NCBI GenBank assembly: GCA_044070495.1
Contig: JBIPSI010000005.1
Coordinates: 115,565 to 179,564, forward strand
Reading direction: 5' to 3'
Length of the DNA: 64,000 nt
Origin: Spirulina sp.
Lineage (GTDB): Bacteria; Cyanobacteriota; Cyanobacteriia; Phormidesmidales; Phormidesmidaceae
Below are positions 1 through 64,000 of this stretch, in pieces (within the stretch, counting starts at the first letter, position 1; the number at the start of each line of letters is the position of its first letter). Below the pieces are notes generated by a model. The model had not been told where the DNA came from. It made no database searches and saw nothing but the letters and a program-made list of their open reading frames with translations. The translations under genes were made by a program, and so were the position numbers.

Positions 1-69
1 GGGGGGCTGGGAACATTCAGACCAGCATGGCCCCAGGGTATACACGGGCAATGGATGGGCCTAAGGCCA

Positions 70-591
70 CTAGAGCAGACCCGCCAGGGGATCGAGATCC
101 ATCGCCGCTGGAGCCGGAGCCGTCGCTGGGGGCAAGGAGCCTAGCATTAACTCCCGCGCCTTGGTCATCCCTGGCTTCAGGAGATTGATTTGGGCCGGGC
201 TTAGCACCTTAGCCAGTTGTTGATCCAGCAGTTGAAACAGTTGTTGATCGAGAGCTTGGGTTTCGTGGGCTTTGACCATCTCCGGCAGCCAGCCCTGCAA
301 GCGCCCTTCCACAAAGGCGCTGTCGTCTAACAGCATGGCCATGGCCACGTAGCGTAGCGCCATCAGGCCATGGCGCACGCTGCGCTCCACCTTAGCCTCC
401 GGTTCTTGGGTGCGTTGTTGTAGGGCATCGGCAATGGGCTGCATGATGGCAATTTCCTGATCGCGCAGGATACGGTAAACCGCGATGCGCTCAGGAATTG
501 AGCTAACGTACTGGCTCAGCAGCGTCAGATCGTTGGCATCAAGGTAGGGCTTTTCCGCGTTTTCAAACAGGCTGTCGAGTTTGAACGTCAT
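70..591 (-). CDS. Phycobiliprotein-like (globin-fold) protein of the V4R operon, lacking the chromophore Cys
   Basis: N-terminal AEKPYLDANDL resembles phycobiliprotein ADxxGRYLxxxEL; RSVRHGLMALRYVAMAMLLDD aligns with the CxRDxxYxLRY region but has no Cys; co-oriented behind the V4R gene. Confidence 0.7.
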   Translation of the reverse strand: MTFKLDSLFENAEKPYLDANDLTLLSQYVSSIPERIAVYRILRDQEIAIMQPIADALQQRTQEPEAKVERSVRHGLMALRYVAMAMLLDDSAFVEGRLQGWLPEMVKAHETQALDQQLFQLLDQQLAKVLSPAQINLLKPGMTKARELMLGSLPPATAPAPAAMDLDPLAGLL

Positions 592-653
592 GATCCGATC
601 CTTCGTGAGGCGTGCAGGGCAGCAGATAAGGGAAGGCCGCTAGGGCCATGGGC

Positions 654-980
654 TTAGCCAAACAGGCTGGAGAAATCGTCCAGGGTGAGATCATCGCTGG
701 GGGCGTCGTTGGCCGGGGTGGGTGCCTCGAGGGGCGCAATGGGAACCCCAATGGTGGGCTTGCCCTCCCAGGCCATCATCTCGAAGAATTGGCTTACCGT
801 TAGAGTGAGGGGGGACTCGGCGGTTCCTGGGCTGGCGGCACTGGCGGGGCCAGCGGAGGAAACCTGGTGGGTCGGCATTCCACTCCAGGGTACGCCCTCA
901 AAAAAGGCCTGGACGGTCTCGCGCAGCCAGGGTTGGGTGCCCTTATGGCCATTGGTGGCAGTGAGGGTTGCGGATATCAT
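654..980 (-). CDS. Small conserved hypothetical protein of the V4R operon
   Basis: Start overlaps the V4R stop (977-980); internal repeat TVxxFFExxxWxG; acidic C-terminal LTLDDFSSLF. Confidence 0.7.
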   Translation of the reverse strand: MISATLTATNGHKGTQPWLRETVQAFFEGVPWSGMPTHQVSSAGPASAASPGTAESPLTLTVSQFFEMMAWEGKPTIGVPIAPLEAPTPANDAPSDDLTLDDFSSLFG

Positions 981-1660
981 GCGCCACCTTCCCCAGCCCG
1001 CAGGCGCTTCTCAATGTCACGGGCGTTGGCCCCTTCATTCATCCAGAAGGCGGCGGCGTCGATGCGTTCGCGACCTCCTAGCAGGAATTTGCAGTAGGTT
1101 TCGCCCATGGAGTAGCACTGAATTTCAATGCAGCTCAGTTGCTTGCGCACCATTTCGGTGAAGAATCCGGCGAACAATCCGGCATAGATATGGCACACAG
1201 GCTTACCCACATCCCCTAGGGTACGGGCCACGGCGGAGTCAAACAGGTTGATGAACATGAACCCCTGCTTGCGGTCGCTCATGTCTACCTCCCAACGGCC
1301 CCAGCCCTGGGAAATGTAGGGCCACCACCAGGTTTCTAGCAGAAACATCAGGTTGGCCCGTCGGGGGCTCATGGAAAACTCCTTCTCAAACCAGGTTTCA
1401 AACTGGAGGGAGTCGAACTTGCCCCACTCTAGGCCCACGGTGTACATGATGGCGGAGGAGGCATCCCCCACCTCCTCCTGGAGCCCCTCGAGTAGACCAA
1501 TGATGAAGTCTTCACTGGTCAACACATTGCGGGTGTCGTTCCAGTCGGTGATGGTGCCGTAATCGGTGTTGAACTGGAAAAAGTCCTTGAGGGCATAGTG
1601 ATTATGCTTCCTCGGAAGTTTTTGGTGCAGACGATGGGCTGTCTCTGGGGTCATAACCAT
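977..1660 (-). CDS. V4R (4-vinyl reductase) domain protein, Slr0144-like first gene of a Pap-type operon
   Basis: GWGRW, KPVCHIYAGLFAGFF and CIEIQCYSMGETYCKF motifs typical of V4R domains. Confidence 0.9.
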   Translation of the reverse strand: MVMTPETAHRLHQKLPRKHNHYALKDFFQFNTDYGTITDWNDTRNVLTSEDFIIGLLEGLQEEVGDASSAIMYTVGLEWGKFDSLQFETWFEKEFSMSPRRANLMFLLETWWWPYISQGWGRWEVDMSDRKQGFMFINLFDSAVARTLGDVGKPVCHIYAGLFAGFFTEMVRKQLSCIEIQCYSMGETYCKFLLGGRERIDAAAFWMNEGANARDIEKRLRAGEGGA

Positions 1661-2163
1661 GGTCTATCAAGCCTTGAAGGTTTCTCACTGCTATAAGTAA
1701 TGTGCCCACGCTAGGCCAGAATTAACAGGGTTTTTAATCAATGTTGATGCTAAGGGTTAGCTTCCCCTTGTCGCCAATCACCTAGACTGAGGGAGATCCA
1801 GCGATCCCCGCCCATCCCGTCCGCCATCGGCAGACACAAAACTTATTCCGAATTCCCTTGGCCCTGCGCTGACCCAGGGCAATTTGGCATGGTTGAGATA
1901 CCCCTAGCCCCCTAGATGACCCTAATGGCTAAGGCTAGGTCTGCGGGCTAAGGAAACCTTAGCTCTGGATCCCATCGCCCTGGCCGCAACAAAACTTAAA
2001 CCCTTCTGGCCCACGGGAATCGTGCAGTCGTAGTAATCTGTTGAACGTGGAAGTCAACCCTATTGAGGTTCTCGCTCGGTTCTTGTTAGTAGAACAAGGC
2101 CAAAAAGGGGTTTGGGCCTTAATAGATTGTCATAAATACTTGGTTTTCAAGAGGGCATTATTT

Positions 2164-2370
2164 ATGGTTCAACGCGGTTCTAAGGTTCGGATTCTCCGCA
2201 AAGAGTCCTACTGGTATCGGGATGTGGGTACCGTGGCCACCATTGACCAAAGCGGCATCAAGTATCCCGCCGTGGTTCGCTTTGAAAAGGTGAACTACTC
2301 TGGCATCAACACCAACAACTTTGCACTCTCTGAACTGGAAGAAGTGGAAGCGCCCAAGGCGAAGAAGTAA
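2164..2370 (+). CDS. psaE: Photosystem I subunit IV
   Basis: [48 protein letters not shown] at 2164 with upstream AAGAGG. Confidence 0.98.
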
Positions 2371-2543
2371 GCCTATCCTCTTGGACAACGCCACGCTCTG
2401 ACGGTTATCCCATACACGCCCCTGCTGTCCACCCTCTACCCCACGCTTGACCCTTGGTCTCGGTGGGGCTGAGTAAGGGTTGCAGGGGTGTTGTGTTTTG
2501 GGGCTAGGATCAGCCTACTGTGCGTTGTTTGTTGGAGACCCCT

Positions 2544-3392
2544 GTGCCCGAACTGCCCGAAGTTGAAACTGTCCGCCGTGGGCTCAACCGTGTCACCCTC
2601 CATCGGCCCATCGTCAACGGTGATGTCTTACTGGCCCGCACCCTGGCCCATCCCCCCAGCCCAGAGGCGTTTTGGGCCGGATTGATCCATACCCACCTCA
2701 CCGATTGGCAGCGCCGGGGTAAATACCTATTAGGACAGTTGGCGAACGGAGAGGGAGAATCGGCGGGCTATCTGGGGGTTCACCTGCGGATGACCGGGCA
2801 GTTGCTCTGGGTCGAACCGGCGGAACCCGTGCCCAACCATTGCCGGGTCAGAATCTTTCTCGCAGACAACCACGAACTGCGCTACATCGACCAACGCACC
2901 TTTGGTCGCCTGTGGTGGGTGCCGCCCGGTCAGGATCCAGCCTCGGTGATCACCGGACTGCAAGCCTTAGGGCCAGAACCCTTTGATAAGGCGTTTTCCC
3001 CGGCCTACCTCAAAGCACGCCTTGCCCGCAGTCACCGCCCGATTAAAAACGCGCTGTTGGATCAATCCCTGGTGGCGGGTATTGGCAATATCTACGCCGA
3101 CGAAGCCCTCTTCCTCAGCGGCCTGCGCCCCACGGTTTTGTCCCATCAGATTGGTCTTCGCCGCCTGACTAAGCTCCACGAAGCCATTCTCCAGGTACTC
3201 ACCACCAGCATCGAATCCGGCGGCACCACCTTCAGCGACTACCGGGATATCTACGGCATCAACGGCAACTATGGCGGCGTGGCCTGGGTCTACGACCGGG
3301 AAGGACAGCCCTGCCGCGTCTGCCAAACCCCCATTCAGCGCATCAAGTTGGCGGGGCGTTCGGCCCACTATTGCCCCCAGTGCCAGCGGTAG
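2544..3392 (+). CDS. mutM: Formamidopyrimidine-DNA glycosylase
   Basis: PELPEVET N-terminus (GTG start), RRGKYL, HLRMTG, GIGNIYADE, C-terminal zinc finger CRVC...CPQCQ. Confidence 0.97.
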   Translation: MPELPEVETVRRGLNRVTLHRPIVNGDVLLARTLAHPPSPEAFWAGLIHTHLTDWQRRGKYLLGQLANGEGESAGYLGVHLRMTGQLLWVEPAEPVPNHCRVRIFLADNHELRYIDQRTFGRLWWVPPGQDPASVITGLQALGPEPFDKAFSPAYLKARLARSHRPIKNALLDQSLVAGIGNIYADEALFLSGLRPTVLSHQIGLRRLTKLHEAILQVLTTSIESGGTTFSDYRDIYGINGNYGGVAWVYDREGQPCRVCQTPIQRIKLAGRSAHYCPQCQR

Positions 3393-3394
3393 GA

Positions 3395-3655
3395 CTAGAG
3401 CTTGGCGCGAATGGTGAAGGAATAGTCTCCCCCTGGCTCCAGTTGGTAGTCACAGCGCTCCAAAAAGCGACTGAGGGGTTCGCAAATCAACGCTCGTCCT
3501 AGGGAGGGTTCAATGCGTAGCTGGCCCTGACGAAAGCGCCACTGAAACTGCCAGGCATAATCGCTAGCCCTCACTTCGCCCTCAATGCGACCCTGACTCC
3601 AGGACTGATGGGTAATACGCACGTAGGCGGTGGTTTCGGAGGGACGAGTAGGCAC
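3395..3655 (-). CDS. DUF3146-like conserved cyanobacterial protein (start uncertain)
   Basis: ETTAYVRI...WQFQWRF...PSLGRALI.EPL.RFLE..DYQLEPGGDY.F pattern. Confidence 0.75.
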   Translation of the reverse strand: MPTRPSETTAYVRITHQSWSQGRIEGEVRASDYAWQFQWRFRQGQLRIEPSLGRALICEPLSRFLERCDYQLEPGGDYSFTIRAKL

Positions 3656-3962
3656 GACGATTACACAGGGGCAAGGGGACGGGGTAGGAGGGCGTAGGGA
3701 ATGCCAGGGCAGTGGTGAAAGTTCCTTTTCCATAGGTACCATACCTCTAGAGTAGAGAGCCTATGGTACGAATGCCGTGAACCTCGCTACAGCCCAGCCG
3801 AGCCTGGCGTAACGGATTTTTTGAGAACCGTTTAATCCAAGACGAAAAAACGGTAGCCTAGGATGAAGCCCTATGGTCGGTTTACCGTGCCCAGCCTCAC
3901 GCATGGGTGCCGCACACCGGAATGTCGGTGCTCTTTTTTTAGCTCAACGTTGGAAACTGCCT

Positions 3963-4880
3963 GTGCCCAAGGTCGGCATCATCTATAACGACATTAAGCC
4001 CGTTGCCCAGCAGGTTGCCCTAGAGTGGCAAGAAAAGCTGGAGGGGCAAGGGTTAGAAGTTGTCCTTGCCACCGGGGCCGGAGGCATCCTGGGCTACTCT
4101 AGCCCAGAGCGGCCCATGTGTCACACCCCCCTCGATAGTTTGGTGCCGCCCCAGTTTGATGCAGACATGTTGTTTGCCCTGGTGCTGGGGGGAGATGGCA
4201 CCGTTCTAGCCGCCTTTAGGCAACTGGCCCCCATTGGCATTCCGCTGCTCACCATCAACACCGGCCACATGGGCTTTCTCACCGAAGCCTACCTCAACCA
4301 ACTGCCCCAGGCCATGGCCCAAGTGCTGGCGGGGGAGTACGAAATTGAAGAGCGATCCATGCTGGCGGTCAAACTTTGCCAGGGTGACGCCTTAATTTGG
4401 GAAGCCCTCTGCCTCAACGAAATGGTGCTGCACCGGGAACCCCTCACCAGCATGTGCCACTTCGAGGTTGGCATTGGTCGCCATTCCCCCGTAGACATCG
4501 CCGCCGATGGCATCATTATTTCCACTCCTACGGGTTCCACCGCCTACGCCCTCTCTGCCGGTGGCCCAGTGATTACCCCTGGCGTATCGGTGACCCAACT
4601 CATCCCCATTTGTCCCCATTCCCTGGCCTCGCGGGGGCTGGTCTTTCCCGATCACGAAGCCGTCAGCATTCATTCAGCCAACACCGACCCCCTGGTGATG
4701 ATTGTGGATGGCAACGCCGGTTGCTACGTCATGCCCGGAGACTGGGTGAGCACCTGCCGCGCCCCCTACATGGCCCGATTTATTCGGCTGCGTTCCCCAG
4801 AGTTCTTCAAGGTGCTGCGGGAAAAACTGGGCTGGGGCCTACCCCACATCGCCAAACCCACCTCCGTTGAGTTGCCCTAG
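3963..4880 (+). CDS. nadK: NAD(+) kinase
   Basis: [17 protein letters not shown] and [21 protein letters not shown] motifs; GTG start at 3963. Confidence 0.95.
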
Positions 4881-5014
4881 CGATTCGGTTAGAGCTAAAA
4901 GATCCTTGCCGCGAAATACCGCCTTGCCTATTCCGGGTCAAGGCCAGTTGCAAAAACGGCTGAGCCGCATCATCCATTGCACACCTAGCCGTATCGTCTT
5001 TGGGTTAACTAGCC

Positions 5015-5755
5015 CTAGCCCAGCGTGGCCTTAAATAGGTCTAGAGTGTGTTCCCAAGCATCCTTGGCGGCGGCGGCATTGTAGCTCTCGCGCTGGTCGC
5101 AGAAAAAGCCGTGGTCGGCATCGGCGTAGCGAAAAATCTTGTGGGGAATTTCGCACTGGGTGAGGGTTGCTTCGATAGCATTTACTTCCTCTAGAGAAAT
5201 CAGCGGATCCTTTTCGCCAAAGAATCCATAGACCGTGCCGCCAATCTCCCCCGTGCGGCTGAGGGTGGGGGCACCGCCGCCCGGAGTGCTATTCACAATA
5301 CCCGCCCCATAGAACGCAGCCGTTGCCTTCACCTGAGACAGGGTTGCCGCCAGATAGGCCACATGGCCCCCAAAGCAAAAGCCCATGCAGCCCACCCCCA
5401 CCGGGCGCACATTCTCCTTAGACAGCAGAAAATCAATGGCCCCCTGTACATCGCTGAGCAATTCTTCGGCACGGGTGCCCATCTTATAGTCGCGCCCTTG
5501 GGCTAGGGCTTCCTCGGTGTAGCCCACCTCAAAATTGGGAGCTTGGCGATGGTAAATGTGGGGTGCAATGGCCACATAGCCCGCTGCGGCTAGGCGTTCG
5601 GTGACTTCGCGAATGTGGCTGTTTACCCCAAACACTTCTTGAATGACCACAACGCCGCCAAACATCCCCTCACGGGAGGGTTCAGCTAAATAGGCCGGAA
5701 TTTGCAGATTGCCGCTAGTAATGGAAACGGTGGCGCTACGCACAAGGGAAGACAT
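5015..5755 (-). CDS. Dienelactone hydrolase family protein
   Basis: IQEVFGVN, GFCFGG nucleophile motif, ADHGFFCD. Confidence 0.93.
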   Translation of the reverse strand: MSSLVRSATVSITSGNLQIPAYLAEPSREGMFGGVVVIQEVFGVNSHIREVTERLAAAGYVAIAPHIYHRQAPNFEVGYTEEALAQGRDYKMGTRAEELLSDVQGAIDFLLSKENVRPVGVGCMGFCFGGHVAYLAATLSQVKATAAFYGAGIVNSTPGGGAPTLSRTGEIGGTVYGFFGEKDPLISLEEVNAIEATLTQCEIPHKIFRYADADHGFFCDQRESYNAAAAKDAWEHTLDLFKATLG

Positions 5756-5965
5756 GGTGAATTGAGGAGGTGAGGAACATTCCCTACCTTACCGCTGGGG
5801 CCGAGGCAAATGTCAAAAATTATTGCGTTGCCCCACCACACAGCGGCGAAGGCGGCGACTTTTGAAAGTTTCGTCCTAAATTAGCAGTACTGCCTGTGGA
5901 TCAACGGGATAGTTCTCACCTGAATCTTCTCGCAGAGGGCTACTGCTTATACATAAGGCTCTATT

Positions 5966-6073
5966 GATCCCCCCTGCCCCCCTTAAGAAGGGGGGAACTA
6001 GAGGAAGGGTTGCCCTTTCTAAGAGGGAAGCTAGCGTCAAAGTCCCCCTTTCCAAGGGGGATTTAGGGGGATC
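5966..6073. repeat. Intergenic palindromic repeat, family B (GATCCCCC...CCCCCTT-N-AAGGGGG...GGGGGATC)
   Basis: Multiple hairpins; related copies at 23018-23086, 22891-22960 (degenerate) and 57018-57070. Confidence 0.8.
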
Positions 6074-6122
6074 TCCCAGGCTGTGGTTGAAGCAGTCAAG
6101 CCCTGTATAAGCAGCAGCCCAG

Positions 6123-6147
6123 TGGGAGAGGGGTTGGGGGTGAGGGC
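6123..6147. repeat. Half copy of palindromic repeat family A (GGGAGAGGGGTTGGGGGTGAGGGC)
   Basis: Matches the end of the copies at 7881-7976 and 54219-54333. Confidence 0.75.
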
Positions 6148-6187
6148 CAAGGAATCCCACAGCAGCCATTTAAGGGAGGTAAGTGCG

Positions 6188-7174
6188 GTGGTGCAGTTTC
6201 ATATTCAACCCGATAGCGACATTCCCGCTTCGACCCAGCTCTACGACCAAATTTGGTTTGCCATTGCCTCCCGCCAGTATCCGCCGGGGTATCGGCTGCC
6301 CAGCACCCGCCAACTGGCCATGCACACGGGCCTGCACCGCAACACCATCAGCAAGGTCTATCGCCAGCTTGAGGATGCCGGAGTGGTCGAGGCCATGCCG
6401 GGATCGGGCATCTACGTGCGAGAGCAGGGCGTGGGGGAAAGTGCGCGGCCCCAGTCGGCTCTGTGGGATGAGTTTCCCCAGGCGCGGGAGGTGGTGGAAT
6501 CGGGCTTGGATGAATTGCTGCGCCAGGGCTGTTCCCTCAACCAGGCGCGGGAATTGTTTTTGGCCGAGATTGACTGGCGGCTGCGGTGCAGTGCGCGGGT
6601 GCTAGTGACGGTGCCCCACCAAGACATTGGCGCGGGTCAGTTGATTGCGCGGGAACTAGAGGCCGCTTTAAAAATTCCCCTGCAACTGGTGCCCCTCGAA
6701 GAACTCGATGTGGTGCTGGCCCAGGCTCGATCTGGCACGGTGGTCACCAGCCGCTACTTCATCAACGAAGCCGAGGCCATCGCCGCCCCCAAATCTGTGC
6801 GCGTGATTGCCGTGGATATTTACGACTACAAAAAGGAACTCAGCCTGCTGAAGGACTTGCCCAAGGGCACCTGCCTGGGGATGGTTAGCCTCAGTACGGG
6901 CATTTTGCGCGCCGCCGAGGTGATCAGCTACAGCCTGCGCGGCGACGACATCCTGGTGATGACCGCCCAAACCGAAGACAGCTACAAGCTGGGGGCCGTG
7001 GTGCGTAGCGCCCAAACCATTGTGGTGTTTGACGAAGCTAGTTTGCCTGCCGTCAAAAAAAACATCACCGAGGCCCGCGAAGATCTGATCCGCCCACCCC
7101 ACCTGATCGTCTGCGACAACTACATCGGCGAAAAATCCATCAACCTGCTGAAGCGAGAACTAGGGTTGGACTAA
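6188..7174 (+). CDS. plmA: GntR-family regulator, PlmA subfamily
   Basis: QFHIQPDSDIPASTQL...LPSTRQLAMHTGLHRNTISKVYRQLE; RBS GGGAGG before GTG 6188. Confidence 0.9.
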   Translation: MVQFHIQPDSDIPASTQLYDQIWFAIASRQYPPGYRLPSTRQLAMHTGLHRNTISKVYRQLEDAGVVEAMPGSGIYVREQGVGESARPQSALWDEFPQAREVVESGLDELLRQGCSLNQARELFLAEIDWRLRCSARVLVTVPHQDIGAGQLIARELEAALKIPLQLVPLEELDVVLAQARSGTVVTSRYFINEAEAIAAPKSVRVIAVDIYDYKKELSLLKDLPKGTCLGMVSLSTGILRAAEVISYSLRGDDILVMTAQTEDSYKLGAVVRSAQTIVVFDEASLPAVKKNITEAREDLIRPPHLIVCDNYIGEKSINLLKRELGLD

Positions 7175-7336
7175 TACCTACGATTGCAATTTCTAATCCA
7201 ATACATCTATCAAAAGGTAGATGTACGGTGACGTTTTATGACGGATTTGGGCACCTTAGAGGAGCGTCCCGCCATGGTTATAGGCGTCGCTTTTTCCTTG
7301 TCTTCTCCTCCCTTTTCTAAGTTCCCTCATTCCGCC

Positions 7337-7804
7337 ATGAACAAAGTTCTGATCGAATCCATCAAAGCGTCCGATGGTCGCTACCTCAGTGACATTGAAC
7401 TGCGCCCCTTTGCCCAGTTTGTGGCCTCCTACGAAACCCGCTTTACCACCTACGCTGTGCTCAAGGAGAAAGCCGAAACCCTGGTGCTAAGCAGCCTGCG
7501 TCGCCTGATGCAAACCCCTCACCGCAAGGTGATCACCGACCATGGATCAAAATGTCAGCGGGATATGACCTATACCCTCCAGTGCATCGCCCAAGCCATC
7601 CTCATGGATGACTCCCAAGGGTTCATGGAGGACTATGTGCTGTGGATGCAGAACATCACCCGCGCCCTCCACAAAGAAAACTCTGCCATCGATGCCTACC
7701 GTTCCCTTCAGCAGGAGGTGGCGGCTACCTTTCCCGCCGAAGGTGCCCTACTCATTAACAACCACCTCGACAAGCTCATCCAAGCCTTTAGCGACGGCCT
7801 TTAA
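7337..7804 (+). CDS. Divergent phycobiliprotein-like protein retaining a CxRD motif
   Basis: ASDGRYLSDIEL and KCQRDMTYTLQCIAQAILMDD resemble the allophycocyanin/phycocyanin fold. Confidence 0.75.
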   Translation: MNKVLIESIKASDGRYLSDIELRPFAQFVASYETRFTTYAVLKEKAETLVLSSLRRLMQTPHRKVITDHGSKCQRDMTYTLQCIAQAILMDDSQGFMEDYVLWMQNITRALHKENSAIDAYRSLQQEVAATFPAEGALLINNHLDKLIQAFSDGL

Positions 7805-7880
7805 TCCCTCAAAACGTGCCTGAGAATCGAGAAACTCGGAGGAGCAATCGGTCACAAACACGCTCTTTTGCCGAGATTCA

Positions 7881-7976
7881 GCCCTCACTCTAAATCCTTC
7901 TCCCACCTTGGGAGAGGGACTTTGAATCGCTTCTGGCTCCCCTCTCCTCCCTGGGAGAGGGGCTGGGGGTGAGGGC
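7881..7976. repeat. Intergenic palindromic repeat, family A (GCCCTCAC...two CTCTCC/GGAGAG hairpins...GTGAGGGC)
   Basis: Terminal inverted ends and two internal stem-loops; copies at 12913, 54219 and 59206. Confidence 0.85.
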
Positions 7977-8119
7977 GGCTGAAACTTGGCAATCTACTGA
8001 ATCCTACGACCGAGCCTCTATCAACCACCGAATTTGTTACCCCGTTGCATATTGTGTAACTAGCCCCTTGCTCCCCTAGCGATTCGCCATAGTAGAGGTG
8101 TCGCGTTGGGATATGGGCT

Positions 8120-9100
8120 ATGGCAACTTCCACAGGGCGTAGCGAATATCGACATCGGCGGCCCTCGGCCCTGGGCGTGGGGCTGGTGGGGCTGGTGCTG
8201 ATGGGGGGCTGTGCGGGGGCTTCGGTGATGGAGTCTCCTGGCGAGGCCGTTAAAACCGAGGCTGATGGGTCGGGCTTGGTGGAAATGGATGCCGCCCGCC
8301 AAAGCGCCGCCCCCACAACAGAAGGGATAGCAGCCCCCCAGGCCGAAGACGTTGCTCCTGTACCGGAGACAGACGTTGGCCAAGCCGCGCCCCAACTGGT
8401 GAAGCGGGCCACCCTGGTTCTCACCCTCACCGACATTGATGGGGCCATGGCCGAGGTGCAGACCGTGGTGCGCCGCGCCCAGGGCGATCTATTGCAGCTA
8501 GAAGATACCCGACGGCCCGAAGGCACTGCCCACCAGGTCTATATGGCCCTGCGGGTGCCCCAGGCCCAGCTTGAACCCACCCTGGCCGCCCTGCGGGAGT
8601 TGGGCACGGTGCAGTCCCAGTCCCTCAGTGCCGAGGATGTGTCGTCGCAGTTGGTGGATCTGTCGGCCCGGATTAAAAACCTGCGCCAGTCGGAAGCCGC
8701 TCTGCAAAGCATCATGGAACGGTCGGGGGAAATTTCCCACGTCCTGGAGGTGGCGCGAGAACTTAGCACCGTGCGCGACTCCATCGAACGGCTAGCTGCC
8801 CAGGAACAAAACCTCAAGCGCCAGGTGGCCTATTCCACCATCGACCTGACGCTGCAAAGCCCAATCACGGCGGTAACGCCCCTGCGCCCGGTCTCCGAAA
8901 CCCTCGGCAACACCTGGCAATCCGCCACCCAATCGGTGAAAGCCTTCACCGTGGGCGGCCTCCAAATGGCCCTCTGGCTCTTGGCCTATAGCCCCTACTG
9001 GGTGCTGCTGGCGCTACTCATCTACGGTGGCTACCGGATGCGGACTCGACGGTCTGCCCCCGCCGCCGACAGCGAACCCAGCCCACCCTCGGTCAATTAG
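8120..9100 (+). CDS. DUF4349-domain lipoprotein/membrane protein
   Basis: Lipobox-like LMGGC; LRVP, EDVS.Q.VDL.ARIKNL and VAYSTIDL motifs; C-terminal TM helix. Confidence 0.85.
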   Translation: MATSTGRSEYRHRRPSALGVGLVGLVLMGGCAGASVMESPGEAVKTEADGSGLVEMDAARQSAAPTTEGIAAPQAEDVAPVPETDVGQAAPQLVKRATLVLTLTDIDGAMAEVQTVVRRAQGDLLQLEDTRRPEGTAHQVYMALRVPQAQLEPTLAALRELGTVQSQSLSAEDVSSQLVDLSARIKNLRQSEAALQSIMERSGEISHVLEVARELSTVRDSIERLAAQEQNLKRQVAYSTIDLTLQSPITAVTPLRPVSETLGNTWQSATQSVKAFTVGGLQMALWLLAYSPYWVLLALLIYGGYRMRTRRSAPAADSEPSPPSVN

Positions 9101-9110
9101 TCGTGATGCC

Positions 9111-9476
9111 CTACTCAGCCGAGGGTGCGTCCGAAGCTTGGGCGGGTTCGGCGGATCGCAAGGCCCGTAGTTCAGCCTCTAAACCTTCGATGCGCTGGAG
9201 CAGTTGTTGATTGGTTTCCATCATCTCCTGGGCGCGGCTGCTCAGGTAGGGGTCTGTTTCCCACCAGTTGATGCCGATTTCGCGGGCCTTATCCACCGAA
9301 GAAATCAGCAGCCGAATGCGGATGCTGAGGAGTTCCGTAGAACCCACGGAGATCGAGATATCGCCAGCGATGACGATCCCCTTATCCAGCACCCGCTCCA
9401 GCACATCCACTAGGGACGAACTTTGGGTGGCGGTGGTGATGCGAGCAGATTGGGGACGGGGGGCGGGGGTAGTCAC
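9111..9476 (-). CDS. gvpJ: Gas vesicle protein GvpJ
   Basis: [52 protein letters not shown]. Confidence 0.93.
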
Positions 9477-11503
9477 AGGAGTTCCTGATATTCGGCACGA
9501 ATTTGATACACCGATGGCCGTTGACCATCTGCCCCCTTCTCAATCAATCCCTGATCAAGCATCGACTTTAGGGCATTGACAACCTGAAAGCGGGTTAGAC
9601 CCAGGTCGGTTTCAATGCGCGAAAAGGAGGCTGATCCTACGGTATCTAAAAAGTCGAAAATGCGAGACTCGATTACGTTTTCCGTCTGAGCGGATGGGCT
9701 GCTACTGGCCACGGGTAGGGTGTCTACGGCGGCTATCACCGTAGTGGCTGGTACCGCTTGATCTAGGGCAGAGTCAGTGATTAAAGACTCCACCGCCATG
9801 CTTTCCGCCGCTGCCGCTGCAAAACCTGGGGCTTCTGCCGCCTGCTCTGAGGGTGCAGGTTGTTCTACAACATATTGATCTAGCACGGGTGTGGCCTCAC
9901 CGAGACCAGACTCCTCCAAAACCGCTGAGTCTTCTGGACTCGGCTCGTCTAGACCAGGCTCCTCGAAGACTGCTGATTCATACACCGAAATATCTCGGCT
10001 AGGCTCTTCCCAAAAGGGTTCTGCGTCGAGGGCTTGGGCTTCGTCGGCCACCTCGTCTAGGAACGGTTCTTCCTCAAAGGCAGGAAGTTCCTGGGTCGCC
10101 TCTTCCAAAAATGGTTCCTCTTCGAGGATGACGTCCTCTGGCATAGGCTCCTCGAAGTGAGCTTCTACAGGGAAAGGATCGGCCTCCGCAACAGGTTCCT
10201 CTAGGACAGGCTCCTCGGCAACGGGTTCCTCCGCAACGAGTTCCTCCGCAACGGATTCCTCGATAACGGATTCTTCCGCAACGGGTTCTTCTACAAGAAG
10301 TTCTTCTGCGACGGGTTCCTCGGCGACAGGTTCCTCTAGGGCGGGTTCCTCCTCGATAACGAGTTCTTCTGCGACGGGTTCCTCTAGAGCAGATTCCTCA
10401 AGGACAGGTTCTTCTGCAATGGGTTCTTCAATCGCAGGTTCTTCCGCAACGGCTTCTTCCGCAACGGGCTGTTCCATCACGGGTTCTTCTGCAACAGGAG
10501 CGGGATCAGGAATTGGGGGCATCTCTGGGGCTGCCCCACTCTCATCATCATCTCCATGCAGGCGGGCGGTGCGTTGGCCGTCACGGGTACCTTTGAGCTG
10601 TTCTGCAATGTCCACCTGGGATGCCACGAACTGGTTGAACAGATCCCACAGGTGGCGAGTGGCTTCGGGCAGGGGGTGTTTCGACCGATCTAGCAGCACG
10701 TCGCTACAGACATCCCGAAAATCCGCATTTTCGGCCAGGGGAGTAATGCCGTGGTCGTTGCAGATGGTGGCAATCATCAGGCTGGGCCGCAGGCTGGAGA
10801 TCATATCCGGGGCCGCATCGGTCTGGTATGCCTTCACGATGCGCACAATTTGCAGGGCGGCGGCGGCGTCAATGCCGACCTTTTGGGTCAAAATTTGCTG
10901 TTGGGCCAGTTCGTCCGGCTCTGGCATATTGATGGTAATCAGGCGATCCTGGAGGGCGTCCTGGGTGCCGTGGACGCCGCAGTATTCCTCTGGGTTGGAG
11001 GTAAAAATGGCCCGAAAATGGGGGCTAACCCGGATATATTCTGAGCGATTTTGGTTCGGCGGCAGCACCAGCAGCTTTTCTTCCAGGGCCGACAGCAGCA
11101 CGTTGTTCACCTCTGGGCGCGAGCGGTTGAACTCGTCGTAGACCAGGGTGAAGCCCTCCCGGCAGGCTAGGGTGAGGCGGGAGTCAATCCAGTTGTGGCG
11201 CAGTTCGTCCTCCACCTTCATGACGCTGTGGATGTAGTTATCCACCACCTTTTTGCGGGTATAGCCGGTTTGGTTGCCGATCAGGTCAGAGGTTTTGAAT
11301 TCATCATCGCCAAACAGCAGCATGATGGGCCGACCCAGGAGATCGGCCAAGTGCAGGGCCAGGGTGGTTTTACCCGTTCCGGCTGGCCCTTTAAGGTGGA
11401 CAGAATACCCCGATTTTAGGTAGCGCAGGGCGCGAAAGGCGGTTCGTTCTAGGGTGGGGGTCGAAACAAAATTCCGGGGGCGGGCTTGTAGGACGGTGTT
11501 CAC
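9473..11503 (-). CDS. gvpN: Gas vesicle AAA+ ATPase GvpN with long acidic repeat linker and C-terminal winged-helix-like domain
   Basis: GPAGTGKT Walker [10 protein letters not shown] Walker [12 protein letters not shown]; the C-terminal half is E/P/V/A-rich. Confidence 0.93.
10150..10500 (-). repeat. Coding tandem repeat of ~15 bp encoding EEPVA-like pentapeptides in gvpN
   Basis: Repeated (g/a)ggttcctc/ggttcttc...gcaac units; protein ...[22 protein letters not shown]... Confidence 0.9.
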
Positions 11504-12777
11504 AGAAGCGCTTCCTCTTTCGCGAGATAGGTGCGGTCTTGTTTAACGATCAAGCCTTTTTGAATTAAGGCATGGAGGGCATCGACGGCCTGGAATCGGG
11601 TAATGCCAAGCTCGGTTTCAATTTCGCTAATGCGGGCACCGTTGGCTAGGTGCAGGTAGTTGTAAACCACCTCTTCTAGGGGGGGCGAATCGGGCGTGAC
11701 GACGGGCGGCTCGGCTACGGCCACAGCGGCCTTAACGGGGGGCATCACCGTGGCGACGGGTTCTGCCTGGGAAACGGGCTGGGGAGCCGTGACGACAGCA
11801 ACAGGGGCCGGACTCACCACTGGGCTAGGGGCTGGACTAGGCGCAGCCACTTTAGCCATGGCTGGCTGTGTTGCCTTGGGGGTTGCCGCTGGACGGGTTT
11901 GGGCCACCGGACGGGCAGGACGGGTTACGGCAGCGGGTCGAGCGACTCCGGCGGGGGCCGGTTTGGGTGCGGCTTTGGGCGCAGGCTTGGGCGTTACCCT
12001 AGGGGCACTTTGCTGCACCTTGGGGGGAGAGTAGCGCCCGGTTCCGGTGCCCCACACTTGCTCGGTTACGGCGGCATGCTGTTCCGCTAGGTGCTGGCGA
12101 AACCCGGCCAGTTCATCAAACATAGCCTCCACTTGTTCGGTGAGGGCTTGGCGATCCTGCTGGCGCTTTTCCTGCTGCTGGACTTCCAAAATTTGACGGT
12201 CGGCGTTGAGGTCATCTAGGGTTTGGCTCACGTCGGCCTTGAGGTTGGTAACGTAATCGGCCAGTTCCGGCAGCAATTCCGCCCGCAGCATGGCCTGATC
12301 TTGGCGATAGCCCGCCAGATCCACCGCCGTTTGCGTTTGAATCGCGTCCACCTGCTGCTGAATGTGGCGCAAATCCTGGGCAATATCTAGGCGTAGCTCG
12401 TCCACGGTGTCGCTTAGATCTTGGCGATCCTGGGCCAATTGTTGCCGAGTTAGGGCCGCACTCAGTTCGCGATCTGATTGATAGTCGGTCAGTAGGGCTT
12501 GGGTTTCGGCCTGAAGCTCTTCGGTGTAGCGCTGAAGGGCTTGACGGAGCGGTGGAATTTGGGCCAGTCGGTCTTCGGTGGTTTGGCCTAGCCATTCAGC
12601 GGTCTCGATCCGCAGGGCTTCCGCCATGTCAGAGAGGTTCTGGTGCAGTTGGCTAGCCTGGGTCAGACGGTCATTTTGCCAAGTCTCCAACTCGACCTGC
12701 ACCTGCTCCCGTCGCTCGGCTACCTCCTGCTGACGGAGGGCACGAGCGTTTTGCCATTGTTCATAAAGTGCTGCCAC
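11500..12777 (-). CDS. gvpC: GvpC-like protein (helical Q/E/L-rich repeats, Pro/Ala linker, C-terminal winged-helix-like domain)
   Basis: Position between gvpA and gvpN; amphipathic helical composition; GTG at 12777 with RBS AAGGGAG. Confidence 0.75.
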
Positions 12778-12912
12778 AGGACTGCTCTCCCTTAGATAAC
12801 GATTCAAAAACAGACCTCGGCAACCCCGGTGGGGTTGAGGGAGCCGACGCCTGAGAAGACATCCATTTCTGTCCCCTCACGGCAGAAATCAGCAAACAGG
12901 GATACTTAAGCT

Positions 12913-13032
12913 GCCCTCACCCCCAGCCCCTCTCCCACGGGGAGAGGAAGGCCGGAACGTTTTTCAAAGTCCCTCTCCTCTACCCATGGGAGATGGATTT
13001 AGGGTGTAGCTTGCTTCCCGAAGGGTGGGCTA
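12913..13032. repeat. Palindromic repeat family A copy carrying a ~20-nt micro-insertion, between gvpA and gvpC
   Basis: gccctcacccccagcccctctccc...ggatttagggtg[tagcttgcttcccgaagggt]gggcta. Confidence 0.85.
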
Positions 13033-13111
13033 GATCGGCGAAAGCGGTCGTTTTTGATCTACCGAGTATCCCTGTTGCCTGATGGGACGGTTAGGTCGCA
13101 GAACGACTAAC

Positions 13112-13330
13112 CTATGCGGCGGGAACGGCAGCCTGGGCGGTGAGGCCAACGGCTTCAGCGTACTTGAGGTAGGTATCAACGGAGGCGATCACGACACGGG
13201 CTTCGATGGCCAGCAGTTCAATGCCCACCAGAGAAACGCGAACCCAAGCATCAATCACGATCCCTTTGTCCAGGATGCGGTCAACAACTTCGGCCAAGCT
13301 AGAGGAAGAGTTTACTTTTTCAACAGCCAT
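13112..13330 (-). CDS. gvpA: Major gas vesicle structural protein GvpA
   Basis: [51 protein letters not shown]. Confidence 0.98.
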
Positions 13331-13622
13331 GGTTTGAACCCTTAAACAATGAAGTGTGTTTAGTGAAATCGATACGGACGGAATGCGCCCATGGGTACGC
13401 CCGTTGGCTTAGGACGAGGCCAAGTCATCGGGCCACTTGTGAGGTCTATTGACCTGCACATTTGTAGTCTGCCCACTTCAGAATCTAGACTCACACTCTG
13501 GGCACAAGGCTTTATTTATTGTTACGTAAATACTTAAGTCAGCCTTAAGTCGTTGAAACCTGGCGTGTTGGCCGCGCTCCTGGGTACGATAAGGGCTTTA
13601 GTGATGTGAGATACGCTGCGCC

Positions 13623-14093
13623 ATGGATTCCCCCATCGTTGACCGCTTGCTGGATGCGCTGAAGGCTCCTGACCCCCAACACCGGGAAGCCGCCACCGAG
13701 CAACTTTGGCAACTGTGGTTTAGCCAAAAGGGTGCCCAGGGCTTTCGCAATCTCCAGCAAAGCCAAGCGCTGATGGATAAGGGCTATTTCACTGATGCCG
13801 AGGCGCTGTTGTCCCAGGTGATCGCCGACCTGCCTGACTTTGCCGAAGCCTGGAACCGGCGAGCCGTCCTCTACTATTTGCAAGACCGCTACCTAGAAGC
13901 CATGGCCGACTGTCGGCGGGTGATTGAACTGATTCCCTACCACTTTGGGGCGCTGCACGGGTTGGGCCTTTGCCATGCCGCCCTGGGGCAATATCCCGAA
14001 GCGATTCAGGCCTTTCAAAAGGCCCTTTCCGTACAACCCTACGCCATCACCAACCAGCGCCTCTTGCTGGAATGCACCGCCCGCCTCAGCTAA
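13623..14093 (+). CDS. Tetratricopeptide repeat protein
   Basis: PDFAEAWNRRA, PYHFGALHGLG...EAIQAFQKAL TPR motifs. Confidence 0.88.
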   Translation: MDSPIVDRLLDALKAPDPQHREAATEQLWQLWFSQKGAQGFRNLQQSQALMDKGYFTDAEALLSQVIADLPDFAEAWNRRAVLYYLQDRYLEAMADCRRVIELIPYHFGALHGLGLCHAALGQYPEAIQAFQKALSVQPYAITNQRLLLECTARLS

Positions 14094-14107
14094 GCCCATT
14101 GCCTAGG

Positions 14108-16072
14108 CTACTCCGCTGGGGGCAGCACAAAGGTGGGGAATAGCTCGGCGGTGCAGCTTGTATCGGGGGTGCGGTCGGGATCGTTCACAAAGGCGACCCC
14201 GATATCCTTGGCGCACTGGGAGGCCACGATGGCCCCGTGTCCGGTGCTGGAAAACTCCACAAAGGTACCGTTGCGTAGCCCCTCCATCACCCCGATGCCC
14301 ATTTCGGTGTTGGTTTGCACATCGTAGCGGCCTTGCAGCACCAGGGTGGGGATGGTGCTGTTGACCGGGGCGTGTTCGCGGGTGGGGGCGGGTTCAACGG
14401 GCCAGAAGGAGCAGAGGTCGTAGGCTTGCTGGGCGGCCACTATCCGCCCCAGGCCGAGCTGGGGCATCAGCATGGTCTCGTAGTTGATTTGGGTTTGGTC
14501 TGGATCACTAAAGGGCACCAGTTCGCGGCAGTCTAAACTACGAAACATGCCTGTGGTGATGTCATCAATGGGGGCAATGGAGTCGGTCAGGGCCGAGACC
14601 ACGTCGTAGACATGGCGCACCTCGATATCGGACATGGCGTTGACGGCCTCGGTCAGGGTGGCGGCGGTGTCGCCCTCAAATTCTTCCGCTACAAAGGCGA
14701 TCAGGGTCTCCCGGTTGCGAGGACTCTCGGTATAGCCCACCCCCAAGAGGTTGACCAACAGCAGCACCCCCTCCGATTCAGGCAGGGTGTCGGCAATGGC
14801 TTGGATCTGCTGTACCCAGCGGCTGGCAGGGCGGCTGGTTTCGGCGGCGGTGGCCCTAGCCCGTAGAATATCCTCCGCCTTGGCCTCAAAATCTCGCGCT
14901 TGCAGACGGTAGACCTCGGGCGAAGATTCAAAGGTCGGTGGGTTGGCTGCGGTGCTGAATAGTGACCCGCTGATCACCCCGGCAAAGGTGGTGGTGATGC
15001 CCTGCTCTAGCTCGTGGACAATCAGCGGCAGGTAGGGGGCAATCTGGCCGGGTTTGTGGTTCATCAGCTCGATCAGGGTGGCAAACTCGGCGGCGGTGAT
15101 GCGCTCCAGGGGGGTAGTCCGCTCTAGGGGGGTGACGGGTGCCGCTAGGGGAATGGGGGCTTCATCGAGCCGGTTGAGCAGGGCTTGGGTGCGCTCCACC
15201 AAGTTGGGATAGGCGGCACCGCAGGCGGTATCGGCTTCGCAATCTGCCACCAGGTTGAGGAAGCTGATCTCCAGGTCGCGGACGATGGCTTCATACTTGC
15301 TGGCCTGCATGGGCACAGTGGAGTCGAGCACTGCGCTGCGCACCCGGTCGGGGTGGTTGGCCATAATCCGCTGGGCCAGGTAGGTGCCGTAGGAAATGCC
15401 GTAGAGGTTGATCGGGCCGTAGCCCAGGGCGGCGGTCAGATTTACCACGTCCTGGGCACTGTTGGGGGTGTTGTAGTTGCTGAGGTCGTTGCCGTGGTTT
15501 TCTAGCACCCGCGCACAGAGGTCGAAGAAGGCATAGTTTTGCAGCGTGTCGTCATCGGTGTTGGGCAAGCGTGCGCGCAACCGATTGACGAGCGGATCCA
15601 GGGTGCCTGCGTAGGGGCTGCTGGGATCGAGCAACACACCCAAGGTCAGCAGCGCCACCGGGGCACAGCCCAGCCGATTAGAGAAGAGCGTTCCCCGCTG
15701 ATCCAACACAATAATGTCGCGGGTTTGGCGCAGGGGTTCGTAGATGTTCACCCGCGTTTCTAAGGCCCCTGATTCCAGGGTGCTGCCCCCTGGCCCGCCG
15801 CGCAAATCCATCACCGGATCTGGGGCGGGGGAAAGGCTGCGGCTGTGCAGCACGGCGTAGGTGAGTTCAATCTGGCGACCGTTGGGTTCAGCGTAGTTTT
15901 CCGGCACGGTGAACATGCCGCAGGTGATGGTTTCGCCTTCAATTTCGTTGGGCGGCAACACCGTGGGGCAGGGGATGACGGTAATCGAATGGCGGGGAGC
16001 CTGGGCCAGGGCGGGGATTTGGGCTGCGAGGGTAGCGGCGAAGGCGAGGAGGGGTAGGGGTAGGAGTTTCAT
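14108..16072 (-). CDS. Secreted alpha/beta hydrolase (TAP/tripeptidyl-peptidase-like) with a large helical insertion
   Basis: Signal peptide ending ALA-Q; GGPG, DQRG, YGISYGT nucleophile, GRYD, GHG. Confidence 0.88.
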   Translation of the reverse strand: MKLLPLPLLAFAATLAAQIPALAQAPRHSITVIPCPTVLPPNEIEGETITCGMFTVPENYAEPNGRQIELTYAVLHSRSLSPAPDPVMDLRGGPGGSTLESGALETRVNIYEPLRQTRDIIVLDQRGTLFSNRLGCAPVALLTLGVLLDPSSPYAGTLDPLVNRLRARLPNTDDDTLQNYAFFDLCARVLENHGNDLSNYNTPNSAQDVVNLTAALGYGPINLYGISYGTYLAQRIMANHPDRVRSAVLDSTVPMQASKYEAIVRDLEISFLNLVADCEADTACGAAYPNLVERTQALLNRLDEAPIPLAAPVTPLERTTPLERITAAEFATLIELMNHKPGQIAPYLPLIVHELEQGITTTFAGVISGSLFSTAANPPTFESSPEVYRLQARDFEAKAEDILRARATAAETSRPASRWVQQIQAIADTLPESEGVLLLVNLLGVGYTESPRNRETLIAFVAEEFEGDTAATLTEAVNAMSDIEVRHVYDVVSALTDSIAPIDDITTGMFRSLDCRELVPFSDPDQTQINYETMLMPQLGLGRIVAAQQAYDLCSFWPVEPAPTREHAPVNSTIPTLVLQGRYDVQTNTEMGIGVMEGLRNGTFVEFSSTGHGAIVASQCAKDIGVAFVNDPDRTPDTSCTAELFPTFVLPPAE

Positions 16073-16075
16073 GGT

Positions 16076-16131
16076 GGGTTGGAAGGTGGGAATGTTGGAA
16101 GGTGGGAACGTTGGAACGCTGGAAAGTGGGG
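16076..16131. repeat. Short tandem ~8-nt repeats (TGGAA(G/C)GT-like)
   Basis: ggttggaaggtgggaatgttggaaggtgggaacgttggaacgctggaaagtgg between the amidase and hydrolase genes. Confidence 0.7.
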
Positions 16132-16160
16132 AGCTTTGAATTTTTGGAATTGGGGGAGGG

Positions 16161-17936
16161 TTATTGGGGGCTGGGTATGGCGTGGTGGAGGTTGGTGAAG
16201 GTGGCTAGGGTCTTGTCTAGATCGGGGGGCTGGCGGGCTTGGGTGGCTTGCTCGATGGCATAGCCCACCGCCAGCAGATCGGGTTCGCTGAGGGCTTTGC
16301 CGATCAGAAAAACGCCGAGGGGTTCGCCCGTCTCAGCAAAATCGATGGGCACGGTGAGGGCGGGGTATCCGGCGGCGGCGTAGGCTTGGGTACTGGCGAT
16401 CAGCACATCAATGTCCGCTTCAGCAAAGAGCTGGTCGAGGGCGGCGCGGGCGGTGGTTTGGTGGGTGTCGCGCAGGGTGGTGTAGGCGGAGGAGGGGCTG
16501 TCGCTGCGCTGGGCGGTGCTGAGGTGGTCTTGCCCGTAGGGAATACGGTTGGCGGGGTCGGCGTTGTTGAAGGAAATGACATCGATCAGGGCGGCGACGG
16601 GCGGGTTGGGTAGGGTGGGCAAAAAGGCGTTGAGGGAGGCTTTGAAGCCGGGGGGCAATGCGGCGTTGGCATCCGGGGCTGGGGGCACGGTGTTGCTATC
16701 CACCTCAACAACGGGGATGCCCTGCTGGGTGAGGGCTGAGATCGCCTTGTTGGCGATTTGATTGGCCCGTTGGTACCGGCTTACGAGGCTGGGTAAGAGC
16801 GCCACAATGTCCGCTGTCATCTCGGCGGGCGGATTGGCGATCGCCGCTTCTAACTGGTCGATGACGGCCTCTGAGGTCACGGCCACGCCGACCCGCTGCT
16901 GCCTGGCCCGATCCAGATCCAAAAACCGGGTAAAGTCGGCGCTTTGCAGCTCCGCCACGGCGGGGTCAGGGCTTTCCTCCGAGCCTTCATCGGTGTGGGT
17001 GAGGGCGCTGAGCAGGGTGGCCACATCGGTCACGGTGCGGCCCATTGGCCCCGGCACATCCATCCAGTCCACCAGGGGAATAACGTAGTCGCCGTTGACC
17101 AGGCCGTGGGTGGGTTTCAGCCCTACAATGCCGTTGGTGGCCGCTGGTTTGACGATGGAACCCTCGGTTTCGCTGCCCACGCTGACGGCGGTGAGGCTGA
17201 CCGCCACAGACACCGCTGAGCCAGAGCTAGAGCCGAGCGGGTCAAAGGGGCCGTAGGGATGGCGGGTTTGCCCGCCCAGGGCGCTAAAGCCGCTGGGCAT
17301 GGCAGGATCCACATAGTTCGCCCATTCCGATAGGTTGGCCTTGCCGAGAATCACGGCCCCTGAGTTCCGCAGGTTTTTGACCAGTTGGGCATCGCGATCA
17401 CCCCGCCAATCCTTCAGTGCTACAGCCCCGGCGGCGCTGTGCATTTGGTCGCCCGTGATGATGTTGTCTTTAATGAGTACCGGGATGCCGTGCATCGGCC
17501 CCCACAGGTTGCCCTCGGCCCGTTCGGCATCCAGGTTGCGGGCGATCTCCAGAGCATCGGGGTTTAGCTCCATCACCGAGTTGAGCTGGTTGACGTCGTA
17601 GCGCTGAATCCGATCCAGGTAGTAGATCACCAGTTCCTCGGCGGTGATCACCCCCCGCGCCATGTATTGCTGGAGTTCAGGCACCGTAGCCTCTGGCAAC
17701 CGCAGCCGATCATTCAGGTAGCGCCGCCGCCCTGAGGGCCATGCCGCTAGCGCCTCGGCAAAGGGGCCGAAGTCGCGCAGGCGCTTGCTGGTGTAGTCGG
17801 GTTCTGACACCGGGAACTCCGTCGGGTAGGCGCGAGGGGGGCCTTCGGGAGGTGGGGGAACGGCAGCGACGTGGGTAGCCAGGGTGAGGGCAATCGCGGC
17901 CAGGGCCAGCGGTAAAATGCGACGCAGGAGTTTCAT
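16161..17936 (-). CDS. Secreted amidase-signature family enzyme
   Basis: Signal peptide MKLLRRILPLALAAIA; IKDNI (Lys), GSSSGS and GSETEGSI catalytic triad motifs. Confidence 0.92.
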   Translation of the reverse strand: MKLLRRILPLALAAIALTLATHVAAVPPPPEGPPRAYPTEFPVSEPDYTSKRLRDFGPFAEALAAWPSGRRRYLNDRLRLPEATVPELQQYMARGVITAEELVIYYLDRIQRYDVNQLNSVMELNPDALEIARNLDAERAEGNLWGPMHGIPVLIKDNIITGDQMHSAAGAVALKDWRGDRDAQLVKNLRNSGAVILGKANLSEWANYVDPAMPSGFSALGGQTRHPYGPFDPLGSSSGSAVSVAVSLTAVSVGSETEGSIVKPAATNGIVGLKPTHGLVNGDYVIPLVDWMDVPGPMGRTVTDVATLLSALTHTDEGSEESPDPAVAELQSADFTRFLDLDRARQQRVGVAVTSEAVIDQLEAAIANPPAEMTADIVALLPSLVSRYQRANQIANKAISALTQQGIPVVEVDSNTVPPAPDANAALPPGFKASLNAFLPTLPNPPVAALIDVISFNNADPANRIPYGQDHLSTAQRSDSPSSAYTTLRDTHQTTARAALDQLFAEADIDVLIASTQAYAAAGYPALTVPIDFAETGEPLGVFLIGKALSEPDLLAVGYAIEQATQARQPPDLDKTLATFTNLHHAIPSPQ

Positions 17937-17973
17937 GGGGGCTGGATGAACGTAAAGGGGAAAGATGACTGGC

Positions 17974-19491
17974 CTACTCGTACTCAAACCTGGGTGTGAC
18001 TTCAGCCAGGCAGCTACTCTCCGGCGTTTGGGTGGGGTCGGCCAGGAAATCGAGGGCAATCGCCTCTACACAGGTCGCGGCTGGGGTGCCCGGTGGTGCC
18101 ACCATCGAGCCGTGACCCACACCGGGGAAGGTGTAGACATAGGCATTCTGAAAATTGCGGGCAACGGTCTCGCCGTAGAGTTGGGGCGTGACCGGGTCGT
18201 AGCCGCCATTGAGCACTAGGACGGGAATCTCGGTGTTGTCGTAGGCGAAGATTGGCTCTCGCTCAACCTGAAGCAGTTCGCAGAAGCTCTGATAGGAAGC
18301 ACTCTCACTCTCCCCGATCGCGATCAGCTGCTCGTAGGGGGCAGGAAACACGGTAGACGGATCTACTGCCACGGAATCGACCCGCGAACAGAGCACCGCG
18401 TGATACATGCCTGTGGCCTCAGTATCCTGGAGCTTCTCCGAGAGTGCGGTTACGGCCCAGCTAAAATCTCCCTCAGCCGCCTGGTAAATGTTCTGGGGCA
18501 GGGCTGAGGCATTCAGACTGCTGGCCATATGGGCTTCAAAAAACAGCAGAAATTCGTTTCGATCTAGCGTGGTTTCCAGGGGTTCCTTGGTGTCGGGGAT
18601 CGAGAGCGTCAGCGGAGCAGGGGTTTGCTCTAGACGATCCAGCACGCTCAGAAAGACGGTTTCCAGGTTGGGGTAGGTCTGATTACACTGGGCATCGGCG
18701 GCGCAGGCGGCAAACAGGTTGCGCAGCGCCCCGCTAAAGGTGTAGGTAGCGGCCAGGTTAAAGTCGATATTCGTCGTCACCACCCCGTCGAGGATCGCAC
18801 TGCGGAGCTGGGCGGTGTGTTCCTCCGCCTGCTCTAGCACGTATTGCCCCAGCAGCGTGCCGTAGGACACCCCGTAGTAATTAAACTCGTCGTAGCCCAG
18901 GGCTTCGGCCACCGCATAGATATCGGCGGCATTTTCGATGGTGTTGAAGGCGTTGGGGTTAATGCCTGCGGCAAGACTGCGATCGAGGCAGGCCTCCATC
19001 CACTGGGTATCGGTGGGGGCGATCTCGTCGCGAGCCACCGATATATTGTGATCGGTTCTCTCGGGGCAGTTAAAGAAGGGGCGTGAATGCCCAGTGCCCC
19101 GCTGATCGACAAACACGAGATCGCGCTCTTGCAGCAAGGCGGGTAACACCGGCCAGATGGTTAACACATCGACCGCAAAGGTTTTAATGGTCGTGCTGCC
19201 GGGGCCACCATTTTCCACAAACAAGGGGGATGGGGCAGGGTTCTCGCCAATGCTGCGGGTTCTGACTACTGCCACCTGAATGGTCGGCCCATCGGGTTGG
19301 CTGTGGCGCTCTGGCACGGTGACATAGCCGCAGTCAGACATGGCGCTTTGCAGCACGTTCAGACCAAAGGTGGAGCAGTCGGTGGATTCCCAAGCGGGGC
19401 TGGTAGGGGCACTGCCCATCGCTGGCGTGGCCGTGACGATGGTAATGCCCAGGGCAGCGAGTCCGATCAAGCGATTGAATGAGTGAGTCAT
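17974..19491 (-). CDS. Secreted alpha/beta hydrolase (TAP-like), paralogue of 14108-16072
   Basis: Signal peptide; CGYVTVPE, GGPG, DQRGTG, YGVSYGT, YDPVTP, GHG. Confidence 0.9.
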   Translation of the reverse strand: MTHSFNRLIGLAALGITIVTATPAMGSAPTSPAWESTDCSTFGLNVLQSAMSDCGYVTVPERHSQPDGPTIQVAVVRTRSIGENPAPSPLFVENGGPGSTTIKTFAVDVLTIWPVLPALLQERDLVFVDQRGTGHSRPFFNCPERTDHNISVARDEIAPTDTQWMEACLDRSLAAGINPNAFNTIENAADIYAVAEALGYDEFNYYGVSYGTLLGQYVLEQAEEHTAQLRSAILDGVVTTNIDFNLAATYTFSGALRNLFAACAADAQCNQTYPNLETVFLSVLDRLEQTPAPLTLSIPDTKEPLETTLDRNEFLLFFEAHMASSLNASALPQNIYQAAEGDFSWAVTALSEKLQDTEATGMYHAVLCSRVDSVAVDPSTVFPAPYEQLIAIGESESASYQSFCELLQVEREPIFAYDNTEIPVLVLNGGYDPVTPQLYGETVARNFQNAYVYTFPGVGHGSMVAPPGTPAATCVEAIALDFLADPTQTPESSCLAEVTPRFEYE

Positions 19492-19673
19492 GGTGGGGTT
19501 TCCTGGATGGCTAGAAAAAAACGAGTCAGACGAGCATTGGGAACATTTGGTCGAGATCCCAGGGTTCTTTAGCCTGTTAACCACGAGTGTTGGCTTACCC
19601 ACCAACAGAACTCTGGGATCTGGTCTTCGATAGAATAGGATCTACGGCCTTGCGTGAGCGGAGCACGGTACCC

Positions 19674-20255
19674 ATGAGCCAAGCCCTCCCGACGGAAAAC
19701 CAGCTTTTGACCTTTGAGGACTATCTGCGCCACGACGATGGCACCGATACCCGCTACGAACTGGTGAACGGAGTGCTGGTGGAAATGCCCCCAGAATCGG
19801 AAGAGAACAACGATATTGCTCGCAAGCTGTTGTTTGAGTTGGCAAAGCATCTGCCCATCTCCCTCTTGGCCTACAAAGACACCGAGATCGAAGTCACCGG
19901 GCGACGCGCCACCTGCCGAATTCCCGATCTGCTGGTGCATACCGAAGCCTCGAAGGCTGCTGTAGCTGGGACGACCCGCGCCACCATTACCCGCGATATG
20001 CCTCCCCCGGCCTTGGTGGTGGAGGTGGTCAGCCCTGGGCAGGCCAATCGCGAACGCGACTACCGCTACAAACACACCGAGTATGCGGGGCGGGGCATTA
20101 CAGAATATTGGATTGTCGATCCTGAAACCCGGCAGGTGACGCTGTGCCTGTGGGTGAACGGGCAGTATGAAGACCGGGTCTACAGCGGTGCAGAAACTTT
20201 GCAATCCACCGTAGTGCCGGGTTTTGGGCTGACGGTGGCGCAGATTTTCGGGTAG
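19674..20255 (+). CDS. Uma2 family (PD-(D/E)xK-like) putative endonuclease
   Basis: [32 protein letters not shown]. Confidence 0.92.
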
Positions 20256-20324
20256 GTGGGGAATAACCATCAGGATTAGCGGGGTTGATCGGTAGGGTTA
20301 ATCAGCGGGGTTGTGGCTCTCGGT

Positions 20325-22160
20325 CTAGGGATGGCCGTTGTTTCGGTCGTCTGGGCGCTGGGTGAGGGGCAACATAGGGTGGCTATCTAGCTTCATTGCC
20401 CCATCTAGGGAGTAGTACTGGGGGATGCCGATCTCGATGCCATTGGCTTCTAGGGCGCGTCGTACCCGTAGCCGAAACTCGCGCCCCACGGCCATGTGCT
20501 GCCCTGGTTCGGTCTGAATCCAGGTGGTGATGGTCAGGCCGCTGTGGGAGACGCTGTCAATCCCTAGAATTTTGGGGGCCGAGAGAATCTTGTCGTGCCA
20601 GAGGGGGTCGTCATAGAGGTCTTGGGCGACGGCCCGCATCACCGTTAGGGCGTGGTCGGGGTCGGTGTGGTAGGCCACATCAATGCTGAAATTCACCCGT
20701 GACCAACTGCGAGTCAGGTTTTTGACCTGGGTAATGCTGCTGTTGGGGATGGTGATCAGTTCGCCGTGGCTGCTACGAATTTGGGTAACGCGCATATTAA
20801 GGTTTTCGACTAGGCCCGTGGTCTGCGATCCCAGGTCAATGACATCGCCAATGGCGTACTGATCTTCGGCCAAAATTAGGAAGCCATTCACCAAATCTTT
20901 CACCAGGTTTTGGGAGCCAAAGGTAATGGCTAACCCCGCCAAACTGCCAATGGCAATCACCGAAGCCGTGGATAGCCCCAGCGTATTCAACCCCGACAAC
21001 ACCCCCGCCAGCAAAATCACCACGGTTGCCAGCCCTTTCATCGCCCCGGCAATGGTAGAGGTGCGCAGGTTAAGGCGTTGGCTATCACCGACCTCAATAA
21101 AATCGATCAAATCTAGGGGGTTCCAGCGGGTGATAAAGCGATCAATTAGCCTACGACTGATGCGGATTGCCAACCCCGTTACAAACCAAACCAACAGCAG
21201 AGACAGCAGCATATCTAGGATATGAAACTGGTTGCGGATGAGGTAGATGGAGACCTTGGCCAGCCAAAAGAAGCCTCCGTACAAAATCGCCATCAGTAGC
21301 CAAAACAGCAGCCATTGGAGAATTTCTAGGGCAGCCAGTTGGCGATCTAGGTTAAAGATTTGCGGTAGCCGCTGCAAAAAGTCCGTGCGCCGCAGAATGA
21401 GGGATTCCTCTACCGTTGTGCCCCCATCCCCTGGGGAAGATTCAGGGATCACCGCAAATTCAGGAATGGCAGCGTCAGGCAGCGGTGCAGACTGAAGGGC
21501 TTTTTTCTGTCGTCGCAGCCGACCTTGCGGTTTAGATAGGGCATACTTCAGAGCAATAATGCCAAAACTGCTCAGCAAAACCCCAGTCAAAATGTGATTG
21601 ATCCGACGACGGGCCGCAGGTAGTTGTTCTAGCCCACTGCGAAGTTCTGCTTCGAGGATGTCGCGCCATTCCTCCGCGAGGATATCAATGGGCTGACCAT
21701 TAAAATCGGCGTCAAATTCTGTTATCGAAAGTAAGACTAAGGGCCGAGGAAACTGATCATCTCGCACATCAATAATGGCTACATTATTGAGTTGTGACAC
21801 CTCAAACACTAGGGTTTCTGGATCCATAGGCCGCTGAAGTAAGAGCAGCAACTTGGCCTGAATTTCCTCTGCCCGTTGCTCCACGGTTTGGCGACCACTC
21901 AAACTATCCATCGAACGGTCATATACCGTGGGAGAGGCAATGGTAAAAAGATTATTTTCGCTGAGGGGAGATTGAACGGAGATCGCCTCCATGTTGCCGT
22001 AGCGCGTCACCTCTGGCGGTGGCCCGATCACCCCTTTTTGACCAAACCCCTCTGGAAAGGAGAACTGAGCCTGACTGGGCTGACCCAGGGCTAGGCTGAG
22101 AACCATCGCCAAAAGAAAGGTCAACGCTAGGGCAAAGAAACGCTTTAATGGGGTAGACAT
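20325..22160 (-). CDS. Mechanosensitive channel MscS family protein with large N-terminal extracytoplasmic domain
   Basis: GLAITFGSQNLVKDLVNGFLIL.EDQYAIGDVI, GLVENLNMRVTQIR, ITIPNS. Confidence 0.92.
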   Translation of the reverse strand: MSTPLKRFFALALTFLLAMVLSLALGQPSQAQFSFPEGFGQKGVIGPPPEVTRYGNMEAISVQSPLSENNLFTIASPTVYDRSMDSLSGRQTVEQRAEEIQAKLLLLLQRPMDPETLVFEVSQLNNVAIIDVRDDQFPRPLVLLSITEFDADFNGQPIDILAEEWRDILEAELRSGLEQLPAARRRINHILTGVLLSSFGIIALKYALSKPQGRLRRQKKALQSAPLPDAAIPEFAVIPESSPGDGGTTVEESLILRRTDFLQRLPQIFNLDRQLAALEILQWLLFWLLMAILYGGFFWLAKVSIYLIRNQFHILDMLLSLLLVWFVTGLAIRISRRLIDRFITRWNPLDLIDFIEVGDSQRLNLRTSTIAGAMKGLATVVILLAGVLSGLNTLGLSTASVIAIGSLAGLAITFGSQNLVKDLVNGFLILAEDQYAIGDVIDLGSQTTGLVENLNMRVTQIRSSHGELITIPNSSITQVKNLTRSWSRVNFSIDVAYHTDPDHALTVMRAVAQDLYDDPLWHDKILSAPKILGIDSVSHSGLTITTWIQTEPGQHMAVGREFRLRVRRALEANGIEIGIPQYYSLDGAMKLDSHPMLPLTQRPDDRNNGHP

Positions 22161-22201
22161 AGGATGAGCGGTGTATGGCAGGTTATCCCTAGAAAACACA
22201 T

Positions 22202-22837
22202 CTAATCCGCCCCAGTAACCATAATTTCGTCAAGTTTAAAGAATTCAGCATCATTCACCGAAACCAAATACTGACCATCGACAACCTGCATCAACACCTG
22301 ATCCTCAGCGTCGGTGGAGTAGAGGGTTTGGCCGTCGTAATAGAGATGGTGTGGATCGCCCCCTGGCCCCACCAGGGTTAAGGTCGCGTGGCCAGAGCCA
22401 TAGATAGCTGCGGCTTGGCACAGGCTGTCGTAGTTGGGTCGCCCTGCGGAACAGGGCACATTGCCCCCGCCCCGATGCGGCTCACTGGAAACCGTGCTGG
22501 CATCCCAGTAGACGTAGATCGAGACATCGGCGAGGCGGTAAATGACGCCATCCATACCCAACTCATCCTCGCGGGTGGCGCGGCGACCGTTTTGGTCGGT
22601 ATAGGTGGCGGGCTGGGTGCCCGATGGGGCGAGTTCGTAGGTGGTGCCGTTGCTTAGGGTGATGGTGACGTAGCCCTGTCGCTGGGAAAAGGTGCAAGCG
22701 TCGCTAGAAATGGCGCGATCTTCTCCACGGGGATACACATCGCAGCGGGCGGTGGTGGTATCGGCTTTGGCGGGGGCAACGGCTAGAAGAGCCATAATAG
22801 CGGCCCCAGAAACGAGGGAAAAGAGTTGGTTTTTCAT
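22202..22837 (-). CDS. Secreted hypothetical protein with a CTFSQRQG domain and a second small Cys-containing domain
   Basis: Signal peptide ending AKA-D; N-terminal domain homologous to 23850-24485. Confidence 0.8.
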   Translation of the reverse strand: MKNQLFSLVSGAAIMALLAVAPAKADTTTARCDVYPRGEDRAISSDACTFSQRQGYVTITLSNGTTYELAPSGTQPATYTDQNGRRATREDELGMDGVIYRLADVSIYVYWDASTVSSEPHRGGGNVPCSAGRPNYDSLCQAAAIYGSGHATLTLVGPGGDPHHLYYDGQTLYSTDAEDQVLMQVVDGQYLVSVNDAEFFKLDEIMVTGAD

Positions 22838-22884
22838 GGTTATTCCGGCAGGGTTATTCCTAAAATCTGGGAACCGTTTATGAG

Positions 22885-23091
22885 GAGCGTGATCGCCCCA
22901 GTTCCTAGTCGTCAATGGTTCTCTTTTTACCCCCGTTACTAAGGAGGTAGAGGAGTTCTTATTGCGCCTCTTAGTACCGTATTTTTTGATGAAATGAGAG
23001 CCATTGCAGATGAGCGTGATCCCCCCAATTTCTAGTAGTCAATGGTTCTCTTTTTACCCCCCTTAATAAGGGGGGCAGGGGGGATCTTATT
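22885..23091. repeat. Two ~80-bp direct repeats (22885-22963 and 23012-23091) related to palindromic family B
   Basis: gagcgtgatc...ctagt(c/a)gtcaatggttctctttttaccccc...cttatt present twice; the first copy is degenerate. Confidence 0.85.
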
Positions 23092-23101
23092 ACGTCACCT
23101 A

Positions 23102-23743
23102 CTACAAAGAACCCTCGTTGGCCATGCTGTGAAAGTAGTTGTAAAACTCCGTGCCTGTGACCACGTTGATAATCACAACCCGCCCAGTACCCTTGTCGTA
23201 CATCACCCGCACGCGGCCATCTTCGCCCACAAAAGCATTGTCCGATGTGCGATAAAGCATTCCATCAAAGGAAAACTCGCCTTCGGTGATGTAGGCGGCG
23301 ATCTGGTCGTTGTCAATTTGCGACAGGCTGGTGCGGGGTGTTGCGGAGGAGGGTTGGGAACCCTGGGAACCACTACTAGAGCCGCTGTTCGAGCTAGAGT
23401 TTCTATTCGCTTCGGTGAAGGTGTAGTTGTAGAGTTCGGTGCCCGTCATCGAATTGATGACCAGCACGTTGCCCGTATCACGGTTGTAGTTGATTTGCAC
23501 ACCGCTGGTGGTCAGGGTATAGAAGTTACCGTAGCTGCGGTGCATGATGCCATAGACCCGAAATTCGCCATCGCTAATGTCAATAGCAATTTGATTAGGG
23601 TCGCGCTGGGGCGTCATGTAGGTGCGTTCGGGCGCACTAGATTGAGCCAGAAGAATGGGAGCCGTGGGGGGTGATTCGGTGGCGGGAACGCTAGTTGCGC
23701 CCAAAAGTAAGGCCATCGCCAGAAAAATAGCTTGAGGTTTCAT
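23102..23743 (-). CDS. Secreted hypothetical protein with two internal repeats joined by a Ser-rich linker
   Basis: Signal peptide; QIA..I..GEF...G...R...N and TG.V.VIN..TGTE.YNY occur twice. Confidence 0.8.
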   Translation of the reverse strand: MKPQAIFLAMALLLGATSVPATESPPTAPILLAQSSAPERTYMTPQRDPNQIAIDISDGEFRVYGIMHRSYGNFYTLTTSGVQINYNRDTGNVLVINSMTGTELYNYTFTEANRNSSSNSGSSSGSQGSQPSSATPRTSLSQIDNDQIAAYITEGEFSFDGMLYRTSDNAFVGEDGRVRVMYDKGTGRVVIINVVTGTEFYNYFHSMANEGSL

Positions 23744-23849
23744 GGTCAATCTCACAAAGGAATGAATGTTGAAATAGGCAGTAAGGGGTGGCAGGCCTAT
23801 GCATTAAAGGTGGGCAGTGCCCTACGGATAGTTGAGGCGGCTCGGTCAC

Positions 23850-24485
23850 CTACTCCCCATCGCTGGGGAAGATGATGAAGTCGCTGCGGATCCAGCCAAT
23901 CGCCCCAGAGACTAAAAACTGCACCCGGCACCAGTTCAAGTCGCTGCCAGCGGTATCGCGGTCTGGCACACATTCCAAAATGTTGACCCGGTCACCTGCT
24001 AAGCCATAACCCACAGCACGGGAACGAGCGGACGCCTGACTGCGTAAATTGATTTGAGAGCCGCGATCATGGGCAACCAGGGTAGCCACGCGAGTACCGC
24101 TTATGCCCTGAGTAATGGGGCCAGTACCGAAAGAGGTACTTTCGTCCCAATAGACCCAGAGGTGGGAGCCATCGACAAACTCAAAAATGGTTCCCGCATT
24201 GCCTAGACCACTCTGGCGGTAGACGGCCTGACCATGCTGGTCGCGGAAATTCCCTGGCTGATTGCCGACAGGGTCAAAATCGTAACGAGCGCCATTGCTT
24301 TGCAGTTGAATGCCAATGTGCCCCTGTCGCTGGGAAAAGGTGCAGTTGCTCGATAAATAGGCGTAGTCTTCGCCGGGGGCGTATAGGTCGCAGTGGGCGG
24401 GGGTGGTATCGGCTTTGGCCGAGAGTCCCAGGCTCAAGGCCGAAAAGGTAGTCACAGCCGACAACAAAACGGTTTGAACTTTCAT
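23850..24485 (-). CDS. Secreted protein: CTFSQRQG domain plus C-terminal bacterial SH3-like domain
   Basis: Signal peptide ending AKA-D; INLRSQ...VGYGLAGDRV.IL...WCRVQF..SGAIGWIRSDFI is SH3b-like. Confidence 0.82.
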   Translation of the reverse strand: MKVQTVLLSAVTTFSALSLGLSAKADTTPAHCDLYAPGEDYAYLSSNCTFSQRQGHIGIQLQSNGARYDFDPVGNQPGNFRDQHGQAVYRQSGLGNAGTIFEFVDGSHLWVYWDESTSFGTGPITQGISGTRVATLVAHDRGSQINLRSQASARSRAVGYGLAGDRVNILECVPDRDTAGSDLNWCRVQFLVSGAIGWIRSDFIIFPSDGE

Positions 24486-24740
24486 ACTTCAACGAAACCT
24501 TTAAAACAAGTCAAGGCCAAAGCTATTGCCGAGAAAATAGGCTAGAAAACTAGATCAACTAGACAGATTCCATGCGAACCAATGTATTTCAATCGCAAAT
24601 CTGGCGTGGAGTATATCAGCCCATTCAATCGCTATACAACATATCTTAAGACCTGCTTAACAAGCCGATTCCCCCTAAGCTATTCGCGCTAATGGGTAAA
24701 TACATGAAGGGTTGATTATTTGGATGCCAATCCTTTATCT

Positions 24741-24884
24741 CAGTCAGTTAAGGCTTTTTAGGAGAATCTTCCGAGGCTAATCTTGGTTGTTTCATTTCAA
24801 GATCAAACCCAATGCTAATTTCCTTTAACTATTAACTGACTGCATCGATTAAGTCGGTCATTTAAGCACTATTTCAGTCAGTTA
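24741..24884. promoter_or_regulatory. Repeated CAGTCAGTTA motif, candidate operator in the divergent promoter
   Basis: Exact copies at 24741-24750 (+), 24833-24842 (-) and 24875-24884 (+); degenerate AAGTCGGTCA at 24851. Confidence 0.55.
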
Positions 24885-24950
24885 GTCCTTGAATGGGAGC
24901 AACTATCTTTTTCCTCGGTAAAGCTTCCTGGGCGATGTAAAGTACACACT

Positions 24951-26303
24951 ATGAACTCCGACGAACGGCAAGTGGCAAAGCGTAGGCGAGGGGTGGTACT
25001 AACCTCCCTTGGGTTAGCGCGTTTGCAAGGGGCCATTGCCCAGCTTGCCGACCAGCAAAACCAAGGTGTGCCCTACAATGCCGAAGCCTTGAGCCACCTG
25101 ACGGGAGTGTCCCCCTCCACCATTCGGCGGCTGCGGGCGGCCAAGGCGGGGATTGATCAACGCAGTTTGCAGCAAGTCTTTACAGCCCTTGCCCTAGACC
25201 TGACCAAGAGCGATTTTCGATGGATAGATCGCTCCGATGCCGAGCTAGCCGCCGAGGAGTTGGCTCAGTCCCCCTCATCCGCTGCGGCCTACCGATACCC
25301 CAGCGGCCCGATTCCCCTGGCTTCGCCGCTATACATCCTACGAGCGCCCATCGAGCAACGGGCCTTTCAAGAAATCACCCAACCGGGCTGCGTGGTGCGC
25401 ATCAAAGCGCCGCCTCAGTTTGGCAAAAGCTCACTACTGCTGCGGATTGTCCACCAAGCCCAGCAGTTAGACTACGCCACAGCCCTGATTGATTTTCAAC
25501 AGTTGGATGCCGCCATCCTCAGCGATGGGGATCGGCTGTTGCAATGGTTTAGCGCCACCCTGGCCCTCAAGCTCGGTGTGGAGGCCGACCCCGCCACCGC
25601 CTGGAACGCCATCGTCGGCAGTCAGCTCAGCGCCACCCTGTTTGTGCGGGAGCAGGTTCTCCGCACCGTGAACCGTCCCGTTTTGCTGGCGATCAACGAC
25701 CTAAGCCGCCTGTTCGAGTACCCCGCCACCGCCCAAGGATTTTTGCCGCTGCTGCGTTCGTGGTACGAAGAAGCCAGCCACGACGATCTCTGGCAACACC
25801 TGCGCCTGGTGGTCACCTATTCCACCGATAGCTACCTGCCGCTGGATATCAACTATTCCCCCTTCAACATTGGCCTGCCCCTGGCGCTGCCAGAGTTTAC
25901 GGCGGCCCAAATACTGGAATTAGCAGGACTGTATGGGCTGAACTGGGCCGATCACGAAGCCCATCAACTCATGGCTCTAGTCGGCGGGCATCCCTCCCTG
26001 GTACATGGATCCATCTACCACCTCAGCCAGGATTTGATGAGCCTGGAAGTACTCTTACAAACCGCCTGTACCCCCCAAGGCATCTACCAAGGCCACCTGC
26101 AAAAGCTACTAGCAGAGGTCAACTCACCCCAATGGGCCGAACCCCTACGGGCCTTAGTCATGGGTGAGGAGGCCATTCCCCTAGATCCCCTGCTGGCCTA
26201 CCAACTCGAAGGCATCGGCCTGATCAAAGGTTCTGCCGAGGGCTGGCAGATCAGCCGCGACCTCTACCGTCAATCCCTGCGGCAAAGGCTGGCGGTTGAT
26301 TAG
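24951..26303 (+). CDS. N-terminal HTH plus AAA_35 (STAND-like) domain protein, probable transcriptional regulator
   Basis: RRRGVVLT..G..RL and LSHLTGVSPSTIRRL (XRE-like HTH); YILRAPIE, KAPPQFGKSS, SPFNIG, GGHPSL. Confidence 0.85.
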   Translation: MNSDERQVAKRRRGVVLTSLGLARLQGAIAQLADQQNQGVPYNAEALSHLTGVSPSTIRRLRAAKAGIDQRSLQQVFTALALDLTKSDFRWIDRSDAELAAEELAQSPSSAAAYRYPSGPIPLASPLYILRAPIEQRAFQEITQPGCVVRIKAPPQFGKSSLLLRIVHQAQQLDYATALIDFQQLDAAILSDGDRLLQWFSATLALKLGVEADPATAWNAIVGSQLSATLFVREQVLRTVNRPVLLAINDLSRLFEYPATAQGFLPLLRSWYEEASHDDLWQHLRLVVTYSTDSYLPLDINYSPFNIGLPLALPEFTAAQILELAGLYGLNWADHEAHQLMALVGGHPSLVHGSIYHLSQDLMSLEVLLQTACTPQGIYQGHLQKLLAEVNSPQWAEPLRALVMGEEAIPLDPLLAYQLEGIGLIKGSAEGWQISRDLYRQSLRQRLAVD

Positions 26304-26434
26304 GTTGGTTTCGTTATGGGGCAAGCTCTACGCCGTGGGAAGCTCTTGGCGGCTGTCCCCACGGTTGCACCCATGACCTTTCCCCACCCCATAACGCCCC
26401 TACAATAGAAGTCACCATCGCCTCGCGCTGGCCT

Positions 26435-26986
26435 ATGCGATCCCCCACAACCCTCACCCCGCTAGAGGCGTTTCTGCGCCAACCCAACATCGAAGGTTCC
26501 CCTGCCTGGGAGTTTGTCAACGGGCGCGCCCAACAGAAACCCATGCCCACCCTGTTTCACTCTCGCCTTCAGCGCAATTTGGTGAATGCCATCAACAGCC
26601 AAACCACCGAGTATGAGGCCATCCAAGAGCTGCGTTGCATAGTGCCGCCCTTCTCGCCAGTGCCAGATATTGTGGTGGTGCCCAGCAACCGCCTGCCCGA
26701 AGACGATGGGCCATTACCCGGTGCCCCAGACTGGCTAATCGAAATTCGCTCCACCGATCCAAGTACGTTCGATCCAAGTACGTTGGATTTGCAAAACAAG
26801 ATTCTGCACTGCTTGAGCAATGGCACTCAACTGGCCTGGTTAATTGACCTCCAACGCCAGCAAGTTTGGGTATGGCAAGGGCAAGACCTACCAATGATTT
26901 ACGCTGGCTCAGAACTGTTGCCTGCCATTGGGGCCATTCCTAGCTTTGCGGTAGAAACAGTTATGGCCATGGCCCGACAGCGATAG
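26435..26986 (+). CDS. Uma2 family putative endonuclease
   Basis: WEFVNG...KPMP, VPDI, PDWLIEIRS, KILHCL..G.QLAWLID. Confidence 0.88.
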   Translation: MRSPTTLTPLEAFLRQPNIEGSPAWEFVNGRAQQKPMPTLFHSRLQRNLVNAINSQTTEYEAIQELRCIVPPFSPVPDIVVVPSNRLPEDDGPLPGAPDWLIEIRSTDPSTFDPSTLDLQNKILHCLSNGTQLAWLIDLQRQQVWVWQGQDLPMIYAGSELLPAIGAIPSFAVETVMAMARQR

Positions 26987-27066
26987 TCATGGTGCGGTGG
27001 CTTAGAAAGAACGTAGGGTGGCACTGCTCACTTTTTGGAATGATTGCTCTCTAAAAAATGAATCGC

Positions 27067-28080
27067 TCAAACGAATGAGACTACAGACTTGCAACAAGGA
27101 CAAACACATTCTCCTTGCAGATAAAGACGATCAAGATCAGATCGCAAAATATTGATTCTAGAATTGCAAAGCTTGCACGGCAAATCGTATTCTTTCAAAA
27201 AAAGAATTATAGGCATAGGAATTTCATCGGCTTCAAATTCCCAAAAACCCTCGATTAACCACTTTATCAAACCGATATGAGTCTTTACTTCTACAAAATC
27301 ATGGCCGTCTACAGCTCTTCTTGCCATTCTTCTCAGCAACGATTCGATCACTTGAACCGAGTGAAACAAAATAAATGGAAGAATTGCATACAGGCCTTCC
27401 CACTGTGATAATTTATTGCTTAATCCCGAGAAAATAAAGTTAAAATTTTCTGGCTCAGTTTCCAGAAACCTAAAAGTAGTAATTAAATGATTGGCTTTCT
27501 GGAAATAGTTTTCAAACGACAATTCTGAGCTTTTGCTGTATCTTATGTCATGAATGAAAGATGGCTCTATCCAGACACCCAGTGAAGTTTTTTCTAGTGC
27601 AGTCTTTATTGTTTCAATTCTATCTTTTTCGGAAATTCTGGAAATGGACAGCTGTTTTGGATCTCTAGACTCATACTTGTCGAAGAAGTCTCTTGGGTTG
27701 GCAAGTAGCCATTCGAGATAGAATAAGTTCTCCTTCATAGGCTTTCGAAGCAATGCATACGTTATCGTAAGCTTTCCTTTCCTTGAACATTCTAGAGCTT
27801 CATGTATGAAATGAAGATAGTCAGAAAGTAACGCACGAAAAATCTCTTTGTAAAAAATAATTCTTACGTCTCTTTCGTAGCCTTTGGCCCGAAACCAATC
27901 AATCAAATCTTCGCCAGATTTTCCTTCGATTTCTTGTGAGTGATTAGATTCCTTGAATCTAACTTTCGTCTCAAAAATATTTGCTTCTTCTCCCGAGCGT
28001 AGTGTTTCCACAAGTTGATCGTGAAGGAAAAAGCAATATTCATGAATTTCTTGGAACTTTTCAGGTAGAAAATTATCCAT
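27067..28080 (-). CDS. AT-rich hypothetical protein with C-terminal CxxC...CxCC zinc-ribbon-like motif
   Basis: 337-aa ORF; visibly AT-rich relative to its flanks. Confidence 0.7.
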   Translation of the reverse strand: MDNFLPEKFQEIHEYCFFLHDQLVETLRSGEEANIFETKVRFKESNHSQEIEGKSGEDLIDWFRAKGYERDVRIIFYKEIFRALLSDYLHFIHEALECSRKGKLTITYALLRKPMKENLFYLEWLLANPRDFFDKYESRDPKQLSISRISEKDRIETIKTALEKTSLGVWIEPSFIHDIRYSKSSELSFENYFQKANHLITTFRFLETEPENFNFIFSGLSNKLSQWEGLYAILPFILFHSVQVIESLLRRMARRAVDGHDFVEVKTHIGLIKWLIEGFWEFEADEIPMPIILFLKEYDLPCKLCNSRINILRSDLDRLYLQGECVCPCCKSVVSFV

Positions 28081-28406
28081 TTTCTATATTTGTTGGAAAG
28101 CGAGAACGATTTTTTCGGCAAACCATTCTTGATGGTACATGGGTAGCAATTGTCAGTTTGTGGGATGTGTTATCAGTCATCAACACCTTGCTGATTAAAA
28201 TATAGTCTTTACCCTATTTGCAACATGACGCTCACATTGATCGAGCACCCTGTTAGTATAGTAAGTAGTACATTTAGGGTGGTAGAAGCGAGATAATAGT
28301 TGCTGCCTTTTGCCAGTCAGCTTAGCGTAAGCGGCAAGCCAACAAGCCGACTAAATGACTTAACTTATTGCATAATAGAGCGATTCGCCCTGGGGATGCC
28401 CCGCCT

Positions 28407-31400
28407 GTGCTCACCCCCTCCATTTATAAAGTTGGCGGTTGCCTCCAGGCCGAGGCCAGTACCTATGTGGTGCGCCAGGCCGATGAGGATCTGCTGGCGG
28501 CGTTGGCTGCCAGGGAATTTTGCTATGTGTTTAGCGCTCGGCAGATGGGCAAATCTTCCCTGCTGGTGCGGATTAAGGATCAGATTCAGCGGGATGGGGG
28601 CCGCTGTGCCTACCTGGATATGACCCGCCTGGGCAGCAACGGCCTCACCCAGGCCCAGTGGTATACCGGGGTGGGGGTGAGCCTGTTGCAAAGCCTGAAC
28701 GTGCTGGGGCAGGTAGATTTTTTGGCCTGGTGGCAGGCGCGGGAGAGCCTGCCCTTGGTGCAGCGCCTCAATCAGTTAATGGATGAGGTGGTGCTGCCCG
28801 CTACGGCGGATGATCCGGTCTATATCTTTATCGACGAAATCGATGGGCTGCTGAGCCTCGACTTTTCCACCGACGACTTCTTTGCCTGGATGCGGTCGTG
28901 CTACAACCTACGCGCCCACGACCCGCGCTACCGTCGCCTCACCTTTGCCCTATTTGGCGTGGCCACCCCCGCCGACCTCATCGCCGACAAGCAGCGCACC
29001 CCCTTCAACATTGGCCAAGCGATTTCCCTGGAGGGCTTTACCCTGGCCGAAAGTGCGCCCCTGCAACAGGGGCTAGAGGGGCTGGTGGATTGCCCCCAGG
29101 CGGTGCTGAAGGCCATTTTGGATTGGACGGGGGGACAGCCCTTTTTAACCCAAAAGCTGTGCCAGATTGCGGCGAAAAATGCCCAGCTATCGGAGACGGT
29201 GCCCCTGGCGCTCTCCCCCGGCATGGCTGATTTTTGGGTGGAGGGGTTGGTGAAAACGGCGCTGCTAGATCATTGGGAAGCCCAGGATGAGCCGATTCAC
29301 CTGCGCACCATCCGCGACCATTTGTTTTGGCACCAAACCCGCACCGCCCGAATTTTGGGCCTGTATCAACAACTGCTGGAAGGGGAAACGGTGCCCTCCG
29401 ACGATAGCCGCGAACAGAGCGATCTGCTGTTGTCGGGGCTGGTGGTGCGGCGGGGTAACCATCTGGCGATTAAAAACCGCATCTACCGAGAGGTTTTCAC
29501 CCTCGACTGGGTGAGCCGCCAACTGCATCGGCTGCGCCCCTACGCCAGCGCCCTAGAAGGGTGGGTGGCCTCGAATCGCCAGGATTCCACCTACCTGCTC
29601 CAGGGCCAAATCCTGCTGGAGGCCGAAGCCTGGGCGCGGGACAAAAGCCTCAGCGATATCGATTACCAGTTCCTCGCCGCCAGCCAGGATGCCGAACGCC
29701 AGCGCATTCAGCAGCAACTCAACGCCAAGGCCGAGAGTGAGCGGTTTTTTCGGCAACTGGCGGAAGCGGTGCCGCAGATGGTGTGGATTGTGGAACCGGA
29801 CGGCAGCCTGTCCTACACCAACCGCCAGGGGAGCGACTTTTCGGGGATTTCCCAGGACGGATTGCAGGAAATTCAGCGCCTAGAGGTGATTCACCCAGAG
29901 GATCGGCAAACCAGTCTAACGGCTTGGGAGCAGGCCTTTGCCACGGGCAACCCCTACGAAGTGGAGCTGCGCCTGCAAGATGCCAACGGCCAGTACCGCT
30001 GGTTTTTGAACCGGGCTGTGCCCATTCGCGATGGGGCGGGGCAGGTGGTGAAGTGGTTTGGCACCAGTACCGATCTGGATGAGGTCAAACGCAGCGAAGC
30101 GGCCAAGCGCCTGAAGGAACGGTTTCGGCTTCAGCGGTGGCTGCTGGGGGCGGTGAGTGCGGGGTTGGCCATCGCCACGGGCCTGGGTCTCTATGCCTTT
30201 GCCCAGCGCCACCAGGCCACCCTGAGGGAAATTGAGGCCATTGCTAGCCTCTCCGAAGCCCAGTTTGCCTCTGGCAACCGCCTAGATGCCCTGGTGACGG
30301 CACTCCAGGCCCAAACCCGGCTCGATAAACTGCGGCGGGTACCCGATGAACTGGCGGCCTTGACTGATCGCGAACTGCGCCGCGCCACCTTTCAAGCGTT
30401 GGAATGGAACCGCTTTGATGGCCACCTGGGCCGCGTGCGTGGCCTAGCGGTCAGCCCCAGCGGCGACCGGATCGCTGCCACCTACCAAAAAGAGGCCACC
30501 CTACTCTGGGGCATGGATGGCACCCTGATCGCCCGTCTTCCCGGTGCCGCCCGCGATGCCGCCTTTAGCCCCGTTCGCGGAGCGTCTCCAGAGGAGAACG
30601 GCCACACCCTGGCCACCGCTGGCGATGACGGCACCGTCTATCTCTGGGATCGAGAGGGCCAGCCCGTGGCCGCTCTGAAGGGCCACCAAAAAGCCGTCAA
30701 GGCCGTTGTCTTTAGCCCCGACGGGCAGCAGATTGCCTCCGCTGGTAGCGATAACCTGATCAAACTCTGGAGCCGGGAGGGCCAGATCATCCGCACCCTG
30801 TCTGGCCATCGCGGCACTATTTGGGACTTAGACTTCAGTCCAGATGGGCAGCAACTCGCCTCCGCCAGCGACGACAACACCGTTAGGGTGTGGAATCTTG
30901 ATGGCACTCTGATTCGCAGATTGCAGAACCCCGTCCCTTCCACCGAAGGCGAAAACCGACTGCAAAGCGTGGCCTTTAGCCCAGACGGGCAAACCCTGGT
31001 GGCGGGAGACTCCTACGGCAATATCCTCTGGTGGAACGCCGACGGTACGCTGCAAGCCGTGACCTCCGAGCATCGCAAGATGGTCGGTCGCCTCGTCTTC
31101 AGCCCCGACGGACAAACCCTGGCCTCCGGCAGTTGGGATAACACTATTAAACTCTGGAACCGCGATGGCACCGTCCTCCGCACCATGACGGCCCACCCCA
31201 GCGGCACCCTGGCCCTAGCCTTTAGCCCCAACGGTCAACGGCTCATTTCCGGCGGCGAAGACGATCTGGTGCGAATCTGGCAGCTTGATTCCCTGATGCT
31301 CACCATCCTGCGGGGCCATCGCGCCTCGGTATGGGATGTGGGGATTGCCCCAGACGGCGACTCCATCGTGTCCTCCAGTTCCGACGGCACCGTCAAACTC

Positions 31401-32372
31401 TGGAACCGGGAGGGCCAACTTCAGCGCACCATCCCCCTCGACCAAGGGGAAATTTGGGCGGTGGAGATCAGCCCCGATCAGCAAACCCTAGCCGCCGTCA
31501 GCAACGCGGGCATCCTCACCCTCTGGGCCATGGATGGTAAGCCCTTGCGCTCGATCAACGCCCACGACGATACCGCCTTTGATGTCGCCTTTAGCCCCGA
31601 CAATCGCGCCATCGCCACCGTCGGCTGGGACGGACAGATCAAGCTCTGGCGACCCGATGGCACCTTGATACAGTCGTTGCAAAGACGCCCAGAGGCCGAC
31701 AGATTGCAAGGTGCCAACTCATCAGCGGCCAATTCACCCCAGGACTCCCTAAAAAACCGCCTAAATGCCGTTACCTTTAGCCCAGACGGCCAGTGGCTAG
31801 CGGTGGCGGGCCTAGACGAAGTGATTCACCTCTGGCGGCGCAATGAAACCGGAACCTTTACCCCGCACTCCCATCCGGTGATCTCTGGACACAGCGATAC
31901 CATTTGGGACGTGGCCTTTAGCCCCGACAGCACCCTCATCGCCAGCGCCAGCGAAGACATGACGATCAAACTCTGGTCGCTGGAGGGCACCCTAATTCGC
32001 ACCTTTGAAGGACATACCGACCGCGTCAACGCCGTCACCTTCATCCCTCTCAACTCCGGCCTGCCCGCCGACTGGGGCACCGTCATTGCCTCCGCCAGTT
32101 GGGATAAATCCCTCAAACTCTGGTCGCTAGACGGCCCCCTGCGCCTCACCCTCGAAGGCCACGAAGAACGCGCCCTAGACGTGAATTTCCACCCTGACAC
32201 CAGCACCCACGGCCCCCTACTCGCCTCGGCTGGGCTGGATAATATGGTTATTCTCTGGCCCCTGGATCGCGTGGTAGAACAACCGCAAATCCTCAGCTAC
32301 GGCTGCCAATGGGTGCGCGAGCACTTGCAAAACACCCCCCAAAATGACGCTCAGGCGCTGTGCAAAGACTAA
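28407..32372 (+). CDS. AAA_35 NTPase - PAS - transmembrane helix - WD40 repeat protein (start uncertain; ORF open from 28368)
   Basis: YVVRQAD, SARQMGKSS, IFIDEID, TPFNIG, WTGGQPFLTQK; PAS/PAC IHPED...YRWFL.RAVP.RD..G.VVKWFGT.TD; TM WLLGAVSAGLAIATGLGLYAF; roughly 13-14 GH...FSPDG...W repeats. Confidence 0.9.
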   Translation: MLTPSIYKVGGCLQAEASTYVVRQADEDLLAALAAREFCYVFSARQMGKSSLLVRIKDQIQRDGGRCAYLDMTRLGSNGLTQAQWYTGVGVSLLQSLNVLGQVDFLAWWQARESLPLVQRLNQLMDEVVLPATADDPVYIFIDEIDGLLSLDFSTDDFFAWMRSCYNLRAHDPRYRRLTFALFGVATPADLIADKQRTPFNIGQAISLEGFTLAESAPLQQGLEGLVDCPQAVLKAILDWTGGQPFLTQKLCQIAAKNAQLSETVPLALSPGMADFWVEGLVKTALLDHWEAQDEPIHLRTIRDHLFWHQTRTARILGLYQQLLEGETVPSDDSREQSDLLLSGLVVRRGNHLAIKNRIYREVFTLDWVSRQLHRLRPYASALEGWVASNRQDSTYLLQGQILLEAEAWARDKSLSDIDYQFLAASQDAERQRIQQQLNAKAESERFFRQLAEAVPQMVWIVEPDGSLSYTNRQGSDFSGISQDGLQEIQRLEVIHPEDRQTSLTAWEQAFATGNPYEVELRLQDANGQYRWFLNRAVPIRDGAGQVVKWFGTSTDLDEVKRSEAAKRLKERFRLQRWLLGAVSAGLAIATGLGLYAFAQRHQATLREIEAIASLSEAQFASGNRLDALVTALQAQTRLDKLRRVPDELAALTDRELRRATFQALEWNRFDGHLGRVRGLAVSPSGDRIAATYQKEATLLWGMDGTLIARLPGAARDAAFSPVRGASPEENGHTLATAGDDGTVYLWDREGQPVAALKGHQKAVKAVVFSPDGQQIASAGSDNLIKLWSREGQIIRTLSGHRGTIWDLDFSPDGQQLASASDDNTVRVWNLDGTLIRRLQNPVPSTEGENRLQSVAFSPDGQTLVAGDSYGNILWWNADGTLQAVTSEHRKMVGRLVFSPDGQTLASGSWDNTIKLWNRDGTVLRTMTAHPSGTLALAFSPNGQRLISGGEDDLVRIWQLDSLMLTILRGHRASVWDVGIAPDGDSIVSSSSDGTVKLWNREGQLQRTIPLDQGEIWAVEISPDQQTLAAVSNAGILTLWAMDGKPLRSINAHDDTAFDVAFSPDNRAIATVGWDGQIKLWRPDGTLIQSLQRRPEADRLQGANSSAANSPQDSLKNRLNAVTFSPDGQWLAVAGLDEVIHLWRRNETGTFTPHSHPVISGHSDTIWDVAFSPDSTLIASASEDMTIKLWSLEGTLIRTFEGHTDRVNAVTFIPLNSGLPADWGTVIASASWDKSLKLWSLDGPLRLTLEGHEERALDVNFHPDTSTHGPLLASAGLDNMVILWPLDRVVEQPQILSYGCQWVREHLQNTPQNDAQALCKD
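30573..30596 (+). repeat. 24-nt in-frame small dispersed repeat-like insertion inside a WD40 repeat
   Basis: gttcgcggagcgtctccagaggag interrupts the FSP-NG motif; contains a TCTCC/GGAGA hairpin. Confidence 0.6.
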
Positions 32373-32494
32373 GGCTTGGCAGCGCAGAGACAATAGGCAA
32401 TGGTGCGCAGGGCAGGCAGTTCGTTGAAGATTCCGATGCTCAACCGCTTCAGGCTCTTTTTTGTCCCTCTTTGACCTTGCGTGAATAATCCAGG

Positions 32495-33685
32495 CTAGAG
32501 CGTGACGGGCGATTCCACATAAATCGTTGGGTCTTGCAGGGTAAACTCAATACCATATTCCAAAAGCTGGCTGGCGATGTTGTCATTGGCCAACTCCAGC
32601 AGGCGCTTGCGGAGTTCGATGGAATTTTCGCTGGAACCGAGGATAAAAAAGGTAACGCGAGCCCGTTCGGTCCTGGACTGGCTCTGATTTGCGGCTACGG
32701 AATCCTTCTGGGAACGGTCTTTACCACCACCGCTGGACGCACCGTGGCGAGGTGAGTCGCGGGAAAACTCCGCTAGGCCAGGAAAGCTGATTTGGGTGCT
32801 GCCCGGATCGATACCAAACAGGGAATTGGTGCTACGCGTGACCACCTGGCGCACCAGGGCGGCATCCTCCTCGGTGAGGGGCTTGAGAAAGTCCATGTAC
32901 AGCATCACCATCACCTTCTTGGCGCGGCTGACATTTTCAATTTCCTCGTTCACCAGCTTGGAGTTGGGCACGATGATCAGCGTGCTTTTGGCGGCGGTGC
33001 GTAGTTTGGTGGAGCGCAGCCCAATCGACTCGACTCGGCAAAGCTGGCGATCCCCCTGGCGAATGTATTCCCCTGGCACAAAGGGCCGATCCAGGTACAG
33101 CACCAGGGTACTGAGCAGTTGTTCCAGGATTTTTTGGGCCGCTAAGCCCAGGGCAATGCCGCTAATGCCCAGGCTGGCAATTAGCCCCACCAGGTTAAAC
33201 CGCTGGCTTTGGGCAAAGGCCAACAGGGCCACAAAGCCGATGATCACGTTGGCCAGGGTTTCAAACACGAGCAGGAGTTCATCCACTTCGCGGCCCAGGC
33301 GGCGCACGAGGGCGATGCCATAGCTGCGAACAAACTGCCGAAACAGGCGCGAGGTCAACCAGGCCACACTGACAATGGTGGCCAAATCCACCAGGGGCCG
33401 AAAAAATCCGTACAGATTGGGTGAAGCCGCCTCTAGCCACACCATCGACAGCGACACCAGCAGCAGCGTGCCAGCGGTTTTGACCGTGCCCTTAATCGGC
33501 AAAATCAGATTGTTGTAGGCCACCATGCCCTGCTGGGACGATAGCCGCCGCAAAATTAGCCCCAACAGCCCTGGACTATAGCGCCCAATCAGAATCGACA
33601 GCAGCAGCGCCACCAAAAAAATGGCAATCGGCGGCAGCGTCAACAGTTGGACATCAACGAAATCGAGCAATTCTTGGGGAGACAC
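32495..33685 (-). CDS. MscS family mechanosensitive channel
   Basis: LIASLGISGIALGLAAQKILEQ, DRPF..GEYI, VESIGLRSTK, VPNS. Confidence 0.92.
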   Translation of the reverse strand: MSPQELLDFVDVQLLTLPPIAIFLVALLLSILIGRYSPGLLGLILRRLSSQQGMVAYNNLILPIKGTVKTAGTLLLVSLSMVWLEAASPNLYGFFRPLVDLATIVSVAWLTSRLFRQFVRSYGIALVRRLGREVDELLLVFETLANVIIGFVALLAFAQSQRFNLVGLIASLGISGIALGLAAQKILEQLLSTLVLYLDRPFVPGEYIRQGDRQLCRVESIGLRSTKLRTAAKSTLIIVPNSKLVNEEIENVSRAKKVMVMLYMDFLKPLTEEDAALVRQVVTRSTNSLFGIDPGSTQISFPGLAEFSRDSPRHGASSGGGKDRSQKDSVAANQSQSRTERARVTFFILGSSENSIELRKRLLELANDNIASQLLEYGIEFTLQDPTIYVESPVTL

Positions 33686-33770
33686 GGGACGGAGGATATG
33701 GGTGGAGTCGTAGCGGGGTCGAGATCAGAGGTAGGTCAGGGTCGGGACTAGCGGCGTGAATAGCGGGGGG

Positions 33771-34904
33771 CTAGACGGTGATGGGGGAGTCTACATAGAC
33801 CGTGGGTTCTTCGATGTCGAAGGCGATGCCGTATTGCTTCAGGCGAGCGGTGAGCTGTTGGTTGGCAATGGCTAGGAGCTGCCGCCGAATGGTCATGGCA
33901 CTATCGCCGGAACCCAGGATAAAGAAGGTGATTTGGGCCTGGGTAAGCTGGCTTTGATCCAGGTCACGAAACACAATGTCGGTACTGCGGGGGTCGATGC
34001 CAGAGAGATCCTGGGTGCTTTCTAAAATCACCTGGCGAATCAGGGCTTGCTCCTCTGGGGTGACAGATCGGTAGAGATTGAGGTAGGTGATGGCCATCAC
34101 CTTTTTAGCACCGGAAAAATTCTCCACGGTGGATTGAATAATCACGTTGTTGGGCACAATCGCCACCGTCCCCTTGCCCGCCACCCGAATTTTGGTAGAC
34201 CGTAGGCCAATCGCCTCGACTCTGCCAAAGGTGCCATCGGGCAGGCCAATGTAGTCATCAATATCAAAGGGGCGATCAATATAAATCACCAGCCCGCCCA
34301 GCAGTTGTTCCAGCACTTTTTGGGCCGCAAAGGCCACAGCAATGCCGCCAACGCCCAGGCTAGCGACCAGGCCAACAATGTTGATCTGGTGGGTTTCGGC
34401 AAAGACCACCACCAGGATCATCACAATGCCCAAGTTGGCCAACACCCGGGCCAGCACCAGCACCTCACCGTTGGTTTTGCGTCCAATATTCAGGGCGGCA
34501 TCCAACAGGTAGGTATTGAAATAGGCCTGAAAGCTACGCGCCAAAAACCAGCCCAGCGCCAGAGTGAAGGCCAGGGTCAGCGGCACCTCCAGATAGACAT
34601 ACCAGCGCACCTGCAAATCACGGGCCAGAACAAGGTAGGCCACGCCATCCAGCAACCCCAGCACCCACACCCACTGCAACGCATCCTGCTGAGGCTGAAT
34701 CACCAACCGATAAAACTGATCGGCCTTACCCGCCGTCAGCCGTCGCACCGCCCAATTTACCAGGCGGGCCACCGCATTCCCCGATAGGTACGCCAGGGCC
34801 GCTATCAACCCTAGCAGCCCTAGCCAAAACAGGGTGGGATGCTCGCCGGAGAGGCGAAAGATTTGGGTATACAGATCAGACATGAAGGGAGAGAACAAGG
34901 CCAA
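33771..34904 (-). CDS. MscS family mechanosensitive channel (tandem paralogue)
   Basis: LVASLGVGGIAVAFAAQKVLEQ, DRPF.IDDYI, GRVEAIGLRSTKIR, VPNN. Confidence 0.92.
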   Translation of the reverse strand: MALFSPFMSDLYTQIFRLSGEHPTLFWLGLLGLIAALAYLSGNAVARLVNWAVRRLTAGKADQFYRLVIQPQQDALQWVWVLGLLDGVAYLVLARDLQVRWYVYLEVPLTLAFTLALGWFLARSFQAYFNTYLLDAALNIGRKTNGEVLVLARVLANLGIVMILVVVFAETHQINIVGLVASLGVGGIAVAFAAQKVLEQLLGGLVIYIDRPFDIDDYIGLPDGTFGRVEAIGLRSTKIRVAGKGTVAIVPNNVIIQSTVENFSGAKKVMAITYLNLYRSVTPEEQALIRQVILESTQDLSGIDPRSTDIVFRDLDQSQLTQAQITFFILGSGDSAMTIRRQLLAIANQQLTARLKQYGIAFDIEEPTVYVDSPITV

Positions 34905-35246
34905 TCTCCCGTGGGAAAGGGGGGCATCTCATAGGGCGTTAGTCCCAGCGTTTAGTCGCAACGTTAGCCCCAAACCCAAAGGCAAATCTAGGGTAAACCA
35001 TTCCACGCCGTCCTTCATCTGTCCTGGGAAAGACCGATGCCCTGGGAAAGCTGCGAAGGTCTTAGGGTAGCGGCCCTTCAATCGCTACCATCAATGCAAA
35101 CCCCGCTTTAAAGGGGTCATTATGTGGCACTCTGGGAAATGACTGTAATGGCGTTGTGTAACCCGGTTAGGGGTCGTCCGGCGGGCGATTTGGCTAACCT
35201 GGTGTTCCTGCCCCGGCAACCCCCTGGCAACCCTAGAGCAAAGGCT

Positions 35247-36476
35247 ATGCAAACTCTTCCCAATCCTGTTTCCCAGGCTTCGACGAATCCTGCCTTTGAT
35301 CCCTTCGATACCACCATCCACCGTCGCAAGACCCGCCCGGTGCCCGTGGGTAGCGTCACCATTGGCGGGGGCCATCCCGTGGTGGTGCAGTCCATGATTA
35401 ACGAAGACACCCTGGATATTAAGGGTTCCGCCGCCGCCATTCGCCGTCTGCACGAAATTGGCTGCGAGATTGTCCGGGTCACGGTGCCCAGCATGGCCCA
35501 CGCCAAGGCCCTGGCCGACATTCGCAAAATCCTGGAAGACACCTACCAGCCCGTGCCCCTGGTGGCCGATGTGCATCACAACGGCATGAAAATCGCCCTG
35601 GAAGTGGCCAAGCACGTTGATAAGGTACGCATCAACCCCGGCCTCTACGTGTTTGAAAAGCCCCAGGCCGACCGCACCGGATATACCCAGGAAGAATTCG
35701 ACGACATCGGCCACAAAATCCGCGATACCCTCAAGCCTCTGGTGGAATCCCTCCGCGACCAGGGCAAATCCATGCGGATTGGCGTTAACCATGGCTCCCT
35801 GGCCGAGCGGATGCTGTTCACCTACGGCGACACCCCCGAAGGCATGGTGGAATCGGCCCTGGAATTTCTCCACATCTGCGAATCTTTGGACTTCCGCAAC
35901 CTGGTGATTTCCATGAAAGCCTCGCGGGTGCCCGTGATGCTGGCCGCCTACCGCCTAATGGCCAAGCGCATGGACGACCTCGGCATGGACTACCCCCTGC
36001 ACCTGGGCGTGACCGAAGCCGGGGATGGCGAGTATGGTCGGATCAAATCCACCGCTGGCATTGCCACCCTCCTGGCCGAAGGTATCGGCGACACCATCCG
36101 CGTGTCCCTCACCGAAGCACCGGAGAAAGAAATCCCCGTCTGCTACAGCATTTTGCAGGCGCTGGGTCTCCGCAAAACCATGGTGGAATACGTCGCCTGT
36201 CCCTCCTGCGGGCGCACCCTGTTTAACCTGGAAGAAGTCCTCCACAAAGTGCGGGAAGCCACCAACCACCTGACCGGGTTAGACATTGCGGTGATGGGCT
36301 GCATCGTCAATGGCCCCGGCGAAATGGCCGACGCCGACTATGGCTATGTAGGCAAAACTCCGGGCTACATCTCCCTCTACCGGGGCCGCGACGAAATCAA
36401 AAAAGTGCCCGAAGACCAAGGCGTGGAAGAACTGATCAACCTGATTAAGTCCGATGGTCGCTGGGTAGACCCCTAG
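35247..36476 (+). CDS. ispG: (E)-4-hydroxy-3-methylbut-2-enyl-diphosphate synthase
   Basis: [50 protein letters not shown]. Confidence 0.98.
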
Positions 36477-36526
36477 GTTTTCTCGGGTAGCCACGAATAA
36501 GAGGTGTATCCGAGGGCGGTGACCAA

Positions 36527-36555
36527 GGGGCGGAGGTTATTGCCCCCGCCCTGTT
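36527..36555. terminator. Probable hairpin terminator between convergent ispG and bcsA
   Basis: ggggcggagg-ttattg-cccccgccc stem followed by tgttt. Confidence 0.45.
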
Positions 36556-36583
36556 TCGTCATGCGCCCCTGCCTGGGGAAGAC

Positions 36584-39148
36584 CTAGGCGTCCCCCATGA
36601 CTGGGGCTTCGGCGGGGGAGACACCTCTGAGGGTCTGAAGGAGAGCCTTAATGCGATGGCTCTGCTGAACATCCAGCACCTTGGGAAAGCTGAGATCGAG
36701 GGTGGTGGTAGTGGGTTCAGAATGGATGGCATCGAGTTGAGCCACGAGTCTCACCACGTCTTGATCCTCGGTGTGTACCATCAAGCCCACGGGTTCTCCT
36801 TTGCCAAAGATTTCAGGGTGTAGGACAAGGCCATGATCCTGGGCAACGACCACCTGCATCCTCCGGCTATTCAGAGCGAAGGCCATGGCATCCAGGTAAT
36901 GGCCCTGGCTGTAGATTTGGGTGTATGCCTTCACAGTTTTGTAGACGGGCTGGGCCTCGGAGGGTTTGGTGTCACGGAAGGCCCGCAGCAAACTGGTCAT
37001 CAGGAAGCGAATGGATTCTAGGGGCTTATCGGCATTGTTGCGCGTTTGGGAGTACCACTGGCTAACGTCGGAGAAGATCACGAGCATCAGATCGTCCTGC
37101 TGAGCCTGGGTCATGTCCTCGAAGGTGACGGTAATGGCGACCTCTTGGTCATTACGAGGGTTCACCCGCAGCACCCGCCCCTGGAGGAAGACGCGGCTAG
37201 TGGTGTCGCCGTGGATCTCCACATCCACCGTATCCGGTAGGTTTGGCCAGTCGGTGAGCAGAATTTGGGCTCCGGTTTCACTAATGTCGATGGTGCTGCC
37301 ATGGAAGGTGCTGTTGCCGGAAAATACCGTGACCCGAAGCTGGCGGTTGAGGCGGTGGGACTGACGCAGTTGGGGCTGCTCTAGGGCCACCAGAATGGCG
37401 GCAGACAGCAATACCAGGTTAACCACGCACCAGGTGGCATTAATCCACACGGCATCGGCATCTTGGAGTTCGGTAATCAGCCAGTAGGGCACTAAAATCA
37501 GGGAAACTAGGCTGAGAATGCCGATAATCACCAGCAGGCGCACCGAGGCCCAGTCGAAGTCGCGCTTGGTGACCTGTAAGCCCTTATCTGTCACGTTGAA
37601 GCTGCCCATTTTGGGGTTTACCAGGGCCATAAAGGTGACGATGCCATCCTGGAAGGCCATGGAATACTCAAAGATTTCGTTCCAGAAGGAGAACCGCACC
37701 CCCTTTTGGATGATGTAGTTGGCGTTGAGGGCCAGCAGAATCGAGGGTAGGGCATAGGTTAGAGTTTCCACGCCTAGCCCACGTACCAGGTTGACGCCAA
37801 ACATCAAAAAGGCGATGGGGGCAATGGCATACATCAGGCGCGGAAAGCCAAAGAAGAAGTGGGTGGTGGCGGAGGTGTAGCAAATCCGCTGGGGAATGGT
37901 GAGTTTGCGGTTAAACAGGGGCCATTCTAGGCGCAAAATTTGGGCCATGCCCCGCGCCCAGCGCACCTGCTGCCCCACGTAGGAGGAAAACTTTTCGGGG
38001 GCTAGCCCAGCCACCATGATTTTGTCGTAGTAGACGGTTTCGTAGCCCTTGGAGTGTAACCGCAGAGAGGTATGACAGTCTTCGGTGACGGTTTCGACCG
38101 CAATGCCGCCCACCTCTAGCAGGTGCTTTTTGCGGACAATGGCGGCAGATCCGCAGAAGAAGGAGGCATTCCAGAAGTCGTTGCCCTTTTGCAGCACCTT
38201 GTAGAACAACTCGTTGCCCACGGGCACCTTGCCCTGGGTCAGCAGGTTGCGCTCAAAGGGGTCGGGGTTGTAGAACCAGTGGGGCGTTTGGACGAGGGAC
38301 ACCTTGGGATTGAGGAAAAATCCGACGGTTTCCTTCAAAATGTTGCGGGTGGGGATGTGGTCGCAGTCGAGGATCAGCACCAGGTCGCCGGGGGTGCGGT
38401 TGAGGGCGCTGTTGATGTTGCCCGCCTTGGCGTGGTTGTTGTCGCCTCGGGTCACCAGTTCACAGTCGATCTCTTCACACATCTGCCGCAGTTTGGCCCG
38501 CCGTTCGGGGTATTTCCGACCATCGTCGAGCACGTAGATGTTCTTTTTACCCGCCGGATAGTCGATGACGAGGGCGGCCAGGGCAGTTTTGCGGACGATC
38601 TCGATATCTTCGTTGTAGGTCGGGATATAGACATCCACCTGGGGCCACTGATCGAGAGGCACTCGATCCATGCTGACCGACCGACGGTGCTTGAGTTTGA
38701 GGGTTTGGAAGTAGGCCAAAATCAGCGTGCCAATGGCGTAAAGCTCAGCGGCATAGAGCAGCAGACTGAAGGTGGTGTTGACCCAGCCGTCGAAATTCAG
38801 GGTGTTGAGGGTGCGGTAGTAGAGGTAGCGCAGGGTGACGACAATGCTGAGCCACATCAGCACGAGGTGAATCTGTTCGCTGGTGCGCTCATGTTGCTGA
38901 CGCTGCTCTAACTTGACCAAAAACCAACCCATGGCAATCAGCAACACCGCTAAAATGCCCTGCTGCCGCAAAGAGAGCGGCGTCACAATCAGGGGCAGGG
39001 AGAGGAAAAGGGCAACCGCCATCAGCCACAACAGGTTGCGCTGGCCTCGGTTGCCAAAGGTGGCTTCTAGCCAAATAGGCAGGCCGTCAATGAGCCGGAC
39101 GAGCCACGGGCCGGAACGGGGATCGGTGGGCGTGGATAGGTTACTCAT
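36584..39148 (-). CDS. bcsA: Cellulose synthase catalytic subunit with PilZ domain
   Basis: DDG, HAKAGN, DCD, QTPH, FFCGS, TED and QQVRW (QxxRW); PilZ motifs RQSHR and DISETG. Confidence 0.95.
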   Translation of the reverse strand: MSNLSTPTDPRSGPWLVRLIDGLPIWLEATFGNRGQRNLLWLMAVALFLSLPLIVTPLSLRQQGILAVLLIAMGWFLVKLEQRQQHERTSEQIHLVLMWLSIVVTLRYLYYRTLNTLNFDGWVNTTFSLLLYAAELYAIGTLILAYFQTLKLKHRRSVSMDRVPLDQWPQVDVYIPTYNEDIEIVRKTALAALVIDYPAGKKNIYVLDDGRKYPERRAKLRQMCEEIDCELVTRGDNNHAKAGNINSALNRTPGDLVLILDCDHIPTRNILKETVGFFLNPKVSLVQTPHWFYNPDPFERNLLTQGKVPVGNELFYKVLQKGNDFWNASFFCGSAAIVRKKHLLEVGGIAVETVTEDCHTSLRLHSKGYETVYYDKIMVAGLAPEKFSSYVGQQVRWARGMAQILRLEWPLFNRKLTIPQRICYTSATTHFFFGFPRLMYAIAPIAFLMFGVNLVRGLGVETLTYALPSILLALNANYIIQKGVRFSFWNEIFEYSMAFQDGIVTFMALVNPKMGSFNVTDKGLQVTKRDFDWASVRLLVIIGILSLVSLILVPYWLITELQDADAVWINATWCVVNLVLLSAAILVALEQPQLRQSHRLNRQLRVTVFSGNSTFHGSTIDISETGAQILLTDWPNLPDTVDVEIHGDTTSRVFLQGRVLRVNPRNDQEVAITVTFEDMTQAQQDDLMLVIFSDVSQWYSQTRNNADKPLESIRFLMTSLLRAFRDTKPSEAQPVYKTVKAYTQIYSQGHYLDAMAFALNSRRMQVVVAQDHGLVLHPEIFGKGEPVGLMVHTEDQDVVRLVAQLDAIHSEPTTTTLDLSFPKVLDVQQSHRIKALLQTLRGVSPAEAPVMGDA

Positions 39149-41700
39149 TGGCTTCCCTCAGGACGACTTAGGCGATTGAGATACAGTTGCGACAGGCCGT
39201 AGAGCAGCAGCACTAGGGCCACTAGGCCACCGGGCAAGAGGAACCAGTTACGCTGCATAAAGGTGACGATACGCCCCCCTAGGCTGCGGCGATCCAGGGT
39301 TTGCGGGGGGCGCTGGCTTAGGGCGACCACCTGGTAGTCGGTTTGGTTGTAGACCGAGGGATTGGGGGTGGTGCGCTGCACGATCACCGTGTCCCCGTTG
39401 AGCCTGGCAAAGAGAGCATCTTGCTGAAACATCTGCTGAATTTCGCCCAAGCCCGCCGTAGTTTGGGCCGATAGCCCTAGCAGCATCCGTTCTCGGTTCC
39501 AGGGCGATGCCTGGGCCTGAATCACCCCCGCCTGATCCGGCAGGGTTTGGAACTGGCTTTGGTTGTTTTGGCGAGACAATTGCTCCCCTAGGCTAAACCC
39601 CTCCACCGCTTGGAAAACCTCTGGGATGGGGAAGTTATCCCGCAGGCCAATGCCGACCAAGTTGCGTTCCCGCGCTTCGTTGGGGATGGTATCGGCGGTG
39701 TAGGCTCCCAGTTTGACCGATTGCCCTCGGCTCAGCCGCCCCATACGATCACTGACCGCCAGCATGGTGGCTACGTCGCTTTCCGAGGGTTGGTTGGGTA
39801 AAGCCAGGGCCAGGTCGGATAAATCCTGGGGGGCTACCAGGGGAAACCCGGTTTTTAGGTTGTTCAGGTCAGTGAGTTGGATGATGTTTGAGCGATTGAG
39901 ATTCAGGGCGCTGTTGCCATGTACCGATCCCCACATGGGCTGATCCGGCAGCACACCGCAGCTAATCGGGCTGTCGGGGAAGGTATAGAACTGCATCGCC
40001 AGCACCGAATTGGGTGTCACCAGTTCCGGGGGAACCGTCACCGTCACCGAGTCGTTGCCGCCATTGCGAGACCGCAGCCGTTCGCCGCCAATCCCCTGGC
40101 CATCGAGCATAATCGAAACGGACGACCGCTTGGGGTCAATGCCGGGGCTATAGCTATAGCGCAGGGTGAAGGTGCTACCCCGCAACACCTGTTCATTGGG
40201 CAGAATCCGCAGGGGAATTTCCACCGGCGGTGGCACCGGCGAACCGTTCACCGTTACATCCTGGAACAGTTGATTCGGCGCGATTTCCAGATCGCTCAAC
40301 CGCAGCCGCTTAACGCCCTCTGGCAGATACCCAGGCCAGTCCATGGGTGCAGGGGCAGACACCTCCGCCACGGCATTGACCAGGGCCGCTTGCCCCGTTA
40401 GCAACTGTTGGTCGGCGGGTTGGGCCAGGGCTTGGGTCGCCTTGAGCACTGCTGGGGAGTCGTTACCCGTGATCACTAGCACCGGGGTCGATCCGTTGGG
40501 CGTGGTGGTCAGCATCAACACCCCAACCCCGTTGGGCAAGGGATTACCGTTGCCATCCAGCACTTGGTTATTCTCAATGGCGAAGGGGAGGGTTAACTCC
40601 GCCAGGGCGGGCTGCTGGGCCGGGGTGCCGATCACCACGAGGCGCTGCCCCTCCGCCACCTGATTGAGTTGTTTGACGAGCCGAGTTTGAATCGCCCTAC
40701 CGTTGCTGAGCCGACTGGCCGCCGCCTGATAGCGACCGCTGGCCGTTAGCCAGGGAGTATCGACGGTGTTGGGTAGCAGGTAGGTAAGGCGATCTGGATC
40801 CAGGCCCAGGCGATCTAAGAAGGGGTAGGGATAATTCGACAAATCCAGGGCAATGGCCTGGGGCCGATAATCCAAGATCACCTTGGAATCCGGCAGAATT
40901 TCCGTCCACAGCGTTGGGTCGGTGGGATCGGTGCAGGTGGGTGAGGTGTGCTGTTGCACCTCCATAATCACATTGTTGAAGTCCTGGATCAGGTCAGTCG
41001 GGATGTTAAAGGCCACATTGCCAATCGCCTCATCTTCGCGGTTGAGGGGCACGCTGCCCAGGTGGCGATTATTGAAGCGCACCGTGAGGTTAGAACGGTT
41101 GGCGTAGAGGGCGGGGGAATGGCGAAAACGGATAATCACCTTGGCCGACTCCACCTGCCAATGGCGGGGGCGGGTAAACCCAATCCGAGCCTGGGAGAGG
41201 ACCCCCTGCATTTGCAGCGCGTTGCCCACCACCGGAGAACGGTTGAATTGCAGCACATACTGGCTTTGGGGGCCCGCTAATGCCGGGGGAGTCGCCTCTG
41301 GATCGGGAGTTTCGGGTGGATTCGCCGGAGCGTTAGCTGGGGGATCCGCCGGGGGAGGGCCGCTGGGATTGGGGGGCGTGGGAGCAGGTTGACTATTGGA
41401 TCCTGGGCGAGATGCAGGGGGGCTAGCCGGACGGGCGGGGGCCGGAGCCGCAGGGCGGGGGGCTGGACGAACCACGGGGGCCGGGGGTGTGGTTCGGGGT
41501 AGGGAATGCTGCTGAATCACGGCATCCTCCTGCTGCTCCACGGCATTGCCGGACTGCGCGTGGGACGGACTTAATCCGCTCAATCCTAGGATCACCGCAC
41601 ATCCAAGGCCCAGGATGACAAGCCCCAGGCTACGCCACCGCCCTAGTCGCCGGAGGAAAGACATTCGTTTATCTAATTTGTTTAAGGTAGTACGCATCAC
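39145..41700 (-). CDS. bcsB: Cellulose synthase periplasmic subunit BcsB-like
   Basis: Signal peptide, C...DP.LWTEI and YPYPF motifs, single C-terminal TM helix; overlaps the bcsA start by 4 nt. Confidence 0.85.
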   Translation of the reverse strand: MMRTTLNKLDKRMSFLRRLGRWRSLGLVILGLGCAVILGLSGLSPSHAQSGNAVEQQEDAVIQQHSLPRTTPPAPVVRPAPRPAAPAPARPASPPASRPGSNSQPAPTPPNPSGPPPADPPANAPANPPETPDPEATPPALAGPQSQYVLQFNRSPVVGNALQMQGVLSQARIGFTRPRHWQVESAKVIIRFRHSPALYANRSNLTVRFNNRHLGSVPLNREDEAIGNVAFNIPTDLIQDFNNVIMEVQQHTSPTCTDPTDPTLWTEILPDSKVILDYRPQAIALDLSNYPYPFLDRLGLDPDRLTYLLPNTVDTPWLTASGRYQAAASRLSNGRAIQTRLVKQLNQVAEGQRLVVIGTPAQQPALAELTLPFAIENNQVLDGNGNPLPNGVGVLMLTTTPNGSTPVLVITGNDSPAVLKATQALAQPADQQLLTGQAALVNAVAEVSAPAPMDWPGYLPEGVKRLRLSDLEIAPNQLFQDVTVNGSPVPPPVEIPLRILPNEQVLRGSTFTLRYSYSPGIDPKRSSVSIMLDGQGIGGERLRSRNGGNDSVTVTVPPELVTPNSVLAMQFYTFPDSPISCGVLPDQPMWGSVHGNSALNLNRSNIIQLTDLNNLKTGFPLVAPQDLSDLALALPNQPSESDVATMLAVSDRMGRLSRGQSVKLGAYTADTIPNEARERNLVGIGLRDNFPIPEVFQAVEGFSLGEQLSRQNNQSQFQTLPDQAGVIQAQASPWNRERMLLGLSAQTTAGLGEIQQMFQQDALFARLNGDTVIVQRTTPNPSVYNQTDYQVVALSQRPPQTLDRRSLGGRIVTFMQRNWFLLPGGLVALVLLLYGLSQLYLNRLSRPEGSQ

Positions 41701-41796
41701 GTATCCATTACGTATAGGTCATGCCTAAGATCCCAGGATGCTCCCGTTATCTGGGCCTGGAGTTGAGGGTAGGCAGGGGAAGTATGGCTAGCGCTG

Positions 41797-43143
41797 TCAC
41801 GGCTGCTCCAATTCTTGTAACCACTCAACAGCTAAGGATTCCGGAGGAAAAAGCCCTAACCAGGCTAAGTTTTGAACATAGTAGGCATTGGCGTTGTCCC
41901 AAATTCCGTTGCGGTAGGCAGGCATAATTTTTTGCTGATACAACTCCGTGGCCACCGAGGGCTGGGTTTGGGCAAAGGCAGCGTACAGCATGGCGTACTG
42001 GCCCGTTGCGTCGTAATCAACCAGGGGATCCCCCGCCAGGGACAACACTGCTGGGATGCGCTGATCCTGCTGCCAAAGCTGCTCCAGGAAGACCAGGTTC
42101 TCGGTCAAAAAGGCCGTGGCCCTAGGCTCCTGAAACCAGGCTGCATCCCAGGCAATGCGCCACCACACGCGATGGGCATCAAACCCGTACTGACTTCTCA
42201 GGGTGGCCGCTTGGGGAGTCTCCTCCAAGGTCTGAGAAGTCATATCTAAAAGTACCCAATCCCCTGGCAAACCGCTCACGGATAGCACAGAAACTTGATC
42301 AAGCACTCGGTAGCTGCTTTCCACCAGGGCCAGCCAGTCGTGCTCTGGGTCTACCTGGGCGAAGAGGCGAAAGGCGTAGGGGGCCAAGTAGGAGGGGTTG
42401 AGGTAGATCGCTCCTGGCCTCGGTTGGAAGGCGGATAGCGGCCCCGGCAAGAGGTAGCGGGCACCATCTCCCGCCAGGGGCAGGGTAGACTGCACCCACA
42501 GATCCGCCAACTTCAGCCGCGCCAGCTCCAGATAGTCCGGTCTCTGCCACCGTCGGGAGGCTAAAATCAGCGCGGTAATGGCATCGATGTCGGCATCACT
42601 AGCAAAGTTGGCATCCAAAATCTGCCAGCGTCCGTCGGTGGCCCGTCCCCACTTCCAGGCCCACAGGTGATCCATGCCATCGGCATCGTTGGCGCTGCTG
42701 GGTCGCCGCAGATTGTCCTCCGCCCAGCGCAGGGTGAGGTCAAAGGTTTCTGGATCATCCGCCAGCACCGCCCGCAGCATGGCATAGGCTTGGCCCTCGG
42801 AGACGGTGCGCCCCCCATCTTCCCAGTCAATCACCCGTCCATCGGACTGAATAAACCGCTGCCGATAGGCCTGCCAGCTTTCCGCCAATAGCTCAGCGCG
42901 GTCTAGGGTGGTGGGGTCTGTGCCTGTCCCTAGCCACAGGGCGGGGATGAGGTTAATCCCCCTAAAGGTGAGGGGTTGAAAGGGTACAGGATCGGGGCGA
43001 TTCCAGCGACAACCGCCGATCCCTAGGATCAGCAGAGCGGGGAGGACAGCGAGGGCCGATAGACGTCGTACGGGAAAAGGGGGAGGCATAACCCACAAAG
43101 CTTTGGCTAGACGGTACAGACGATAGGTCGGGGATGGGATCAA
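41797..43143 (-). CDS. bcsZ: Glycoside hydrolase family 8 endoglucanase
   Basis: TVSEGQAYAMLRA, ASDAD, NPSY and DAHRV GH8 motifs; possible lipobox IGGC. Confidence 0.92.
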   Translation of the reverse strand: MIPSPTYRLYRLAKALWVMPPPFPVRRLSALAVLPALLILGIGGCRWNRPDPVPFQPLTFRGINLIPALWLGTGTDPTTLDRAELLAESWQAYRQRFIQSDGRVIDWEDGGRTVSEGQAYAMLRAVLADDPETFDLTLRWAEDNLRRPSSANDADGMDHLWAWKWGRATDGRWQILDANFASDADIDAITALILASRRWQRPDYLELARLKLADLWVQSTLPLAGDGARYLLPGPLSAFQPRPGAIYLNPSYLAPYAFRLFAQVDPEHDWLALVESSYRVLDQVSVLSVSGLPGDWVLLDMTSQTLEETPQAATLRSQYGFDAHRVWWRIAWDAAWFQEPRATAFLTENLVFLEQLWQQDQRIPAVLSLAGDPLVDYDATGQYAMLYAAFAQTQPSVATELYQQKIMPAYRNGIWDNANAYYVQNLAWLGLFPPESLAVEWLQELEQP

Positions 43144-43144
43144 T

Positions 43145-43200
43145 TGGTGATGGGATAAATCAGTGATGAAGGATCGGTGATGGGATCAATCGGTGATGGA
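43145..43200. repeat. Short tandem (ATC)GGTGATGGGA-like repeats
   Basis: tggtgatgggataaatcagtgatgaaggatcggtgatgggatcaatcggtgatgga. Confidence 0.6.
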
Positions 43201-43236
43201 ATCGCCCTTGACGGCACCCTGAAGCGAGGGCGACTC

Positions 43237-45567
43237 CTAAAAGCGTTCCCAAGTGGGCTGGATGCCACGCTGCATCAACAGACTTTCCTGAATTTGCTGG
43301 ATTTGCTGGTTCACCTGGGGGGTACGAATGCCCTGGGCCTGCTGCTGCCGTTGCCAAGCTTGCAGTTGCGTAATAGCCGCTAGGGGCCTGCCCTGGGCGG
43401 CATTGAGGGCGGCCAAGGAGGTGCGGGCGGTGCTGTTATCCGCATCCAGGGCGAGGGCCTGCTGATACAGTCGCTCGGCCTGGTCGTAGTTGCCCACCTG
43501 AAACTCCAAACCCGCGAGGGCCAGCAGGGCATCGGGGTTGTTGGGCTGGCGTTGCAGCACTGCCCCATAACTCTGACGGGCAAGGTCGTAGTTTTCGGTT
43601 TGCTGGGCCACTTCCCCCAGCACAAAGTACCAATCCAAAACCGCTGGATTGGCCGCGACCAATTGGCTCGCCTGGGCTTCGGCCTGGGTGGGGTTGGTTT
43701 CCGCCAAGACCTGCAAAGCCCGCAGTTGCAGTTGGGGGTTCCCCGCATCCACCGCCAGCAGCGCTTGGTAGGTACCCAGGAGAGAAGCACTGGGCGGCAG
43801 GGCGGTGACCAGGGTAATCAATTCCTGGGGTGGGGTGGTGTTGGCATACTGTTGCAGCCCTTGATTCAGCACCGCCGTGGCCTGGGCTTCGGTGATTAGT
43901 CCGGCCTGGTAGGCCAAGGCCGCCCGCCCTAGGGGATAGGCAAAATTCTGGGGATTGGCGGCAATGAGCTGGTCGTAGAGGGCCAACGCCTCTGGGAATC
44001 GTCCCTGGATTTGATAGACCGCCGCCAACCCCTGGGCCGCCCCTGATCGAATGGCAGGCAGGGTACTACTGCTCAACAATTGCTCGTAGCGCTGCTGGCT
44101 TTGGGCGAAGTTGCCCTCTCGCCGCTCAATGTCCGCTAGAAGTAACTGGGTGGTATCCCCATCGCGACTTCCCGCCGGGGTGGCAGCATAGGTGGAGAGA
44201 GCGATTTGAGCTTCGGCCAAGCGCCCCTGCTGAATCAAAATTTGGGCGATACGGAAGTGGAGAAAGGCTTCCGTGGCTCCACCCGCAACCAGGCTTTGGT
44301 AGAGCGGCAACAATTCCGGCGGCGGCGGATCGAGCCGACTGAGCACTTGCCCCATGGTGCGCACCTGCACCGGGTCGGCGGGTAGGGATGGAAAGCTGCT
44401 GCGAACCTGTTGCACAAAGGCATTGCGGTTGGTTTGCCCGGTTTGGAAGGCCAGGATCTGCTGCTGTAGGGCGAGGCTGCGATCCTCCGGTTGCTCCTGG
44501 GTCAGTTGGTTCACCAGTTGTAGGGCCAGGGGCCGTTGATCGGGCAGGCTGCCCAGGGCAAAGCTGGCCTCGCGGCGAATGCCGGGGGTCACGTTCGTAG
44601 CCGTGGCTAGCACATCCCGATAAAGGGCCGCTGCCTCTTGGTTGTAGATGACCTGCTGGCTATAGTCGCCAATGGCGTTGAGCGCCCGTGCCAGGGTAAG
44701 GCGAGCGTCCCCCCGTCCTCGCAGGGGCTGCACCAATTCTAGGGCCGCCTGAAACTGTCGATTGGCGGCATAGTTGCTGGCTAAGGCTCCCCGCAACCGG
44801 GCCTGTTCTGGGGTAATGGCTCGCCCGGTGATGGGGCCGAGTTCCCGCTCCAATATCTGGATCGCCGCCGACAACTGGCCGCTTTCCCGCAGGGCTTGGG
44901 CATAGGCAATCGCTCGATCCCCGGCAATCACACCCCGCGCTGCCCGATAGCGATCAAACAGGGCGAGGCCCGTGGCGTAGTCGCCGCTGAAGGTGTGGGC
45001 CTCCGCCGATGGCCCCACAATGTTGGGGTCGGAGGTTCTTGGCAGCACCAGGGCGTAGTCGGCCAAGGACTGGGAAAATAGCCCCTGGTAATAGTAGAGC
45101 TTGGCCCGCTGAGCCCTAGCATCTAGGTTGTCGGGATCAAGCTGAAGCAGGCGGGTGAGGGCCTGGATCCCCAAGGGCTGCCATTCGGAGCGGAACTCCC
45201 CCAGGAAACCGATGGTGCCCAGGGCAAGGCGGTTATCGGGATCCACCTCCAAAACGCGCTGATAGGTGGCGAGGGCATCGGCATCGCGGCCCGCTCGTCG
45301 ATAGGCAATGCCCAGCCCGATCAGGGCTTCGAGGTCGTTGGGGTTCGCCTGCACCGCCTGTTGGAAGGCCGTGACGGCTTCCCCAACCCGATTTTCGATC
45401 AGTAGACTATAGCCTCGGCTGACGCTAGCGGTCTGGGCAAGGGCTGGCGATCCCCCCAGGAAACCCGCCCAGGGCGGTAGGGTTACGCTTCCCGTTGCCA
45501 GGGTGAGGGCTAGTCCTAGGCTCGATAGGATGCGCCATTGGCTTTGGTTCGGTTGCATCATAGTCAT
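43237..45567 (-). CDS. Exported TPR-repeat protein, BcsC N-terminal-like, without beta-barrel
   Basis: Signal peptide ending ALA-Q; TPR motifs throughout (NPNDLEALIGLG, QPNNPDALLALA); helical to the C-terminus. Confidence 0.85.
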   Translation of the reverse strand: MTMMQPNQSQWRILSSLGLALTLATGSVTLPPWAGFLGGSPALAQTASVSRGYSLLIENRVGEAVTAFQQAVQANPNDLEALIGLGIAYRRAGRDADALATYQRVLEVDPDNRLALGTIGFLGEFRSEWQPLGIQALTRLLQLDPDNLDARAQRAKLYYYQGLFSQSLADYALVLPRTSDPNIVGPSAEAHTFSGDYATGLALFDRYRAARGVIAGDRAIAYAQALRESGQLSAAIQILERELGPITGRAITPEQARLRGALASNYAANRQFQAALELVQPLRGRGDARLTLARALNAIGDYSQQVIYNQEAAALYRDVLATATNVTPGIRREASFALGSLPDQRPLALQLVNQLTQEQPEDRSLALQQQILAFQTGQTNRNAFVQQVRSSFPSLPADPVQVRTMGQVLSRLDPPPPELLPLYQSLVAGGATEAFLHFRIAQILIQQGRLAEAQIALSTYAATPAGSRDGDTTQLLLADIERREGNFAQSQQRYEQLLSSSTLPAIRSGAAQGLAAVYQIQGRFPEALALYDQLIAANPQNFAYPLGRAALAYQAGLITEAQATAVLNQGLQQYANTTPPQELITLVTALPPSASLLGTYQALLAVDAGNPQLQLRALQVLAETNPTQAEAQASQLVAANPAVLDWYFVLGEVAQQTENYDLARQSYGAVLQRQPNNPDALLALAGLEFQVGNYDQAERLYQQALALDADNSTARTSLAALNAAQGRPLAAITQLQAWQRQQQAQGIRTPQVNQQIQQIQESLLMQRGIQPTWERF

Positions 45568-45577
45568 GGCGGATACC

Positions 45578-47986
45578 TTACTGAAGAGACGGGTTAGGTA
45601 GTAGGTCGATGCCGCTGCGGATGCGGAACCCCGCAAAGGATTCCCGCAGTTGATTGCGCTGTTGGAAGGTAAAGCCCATCCGCACATTGGGCAGCGCCTC
45701 AAAGTCGTAGAACACCTCCAGCACATCGGGGGTCAGCCCATTGACCGAGGCGGAGGGCAGATTGCGCCCGTAGGCCAGCCCCAGGCGATCCTCATTCATA
45801 AACACGTCAAAGGCGTTCATCCCCAAGCTGTAGGTGCTACCGGAAAATCCGCCGCTACTGTTCAACTGGCCGTAGCGACCAAAGAAGCCCAGATTGGTCT
45901 GGGGCAAAAACCACTCCGCGTTGACCCCGTAGGCATCCAACCGATCCCCGGTGCCCTGGAAATCCGTATCCCGCCCGGTGAGGAAGGTGCCGCGCAAAAT
46001 CAAATCTCCAGTGCGTAGGCTCACTTCCCCGGCAAAGCCATCCAGGGCAAAGTCCGTGATATTGGCCGCCGAGGAAAAGGCGGAGGCACTGAGGGTGAGG
46101 TCATCGTTTAATGACCACTGCACCAAACCCCCAGGCCGAGATGCCGTGGCATTGGCCCCAGCAATGAGGGCGGGATTGGTGTGGAAGGTGGAGTTAAAGA
46201 AGTCGCGACCCACGTCTTTCGCAAAGCTGTTGCGATCAAAGTAGGAGGTGATGTCCAGTTGCCCCAGGCGGAACCGCAGCCCAGGCACTCCGGGCACCGC
46301 CGCCGCCACATAGAGTTCCGTGAGCTGCACCCCGTCGCTATTGGTTAGATCCGGGCCAGTCACCAAGTCGAGGGCACCCCCCACCAGCAGATTCGGTGTT
46401 AAAAACGTGCTGCCCGACAATCGCGCCCGCGCCGAAGACTGCCCTGCCTGAAGCACATACAGCCCTTCCAGGTTCAAGCTCGTTGCGGTCACCGCCTGAT
46501 TAGGATCCTCCAGGGCGGGGGCCACGGCCATCCCGTTGGTGGAAACGGTGGGCGAAGGAGCCCCAGGTAAGGGGGCTGTGGGCTGGGGAAATTGGGCCGT
46601 TGTGGGCGGCAGGGAACCTGCCCCTGGGAAGGGCATCCCGTTGGCGGATGGAAATCCTACCCCAGGGCTAGCAGGCACTGACGTGCTGGGGGGGAGTAAC
46701 TGTGTGGGGGCACCCGATCCTGGCACCCTTGGTAGGGCGGGTACCGCCAGCGGGGTCGAGGTTGGCGGTGGTTCAATTTGGGCATAGGGCTGCACGCCTA
46801 GGGTCGGAACTGGGGTGCCTACTGCACCATAGCCATTCCCCCCTGGGGCAGGGCCGCCGTAGGGATAGGCCATGGGGGTTCCCATACCTGCCCCTGGTAA
46901 GGTGCCGTAGGGCGAGATAGGCGCATAGCCCACCATGCCGTTGGGCCAAGCGCCGCCATTGGGAACAGCCCCCATGGGTGCCCCATAGGGCATCGGCATC
47001 CCGTAGGCTGGCGTCCCAGGCAGGGGCATTCCCAGGGCCGCACCGGGCATAGGATAACCCGGCAGCGAGGCCCCGGAGGGAACCCACACCATCATCCACA
47101 TGCCTCCCCCCATGGGCGCTCCGGGATATCCCGACATCGCCGTGGGCATCCCTGGCACCGCTGGCATCCCTGGCACCACACCGCCTGCCCCCTGGGCCAT
47201 GGCCCAAGGCACCACCGTACCGCTCGGATAACCACTCGCCGCCGGGGATGAGGGATTAGGCAGAGGTGAGCCTCCGACCGGGAACGCGCCCACGGGAAAG
47301 GCCACCAACGCCCCGGCAGGATAGCCCGCCGGGAGGCCGGGAACCAGGCTGGCATAGCCGGATTCTGGAGAACCCTGATTCCAGTTCACCGCATTCCCTG
47401 GGTTTCCGGTTGCGGTGGTTTGGGGAATGGCCTGAGCCAGGGTCGGAACGGCCATCTCCTCCGCTTGGGGCCAGGAATCACGGGGCGCAACGGCGGACGC
47501 TGGCCCACCATCGATGGCCTCAGCCCTAGCCAGGGTGACCACCGAGGATCTGACGCCATTCTCGCCCGTTGCTAGAGCCCCTTCTCCTTCAGCCATCTCA
47601 GCGGTGTGGCTGGGCGCTGCGGTCGTTGAATCGGTGGCGGCTGGAGTGCTAACCAGAGTCTCCGCCGCCAGCCCCACCGAGGGTTCAGGCTCCAAGGCCG
47701 CAGGTTCGTCCACCAAGGGTTCGTCCGCCAAGGGTTCGTCCGCCAAGGGCTCAACGGCTAGGGAACTCACCTCATCATCAGAACCGAATGCCAGGGCAGC
47801 ATCGGGGAGAGGATCCGCTGTCGGCATCCACGGAACGACGATTTCAATGTCCTCAGCTTGTTCTACCTCTAGGCCCGCTTCCTCCGCCTGGGCAACGCCC
47901 GCAAAGCCAGTGACCAAAATACATAGCGAAATCCATCCTGTGAGGTAACGATAAAACATGTAAGAGGATTTACGGCTTGGGGGCAT
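45578..47986 (-). CDS. Outer-membrane carbohydrate-porin-like (OprB-like) beta-barrel with long low-complexity N-terminal region
   Basis: Signal peptide ending AQA-E; C-terminal ~310 aa of amphipathic beta strands with GQLDITSYFDRNSFAKD, FGRYG, LEVFYDF. Confidence 0.75.
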   Translation of the reverse strand: MPPSRKSSYMFYRYLTGWISLCILVTGFAGVAQAEEAGLEVEQAEDIEIVVPWMPTADPLPDAALAFGSDDEVSSLAVEPLADEPLADEPLVDEPAALEPEPSVGLAAETLVSTPAATDSTTAAPSHTAEMAEGEGALATGENGVRSSVVTLARAEAIDGGPASAVAPRDSWPQAEEMAVPTLAQAIPQTTATGNPGNAVNWNQGSPESGYASLVPGLPAGYPAGALVAFPVGAFPVGGSPLPNPSSPAASGYPSGTVVPWAMAQGAGGVVPGMPAVPGMPTAMSGYPGAPMGGGMWMMVWVPSGASLPGYPMPGAALGMPLPGTPAYGMPMPYGAPMGAVPNGGAWPNGMVGYAPISPYGTLPGAGMGTPMAYPYGGPAPGGNGYGAVGTPVPTLGVQPYAQIEPPPTSTPLAVPALPRVPGSGAPTQLLPPSTSVPASPGVGFPSANGMPFPGAGSLPPTTAQFPQPTAPLPGAPSPTVSTNGMAVAPALEDPNQAVTATSLNLEGLYVLQAGQSSARARLSGSTFLTPNLLVGGALDLVTGPDLTNSDGVQLTELYVAAAVPGVPGLRFRLGQLDITSYFDRNSFAKDVGRDFFNSTFHTNPALIAGANATASRPGGLVQWSLNDDLTLSASAFSSAANITDFALDGFAGEVSLRTGDLILRGTFLTGRDTDFQGTGDRLDAYGVNAEWFLPQTNLGFFGRYGQLNSSGGFSGSTYSLGMNAFDVFMNEDRLGLAYGRNLPSASVNGLTPDVLEVFYDFEALPNVRMGFTFQQRNQLRESFAGFRIRSGIDLLPNPSLQ

Positions 47987-48157
47987 GATAGCTAATGTCT
48001 CCGTATATCGCGGTTTTTACAATACTGGCCTAAGCTTGGGCCTAGCCTAGGGGTCGGCAGGATGTTGTCGTAGCTAGGAGGTTAACGTTTAATCGGCTGA
48101 CCACGCTAGCCCTACATGTTCTACATGAATGATTGTTGTTGCTCCGTAAAGGTTCTT

Positions 48158-48898
48158 ATGAAAAAAACTCTTCTTCTTATACCAATTGCCCTGATTATCC
48201 TTCTCAATACCGCCTGTAGCCTGATCAACGTTGGCTTTTCACAATCTTCTCCAACCAGTGGCGATCTCCTCACCATTGATCAGGTTGCCGAAACGGGAGA
48301 GCCAGGCCGATTTCTCCTTTCTGGCAAAGCCACGCTGCCGGGGGAAGCAGACCTGACGGTATCTGCGGTGCGCCGCCTCAACCCGGCTGATGGCGATGCT
48401 GAGAGTGGGGCACCCTCCCTCTACGGCATCCTAGACCGAAAAACCGCCACCCTGGACGAGGGCCGTTGGCAAGCCACCTTGATGCTCTGGGAACCCAGCG
48501 CAGCGGGCTACTACCAAGAACCCTGGCAGAGGCCCGAAACTCCCCTGGTAGAGACTGCTCGCCCAGATGCCACCGTTGACTTCTTGCTAACCGTCGAGCC
48601 AGAGGAATTTGAGCGGTCGGTTCGTCCAGTTATCCCAAGACGGTTAGAGACAGCCATTAACGACCTACTGTATTTCACCCCCGACGGAGAACCTTACCTA
48701 CGGGTCAGCGCGGCCCAACCGATTCCGGTTCCTACGAATATTCAAGCGGTTCGTCTAGAGGAAACACCGTCAGCAACCTCTCCCTGGGAAGGACGTGCAG
48801 CCTTAGATAACACGAATACAGCCATCGAAACGACCCCAGATAGCCCGTTTTTCCAGGAAGATAATCTGCCCATCAGTCAAAACCGTCTGATGCGATAG
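48158..48898 (+). CDS. Hypothetical lipoprotein
   Basis: MKK + hydrophobic stretch + NTAC lipobox. Confidence 0.7.
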   Translation: MKKTLLLIPIALIILLNTACSLINVGFSQSSPTSGDLLTIDQVAETGEPGRFLLSGKATLPGEADLTVSAVRRLNPADGDAESGAPSLYGILDRKTATLDEGRWQATLMLWEPSAAGYYQEPWQRPETPLVETARPDATVDFLLTVEPEEFERSVRPVIPRRLETAINDLLYFTPDGEPYLRVSAAQPIPVPTNIQAVRLEETPSATSPWEGRAALDNTNTAIETTPDSPFFQEDNLPISQNRLMR

Positions 48899-48931
48899 GC
48901 CGTGACAACCCAGGCATAATCTTGATGCCAT

Positions 48932-48956
48932 AAAGCCTGGCTTGGAACCAGGCTTT
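48932..48956. terminator. Possible bidirectional hairpin terminator
   Basis: aaagcctgg-cttggaa-ccaggcttt between convergent genes. Confidence 0.55.
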
Positions 48957-49234
48957 GACGATTTATACCAGATCCTCGCGGCTTACCCCTGACTCAACCA
49001 CTGTTCAAACGTCGGATACCGATCAAGCTGAGCCTGTCGCGCACACCGTAGCTCCCGGAGGAAGCAAGCCTCAATGCGTTGGGGGATCTTTGGGTTCCGA
49101 TTGAGTCGCATACCTACGGTCTACCATTAACCCAGCCTAGGGGTTCCTATATACGCGCCAAAACCCCGCCTAGATCGCTTCTGTCCTCCGGGTTTGCCGA
49201 TGGAACAAAATATTCAGGCAGGGTTGGTCGGGAT

Positions 49235-49936
49235 TTAGGCCGCCATCTGAGTTGAGGAACGGCTACGGAGTTCCTCGACTTGGCGAGACAATTGCTGAAT
49301 CTGGCTCAGCAGACTCTCCAGAGGCTCCTGTTCGGCAACGACGGGAGCTACCGAAGGACGACTTTCAAAACCCTTGCCAACTTGGGAAAGGCCAGAAGCG
49401 GCGGGCTTCATCGCATGGGCCAGCTTAGCGGGGCTCGGTTCCGGCGGCGCAATGCGATGCATAGGAATCACCGGTTCAGCGTCAACAATTTCAATGTTGC
49501 TCTTAGGAACCCTGGTGGGCCGGGGAGCCGGGGAGGCCGCCCAAGAGGTACTATCGGCTTGCAAGAATTGGCTTAAATCTTGGGTGCGTAGGCGCGCTTC
49601 GGAGAACTTGATGCGCTCCAACTCGGCCTTATGGACATCTAGGCTTTTCGATAGGTCTGCATTGGTTGCAACGGTGTTGGAGAGCTTCCGGGCGGAGCTG
49701 CGCCAGCCCAAAATGCCAAAAACGCCTACTCCGACAGCCGCGCTCACCCCTCCCGCTACCGCAAGGTAGGGTGCGGCCAAGTACTGTAATTCAGAGGTAA
49801 AAATCGGCTGATTTTGAATCTCAACGTTAACAACATTTGATTTCAGGGCGGCGAAGGGCAGTGCCGTAGCGGAGAAGATAATCCCAGTGACACAGGTAGA
49901 CGCGAGTAAGGATTGGGCAAAGGATGACTGACTCAT
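49235..49936 (-). CDS. Hypothetical membrane protein with two N-terminal hydrophobic segments and coiled coils
   Basis: 233-aa ORF; long AT-richer upstream region. Confidence 0.65.
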   Translation of the reverse strand: MSQSSFAQSLLASTCVTGIIFSATALPFAALKSNVVNVEIQNQPIFTSELQYLAAPYLAVAGGVSAAVGVGVFGILGWRSSARKLSNTVATNADLSKSLDVHKAELERIKFSEARLRTQDLSQFLQADSTSWAASPAPRPTRVPKSNIEIVDAEPVIPMHRIAPPEPSPAKLAHAMKPAASGLSQVGKGFESRPSVAPVVAEQEPLESLLSQIQQLSRQVEELRSRSSTQMAA

Positions 49937-50332
49937 ATGTTGAAAACCTATTGAAACCTAAAGCTGAAGTCAATGGGTGGAGAGGGCAAGACCTGTAATG
50001 ACGATGTAAGGTGTTACCGAATTCAAGAATTAAGTCGCTGAGTAATGGGCTTAGAGGATCCACAACTATCAGGTAGTGATGGGGTCATGGTGTGCGGGGT
50101 CCAAGTCTTCTGTATGTTTAACGGTGAGGTTATGGAAGCTTAGGAGAGCCGGAGTAGATGTCCTTGCTATCTACAGTACTGACTGCACCGAGTCAATATG
50201 TAAAAAGACTGTAAGGTCTGTTTTCTCACCAATAAAGGGAAATTAAGGATGCCAGCGCTTGGGCAATTTTCTACGCCTATTTTTTCAAAACAAGCGTAGT
50301 TTTACGGAACGCGGCGATTTCCTTGCCCAAAG

Positions 50333-50373
50333 CCTCAATCCCCCTGACTCACCGGAGATCAGGGGGATTGAGG
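50333..50373. terminator. Hairpin downstream of dcd
   Basis: cctcaatccccctga...tcagggggattgagg inverted repeat. Confidence 0.6.
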
Positions 50374-50400
50374 CTTTGGAAGAGCGATCTTGTTGAGGGG

Positions 50401-51000
50401 CTAGACCTTAGCCAAGGTTACCCGCTCTTCTTGATCTTGGTATTTACCCCGCCGAGTTTCGTAGCTGACTTGGCAGGGTTCGCCTTCAAAGAAAATCAGT
50501 TGCACCACTCCTTCTCCGGCATAGATGCGGCAGTCGGCACTGGAGGAGTTGGAAAATTCTAGGGTGAGATGGCCGCGCCAGCCCGCTTCAGCGGGGGTCA
50601 GATTGGCGATGATGCCGCATCTTGCATAGGTAGATTTACCTATGCAGATTACACTAATATTATCAGGCACCGCAATTTTTTCTAAGGCCACCCCCAGCCC
50701 GTAGGAGTGGGCGGGCAGGATGAAGTAGTCGCCCTGGTCGTCAGACTTGAGTTCCGTCGGTTCTAGGTTGGCGGGGCTAAAGTTTTTTGGATCAACCACG
50801 GTGCCGGGAATATGGCGGAAAATGCGAAATTCTGCCGGAGACAGGCGAATATCGTAACCGTAGGAGGACAAGCCGTAACTAATGACGGGATGCTGTCCGG
50901 GTAGTCCTTCTCGTTCAACGTGGCGCACCAAGCTGGGCTGAAAGGGCTGAATCATGCCCTCCTGGGCCATTTTGCTAATCCAGGCATCGTTTTTAATCAT
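50401..51000 (-). CDS. dcd: dCTP deaminase
   Basis: ISYGLSSYGYDIRL, GKSTYARCG, GW.GHLTLE, KYQDQ. Confidence 0.96.
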   Translation of the reverse strand: MIKNDAWISKMAQEGMIQPFQPSLVRHVEREGLPGQHPVISYGLSSYGYDIRLSPAEFRIFRHIPGTVVDPKNFSPANLEPTELKSDDQGDYFILPAHSYGLGVALEKIAVPDNISVICIGKSTYARCGIIANLTPAEAGWRGHLTLEFSNSSSADCRIYAGEGVVQLIFFEGEPCQVSYETRRGKYQDQEERVTLAKV

Positions 51001-51140
51001 GGTGTCGCAGATTTCAGCGGGGGCGCGTTGGGCAGGGGGTTGCAGTTCGATCTGTCGGGGGGCTAATGCAGCCTTATATCCTAATGGCGAAAGACGCCGC
51101 GATGAGGTTATTCCAACCTTAGAAGCAACGTCCTGTAGGG

Positions 51141-51695
51141 CTAGGGCAAAAAGTTGCGTCGAAATTCCGTCACCTGATCCGCCACTCTTAGGAGCGATTC
51201 CGGCATTTCTGGGCCTGTGAGGATAATGTCGATCTGGGGTGGACGGTGGCGTAGCAGGGAAGCCACCTCGTCGGCGGAAATCAGGTCGTAGTGGACGGCG
51301 AGGCTGAGTTCATCCAGCACCACTAGCCCGTAACGGCCTTTGTTGACAACCGTTTGGGTGTGCTGCCACAGGTCGGCCACCGCTTGCTGAGCCTCGGGGC
51401 TAACGGGGGCTTCGTGGAGGCAGTAGGGCAGGGCACAGCGAACCCAGTCTAGGTTTTGGCCTAGCTGCATGGGATGGTTGGGGCCTTGATCTATCCCCCC
51501 TTTGAGAAATTGCACCACGAGGGAGGGCTTACCCTGTTCAGCGGTACGCAGGGCTTGGGCCATCACATTGGTAAAAAAGTTGCGGTGGGCCGAGGTATAG
51601 ACCTGTACCGTTCCCTCAATGGTTTGGAGCAAGGGATGACGGAGCACGGTGGGAGACGACGGAGCAGGGGCCGTCACTTTGAGTTGGGAAACCAT
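51141..51695 (-). CDS. CobO/BtuR-like P-loop family protein with degenerate P-loop
   Basis: GTVQVYT, VVQFLKGG, LVVLDEL, IILTG, ADQVTE; lacks GxGKGKT. Confidence 0.75.
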   Translation of the reverse strand: MVSQLKVTAPAPSSPTVLRHPLLQTIEGTVQVYTSAHRNFFTNVMAQALRTAEQGKPSLVVQFLKGGIDQGPNHPMQLGQNLDWVRCALPYCLHEAPVSPEAQQAVADLWQHTQTVVNKGRYGLVVLDELSLAVHYDLISADEVASLLRHRPPQIDIILTGPEMPESLLRVADQVTEFRRNFLP

Positions 51696-51896
51696 CGGGC
51701 GGGGGCAGTGTCTAGAAACGCTGAACTAAATAAGCTGGGCTAAATATAGCGTACTTTCTAGGGGTTATACCGTGACTAGACGCCATATGTAATGAGAGTT
51801 GATGGAACTATCGACCCCGCAACGGAGGAGAAAAACACCGCCCAGCGCCAGGGGCCTGCTGTATCCTAGGGGACGACCTGATTTTCCCTGCTTCCT

Positions 51897-52619
51897 ATGG
51901 TTTGGCAACGCCCGGACGGTCGTGCATCCGATCAACTGCGCCCGGTGAATTTTCAACGACGGTTCACTAAGTTTGCCGAGGGGTCGGTGTTGACCCGCTG
52001 CGGCGAGACCCAGGTGCTTTGTACGGTAGTGGTGGAAGAGGGGGTACCCAAGTTTTTACAGGGCACAGGCCGAGGCTGGCTAACGGCGGAATATCGGATG
52101 TTGCCGGGGGCCACTCCCCAGCGCCAAACCCGCGAAATGCTGAAGCTATCGGGCCGTACCCAGGAAATTCAGCGACTCATTGGCCGCAGTTTACGCGCCG
52201 CCTTGGATTTTGATCTGCTGGGAGAACGGACGCTACTGGTGGATACCGATGTGTTGCAGGCCGATGCGGGCACGCGCACGGCCTCCATTACCGGGGGCTA
52301 TGTGGCGTTGCAGGATGCGATTGATGCTCTGTTGCAGCGGGGTCTTTTGGAGCAGTCGCCCCTAGTGCACCAAGTGGCGGCGGTGTCGGTGGGGCTGTTG
52401 GAGGGGGAAGCGTTCCTCGACCTCAACTATCAAGAGGACGTGGCCGCTGCGGTGGACTTTAACCTCGTCCTCAACGAAGACCTCGCCATCATTGAAATGC
52501 AGGGCACCGCCGAGGAAGGCAGCTTTAGCCGTCACCAAATGAACCAAATCCTCGACCTAGGCGAGCGGGGCATTCAGCAGCTCATGACGGCCCAGCGAGA
52601 GGCCTTGGCCATGCCCTAG
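51897..52619 (+). CDS. rph: Ribonuclease PH
   Basis: [50 protein letters not shown]. Confidence 0.97.
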
Positions 52620-52693
52620 GGAATCTGCCTAGTTTGGCCCCCCATGGCGGATAGAATGCGTTAGCGTCGAAGGGAACCCTCGATGCTAACAGG

Positions 52694-54148
52694 ATGGAAC
52701 GACGGCAGTTTTTGGCGCTCATGGCAGCGATGGCGGGCACTCCGCTGGTGGCTCGGTGTGCGCGGTTTGGGTCAACCATGGCCATGCCTACGGTCTACCG
52801 TAGTGAGGCGGGTCTCCTCGATCTTGACCTCACGGCCAGCCTGGGGCGGGTCTCCCTGGGCGGACGCTCGGCCACGCTGATGACCTACAACCAGCAAGTC
52901 CCTGGCCCCCAGCTTGAGGTGAAACCAGGGGATCGGGTGCAAATTCGCTTCACCAATGCCTTCGATCAGCCCACCAACCTGCACTACCACGGGCTGCACC
53001 TGCCACCCACGAGTTTGGCTGACGATCCCTTTCGCACCGTAGCCCCAGGGGAAACGGCGCTGTACGACTTCCAAATTCCCAACCAGCACCCCAGCGGCTT
53101 CTTTTGGTATCACCCCCATTTCCATGGCCTGGTGGCGCAGCAGGTGTTCCATGGCCTAGCGGGAACAATTCTGGTGCGGGGGGAAGACGAACCGCCTGAA
53201 TTGGCATCGGCTCAGGAAGCGGTGCTGGTGCTGCAAGATTTCGACCTCAACCGTCGCGGCAATGTGCAGGAACCGACGCCGCCTTTTCGCATGTGGGGAC
53301 GGCAGGGGGATTTGATCACCGTCAACGGTCAACTTCAGCCTCGGTTTGGCTTGCCCCAGGGCGGTTTGCTGCGGCTGCGGATTCTCAACGCCTCGGCCTC
53401 CCGCGTGTATCAGATCCAGTTGGCGGATCATCCCTGGTGGTTAGCGGCGACGGACGGACTGACCTTAGCGGCTCCGGTGGCCCAAAATGCGGTGGTTTTG
53501 GCCCCTGGGGAACGGGCGGATCTGCTTGTGCCGGGGGATCAGCCTCCCGGCAGCTATGCCCTGCTGAGCTTGCCCTACGACCGAGGTATTGCCGTCATGG
53601 CTGGATCGATGATGGGCCACGGGTCAATGATGGGGCGTGGGACAGGCGACACGGAGGAACCCCAAACCATCGCCACCCTGGACTATGGTGGAACGGAGGC
53701 CAGCGACACGGGGAGTCCTACCTTGGTCAACCTACCCACGACCTTAGGAACCGTGGAAGCTCTGCCGGAACCTGCCATCGTGCGGGAATTCATCTTTGAC
53801 CACGGCATCGACCCCGAAACCCACGATCCTTTTCTCATCAACGGTCGCGCCTTTGGCCACCATCGGGTAGATGTGCAGGCCCAGGTGGGCACCGTGGAGG
53901 ATTGGGTGCTGATCAACAAGGCGGGGATGGATCACCCCTTTCACCTGCATACCAACTGGTTTCAGGTCATCAGCCGCAATGGCCAGCCGGAACCGCTGCG
54001 GGCCTGGAAGGATGTCGTCAATCTGCGCCCCTACGAAACCGTGCGCATCCGCGTTCCTTTTCGCGACTTTACAGGCAAAACCGTCTACCACTGCCACATC
54101 CTTGACCACGAAGACCAGGGCATGATGGGGATTGTGGAGATGGTGTGA
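52694..54148 (+). CDS. Tat-exported multicopper oxidase (CueO-like)
   Basis: MERRQFL twin-Arg signal; HYHG, WYHPH, HPFHLH and HCHILDHEDQGMM copper motifs; Met-rich insert. Confidence 0.93.
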   Translation: MERRQFLALMAAMAGTPLVARCARFGSTMAMPTVYRSEAGLLDLDLTASLGRVSLGGRSATLMTYNQQVPGPQLEVKPGDRVQIRFTNAFDQPTNLHYHGLHLPPTSLADDPFRTVAPGETALYDFQIPNQHPSGFFWYHPHFHGLVAQQVFHGLAGTILVRGEDEPPELASAQEAVLVLQDFDLNRRGNVQEPTPPFRMWGRQGDLITVNGQLQPRFGLPQGGLLRLRILNASASRVYQIQLADHPWWLAATDGLTLAAPVAQNAVVLAPGERADLLVPGDQPPGSYALLSLPYDRGIAVMAGSMMGHGSMMGRGTGDTEEPQTIATLDYGGTEASDTGSPTLVNLPTTLGTVEALPEPAIVREFIFDHGIDPETHDPFLINGRAFGHHRVDVQAQVGTVEDWVLINKAGMDHPFHLHTNWFQVISRNGQPEPLRAWKDVVNLRPYETVRIRVPFRDFTGKTVYHCHILDHEDQGMMGIVEMV

Positions 54149-54178
54149 TCTTGTGGGACAACATTACTTACCCTGCAT

Positions 54179-54396
54179 AAGGTCAGGTCGGGTTAGACAT
54201 AGTGACCAGATCCCCTGGTAGCCCACCCTGACGGGAAGCAAGCTACACCCTAAATCCCTCTCCCTTGGGGAGAGGGACTTTGAACCTTCTAGCTCCCCTC
54301 TCCCGGAGAGGAGAGGGGCTGGGGGTGAGGGCTAAAGTGCAAGTCGAAAGTAGGTTTCTAAAGATGACATTCCTGGGGTTATCCCGAACTCAGGTT
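54179..54396. mobile_element. Degenerate MITE-like element containing a family A palindrome
   Basis: Right end GGTTATCCCGAACTCAGGTT matches the TIR of 59164-59361; left end degenerate (aaggtcaggtcgggttagac). Confidence 0.55.
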
Positions 54397-54516
54397 ACAC
54401 AAGGTTGGCAAACTGCCCTAAAACCCTTGATTTTCAAGCCTTGGCGGGGTCTTAGGATGTCAGGAAATGCTGTATACTCCCTTGTGCAGCACCACGCCTA
54501 GAGGGAGCCTACTGCC

Positions 54517-55890
54517 ATGGTTGCCGTTGCCATTCTCGCCGCCGGACGCGGCACCCGCATGAAGTCTGACCTGCCGAAGGTTTTGCACTCGGTGGGGGGT
54601 AAATCTATGGTGGAACGGGTGTTGGACGGGTTGGCGGCCATCCAGCCGGAGCGCATTTTCGTCATCGTCGGCTTTGGCCAGGAGAAGGTGCGGTTGGCCT
54701 TGGCCCACATCCCAAACTTAACCTTTGTTCACCAGACCGAGCAGTTGGGGACAGGCCATGCGGTGCAGCAGGTGATTCCCCACCTAGAAGGCTTTGAGGG
54801 CGATCTACTGGTGCTGAACGGCGATGTGCCCCTGTTGCGGCCCGAAACCATCTACACCCTGGTGCAAACCCACCGAGACAACCAGAATGCAGCGACGTTA
54901 TTAACGGCCCAATTTGCCGACCCCACGGGCTATGGTCGGGTGTTCTGTACCGAGCAAAGCATCGTCACCGAAATTGTGGAACACCGGGATTGCAGCCCCG
55001 CCCAGCGGCAAAATCCCCGCATCAATGCCGGGGTCTACTGCTTTAACTGGCCCAAGCTGATGACGGTGCTGCCCCACCTGCAATCGGACAACGATCAGCA
55101 GGAATATTACCTGACGGACGTGGTGAAGGATCTCAGCCCTGCGATGGCCGTGGATGTGGCCGACTGCCAGGAAATCTTTGGCATCAACAGCCGTCAACAA
55201 CTAGCGGAAGCCTACGCCATTTTGCAAGATCGCATCAAAACCCAGTGGATGGCCGCTGGTGTCACCCTGATTGACCCCGACAGCATCACCATCGACACCA
55301 CCGTCCACATCGAACCGGACGTGGTGATTGAACCCCAAACCCACCTGCGCGGCAAAACCTCCATCGGCACCGGAAGCCGCATTGGCCCCGGCTCCATGGT
55401 TGAAAACAGCCAAATTGGGTCAAATACCACCATCACCTTTTCCGTGATTACCGACAGCACCGTGGAGGCCGGAGCCAGGGTTGGCCCCTATGCCCACCTG
55501 CGCGGCCATGCTGTTGTTGGGGAAAACTGCCGCATCGGCAACTTTGTGGAACTGAAAAAAGCCACCCTCGGCAAAGGCACCAACGTGGCCCACCTGTCTT
55601 ACCTGGGCGATGCCACCCTGGGCGAAAAGGTAAACGTCGGTGCAGGCACCATCACCGCCAACTACGACGGCTACAAAAAACACCCGACCATCATCGGCGA
55701 CCGCACCAAAACCGGGTCAAACAGCGTCCTAGTGGCCCCCATCACCGTGGGATCCGATGTCACCATCGCCGCTGGTTCCGTGGTGCGAAAAGATGTCCCC
55801 GATGATTGTCTGGTGGTCTCCCGTGCGCCCCAAAAAATCCACGAAGGCTGGAAACCCGCCCACCTGCGGGAGGCTTCGTCCGCTGATTAA
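54517..55890 (+). CDS. glmU: Bifunctional UDP-GlcNAc pyrophosphorylase/glucosamine-1-P acetyltransferase
   Basis: [37 protein letters not shown], hexapeptide repeats, HLSYLGDA. Confidence 0.98.
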
Positions 55891-55927
55891 CCAATCCCAA
55901 ACCCTGGTTGATTACTTCAGTTTGGGT

Positions 55928-55950
55928 GGGCGAGGAAACCTCGCCCCTAC
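55928..55950 (-). repeat. GTAG-type REP-like hairpin
   Basis: Minus strand GTAGGGGCGAGGTTTCCTCGCCC; degenerate GTAG hairpins also at 27013-27031 and 23809-23825. Confidence 0.6.
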
Positions 55951-56056
55951 CTGAGGTTGAATCCGTTGAGGTCGGGGGCATGGGATGCGGTCTAACCGCG
56001 CAATAGGATGACTCTCCATGGCGTGGGCTTCGTGCCTAGGTGTCGTGGCCCTTGCC

Positions 56057-56791
56057 CTAGGAGGCGCTTTCGATCATCGATTCGCCGCTGGCGGGAAGCT
56101 CTAGGCAGTAGCCAGCCCCGTAGACAGTTTTGATGTATTTGGGATGGCGGGGGTCGGGTTCTAGCTTGGTTCGCAGGTGACGAACGTGGACGCGGATGGT
56201 TTCGATGTCGTCGTTGGGTTCGTAACCCCAGACTTCCTGCAAAATTTGGCTGGGGGAGACGGTTTGGCCGTGGCGCTGGAGCAGACAGTGCAGCAGCTCA
56301 AACTCTAGGTGGGTGAGCTTGACGGTCTTATCAAACCAGATGGCTTCGTAGCGCTCTGGAATCAGGGTGAGGGGGCCGTAGTTGAGAATTTCGCTGTGCT
56401 TGGCGGCTTGGGGAATGCGATCCGTGCGTCGCAGTAAGGCCCGTACCCTAGCCAGCATTTCGTCTAGCTCAAAGGGTTTGGTGAGGTAGTCATCGGCCCC
56501 GGCATTGAACCCGTCTACCTTGTCTTGGGTTTGGCTGAGGGCCGTCAGCATCAGCACGGGAATATCGGCGGTGCGACGATCTCGACGGAGCCGTTGGCAC
56601 ACCGTGAGGCCGTCCACCTTGGGCAGCATGAGGTCGAGCATGATCAGGTCGGGCATGAGCTGCACGGCCAACGCCTGCCCCTTCACACCGTCACCAGCTT
56701 GATTCACATCATAGCCAGCCATTTCCAGGTTGACAGAGACTAGTTCTGCAATGGCGGGATCATCATCGATGACGAGTATACGAGGCATCAT
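56057..56791 (-). CDS. rpaA: OmpR-family response regulator RpaA (circadian output)
   Basis: [67 protein letters not shown]. Confidence 0.93.
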
Positions 56792-57075
56792 GTATCAAGG
56801 GTAACGACTGGCCGACCACATCACTGGGACGAGGAACTCCGTTGGCTGAGCGCAATGCCGAGGGCCAAGTTTGAGATGACTAGCCATAAAGCCTATCATC
56901 TCTTTGTAAAGAGCAATGTCGGAATAATACAATTTCTAGATAAATTATAAGCAACGCCCCTACTTTTCTTAAGGTAACGGTACAAAAGGCCGTCACGGGC
57001 GTAGGCAACCGTTGGGGGATCCCCCCCGCCCCCCTTGGAAAGGGAGGCTGAGTCCGCCTCAAAGTCCCCCAAGCT

Positions 57076-58137
57076 TTGGATACGCCCACCACGTTGATGG
57101 CGGCCTCGCTGGTGGCTGCTGTATGCTTCCCTGCCCCCATGGTCTGCTGCCCCCAGGATTGTCCTTCATCCTCCGATCTGGCCCTAGACCTATCGGTTGT
57201 GGTGCCTGTATACAACGAAGTGGAGAGTCTGCTGCCCTTAATCCAGGCGTTGAATGCGGTGTTGGATGAGGTGGGAGTAGTATCGGAAATTCTCTGCGTG
57301 GATGACGGATCCACCGATGGCACGGGGGACGGGCTGCGGCGACTGGTGCGGCAATATCCTCGACTGCGGGCGATTGTGCTGCGGCGCAACTATGGCCAAA
57401 CCGCCGCCCTCGCCGCTGGGTTTGATGCGGCCCAAGGCCAGATTATCGTCACCATGGACGGCGATCTTCAGAACGATCCGGCGGATATTCCTCGGCTACT
57501 GGCGCGGCTGAACGAGGGCTACGACTTGGTGAGCGGCTGGCGGCGGGATCGTCAGGATCACGCCCTGACCCGATTGCTACCCTCCCTGGTGGCCAACTGG
57601 ATCATCGCCAGGGTAACGGGGGTGCCCATCCACGACTACGGCTGTACCCTGAAGGCCTACCGAGCCGAGGTGATCCGCGATCTCAACCTCTACGGTGAAC
57701 TGCATCGGTTTTTGCCCGCCCTCGCCATGATTGAGGGGGCGCGAATTACAGAAATCCCCGTTAATCATCGCCGTCGTTCCTTTGGCACCAGCAAGTATGG
57801 CCTAGGCCGTACCCAGCGGGTGGTGATGGATTTGCTGACGGTCTACTTTATGAAAACCTTCCTTACCCGGCCCATGCACATCTTTGGCGGGGCGGGGTGT
57901 TTGGCCATGGCGGCAGGGGTGGGGTTGGGGATCTACCTCAGCCTCGTCAAGATTCTGGCGGATCAGGATATTGGGGATCGGCCCCTGCTGGTGCTGGCGG
58001 TGGTGCTGTTTTTGGCAGGCATTCAGTTGTTTAGCCTGGGCCTCTTGGCTGAACTGATGATGCGCACGTACCACGAGTCTCAACAGCGCCCCATCTACCG
58101 CGTTCGGGAGGTCTTGGGGAAAATGGACGAGGACTAG
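57076..58137 (+). CDS. GT2 polyprenol-phosphate glycosyltransferase (ArnC/GtrB-like); start uncertain
   Basis: SVVVPVYNE, VDDGSTD, RNYGQTAA, DGDLQNDP, GELHRF, two C-terminal TM helices. Confidence 0.92.
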   Translation: MDTPTTLMAASLVAAVCFPAPMVCCPQDCPSSSDLALDLSVVVPVYNEVESLLPLIQALNAVLDEVGVVSEILCVDDGSTDGTGDGLRRLVRQYPRLRAIVLRRNYGQTAALAAGFDAAQGQIIVTMDGDLQNDPADIPRLLARLNEGYDLVSGWRRDRQDHALTRLLPSLVANWIIARVTGVPIHDYGCTLKAYRAEVIRDLNLYGELHRFLPALAMIEGARITEIPVNHRRRSFGTSKYGLGRTQRVVMDLLTVYFMKTFLTRPMHIFGGAGCLAMAAGVGLGIYLSLVKILADQDIGDRPLLVLAVVLFLAGIQLFSLGLLAELMMRTYHESQQRPIYRVREVLGKMDED

Positions 58138-58238
58138 GCGGCGAGGAATAGAAGAGTCTGACACAATACTAAAAAGAACTAGAAAGACCTCTAGTCGCCA
58201 ACGCTTTACCCCTGTCTGATTCATTTCTACTCATTTCT

Positions 58239-59159
58239 ATGGACTTCACTGCCGCTCTGCCTACCTTTGTCATCACCCTGCGCGAAGGGGTGGAAGCCGC
58301 CCTCGTCGTGAGCATTGTGCTGGCCTGCCTCGCCAAGGCTCAACGACAATCCCTCAACCGCTGGGTTTACCTGGGCGTGCTGGCGGGGCTGGTGGGCAGC
58401 GTGATGATTGGGGTGGCGTTAGGATCGGGCCTCCAGCAACTTCAGCAGGTGTTGCCCAGCCTGCAAAGTATTATCAAACCCCTGCTAAATGTGCTGTTTG
58501 GGGCCGTGGCCATCATCATGCTGAGCTGGATGCTGCTGTGGATGACTCGCCAAGCCCGCAGCCTGAAGGGGGAGATCGAAGGCACGGTGCAATCGGCCCT
58601 GCAAGACAGCCAAACCGCTGGATGGAGCCTGTTTAGCCTGGTTTGCATTGCGGTATTGCGCGAGGGCTTTGAAACGGTGCTGTTTGTGTTTACCAACGTG
58701 GAAGCCAGTGCGGCGGCGGCAGCGGGGGCCTTTGCCGGACTGTTGGGGGCGGCCCTGATCGGCCTTGCCCTGTTTCGCTGGGGTGTGCGGATTAACCTGA
58801 AGCAGTTTTTCCAGGTGATGGGCCTGCTGCTGCTGCTGATTGTGGGCGGCCTGGTGGTGTCGGTGTTCAAAAACCTCGATGCCGCCCTAGCTGCCATTAG
58901 CCAACTTGATACCCGAACCATTGACCTCTGTTTTTCCCAAACCTCCTGCGTTCTTGGCCCGTTGATGTGGGACACCAGCGCATTCCTGCCAGAGCGTCAG
59001 TTTCCGGGCATTGTGCTCAAAACCCTGCTGGGCTACCGCGATCACCTCTACCTGGTGCAACTACTGGCCTACGTCGGCTTTTGGATCACCGTTGGCGGCA
59101 GCTATTTCCGCAGCCTCAACCCCATCCCTGCTGGCAAGCCCTCGCCCAGTAATTCCTAG
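58239..59159 (+). CDS. FTR1/EfeU family iron permease
   Basis: Two RExxE motifs (LREGVEA, LREGFET); multiple TM helices. Confidence 0.92.
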   Translation: MDFTAALPTFVITLREGVEAALVVSIVLACLAKAQRQSLNRWVYLGVLAGLVGSVMIGVALGSGLQQLQQVLPSLQSIIKPLLNVLFGAVAIIMLSWMLLWMTRQARSLKGEIEGTVQSALQDSQTAGWSLFSLVCIAVLREGFETVLFVFTNVEASAAAAAGAFAGLLGAALIGLALFRWGVRINLKQFFQVMGLLLLLIVGGLVVSVFKNLDAALAAISQLDTRTIDLCFSQTSCVLGPLMWDTSAFLPERQFPGIVLKTLLGYRDHLYLVQLLAYVGFWITVGGSYFRSLNPIPAGKPSPSNS

Positions 59160-59163
59160 CCCT

Positions 59164-59361
59164 AACCTCAGTTCGGGTTAAACTGAGCAGCCCTACACCC
59201 TGACAGCCCTCACCCCCAGCCCCTCTCCCACGAGGAGAGGGGAGCTAGAAAAGATCAAAGTCCCTCTCCCTTGGGGAGAGGGATTTAGGGTGAGGGCTAC
59301 AGCGCAAGCTGGACGCAGGTTTCTCGATATTGCAATGTTTGGTTTATCCCGAACTGAGGTT
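59164..59361. mobile_element. MITE-like element with 20-bp terminal inverted repeats enclosing a family A palindrome (59206-59298)
   Basis: Left AACCTCAGTTCGGGTTAAAC versus right GTTTATCCCGAACTGAGGTT (1 mismatch); no ORF. Confidence 0.75.
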
Positions 59362-59389
59362 CACTCGACCTAACCCTAACTTCCCAGCC

Positions 59390-60985
59390 CTACCGTCTGC
59401 TTTGCGCCCATAGATCCGCTAACATCCGCCAGAGAATGGATCCAGCCACCAGCAGCGGCAGCAGCCAGTCTCCCCACCGCACGTAGGGGGTCTGGGTCTG
59501 CCGACGGTCGAGGGTGACGGCCTGGGCCAGGGTAATTTGGGGCTGGCCGAGCCATCGAGTGCGTCCACGATTATCCACCAGGCCCGACAGGCCCGTATTG
59601 GTCACCCGCACCGCCCACCGATCACTCTCCACCGCCCGCAGCACGTCAAAGGCGTGGTGTTGGGCCATCATGCCGGGGGGATAGGGGTCGTTATTGGAGG
59701 CCGTTACGATGAAGCTGGCCCCCTGGCGGGTTTGCTGGCGAAACAGACGGCTATAGGCCGATTCGTAGCAAATCCCTACGGTCGCTAAGCCCAGGCTGGT
59801 CTCAAACCGCTGACCGGGCTGACCGGGCACCAGGTAACTATCTAGGGGCGACAACCGCTGGATAATCCGCCCCAGCACCGGCTCAAAGGGGATGTATTCT
59901 CCCAGGGGCACCAGTTGCACCTTGTTGTAGCGAGCGTGGTAGCGGGCGCTGCGAGGATCATTGAGTCCTGCTACATCGGGACGCAGTTCTAACAGGCTTT
60001 GGGTATAGTGACGGGGCTCTCCCTCCACCGGGGCAAAGGTGCCTAGCCACAGCGGCACGCCCGTTTGATCGACCGTCCGCATCACCGCCGCCACTAGCGG
60101 ATCGCCCGGTCGCCAAATCACAGGCAAGGCTCCTTCTGGGGTAATCACCGCATCGACCCCCTGGCTGGCTAGGGCTTGGTAGCCCTCGGTGTAGGCGGTT
60201 ATGGCTTGGCGAATGCCCGCCGGGGTGAGTTTTTCGCGGGTCGGCACGTTGCCCTGTACCAGCCCCAAAGTCAAGGATTGATCGGAGTCAGATACCGTTG
60301 ACGACGCAGACCGGGCATCGCTTACCCAGCCTAGCCCGTGGCTGAGAATCACGACTCCCAACCCTAGCCCCAGAAGCCCCCGCTTACCCCATCGGACATT
60401 GCGGGGCTGGAGGGCTTCGGCCCAAAGCCCATTGGCCAAAACGATCAAAGCCGTTAGGACGGTCGGCCCAGAGAGCCGCACCCAGGGCAAGATCGCTAAA
60501 TTGTGGGGGCTTTGGGTGAGGCCCAGGGGCGACCAATCCAGGGGGCTATGGTTGCGCAGGGTTTCGAGCAAACACCAGAGGGCTGTAGACGCCAAAATCC
60601 TCCACAGGGTCGCCTGGGGCCAGCGCATCATCCACCGCAGCCCCGCCCCCCAGATCGCCACACAAACGGATCCCCATAGGGTGATCACCCCCCAGGCCCC
60701 CAGGGCAATGGCGATGCTACCCACCCACGGCACCCCCAGCCACATGAGGGGGTGGAGGTGAGTGATCCAGACCAAGGAAATTCCGTAGTACACCAAGCCC
60801 CACCAGAGGCCATAGCCCGCCGCCGCCCAGGGATTTGCAGCCCCCTGCACCACCCGCCACAGGGGCACCAGCGCCACCCAGGCCAAGGGCCATAGACTGA
60901 GGGGAGGCAGCGCCAGGGCCATCATCACCCCACTCAGCGCCACCCAACCGAGGTTTTTCCAGGGCCAACGGTGTAAGCGCGTCAT
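59390..60985 (-). CDS. lnt: Apolipoprotein N-acyltransferase (start uncertain)
   Basis: TM-rich N-terminus, VQGN, PEG, YNKVQLVPLGEYIP, ICYES, RAVE, TNTG. Confidence 0.93.
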   Translation of the reverse strand: MTRLHRWPWKNLGWVALSGVMMALALPPLSLWPLAWVALVPLWRVVQGAANPWAAAGYGLWWGLVYYGISLVWITHLHPLMWLGVPWVGSIAIALGAWGVITLWGSVCVAIWGAGLRWMMRWPQATLWRILASTALWCLLETLRNHSPLDWSPLGLTQSPHNLAILPWVRLSGPTVLTALIVLANGLWAEALQPRNVRWGKRGLLGLGLGVVILSHGLGWVSDARSASSTVSDSDQSLTLGLVQGNVPTREKLTPAGIRQAITAYTEGYQALASQGVDAVITPEGALPVIWRPGDPLVAAVMRTVDQTGVPLWLGTFAPVEGEPRHYTQSLLELRPDVAGLNDPRSARYHARYNKVQLVPLGEYIPFEPVLGRIIQRLSPLDSYLVPGQPGQRFETSLGLATVGICYESAYSRLFRQQTRQGASFIVTASNNDPYPPGMMAQHHAFDVLRAVESDRWAVRVTNTGLSGLVDNRGRTRWLGQPQITLAQAVTLDRRQTQTPYVRWGDWLLPLLVAGSILWRMLADLWAQSRR

Positions 60986-61227
60986 CGGAGAAAGGGGCCA
61001 GGTCAGCGTCCTAGGGGTGGATGGGGTAGGGGTTGAACGCACGGCAAACGGTTTCAAAATTCAAACATCCTAGAACGCCAATGCCATAGATCCCAGGGTT
61101 CTGCACCCCCATAACGATGCGTGCCCCCTAGCCAAGGTGGAACCCTGGGATTTTAGCCCACGGTACCGCCGCTTTAGCCCACCGCAACGAACAGACCACC
61201 GCAACCACCCACAAAAATTCACCTACA

Positions 61228-61405
61228 AAAATTCCCCCGCCGACCAAAATCAACGGAGGAATTTTGAAAGGGTCTACCGCAACGCCGTCTTACCTCAGCC
61301 TTCGACCTGGACGAACCAGGTGGGTGCCTTGGCGTCAAGCTTAAAGTTTCCAGGTACAGGCCTGGTCTACTGCCGCCGACACAGCTCAGCTCCCGTTGAG
61401 AAGAA
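61228..61405 (-). ncRNA. ssrS: 6S RNA (cyanobacterial ssaA); ends approximate
   Basis: Minus strand starts TCAACGGGAG and closes with CTCCGTTGA; internal CTGTACCTGGAAACTTTAAG and CACCTGGT segments as recalled for cyanobacterial 6S; TACGAT -10 upstream; T-run at the 3' end; ~180 nt. Confidence 0.8.
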
Positions 61406-61544
61406 ATATAGATCGTAAAACATTGTTGGTAGTCACCAACGCCGTAGTAGACCCTGGCATCATTGTACCGAACCACATCGCTTTCGGGAATGGTTTTGCC
61501 ATGGATTCCCGCTCGCCCCTTGCCTCCGCTGGCCCAAGGATGCC

Positions 61545-61571
61545 AAAAAAAGGGAGCCTTAGAGACTCCCT
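61545..61571 (-). terminator. Rho-independent terminator of the DUF3155 gene
   Basis: Minus strand AGGGAGTC-TCTAA-GGCTCCCT-TTTTTT. Confidence 0.75.
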
Positions 61572-61608
61572 CGATTGGGGCGAACCCCTGTCATAGTGAT
61601 GGTTCTAT

Positions 61609-61926
61609 CTAGCGAGCCGCCGTACCTACTGAAGCGTCCTCTTCCTCGCCGAGCAACGCCCGTAGACTGGGGAACAGAAAATGATTTTCTTCAACGTACT
61701 GCGCTCCGAAGAGACCCTTCTCAGCCCAGAAGTATCGATCAGTGGTATGCTCATTCCGCTTTACGAGGAGCAGTGCCGGGGGAGCAATGCCTTCGGAGTG
61801 AATGAAATTCCGGGCCGCAGTGACCGGTTTTTCATTCCCGCTCTCGATACTATACTGAGGAACAGCCTCTAAAATGCGACGGCCTTCCAATCGACGACGG
61901 CTTTTACGCTTGCGTCTCCTTGCCAA
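61609..61926 (-). CDS. DUF3155-like conserved cyanobacterial protein
   Basis: ARRRKRKSRRR.EGRRILE.VPQY, KPVTAAR, RNEHTTDRYFW.EKGLFGAQY.EENHFLFPSL. Confidence 0.85.
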   Translation of the reverse strand: MARRRKRKSRRRLEGRRILEAVPQYSIESGNEKPVTAARNFIHSEGIAPPALLLVKRNEHTTDRYFWAEKGLFGAQYVEENHFLFPSLRALLGEEEDASVGTAAR

Positions 61927-61958
61927 GTTTCCTACCTCCCTCTCTGTAGCTATTTGGA

Positions 61959-61974
61959 TGTAGTTTTGATTACA
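61959..61974. promoter_or_regulatory. Candidate NtcA binding site
   Basis: TGTA-gttttgat-TACA matches the TGTA-N8-TACA consensus. Confidence 0.55.
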
Positions 61975-62171
61975 AATTGTTGAACCAGGCCAAGTATATA
62001 GGCTAAAAATGAGAATTTCAACTTCTCTTAAAAATTCAGCCTGCGATGCCGTAACCCTTATATGGTAAAGGCTTAGGGCGTAAATCCCCAGATCATCCTT
62101 GAACAGAACTGTTAAAGATTTGACAAAACTTTAATTTTTCTCTCGTCATACTCTTCCGTTGGGTCGAAATT

Positions 62172-63680
62172 ATGGCTGTTGCCAGCGCTGAGTTCATTGC
62201 CCTCTGCCAGTCGCAGGTTGTGCTGCTGACCCAGTCCCTAGGGGCAAGCTCGACAGCGATCTATCTGGCGGAAAAGGTGGATGACGGTGCGGAACTGTCG
62301 TTGGTGCCCCTCGTGGCTTACCCCAAACTGGAGAACCCTTGGGCAGATTGGCCAGAATCCCTGACGATGATGACGTACCCTGGAGCTGTGGCCATTGGCG
62401 ACGAAACGGCGACCCGTACGGCGACGGGGAACGTAGATCGCTGGCCCCCGGATCAGAACACCACAGCCCAGTCCTCCCCTTGGGTAGATATCGAAGCCGG
62501 TAAAGTTCAGGGCTTTCCGTCTCCCGCCCATCCAGGATCTCCGGTTCCCCTCACCGATGCCCCGCCGGACGCTAAGGCAACGCCTCCCCTGGTGCTGCCG
62601 CTGGTGCATGAAGGGGTGGCCCTTGGTATGTTAGTCAGCCATCGAACCCAGCCCTCCTGGGGGCGAGAAGATCGCCAGCAGGCCGAGCAGGTTGCCAGTA
62701 CCCTCGCCCTTGCCTGGATTTTGGATCAGCGGGGGCAGTGGCTACAGCAACAGTTCCAGCAGCGCCATCTAGCCCAGTCTTCCCAGTCCGATACGTTTCA
62801 TGATTTGCTACACCAGTTTCGCAATCCGCTGACGGCCCTGCAAACCTTTGGCCGCCTGTTGGTGAAGCGCATCCCCGATGGCGACCCCAACCAGCCCATT
62901 GCCGAGGGCATTGTGCGGGAAAGTCGGCGGTTGCAAGACCTCGCCCAAACCTTTGATGATGCCCTAGCCCAGGGCGATGAAGCCCTCCAATCCGAAGGCT
63001 ACGCGGCCCCTTGGCGGCAAGATGCCCTGCCGCCAGCCCTCACCCAAGGGAGCCTTCTGCTACCAACGACCGCAGGCGCAACCCAGCCCGATCCCAGCCC
63101 AGGATCCTCTGAGCCGTCGCGGGTAGCCCACCCCTGGGGACGCCCCCTTCAGCGAGTGCCGGGGGATTGGGTAACCCAGGTCGCCCCACGGCTACAGGCG
63201 GCAGCAGCCATCGCCCAGGATCGTGGGCTACATCTGCTAGACCACCTCCCCCCCGATCTACCAGCGGTATGGATGGATTCAAGCGCTGTGGCAGAGGTGA
63301 TCAGCAATCTGCTAGACAATGCCCTCAAATATGCCCCCGCTGGGGCCGCTGTTTGGGTGGTGGGTGGCCTCAGTCGGGTCATCGATGGGCAGACCTGCCA
63401 AGGGCTGGCGGTGGGGGATACGGGGCAAGGCATTCCCTTGGCCGATCAGGCCCACATTTTTGAACGCCATTTTCGCGGCATTCAGGCCAGCGGCGACATT
63501 CCCGGCACCGGGCTTGGCTTGGCCATTGCCAAGGAACTGATGGAAGCCATGGGAGGAGACTTGGAGATCATCAGCCCCGTCCCCCCAGAGTATCAACGGG
63601 CGCTAGCGGAAATGTTCGACGCAGATGCTACCTACCAAGGGCCAGGGGTTTGTTTTATTGCCTGGCTACCCCAAGCCTAA
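62172..63680 (+). CDS. GAF-domain sensor histidine kinase, Hik2/CSK-like
   Basis: ASAEFIALCQSQ N-terminus; LLHQFRNPLTAL H-box; NLLDNALKY, DTGQGI and GTGLGLAI boxes. Confidence 0.88.
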   Translation: MAVASAEFIALCQSQVVLLTQSLGASSTAIYLAEKVDDGAELSLVPLVAYPKLENPWADWPESLTMMTYPGAVAIGDETATRTATGNVDRWPPDQNTTAQSSPWVDIEAGKVQGFPSPAHPGSPVPLTDAPPDAKATPPLVLPLVHEGVALGMLVSHRTQPSWGREDRQQAEQVASTLALAWILDQRGQWLQQQFQQRHLAQSSQSDTFHDLLHQFRNPLTALQTFGRLLVKRIPDGDPNQPIAEGIVRESRRLQDLAQTFDDALAQGDEALQSEGYAAPWRQDALPPALTQGSLLLPTTAGATQPDPSPGSSEPSRVAHPWGRPLQRVPGDWVTQVAPRLQAAAAIAQDRGLHLLDHLPPDLPAVWMDSSAVAEVISNLLDNALKYAPAGAAVWVVGGLSRVIDGQTCQGLAVGDTGQGIPLADQAHIFERHFRGIQASGDIPGTGLGLAIAKELMEAMGGDLEIISPVPPEYQRALAEMFDADATYQGPGVCFIAWLPQA

Positions 63681-63877
63681 ACCCAGAGAGAATCGCCCCT
63701 TGCTGAAGGCGTTCCGCCCCCGGAGCGATGGGGTAGCCCATGCAATATCTCAATCCACACCAGTGGGAACTCCAAAATCCTTGTCAGATTGACGCTTTTG
63801 GCCTCTTACATTTAGATGGTGATGGCCAAAGGACAGCATTGGACACCAGCAGCTATTTTCTTAGGAAGGATTTAACA

Positions 63878-64000
63878 ATGGTTCAGTGGTTTGAGGAGCG
63901 GCAATTCGAGTCTGAGGCAGAGCGTCAGGCTATTCTCAGTCCTTCACTCACCGAGCCCTTTGGCGTCCCCCGTGATATTGCGCGGATGTTGTTTGATTTT
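63878..64000 (+). CDS. 5' fragment of a probable CDS running off the window
   Basis: AGGA RBS then ATG 63878; frame open to the window end (MVQWFEERQFESEAERQAIL...). Confidence 0.45.
   Translation, partial: MVQWFEERQFESEAERQAILSPSLTEPFGVPRDIARMLFDF

Follow-up and report, generated by a model that had tools for sequence, protein, structure and literature searches.

Genes and promoter features of the locus

The window, meaning the whole 64,000-nucleotide stretch that was analysed, holds two AAA_35 genes on the plus strand and a divergent set of minus-strand genes, with a promoter region carrying repeated boxes between them. The features are:

14108..16072, minus strand: secreted TAP-like alpha/beta hydrolase (Abhydrolase_1 and TAP-like); loosely linked accessory
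16161..18059, minus strand: secreted amidase-signature enzyme (Amidase; probable start Met42); loosely linked accessory
17974..19605, minus strand: secreted TAP-like alpha/beta hydrolase (Abhydrolase_1 and TAP-like; probable start Met38); loosely linked accessory
19587..20255, plus strand: inserted Uma2 gene (E 4.1e-33), outside the system, which splits the cassette
20325..22199, minus strand: MscS-family channel with a signal-like N-terminus, an extracytoplasmic domain of ~160 residues, then five membrane helices
22202..22915, minus strand: secreted protein with signal peptide (probable start Met27), domain X and a C-terminal domain, Z, that is unclassified
23102..23755, minus strand: secreted protein with signal peptide and domain Y present twice; Y has no Pfam family
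23850..24485, minus strand: secreted protein with signal peptide, domain X and SH3_3; X is an 8-stranded beta domain with two Cys and belongs to no Pfam family
24486..24950, no strand: divergent promoter region with conserved blocks, 41% GC, four copies of the CAGTCAGTTAAG box
24741..24752, plus strand: box 1, exact match to CAGTCAGTTAAG
24831..24842, minus strand: box 2, inverted, 1 mismatch
24855..24866, plus strand: box 3, 2 mismatches, 20 bp before box 4
24875..24886, plus strand: box 4, 2 mismatches
24951..26303, plus strand: small partner, with an XRE/Cro-type helix-turn-helix (HTH, ~residues 15-91), a disordered linker and a full AAA_35 NOD module
26435..26986, plus strand: Uma2 gene between the partners (E 8.6e-24), inserted, outside the system
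27067..28080, minus strand: 37%-GC gene of an uncharacterised family, inserted, outside the system
28314..28325 (plus) and 28359..28370 (minus): two box-like sequences before the large gene, 2 mismatches each
28368..32372, plus strand: large partner, with a diverged AAA_35 NOD module, PAS (~456-580), a single membrane helix at 592-610, then a linker and ~14 WD40 repeats

The two AAA_35 genes and their architectures, as described in the first-pass annotation, agree with the Pfam matches. The small product matches AAA_35 at 367.6 bits (cut-off 27) and carries Walker A (GKS), Walker B (LLAIND) and GGHP motifs, with Walker A invariant across 19 small-partner sequences. Its N-terminal HTH is best seen in its relatives: its own HTH_3 match (E 0.0086, 16.5 bits) falls below the Pfam cut-off of 23, but among 19 aligned homologues HTH_3 is matched by 12 and HTH_26 by 6 (E<=0.01). 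Pfam ATPase_2 is matched weakly by 2 of these 19.

The large product matches AAA_35 (91.5-94.6 bits over residues 26-278, from a start at 28368 or at the alternative GTG at 28407), PAS_3 (59.3 bits, residues 483-566) and WD40 (365.5 bits in 11 stretches). Its NOD motifs are Walker A GKSS, Walker B IFIDEID and GGQP; Walker A and B are both invariant across 18 large orthologues. A hydropathy scan finds one hydrophobic helix, at residues 592-610. Over 35 large partners, the 15 residues on each side of this helix hold in total 187 Lys and Arg before it and 72 after it, and the excess before the helix recurs in 35/35, in agreement with the positive-inside rule. As read only from hydropathy and charge bias, the protein is predicted to be N-in/C-out, with the WD40 repeats outside the cytoplasm.

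All seven minus-strand products begin with a hydrophobic segment resembling a signal peptide, in some cases counted from an internal Met, as called by a hydropathy scan and reading by eye rather than by a trained predictor. The earlier picture of a ~10-kb minus-strand run of secreted proteins stands in this respect. The run itself is interrupted, because the gene at 19587-20255 is a Uma2 gene on the plus strand (85% amino-acid identity to L014); the overlapping minus-strand ORF 19569-20270 is spurious. This insertion parts the hydrolase and amidase genes from the conserved core.

A conserved pair with paralogous NOD modules

The two genes form a conserved unit. The small gene precedes the large one on the same strand in 11/11 places fetched from relatives, directly adjacent in 7 and with unrelated inserts in 4, so the linkage expected by the first-pass annotation is borne out. 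A scan of species genomes finds an LN-type partner within the fetched flanks in 46 of the best 80 loci. The source genome itself has 10 AAA_35 matches, including four adjacent same-strand small/large pairs (on C21, C8, C4 and C5, the last holding the window). Each of the four large partners has one hydrophobic helix between NOD module and WD40 repeats, and the small partners differ in output: GGDEF (on C21), sigma70_r4_2, XRE HTH or an unclassified N-terminal domain.

The DNA between the partners had been described as looking inserted, and this is correct since it is missing or different in relatives: L023 and L025 have the same two genes without window positions 26275-28297 between them, only L022 and L024 share the Uma2 part, and other relatives have different cargo there. 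The gene at 27067-28080 has 37% GC against ~60% around it. Contrary to the earlier description it is no orphan: of 1166 candidates, 140 are homologues of its product at E<=0.001, the best being 47-50% identical and the named ones non-cyanobacterial.

The NOD modules of the two proteins are paralogues, aligning at 31% identity across 210 residues (E 4e-12, motifs collinear), and from their sequences both look functional. The AF2 model of the small protein (pLDDT 85.7) finds its closest structural matches for the NOD part in the archaeal Walker-type ATPases PABY2304 (2qen; Z 20.6, rmsd 4.3, 309 residues aligned) and SSO1545 (2fna; Z 20.4), with 303-309 residues aligned. These uncharacterised proteins consist of one module, are 12-16% identical to the small-protein NOD module and, unlike the pair, have no HTH, partner gene, membrane part or repeat part. 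Further fold matches include plant NLRs (Z 17.6), MalT (Z 16.3, rmsd 3.8, 227 residues aligned) and CED-4 (Z 16.0); Foldseek adds Apaf-1 (E 2.9e-8) and Avs3 (E 2.4e-7).

Complex prediction for the two NOD modules gives a median score of 0.56, against 0.00 for the best of 3 controls; contacts agree between runs to at least 81%, and partner pLDDT is at least 81. The mark used is reached by 116/157 solved complexes and 2/215 mismatched pairs, counts that hold roughly because custom alignments were used. Just 18 of the 157 solved complexes, plus both passing mismatches, reach it with a score of 0.60 or less, and a score of 0.56 lies in a range more often wrong than right unless the pairing is likely beforehand. 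Since NOD-NOD contacts are present in solved STAND oligomers, this likeness may also explain the score. The proposed contact between the AAA domains thus stands more weakly than first claimed, and the model lends slight weight to a possible hetero-oligomerisation.

The NOD fold is common to Avs and NLR proteins, and this invites another explanation: the pair might be an NLR-like conflict system (antiviral or abortive-infection) in a defence island, with the HTH as effector or control element and the cassette link incidental. PMC7159879 discusses STAND-WD40 proteins of multicellular bacteria as conflict systems. The gap inside the pair gathers mobile cargo (Uma2, the foreign AT-rich gene and, in G010, runs of short unclassified ORFs), and HEPN/NTase and PIN genes lie near paralogous AAA_35 pairs. 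Against this, PADLOC models give no match for the small protein and, for the large one, mad8 alone at E 0.0084; the pair has no enzymatic death effector, and the WD40 sensor is predicted to be extracytoplasmic. Window-to-Nostocales identity of the large partner is 53-60% for WD40, 53-63% for NOD and 61-67% for PAS, so that the WD40 part is about as conserved across orders as the NOD part and is not diversifying. A conserved single-copy neighbourhood and a conserved operator are also atypical of defence islands, and a conflict role is very unlikely.

Divergent secreted-protein genes and the repeated box

Co-occurrence of the pair with X/Y genes is strict. Loci were sorted into G1, G2 and G3 by whether they have the XRE N-terminus and, downstream, a partner at least 1290 aa long; the cassette played no part in this. 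ORFs with X and/or Y lie upstream on the opposite strand in 22/22 assessable G1 loci (L026, with just 777 bp upstream, was set aside), against 3/18 G2 and 1/36 G3 loci (4/54 together). The four positive loci outside G1 (L029, L033, L041 and L035) belong to the same clade as G1 and are cut short or damaged. The loci are mutually related, so 22/22 does not stand for 22 independent events, and the cassette label needs only 3-4 changes on the tree. This orthologous clade covers seven cyanobacterial families; in G039, from another family, an X-Y gene is likewise divergent from the pair. X, Y and SH3 are fused variously (X-SH3, X-Y, Y-Y) or stand alone. In a profile search of source-genome ORFs, X matches 2 and Y matches 1, all within the cassette, and neither occurs elsewhere. 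Structural matches of X and Y are uninformative (best Z 7.4 and 6.2, within the range common for the search tool).

The first-pass annotation had tied the whole secreted cassette to the pair. The link stands for the small secreted-protein genes, which are always divergent from it in the clade, and the MscS-family channel gene recurs with the module as an accessory. The amidase and both TAP-like hydrolases are at most accessories: such genes lie near 7/23 G1 loci, plus L035 and G039.

The divergent promoter is enriched in the box. Exact TCAGTTAA occurs from -600 to +150 of the small ORF start in 22/23 G1 loci, with at least 2 copies in 18, and near the small ORF in 2/20 G2 and 1/37 G3 loci; at G039 no exact copy lies close to the small gene. 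The density of exact TCAGTTAA is 2.61 per kb in G1 promoters, ~47-fold above the 0.055 per kb in the remaining DNA of these loci. The 5.3-Mb genome has 16 exact GTCAGTTAA sites, and the sole two within 200 bp of one another are at this locus. Allowing up to 2 mismatches, the window has 9 matches of the 12-mer against 2.81 expected, a number reached in 0/100 shuffles; four are the divergent-promoter boxes and two come shortly before the large gene, in a stretch (28314..28370) conserved across the Nodosilinea group. The promoter also holds a conserved block, GTGGAGTATATCAG, at ~24607-24620.

XRE regulators often autoregulate, and the boxes could be read in this light alone: the XRE-NOD protein would control only its own pair, and the secreted-protein genes, sharing a function or habitat with it, would have their own control. 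Three of the four boxes lie less than 120 bp from the small gene's start, and the copies before the large gene also fit. Such a restricted role is nonetheless quite unlikely. The exact box at 24741-24752 sits mid-region, in Nostoc and Calothrix a second box lies 220-245 bp further upstream, towards the divergent gene, and the X/Y co-occurrence over seven families, with no X or Y genes elsewhere in the source genome, is hard to explain without functional coupling. The pair probably controls the adjoining small secreted proteins, and the HTH protein would bind the boxes. None of the RNA runs searched contains this DNA.

A candidate split transcription switch

The preferred reading, to which we give a probability of roughly 55%, is that this conserved cyanobacterial module acts as a transcription switch of STAND/NOD type, split over two proteins and spanning the membrane, whose envelope regulon is linked in cis. 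The large protein would sit in the cytoplasmic membrane, with NOD ATPase and PAS inside and a double WD40 propeller in the periplasm that might detect an envelope-derived cue. The signal would change which nucleotide its NOD module carries or how that module oligomerises, and the module could then co-assemble with the paralogous NOD of the soluble XRE-HTH protein or, alternatively, free that protein from the membrane. The resulting HTH array would bind the CAGTCAGTTAAG repeats of the divergent promoter as well as the box-like copies in front of the large gene. In this way it would govern transcription of the genes for the X/Y/SH3 periplasmic proteins and for the MscS channel in the same orientation; the pair would probably be under the same control. 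Both the sign of regulation and the nature of the cue are our inference.

Among the closest known systems are STAND transcription activators of the MalT type (E. coli MalT), in which a NOD ATPase module is likewise coupled to a DNA-binding HTH. Nucleotide-dependent oligomerisation of MalT puts several HTH domains on repeated boxes, and by analogy the same might be expected here. The differences are considerable: in the module, sensor and DNA-binding output are on two polypeptides, each with a paralogous NOD module of Pfam AAA_35; the sensor protein is membrane-crossing, with WD40 repeats predicted outside; and the HTH is XRE-type and N-terminal, whereas that of MalT is LuxR-type and C-terminal.

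MalT is also kept inactive by MalK at the membrane, a precedent for the reversed logic: the large membrane protein would be an anti-activator that holds the XRE-NOD protein inactive in a membrane hetero-complex, and the XRE-NOD protein would sense a cytoplasmic ligand or be freed upon WD40/PAS triggering. The same linkage evidence fits, the small protein has a complete NOD module with intact motifs, and its fold matches include 8bob, a solved entry on 'negative regulation of the maltose system'. An XRE subclade (13 rows, among them Rivularia and Calothrix) lacks the cassette and for the most part also a neighbouring large partner, which suggests that the small protein can act by itself. Yet the large partner is more conserved than the small one, which together with its invariant Walker motifs exceeds the needs of a passive anchor, and the reversed arrangement is unlikely.

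The module also resembles Apaf-1, CED-4, plant NLRs and bacterial Avs proteins (fold matches Z 14-17.6), in which a NOD module is followed by a repeat sensor, WD40 in Apaf-1 too. Those receptors work in the cytosol as single chains and act through protease, nuclease or pore effectors, whereas the sensor here is predicted to lie outside the membrane, its WD40 part is conserved, and the output is a separate DNA-binding paralogue. As an analogy of layout only, cpxP beside cpxRA also places a membrane sensor/regulator operon divergent from a small periplasmic protein gene. There cpxP is the strongest target of cpxRA, and CpxP feeds back on the sensor; X/Y proteins might hypothetically do likewise, although the module has no histidine kinase or response regulator and X and Y are unrelated to CpxP.

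The conserved putative X/Y regulon and operator of the pair are new, and the X and Y beta-domains are undescribed so far. If the split switch is real, it suggests a kinase-free relay of envelope signals to transcription.

Architecture of the two AAA_35 partners

The host genome is 5.3 Mb with ~60% GC, and the window lies on its contig C5; the closest public relatives carry the labels Phormidium sp. FACHB-1136, Nodosilinea and Leptolyngbya. The genes named in the first-pass annotation, namely a small and a large AAA_35 gene and a divergent run of secreted products, are real. The small partner (24951-26303, + strand) matches AAA_35 (Pfam PF14516; curated cut-off 27 bits) with 367.6 bits over profile positions 1–329 of 331. 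Its Walker A GKS is invariant (G158, K159, S161) and its Walker B takes the form hhhh[ND][DE] across 19 sequences. A GGHP motif is conserved in the small proteins, and GGQP in the large ones.

STAND/NOD proteins are recognized by the order of their domains, with the P-loop first and then a helical domain bearing a GxP motif, and a winged helix, and by a fold resembling that of solved members. Modelled with AF2 (pLDDT 85.7), the small protein has its top fold matches in the archaeal ATPases PABY2304 (2qen) and SSO1545 (2fna), with Z ~20.5, followed by NLRs (17.6), MalT (16.3), CED-4 (16.0) and ORC/Cdc6 (15–16). Judged from this model, the protein is a predicted NOD-type switch, assigned to STAND in a broad sense because 2qen and 2fna outscore NLRs, MalT and CED-4, and because ORC/Cdc6 folds reach 15–16. 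A PDB sequence search with the small protein gave nothing meaningful (best, RecA, E 0.016), and no NCBIfam model matched it.

About 110 residues precede the AAA_35 module, and residues 15–91 form a confident helical domain in the model. The window protein itself matches HTH_3 at E 0.0086 and 16.5 bits, under the Pfam cut-off of 23. Among its homologues, HTH_3 is found in 12/19 and HTH_26 in 6/19 at E≤0.01 (best 1.1e-5), several have precomputed PF01381 or PF13443, and many carry the JGI label “transcriptional regulator with XRE-family HTH domain”. By the evidence of these homologues, the N-terminal domain is of the XRE/Cro HTH type.

The large partner (28407-32372, or from 28368, + strand) consists of a diverged AAA_35 module (91.5–94.6 bits, profile positions 6–254), a PAS domain, one hydrophobic helix (592–610) and ~14 WD40 repeats. 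GKSS (Walker A) and IFIDEID (Walker B) are invariant in 18 large-protein sequences. The PAS domain scores 59.3 bits with PAS_3 (cut-off 25.6) and 61.8 with TIGR00229 (cut-off 22.9), and is kept in 18/18 aligned large orthologues. Summed over 35 large partners, the 15 residues flanking the helix hold 187 K+R before it and 72 after it, and the excess before the helix holds in every one of the 35. This charge bias fits a topology with NOD and PAS inside and WD40 outside, the arrangement supposed when an outside ligand was first proposed.

Recurrence of the pair and DNA inserted within it

The NOD modules of the two partners are paralogous (31% identity over 210 residues, E 4e-12) and share one order of motifs; orthologues of both retain Walker A and Walker B. 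This genome has ten AAA_35 matches, which include four same-strand pairs of a small (strong) gene followed by a large (weak) one. The outputs of the small partners differ: XRE HTH in the window, sigma70_r4_2 on contig C4 and a C-terminal GGDEF on C21. Every large partner of this genome has a single hydrophobic helix between the NOD module and the WD40 repeats. The other pairs lie at C21:64057-69454 (GGDEF), C4:156873-162658 (sigma70_r4) and C8:74354-82765 (unclassified, trailed by an extra 1157-aa ORF), and a fifth small AAA_35 gene stands at a contig end (C45:30479-31870).

Linkage of the partners is conserved in related genomes. The small gene precedes the large on the same strand in all 11 places fetched from nine related genomes. 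In a wider survey, each species was represented by one genome; of 601 pattern matches, 583 proved to be relatives, and at 46 of the best 80 of these 583 loci there is a partner with a large-type module. Some of the 46 partners are upstream or divergent, or carry the module C-terminally in a ~1,930-residue protein. Nostocales loci L080, L088–L090, L096 and L099 (~1,930 aa), together with L086 and L093 (665 aa), are listed with upstream-encoded C-terminal large-type modules, so that the usual gene order and architecture are reversed relative to the small gene.

MscS channels recur next to AAA_35 regulators, as three arrangements show. In a non-XRE subfamily of Nostoc small AAA_35 loci (L045, L052, L057–L059, L066, L073 and L075), two MscS-like genes (~540 and 551 aa) are always divergent upstream. 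In the window, two more MscS genes (32495-34904) lie immediately 3' of the large gene, and 51%-identical homologues of these (L039:7551-9871) stand directly upstream of an XRE-AAA_35 gene in Iningainema.

Three genes in and near the pair concern inserted DNA:

19587-20255, + strand, Uma2 gene, splitting the cassette between MscS and the hydrolases
26435-26986, + strand, Uma2 gene, splitting the AAA_35 pair
27067-28080, - strand, AT-rich gene of 337 aa with a Cys-rich C-terminus, in a 37%-GC island

The second Uma2 gene and the 37%-GC gene sit between the small and large partners. That this DNA looked inserted is borne out: two close relatives lack 26275-28297 between the partner genes, and other relatives carry different cargo at the same position. 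The gap is therefore an insertion hotspot between originally adjacent partners. Its position was also taken from loci L009, L010, L011 and L015; the cargo is SelO, a FemAB-like gene, a pterin-binding gene and one more ORF in genome G005, Uma2 with two ORFs in G019, and several short ORFs in G010. The partners are directly adjacent in G012, G039 and Leptolyngbya CCNP1308. The two Uma2 genes of the window, for which NCBIfam has no model, lie within 7 kb, each breaking an otherwise conserved gene order.

The AT-rich gene had been called an orphan, a description that no longer holds. Its protein has no match in Pfam, NCBIfam, PADLOC or PHROGs and has 140 homologues at E≤0.001, the best just 47–50% identical; those with names are all non-cyanobacterial (Methylotenera, Rheinheimera, Stenotrophomonas, Massilia and Saccharimonadales). 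The gene seems to move promiscuously by horizontal transfer and belongs to a scattered, uncharacterized family.

The divergent secreted cassette and its candidate operator

The ~10-kb minus-strand run described earlier stands in part. Seven of its genes have signal-peptide-like N-termini, but the ORF at 19569-20270 (-) is rejected as a gene, being the shadow of the + strand Uma2 gene that interrupts the run. Above-cut-off Pfam scores in the cassette are 70.7 bits for MS_channel_2nd, 51.5 and 36.2 for Abhydrolase_4, 218.4 for Amidase and 37.3 for SH3_3. Four modules, in varying combinations, make up the three small secreted proteins: X (85 residues, two Cys), Y (60 residues), SH3_3 and Z. The window has the combinations X-SH3, Y-Y and X-Z; relatives have X-Y fusions or separate single-domain genes.

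Profiles of X and Y were built and run against every six-frame ORF, and in this genome both domains are confined to the cassette. The 80 surveyed loci were grouped blind to the cassette: G1 (n=23) has an XRE N-terminus and a downstream partner of at least 1290 aa, G2 (n=20) holds the remaining XRE loci, and G3 (n=37) the loci without an XRE N-terminus. Among these best 80 of 583, opposite-strand X/Y ORFs are found upstream in 22/22 assessable G1 loci, 3/18 in G2 and 1/36 in G3, and the four non-G1 loci with X/Y are contig-cut or broken members of the G1 clade. The Y ORFs of L055 and L056 were picked up by the six-frame scan. In a genome of another family (G039), an X-Y gene is likewise divergent from its pair. 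By record labels, the clade spans Nodosilineaceae, Leptolyngbyaceae, Oscillatoriaceae, Aerosakkonemataceae, Calotrichaceae, Nostocaceae and Scytonemataceae; its tree is a quick tree, from which small ORFs (<400 aa) were excluded.

Linkage of the cassette to the pair thus holds for X and Y, but not for every gene first placed in it. TAP-like hydrolase or amidase genes occur near only 7/23 G1 loci, plus L035 and G039, and for this reason the hydrolase/amidase trio is taken as accessory; in the window, it is also cut off from the cassette core by the Uma2 insertion, and it was dropped from the core module. The trio at 14108-19605 (hydrolase, amidase, second hydrolase) is 83–86% identical to its G039 counterparts (L013/L014), while the AAA_35 pairs are only 53–64% identical; such values suggest either that the hydrolase genes were transferred recently or that rates of change differ greatly. 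An MscS orthologue (at least 35% identical) is present in 9/23 G1 loci and in L041, and a third family of small secreted proteins recurs in the cassette. A gene for a PrsW-family intramembrane metalloprotease recurs in the cassette at 16 distinct loci (e.g. L025:5665-6900 and L028:8163-9434), with no homologue in this genome. In Phormidium R1S1 and Floridaenema, PrsW comes first among the divergent genes. Its recurrence raises the idea that the receptor may be proteolytically processed in some lineages.

X and Y have no Pfam match, and 24 members compared with the MliC, PliC and PliI Pfam families gave none at E≤1; the X/Y proteins also match nothing in NCBIfam or PHROGs. When modelled, an X-Y fusion folds into two small all-beta domains, for which there is no informative solved match. 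The best solved structural matches are Brucella PhiA for Y (Z 6.2, 67 residues aligned) and a lipocalin for X (Z 7.4). Structural neighbours in the Atlas, all under the bar, include clusters with PliI in 59% and MliC in 85% of members, so that a likeness to MliC/PliI-like barrels is hinted at as a lead from the models. In the Atlas feature search, the Y-Y protein fell into no named family and the X part had no usable match; Foldseek against PDB with the X-Y model gave none at E≤0.001, and a PDB profile search with the X/Y alignment gave designed “Cake” proteins only (E 0.0049). No RNA dataset among those listed matches window 22200-30200; 20 DNA metagenome rows match parts of it, each with under half of the sampled words.

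A conflict system is very improbable as an account of the locus, which does not belong to the known anti-phage systems of PADLOC-DB 2.0: the small and the X/Y proteins match no family there, and the large protein matches mad8 only (E 0.0084). Between the window and Nostocales, the large protein is 53–60% identical in WD40 and 53–63% in NOD; the small protein diverges faster (HTH 34–38%, NOD 45–47%). Because the WD40 sensor itself is conserved, a conserved cue is favoured over an arms race.

In an alignment of the divergent intergenic region (24486-24950) with its counterparts in six close relatives, conserved blocks stand out, as does a box that is repeated, CAGTCAGTTAAG. Four copies lie within 24741-24886 of the window, one inverted and two direct 20 bp apart, and two box-like copies occur in a conserved stretch immediately 5' of the large gene. 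The genome has 16 exact GTCAGTTAA sites, and the sole two within 200 bp of each other are at this locus. Exact TCAGTTAA is found at -600 to +150 of the small ORF start in 22/23 G1 loci, Nostoc and Calothrix included, in 2/20 of G2 and in 1/37 of G3. That region of the G1 loci has 2.61 sites per kb, the remainder of the same loci 0.055. No box accompanies the three paralogous pairs of this genome, whose neighbourhoods are mutually unrelated and also lack X/Y genes. The box thus appears to follow the HTH subfamily across orders, as would a cognate operator, with binding inferred from sequence. Autoregulation only, in which the boxes would serve the pair alone, would suit the copies 5' of the large gene; set beside the constant X/Y ORFs across the divergent region, it is quite unlikely. 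Scanning for consensus promoters and terminators was uninformative, with 10 promoter-like sites where 6.9 were expected.

A proposed split switch and its relation to known systems

The pair is read here, with a probability of roughly 0.55, as a split transmembrane NOD switch controlling the linked cassette. The WD40 propeller would sense a cue in the periplasm, and the NOD/PAS part of the membrane protein would co-assemble with the soluble XRE-NOD paralogue, or release it. The paralogue would then act at the repeated boxes, controlling the X/Y/SH3 proteins and the co-oriented MscS channel, and probably also the pair itself.

Solved STAND oligomers show NOD–NOD contacts, and AAA–AAA contact between the partners had been proposed. 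A complex prediction with large residues 14–455 and small residues 100–450, each given as an alignment, reached a median score of 0.56 against 0.00 for the best of three controls, a result in the “weak support” class. The runs share at least 81% of contacts, with partner pLDDT of at least 81. The mark is attained by 116/157 solved complexes and 2/215 mismatched pairs, a calibration that is approximate here, as custom alignments were used; among those attaining it, only 18 of the 157 solved complexes score 0.60 or less, as do both passing mismatches. Likeness to solved STAND oligomers may contribute to the score. The score modestly raises the prior for a predicted contact, which was already fairly high from the conserved pairing. 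The reversed logic, in which the large protein would sequester the small one, is unlikely.

STAND/NOD ATPases such as MalT, Apaf-1, NLRs and Avs are known to act as single-chain switches in the cytosol, and their activation involves nucleotide-dependent oligomerization. MalT/LuxR-type activators carry NOD, sensor and a C-terminal LuxR-type HTH on one cytoplasmic polypeptide. The split switch would work in a like manner, but the module falls outside that family, being spread over two polypeptides, with a WD40-bearing sensor protein that spans the membrane, an XRE HTH at the N-terminus and NOD modules of the AAA_35 type. Unlike two-component or ECF signalling, neither partner of the window pair has a histidine kinase, receiver, sigma or anti-sigma Pfam family.

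No description of the module was found in the literature, of which the supplementary tables of STAND surveys may list such clades. The name AAA_35 does not appear in the main text of PMC13581612 or PMC7159879, and one section of the latter treats a two-gene EACC1/caspase system, unrelated to the AAA_35 pair. New are the orthologous clade with XRE and PAS domains, the strict linkage of this clade to a cassette of two secreted domains not described before, and the conserved box.

With an SH3 domain that binds peptidoglycan, small periplasmic barrels, a channel for turgor relief and, in relatives, a protease of the PrsW type, the cassette has contents that point to the cell envelope. A wider reading, tentative and doubtful when taken whole, is that cyanobacteria have a class of NOD receptors that signal from outside in. 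An NLR-like protein spanning the membrane would read the periplasm by a WD40 double propeller and pass the signal to its NOD-HTH paralogue by NOD–NOD co-assembly, without phosphorylation or proteolysis. The induced X/Y/SH3 proteins would be the propeller's periplasmic partners, ligand-presenting factors or CpxP-like feedback modulators. With MscS, and with a PrsW-type protease in many relatives, they would make up a self-contained loop for surveillance of the cell wall or of turgor. If this is true, the swappable outputs (HTH, sigma-like and GGDEF) would make a general modular signalling scheme beside two-component systems.

A conserved NOD switch split over two paralogues, one spanning the membrane, with its sensor outside the membrane, would be a distinct kinase-free route from envelope to transcription. 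The locus makes the idea testable: it offers a defined, predicted DNA-binding protein, candidate operator boxes and a candidate regulon that is small and specific, made of two secreted domains that are undescribed and absent from the rest of the genome, and orthologues exist in culturable Nostoc, Calothrix and Leptolyngbya strains. It also gives a first functional handle on the very large, uncharacterized AAA_35-WD40 families of filamentous cyanobacteria.
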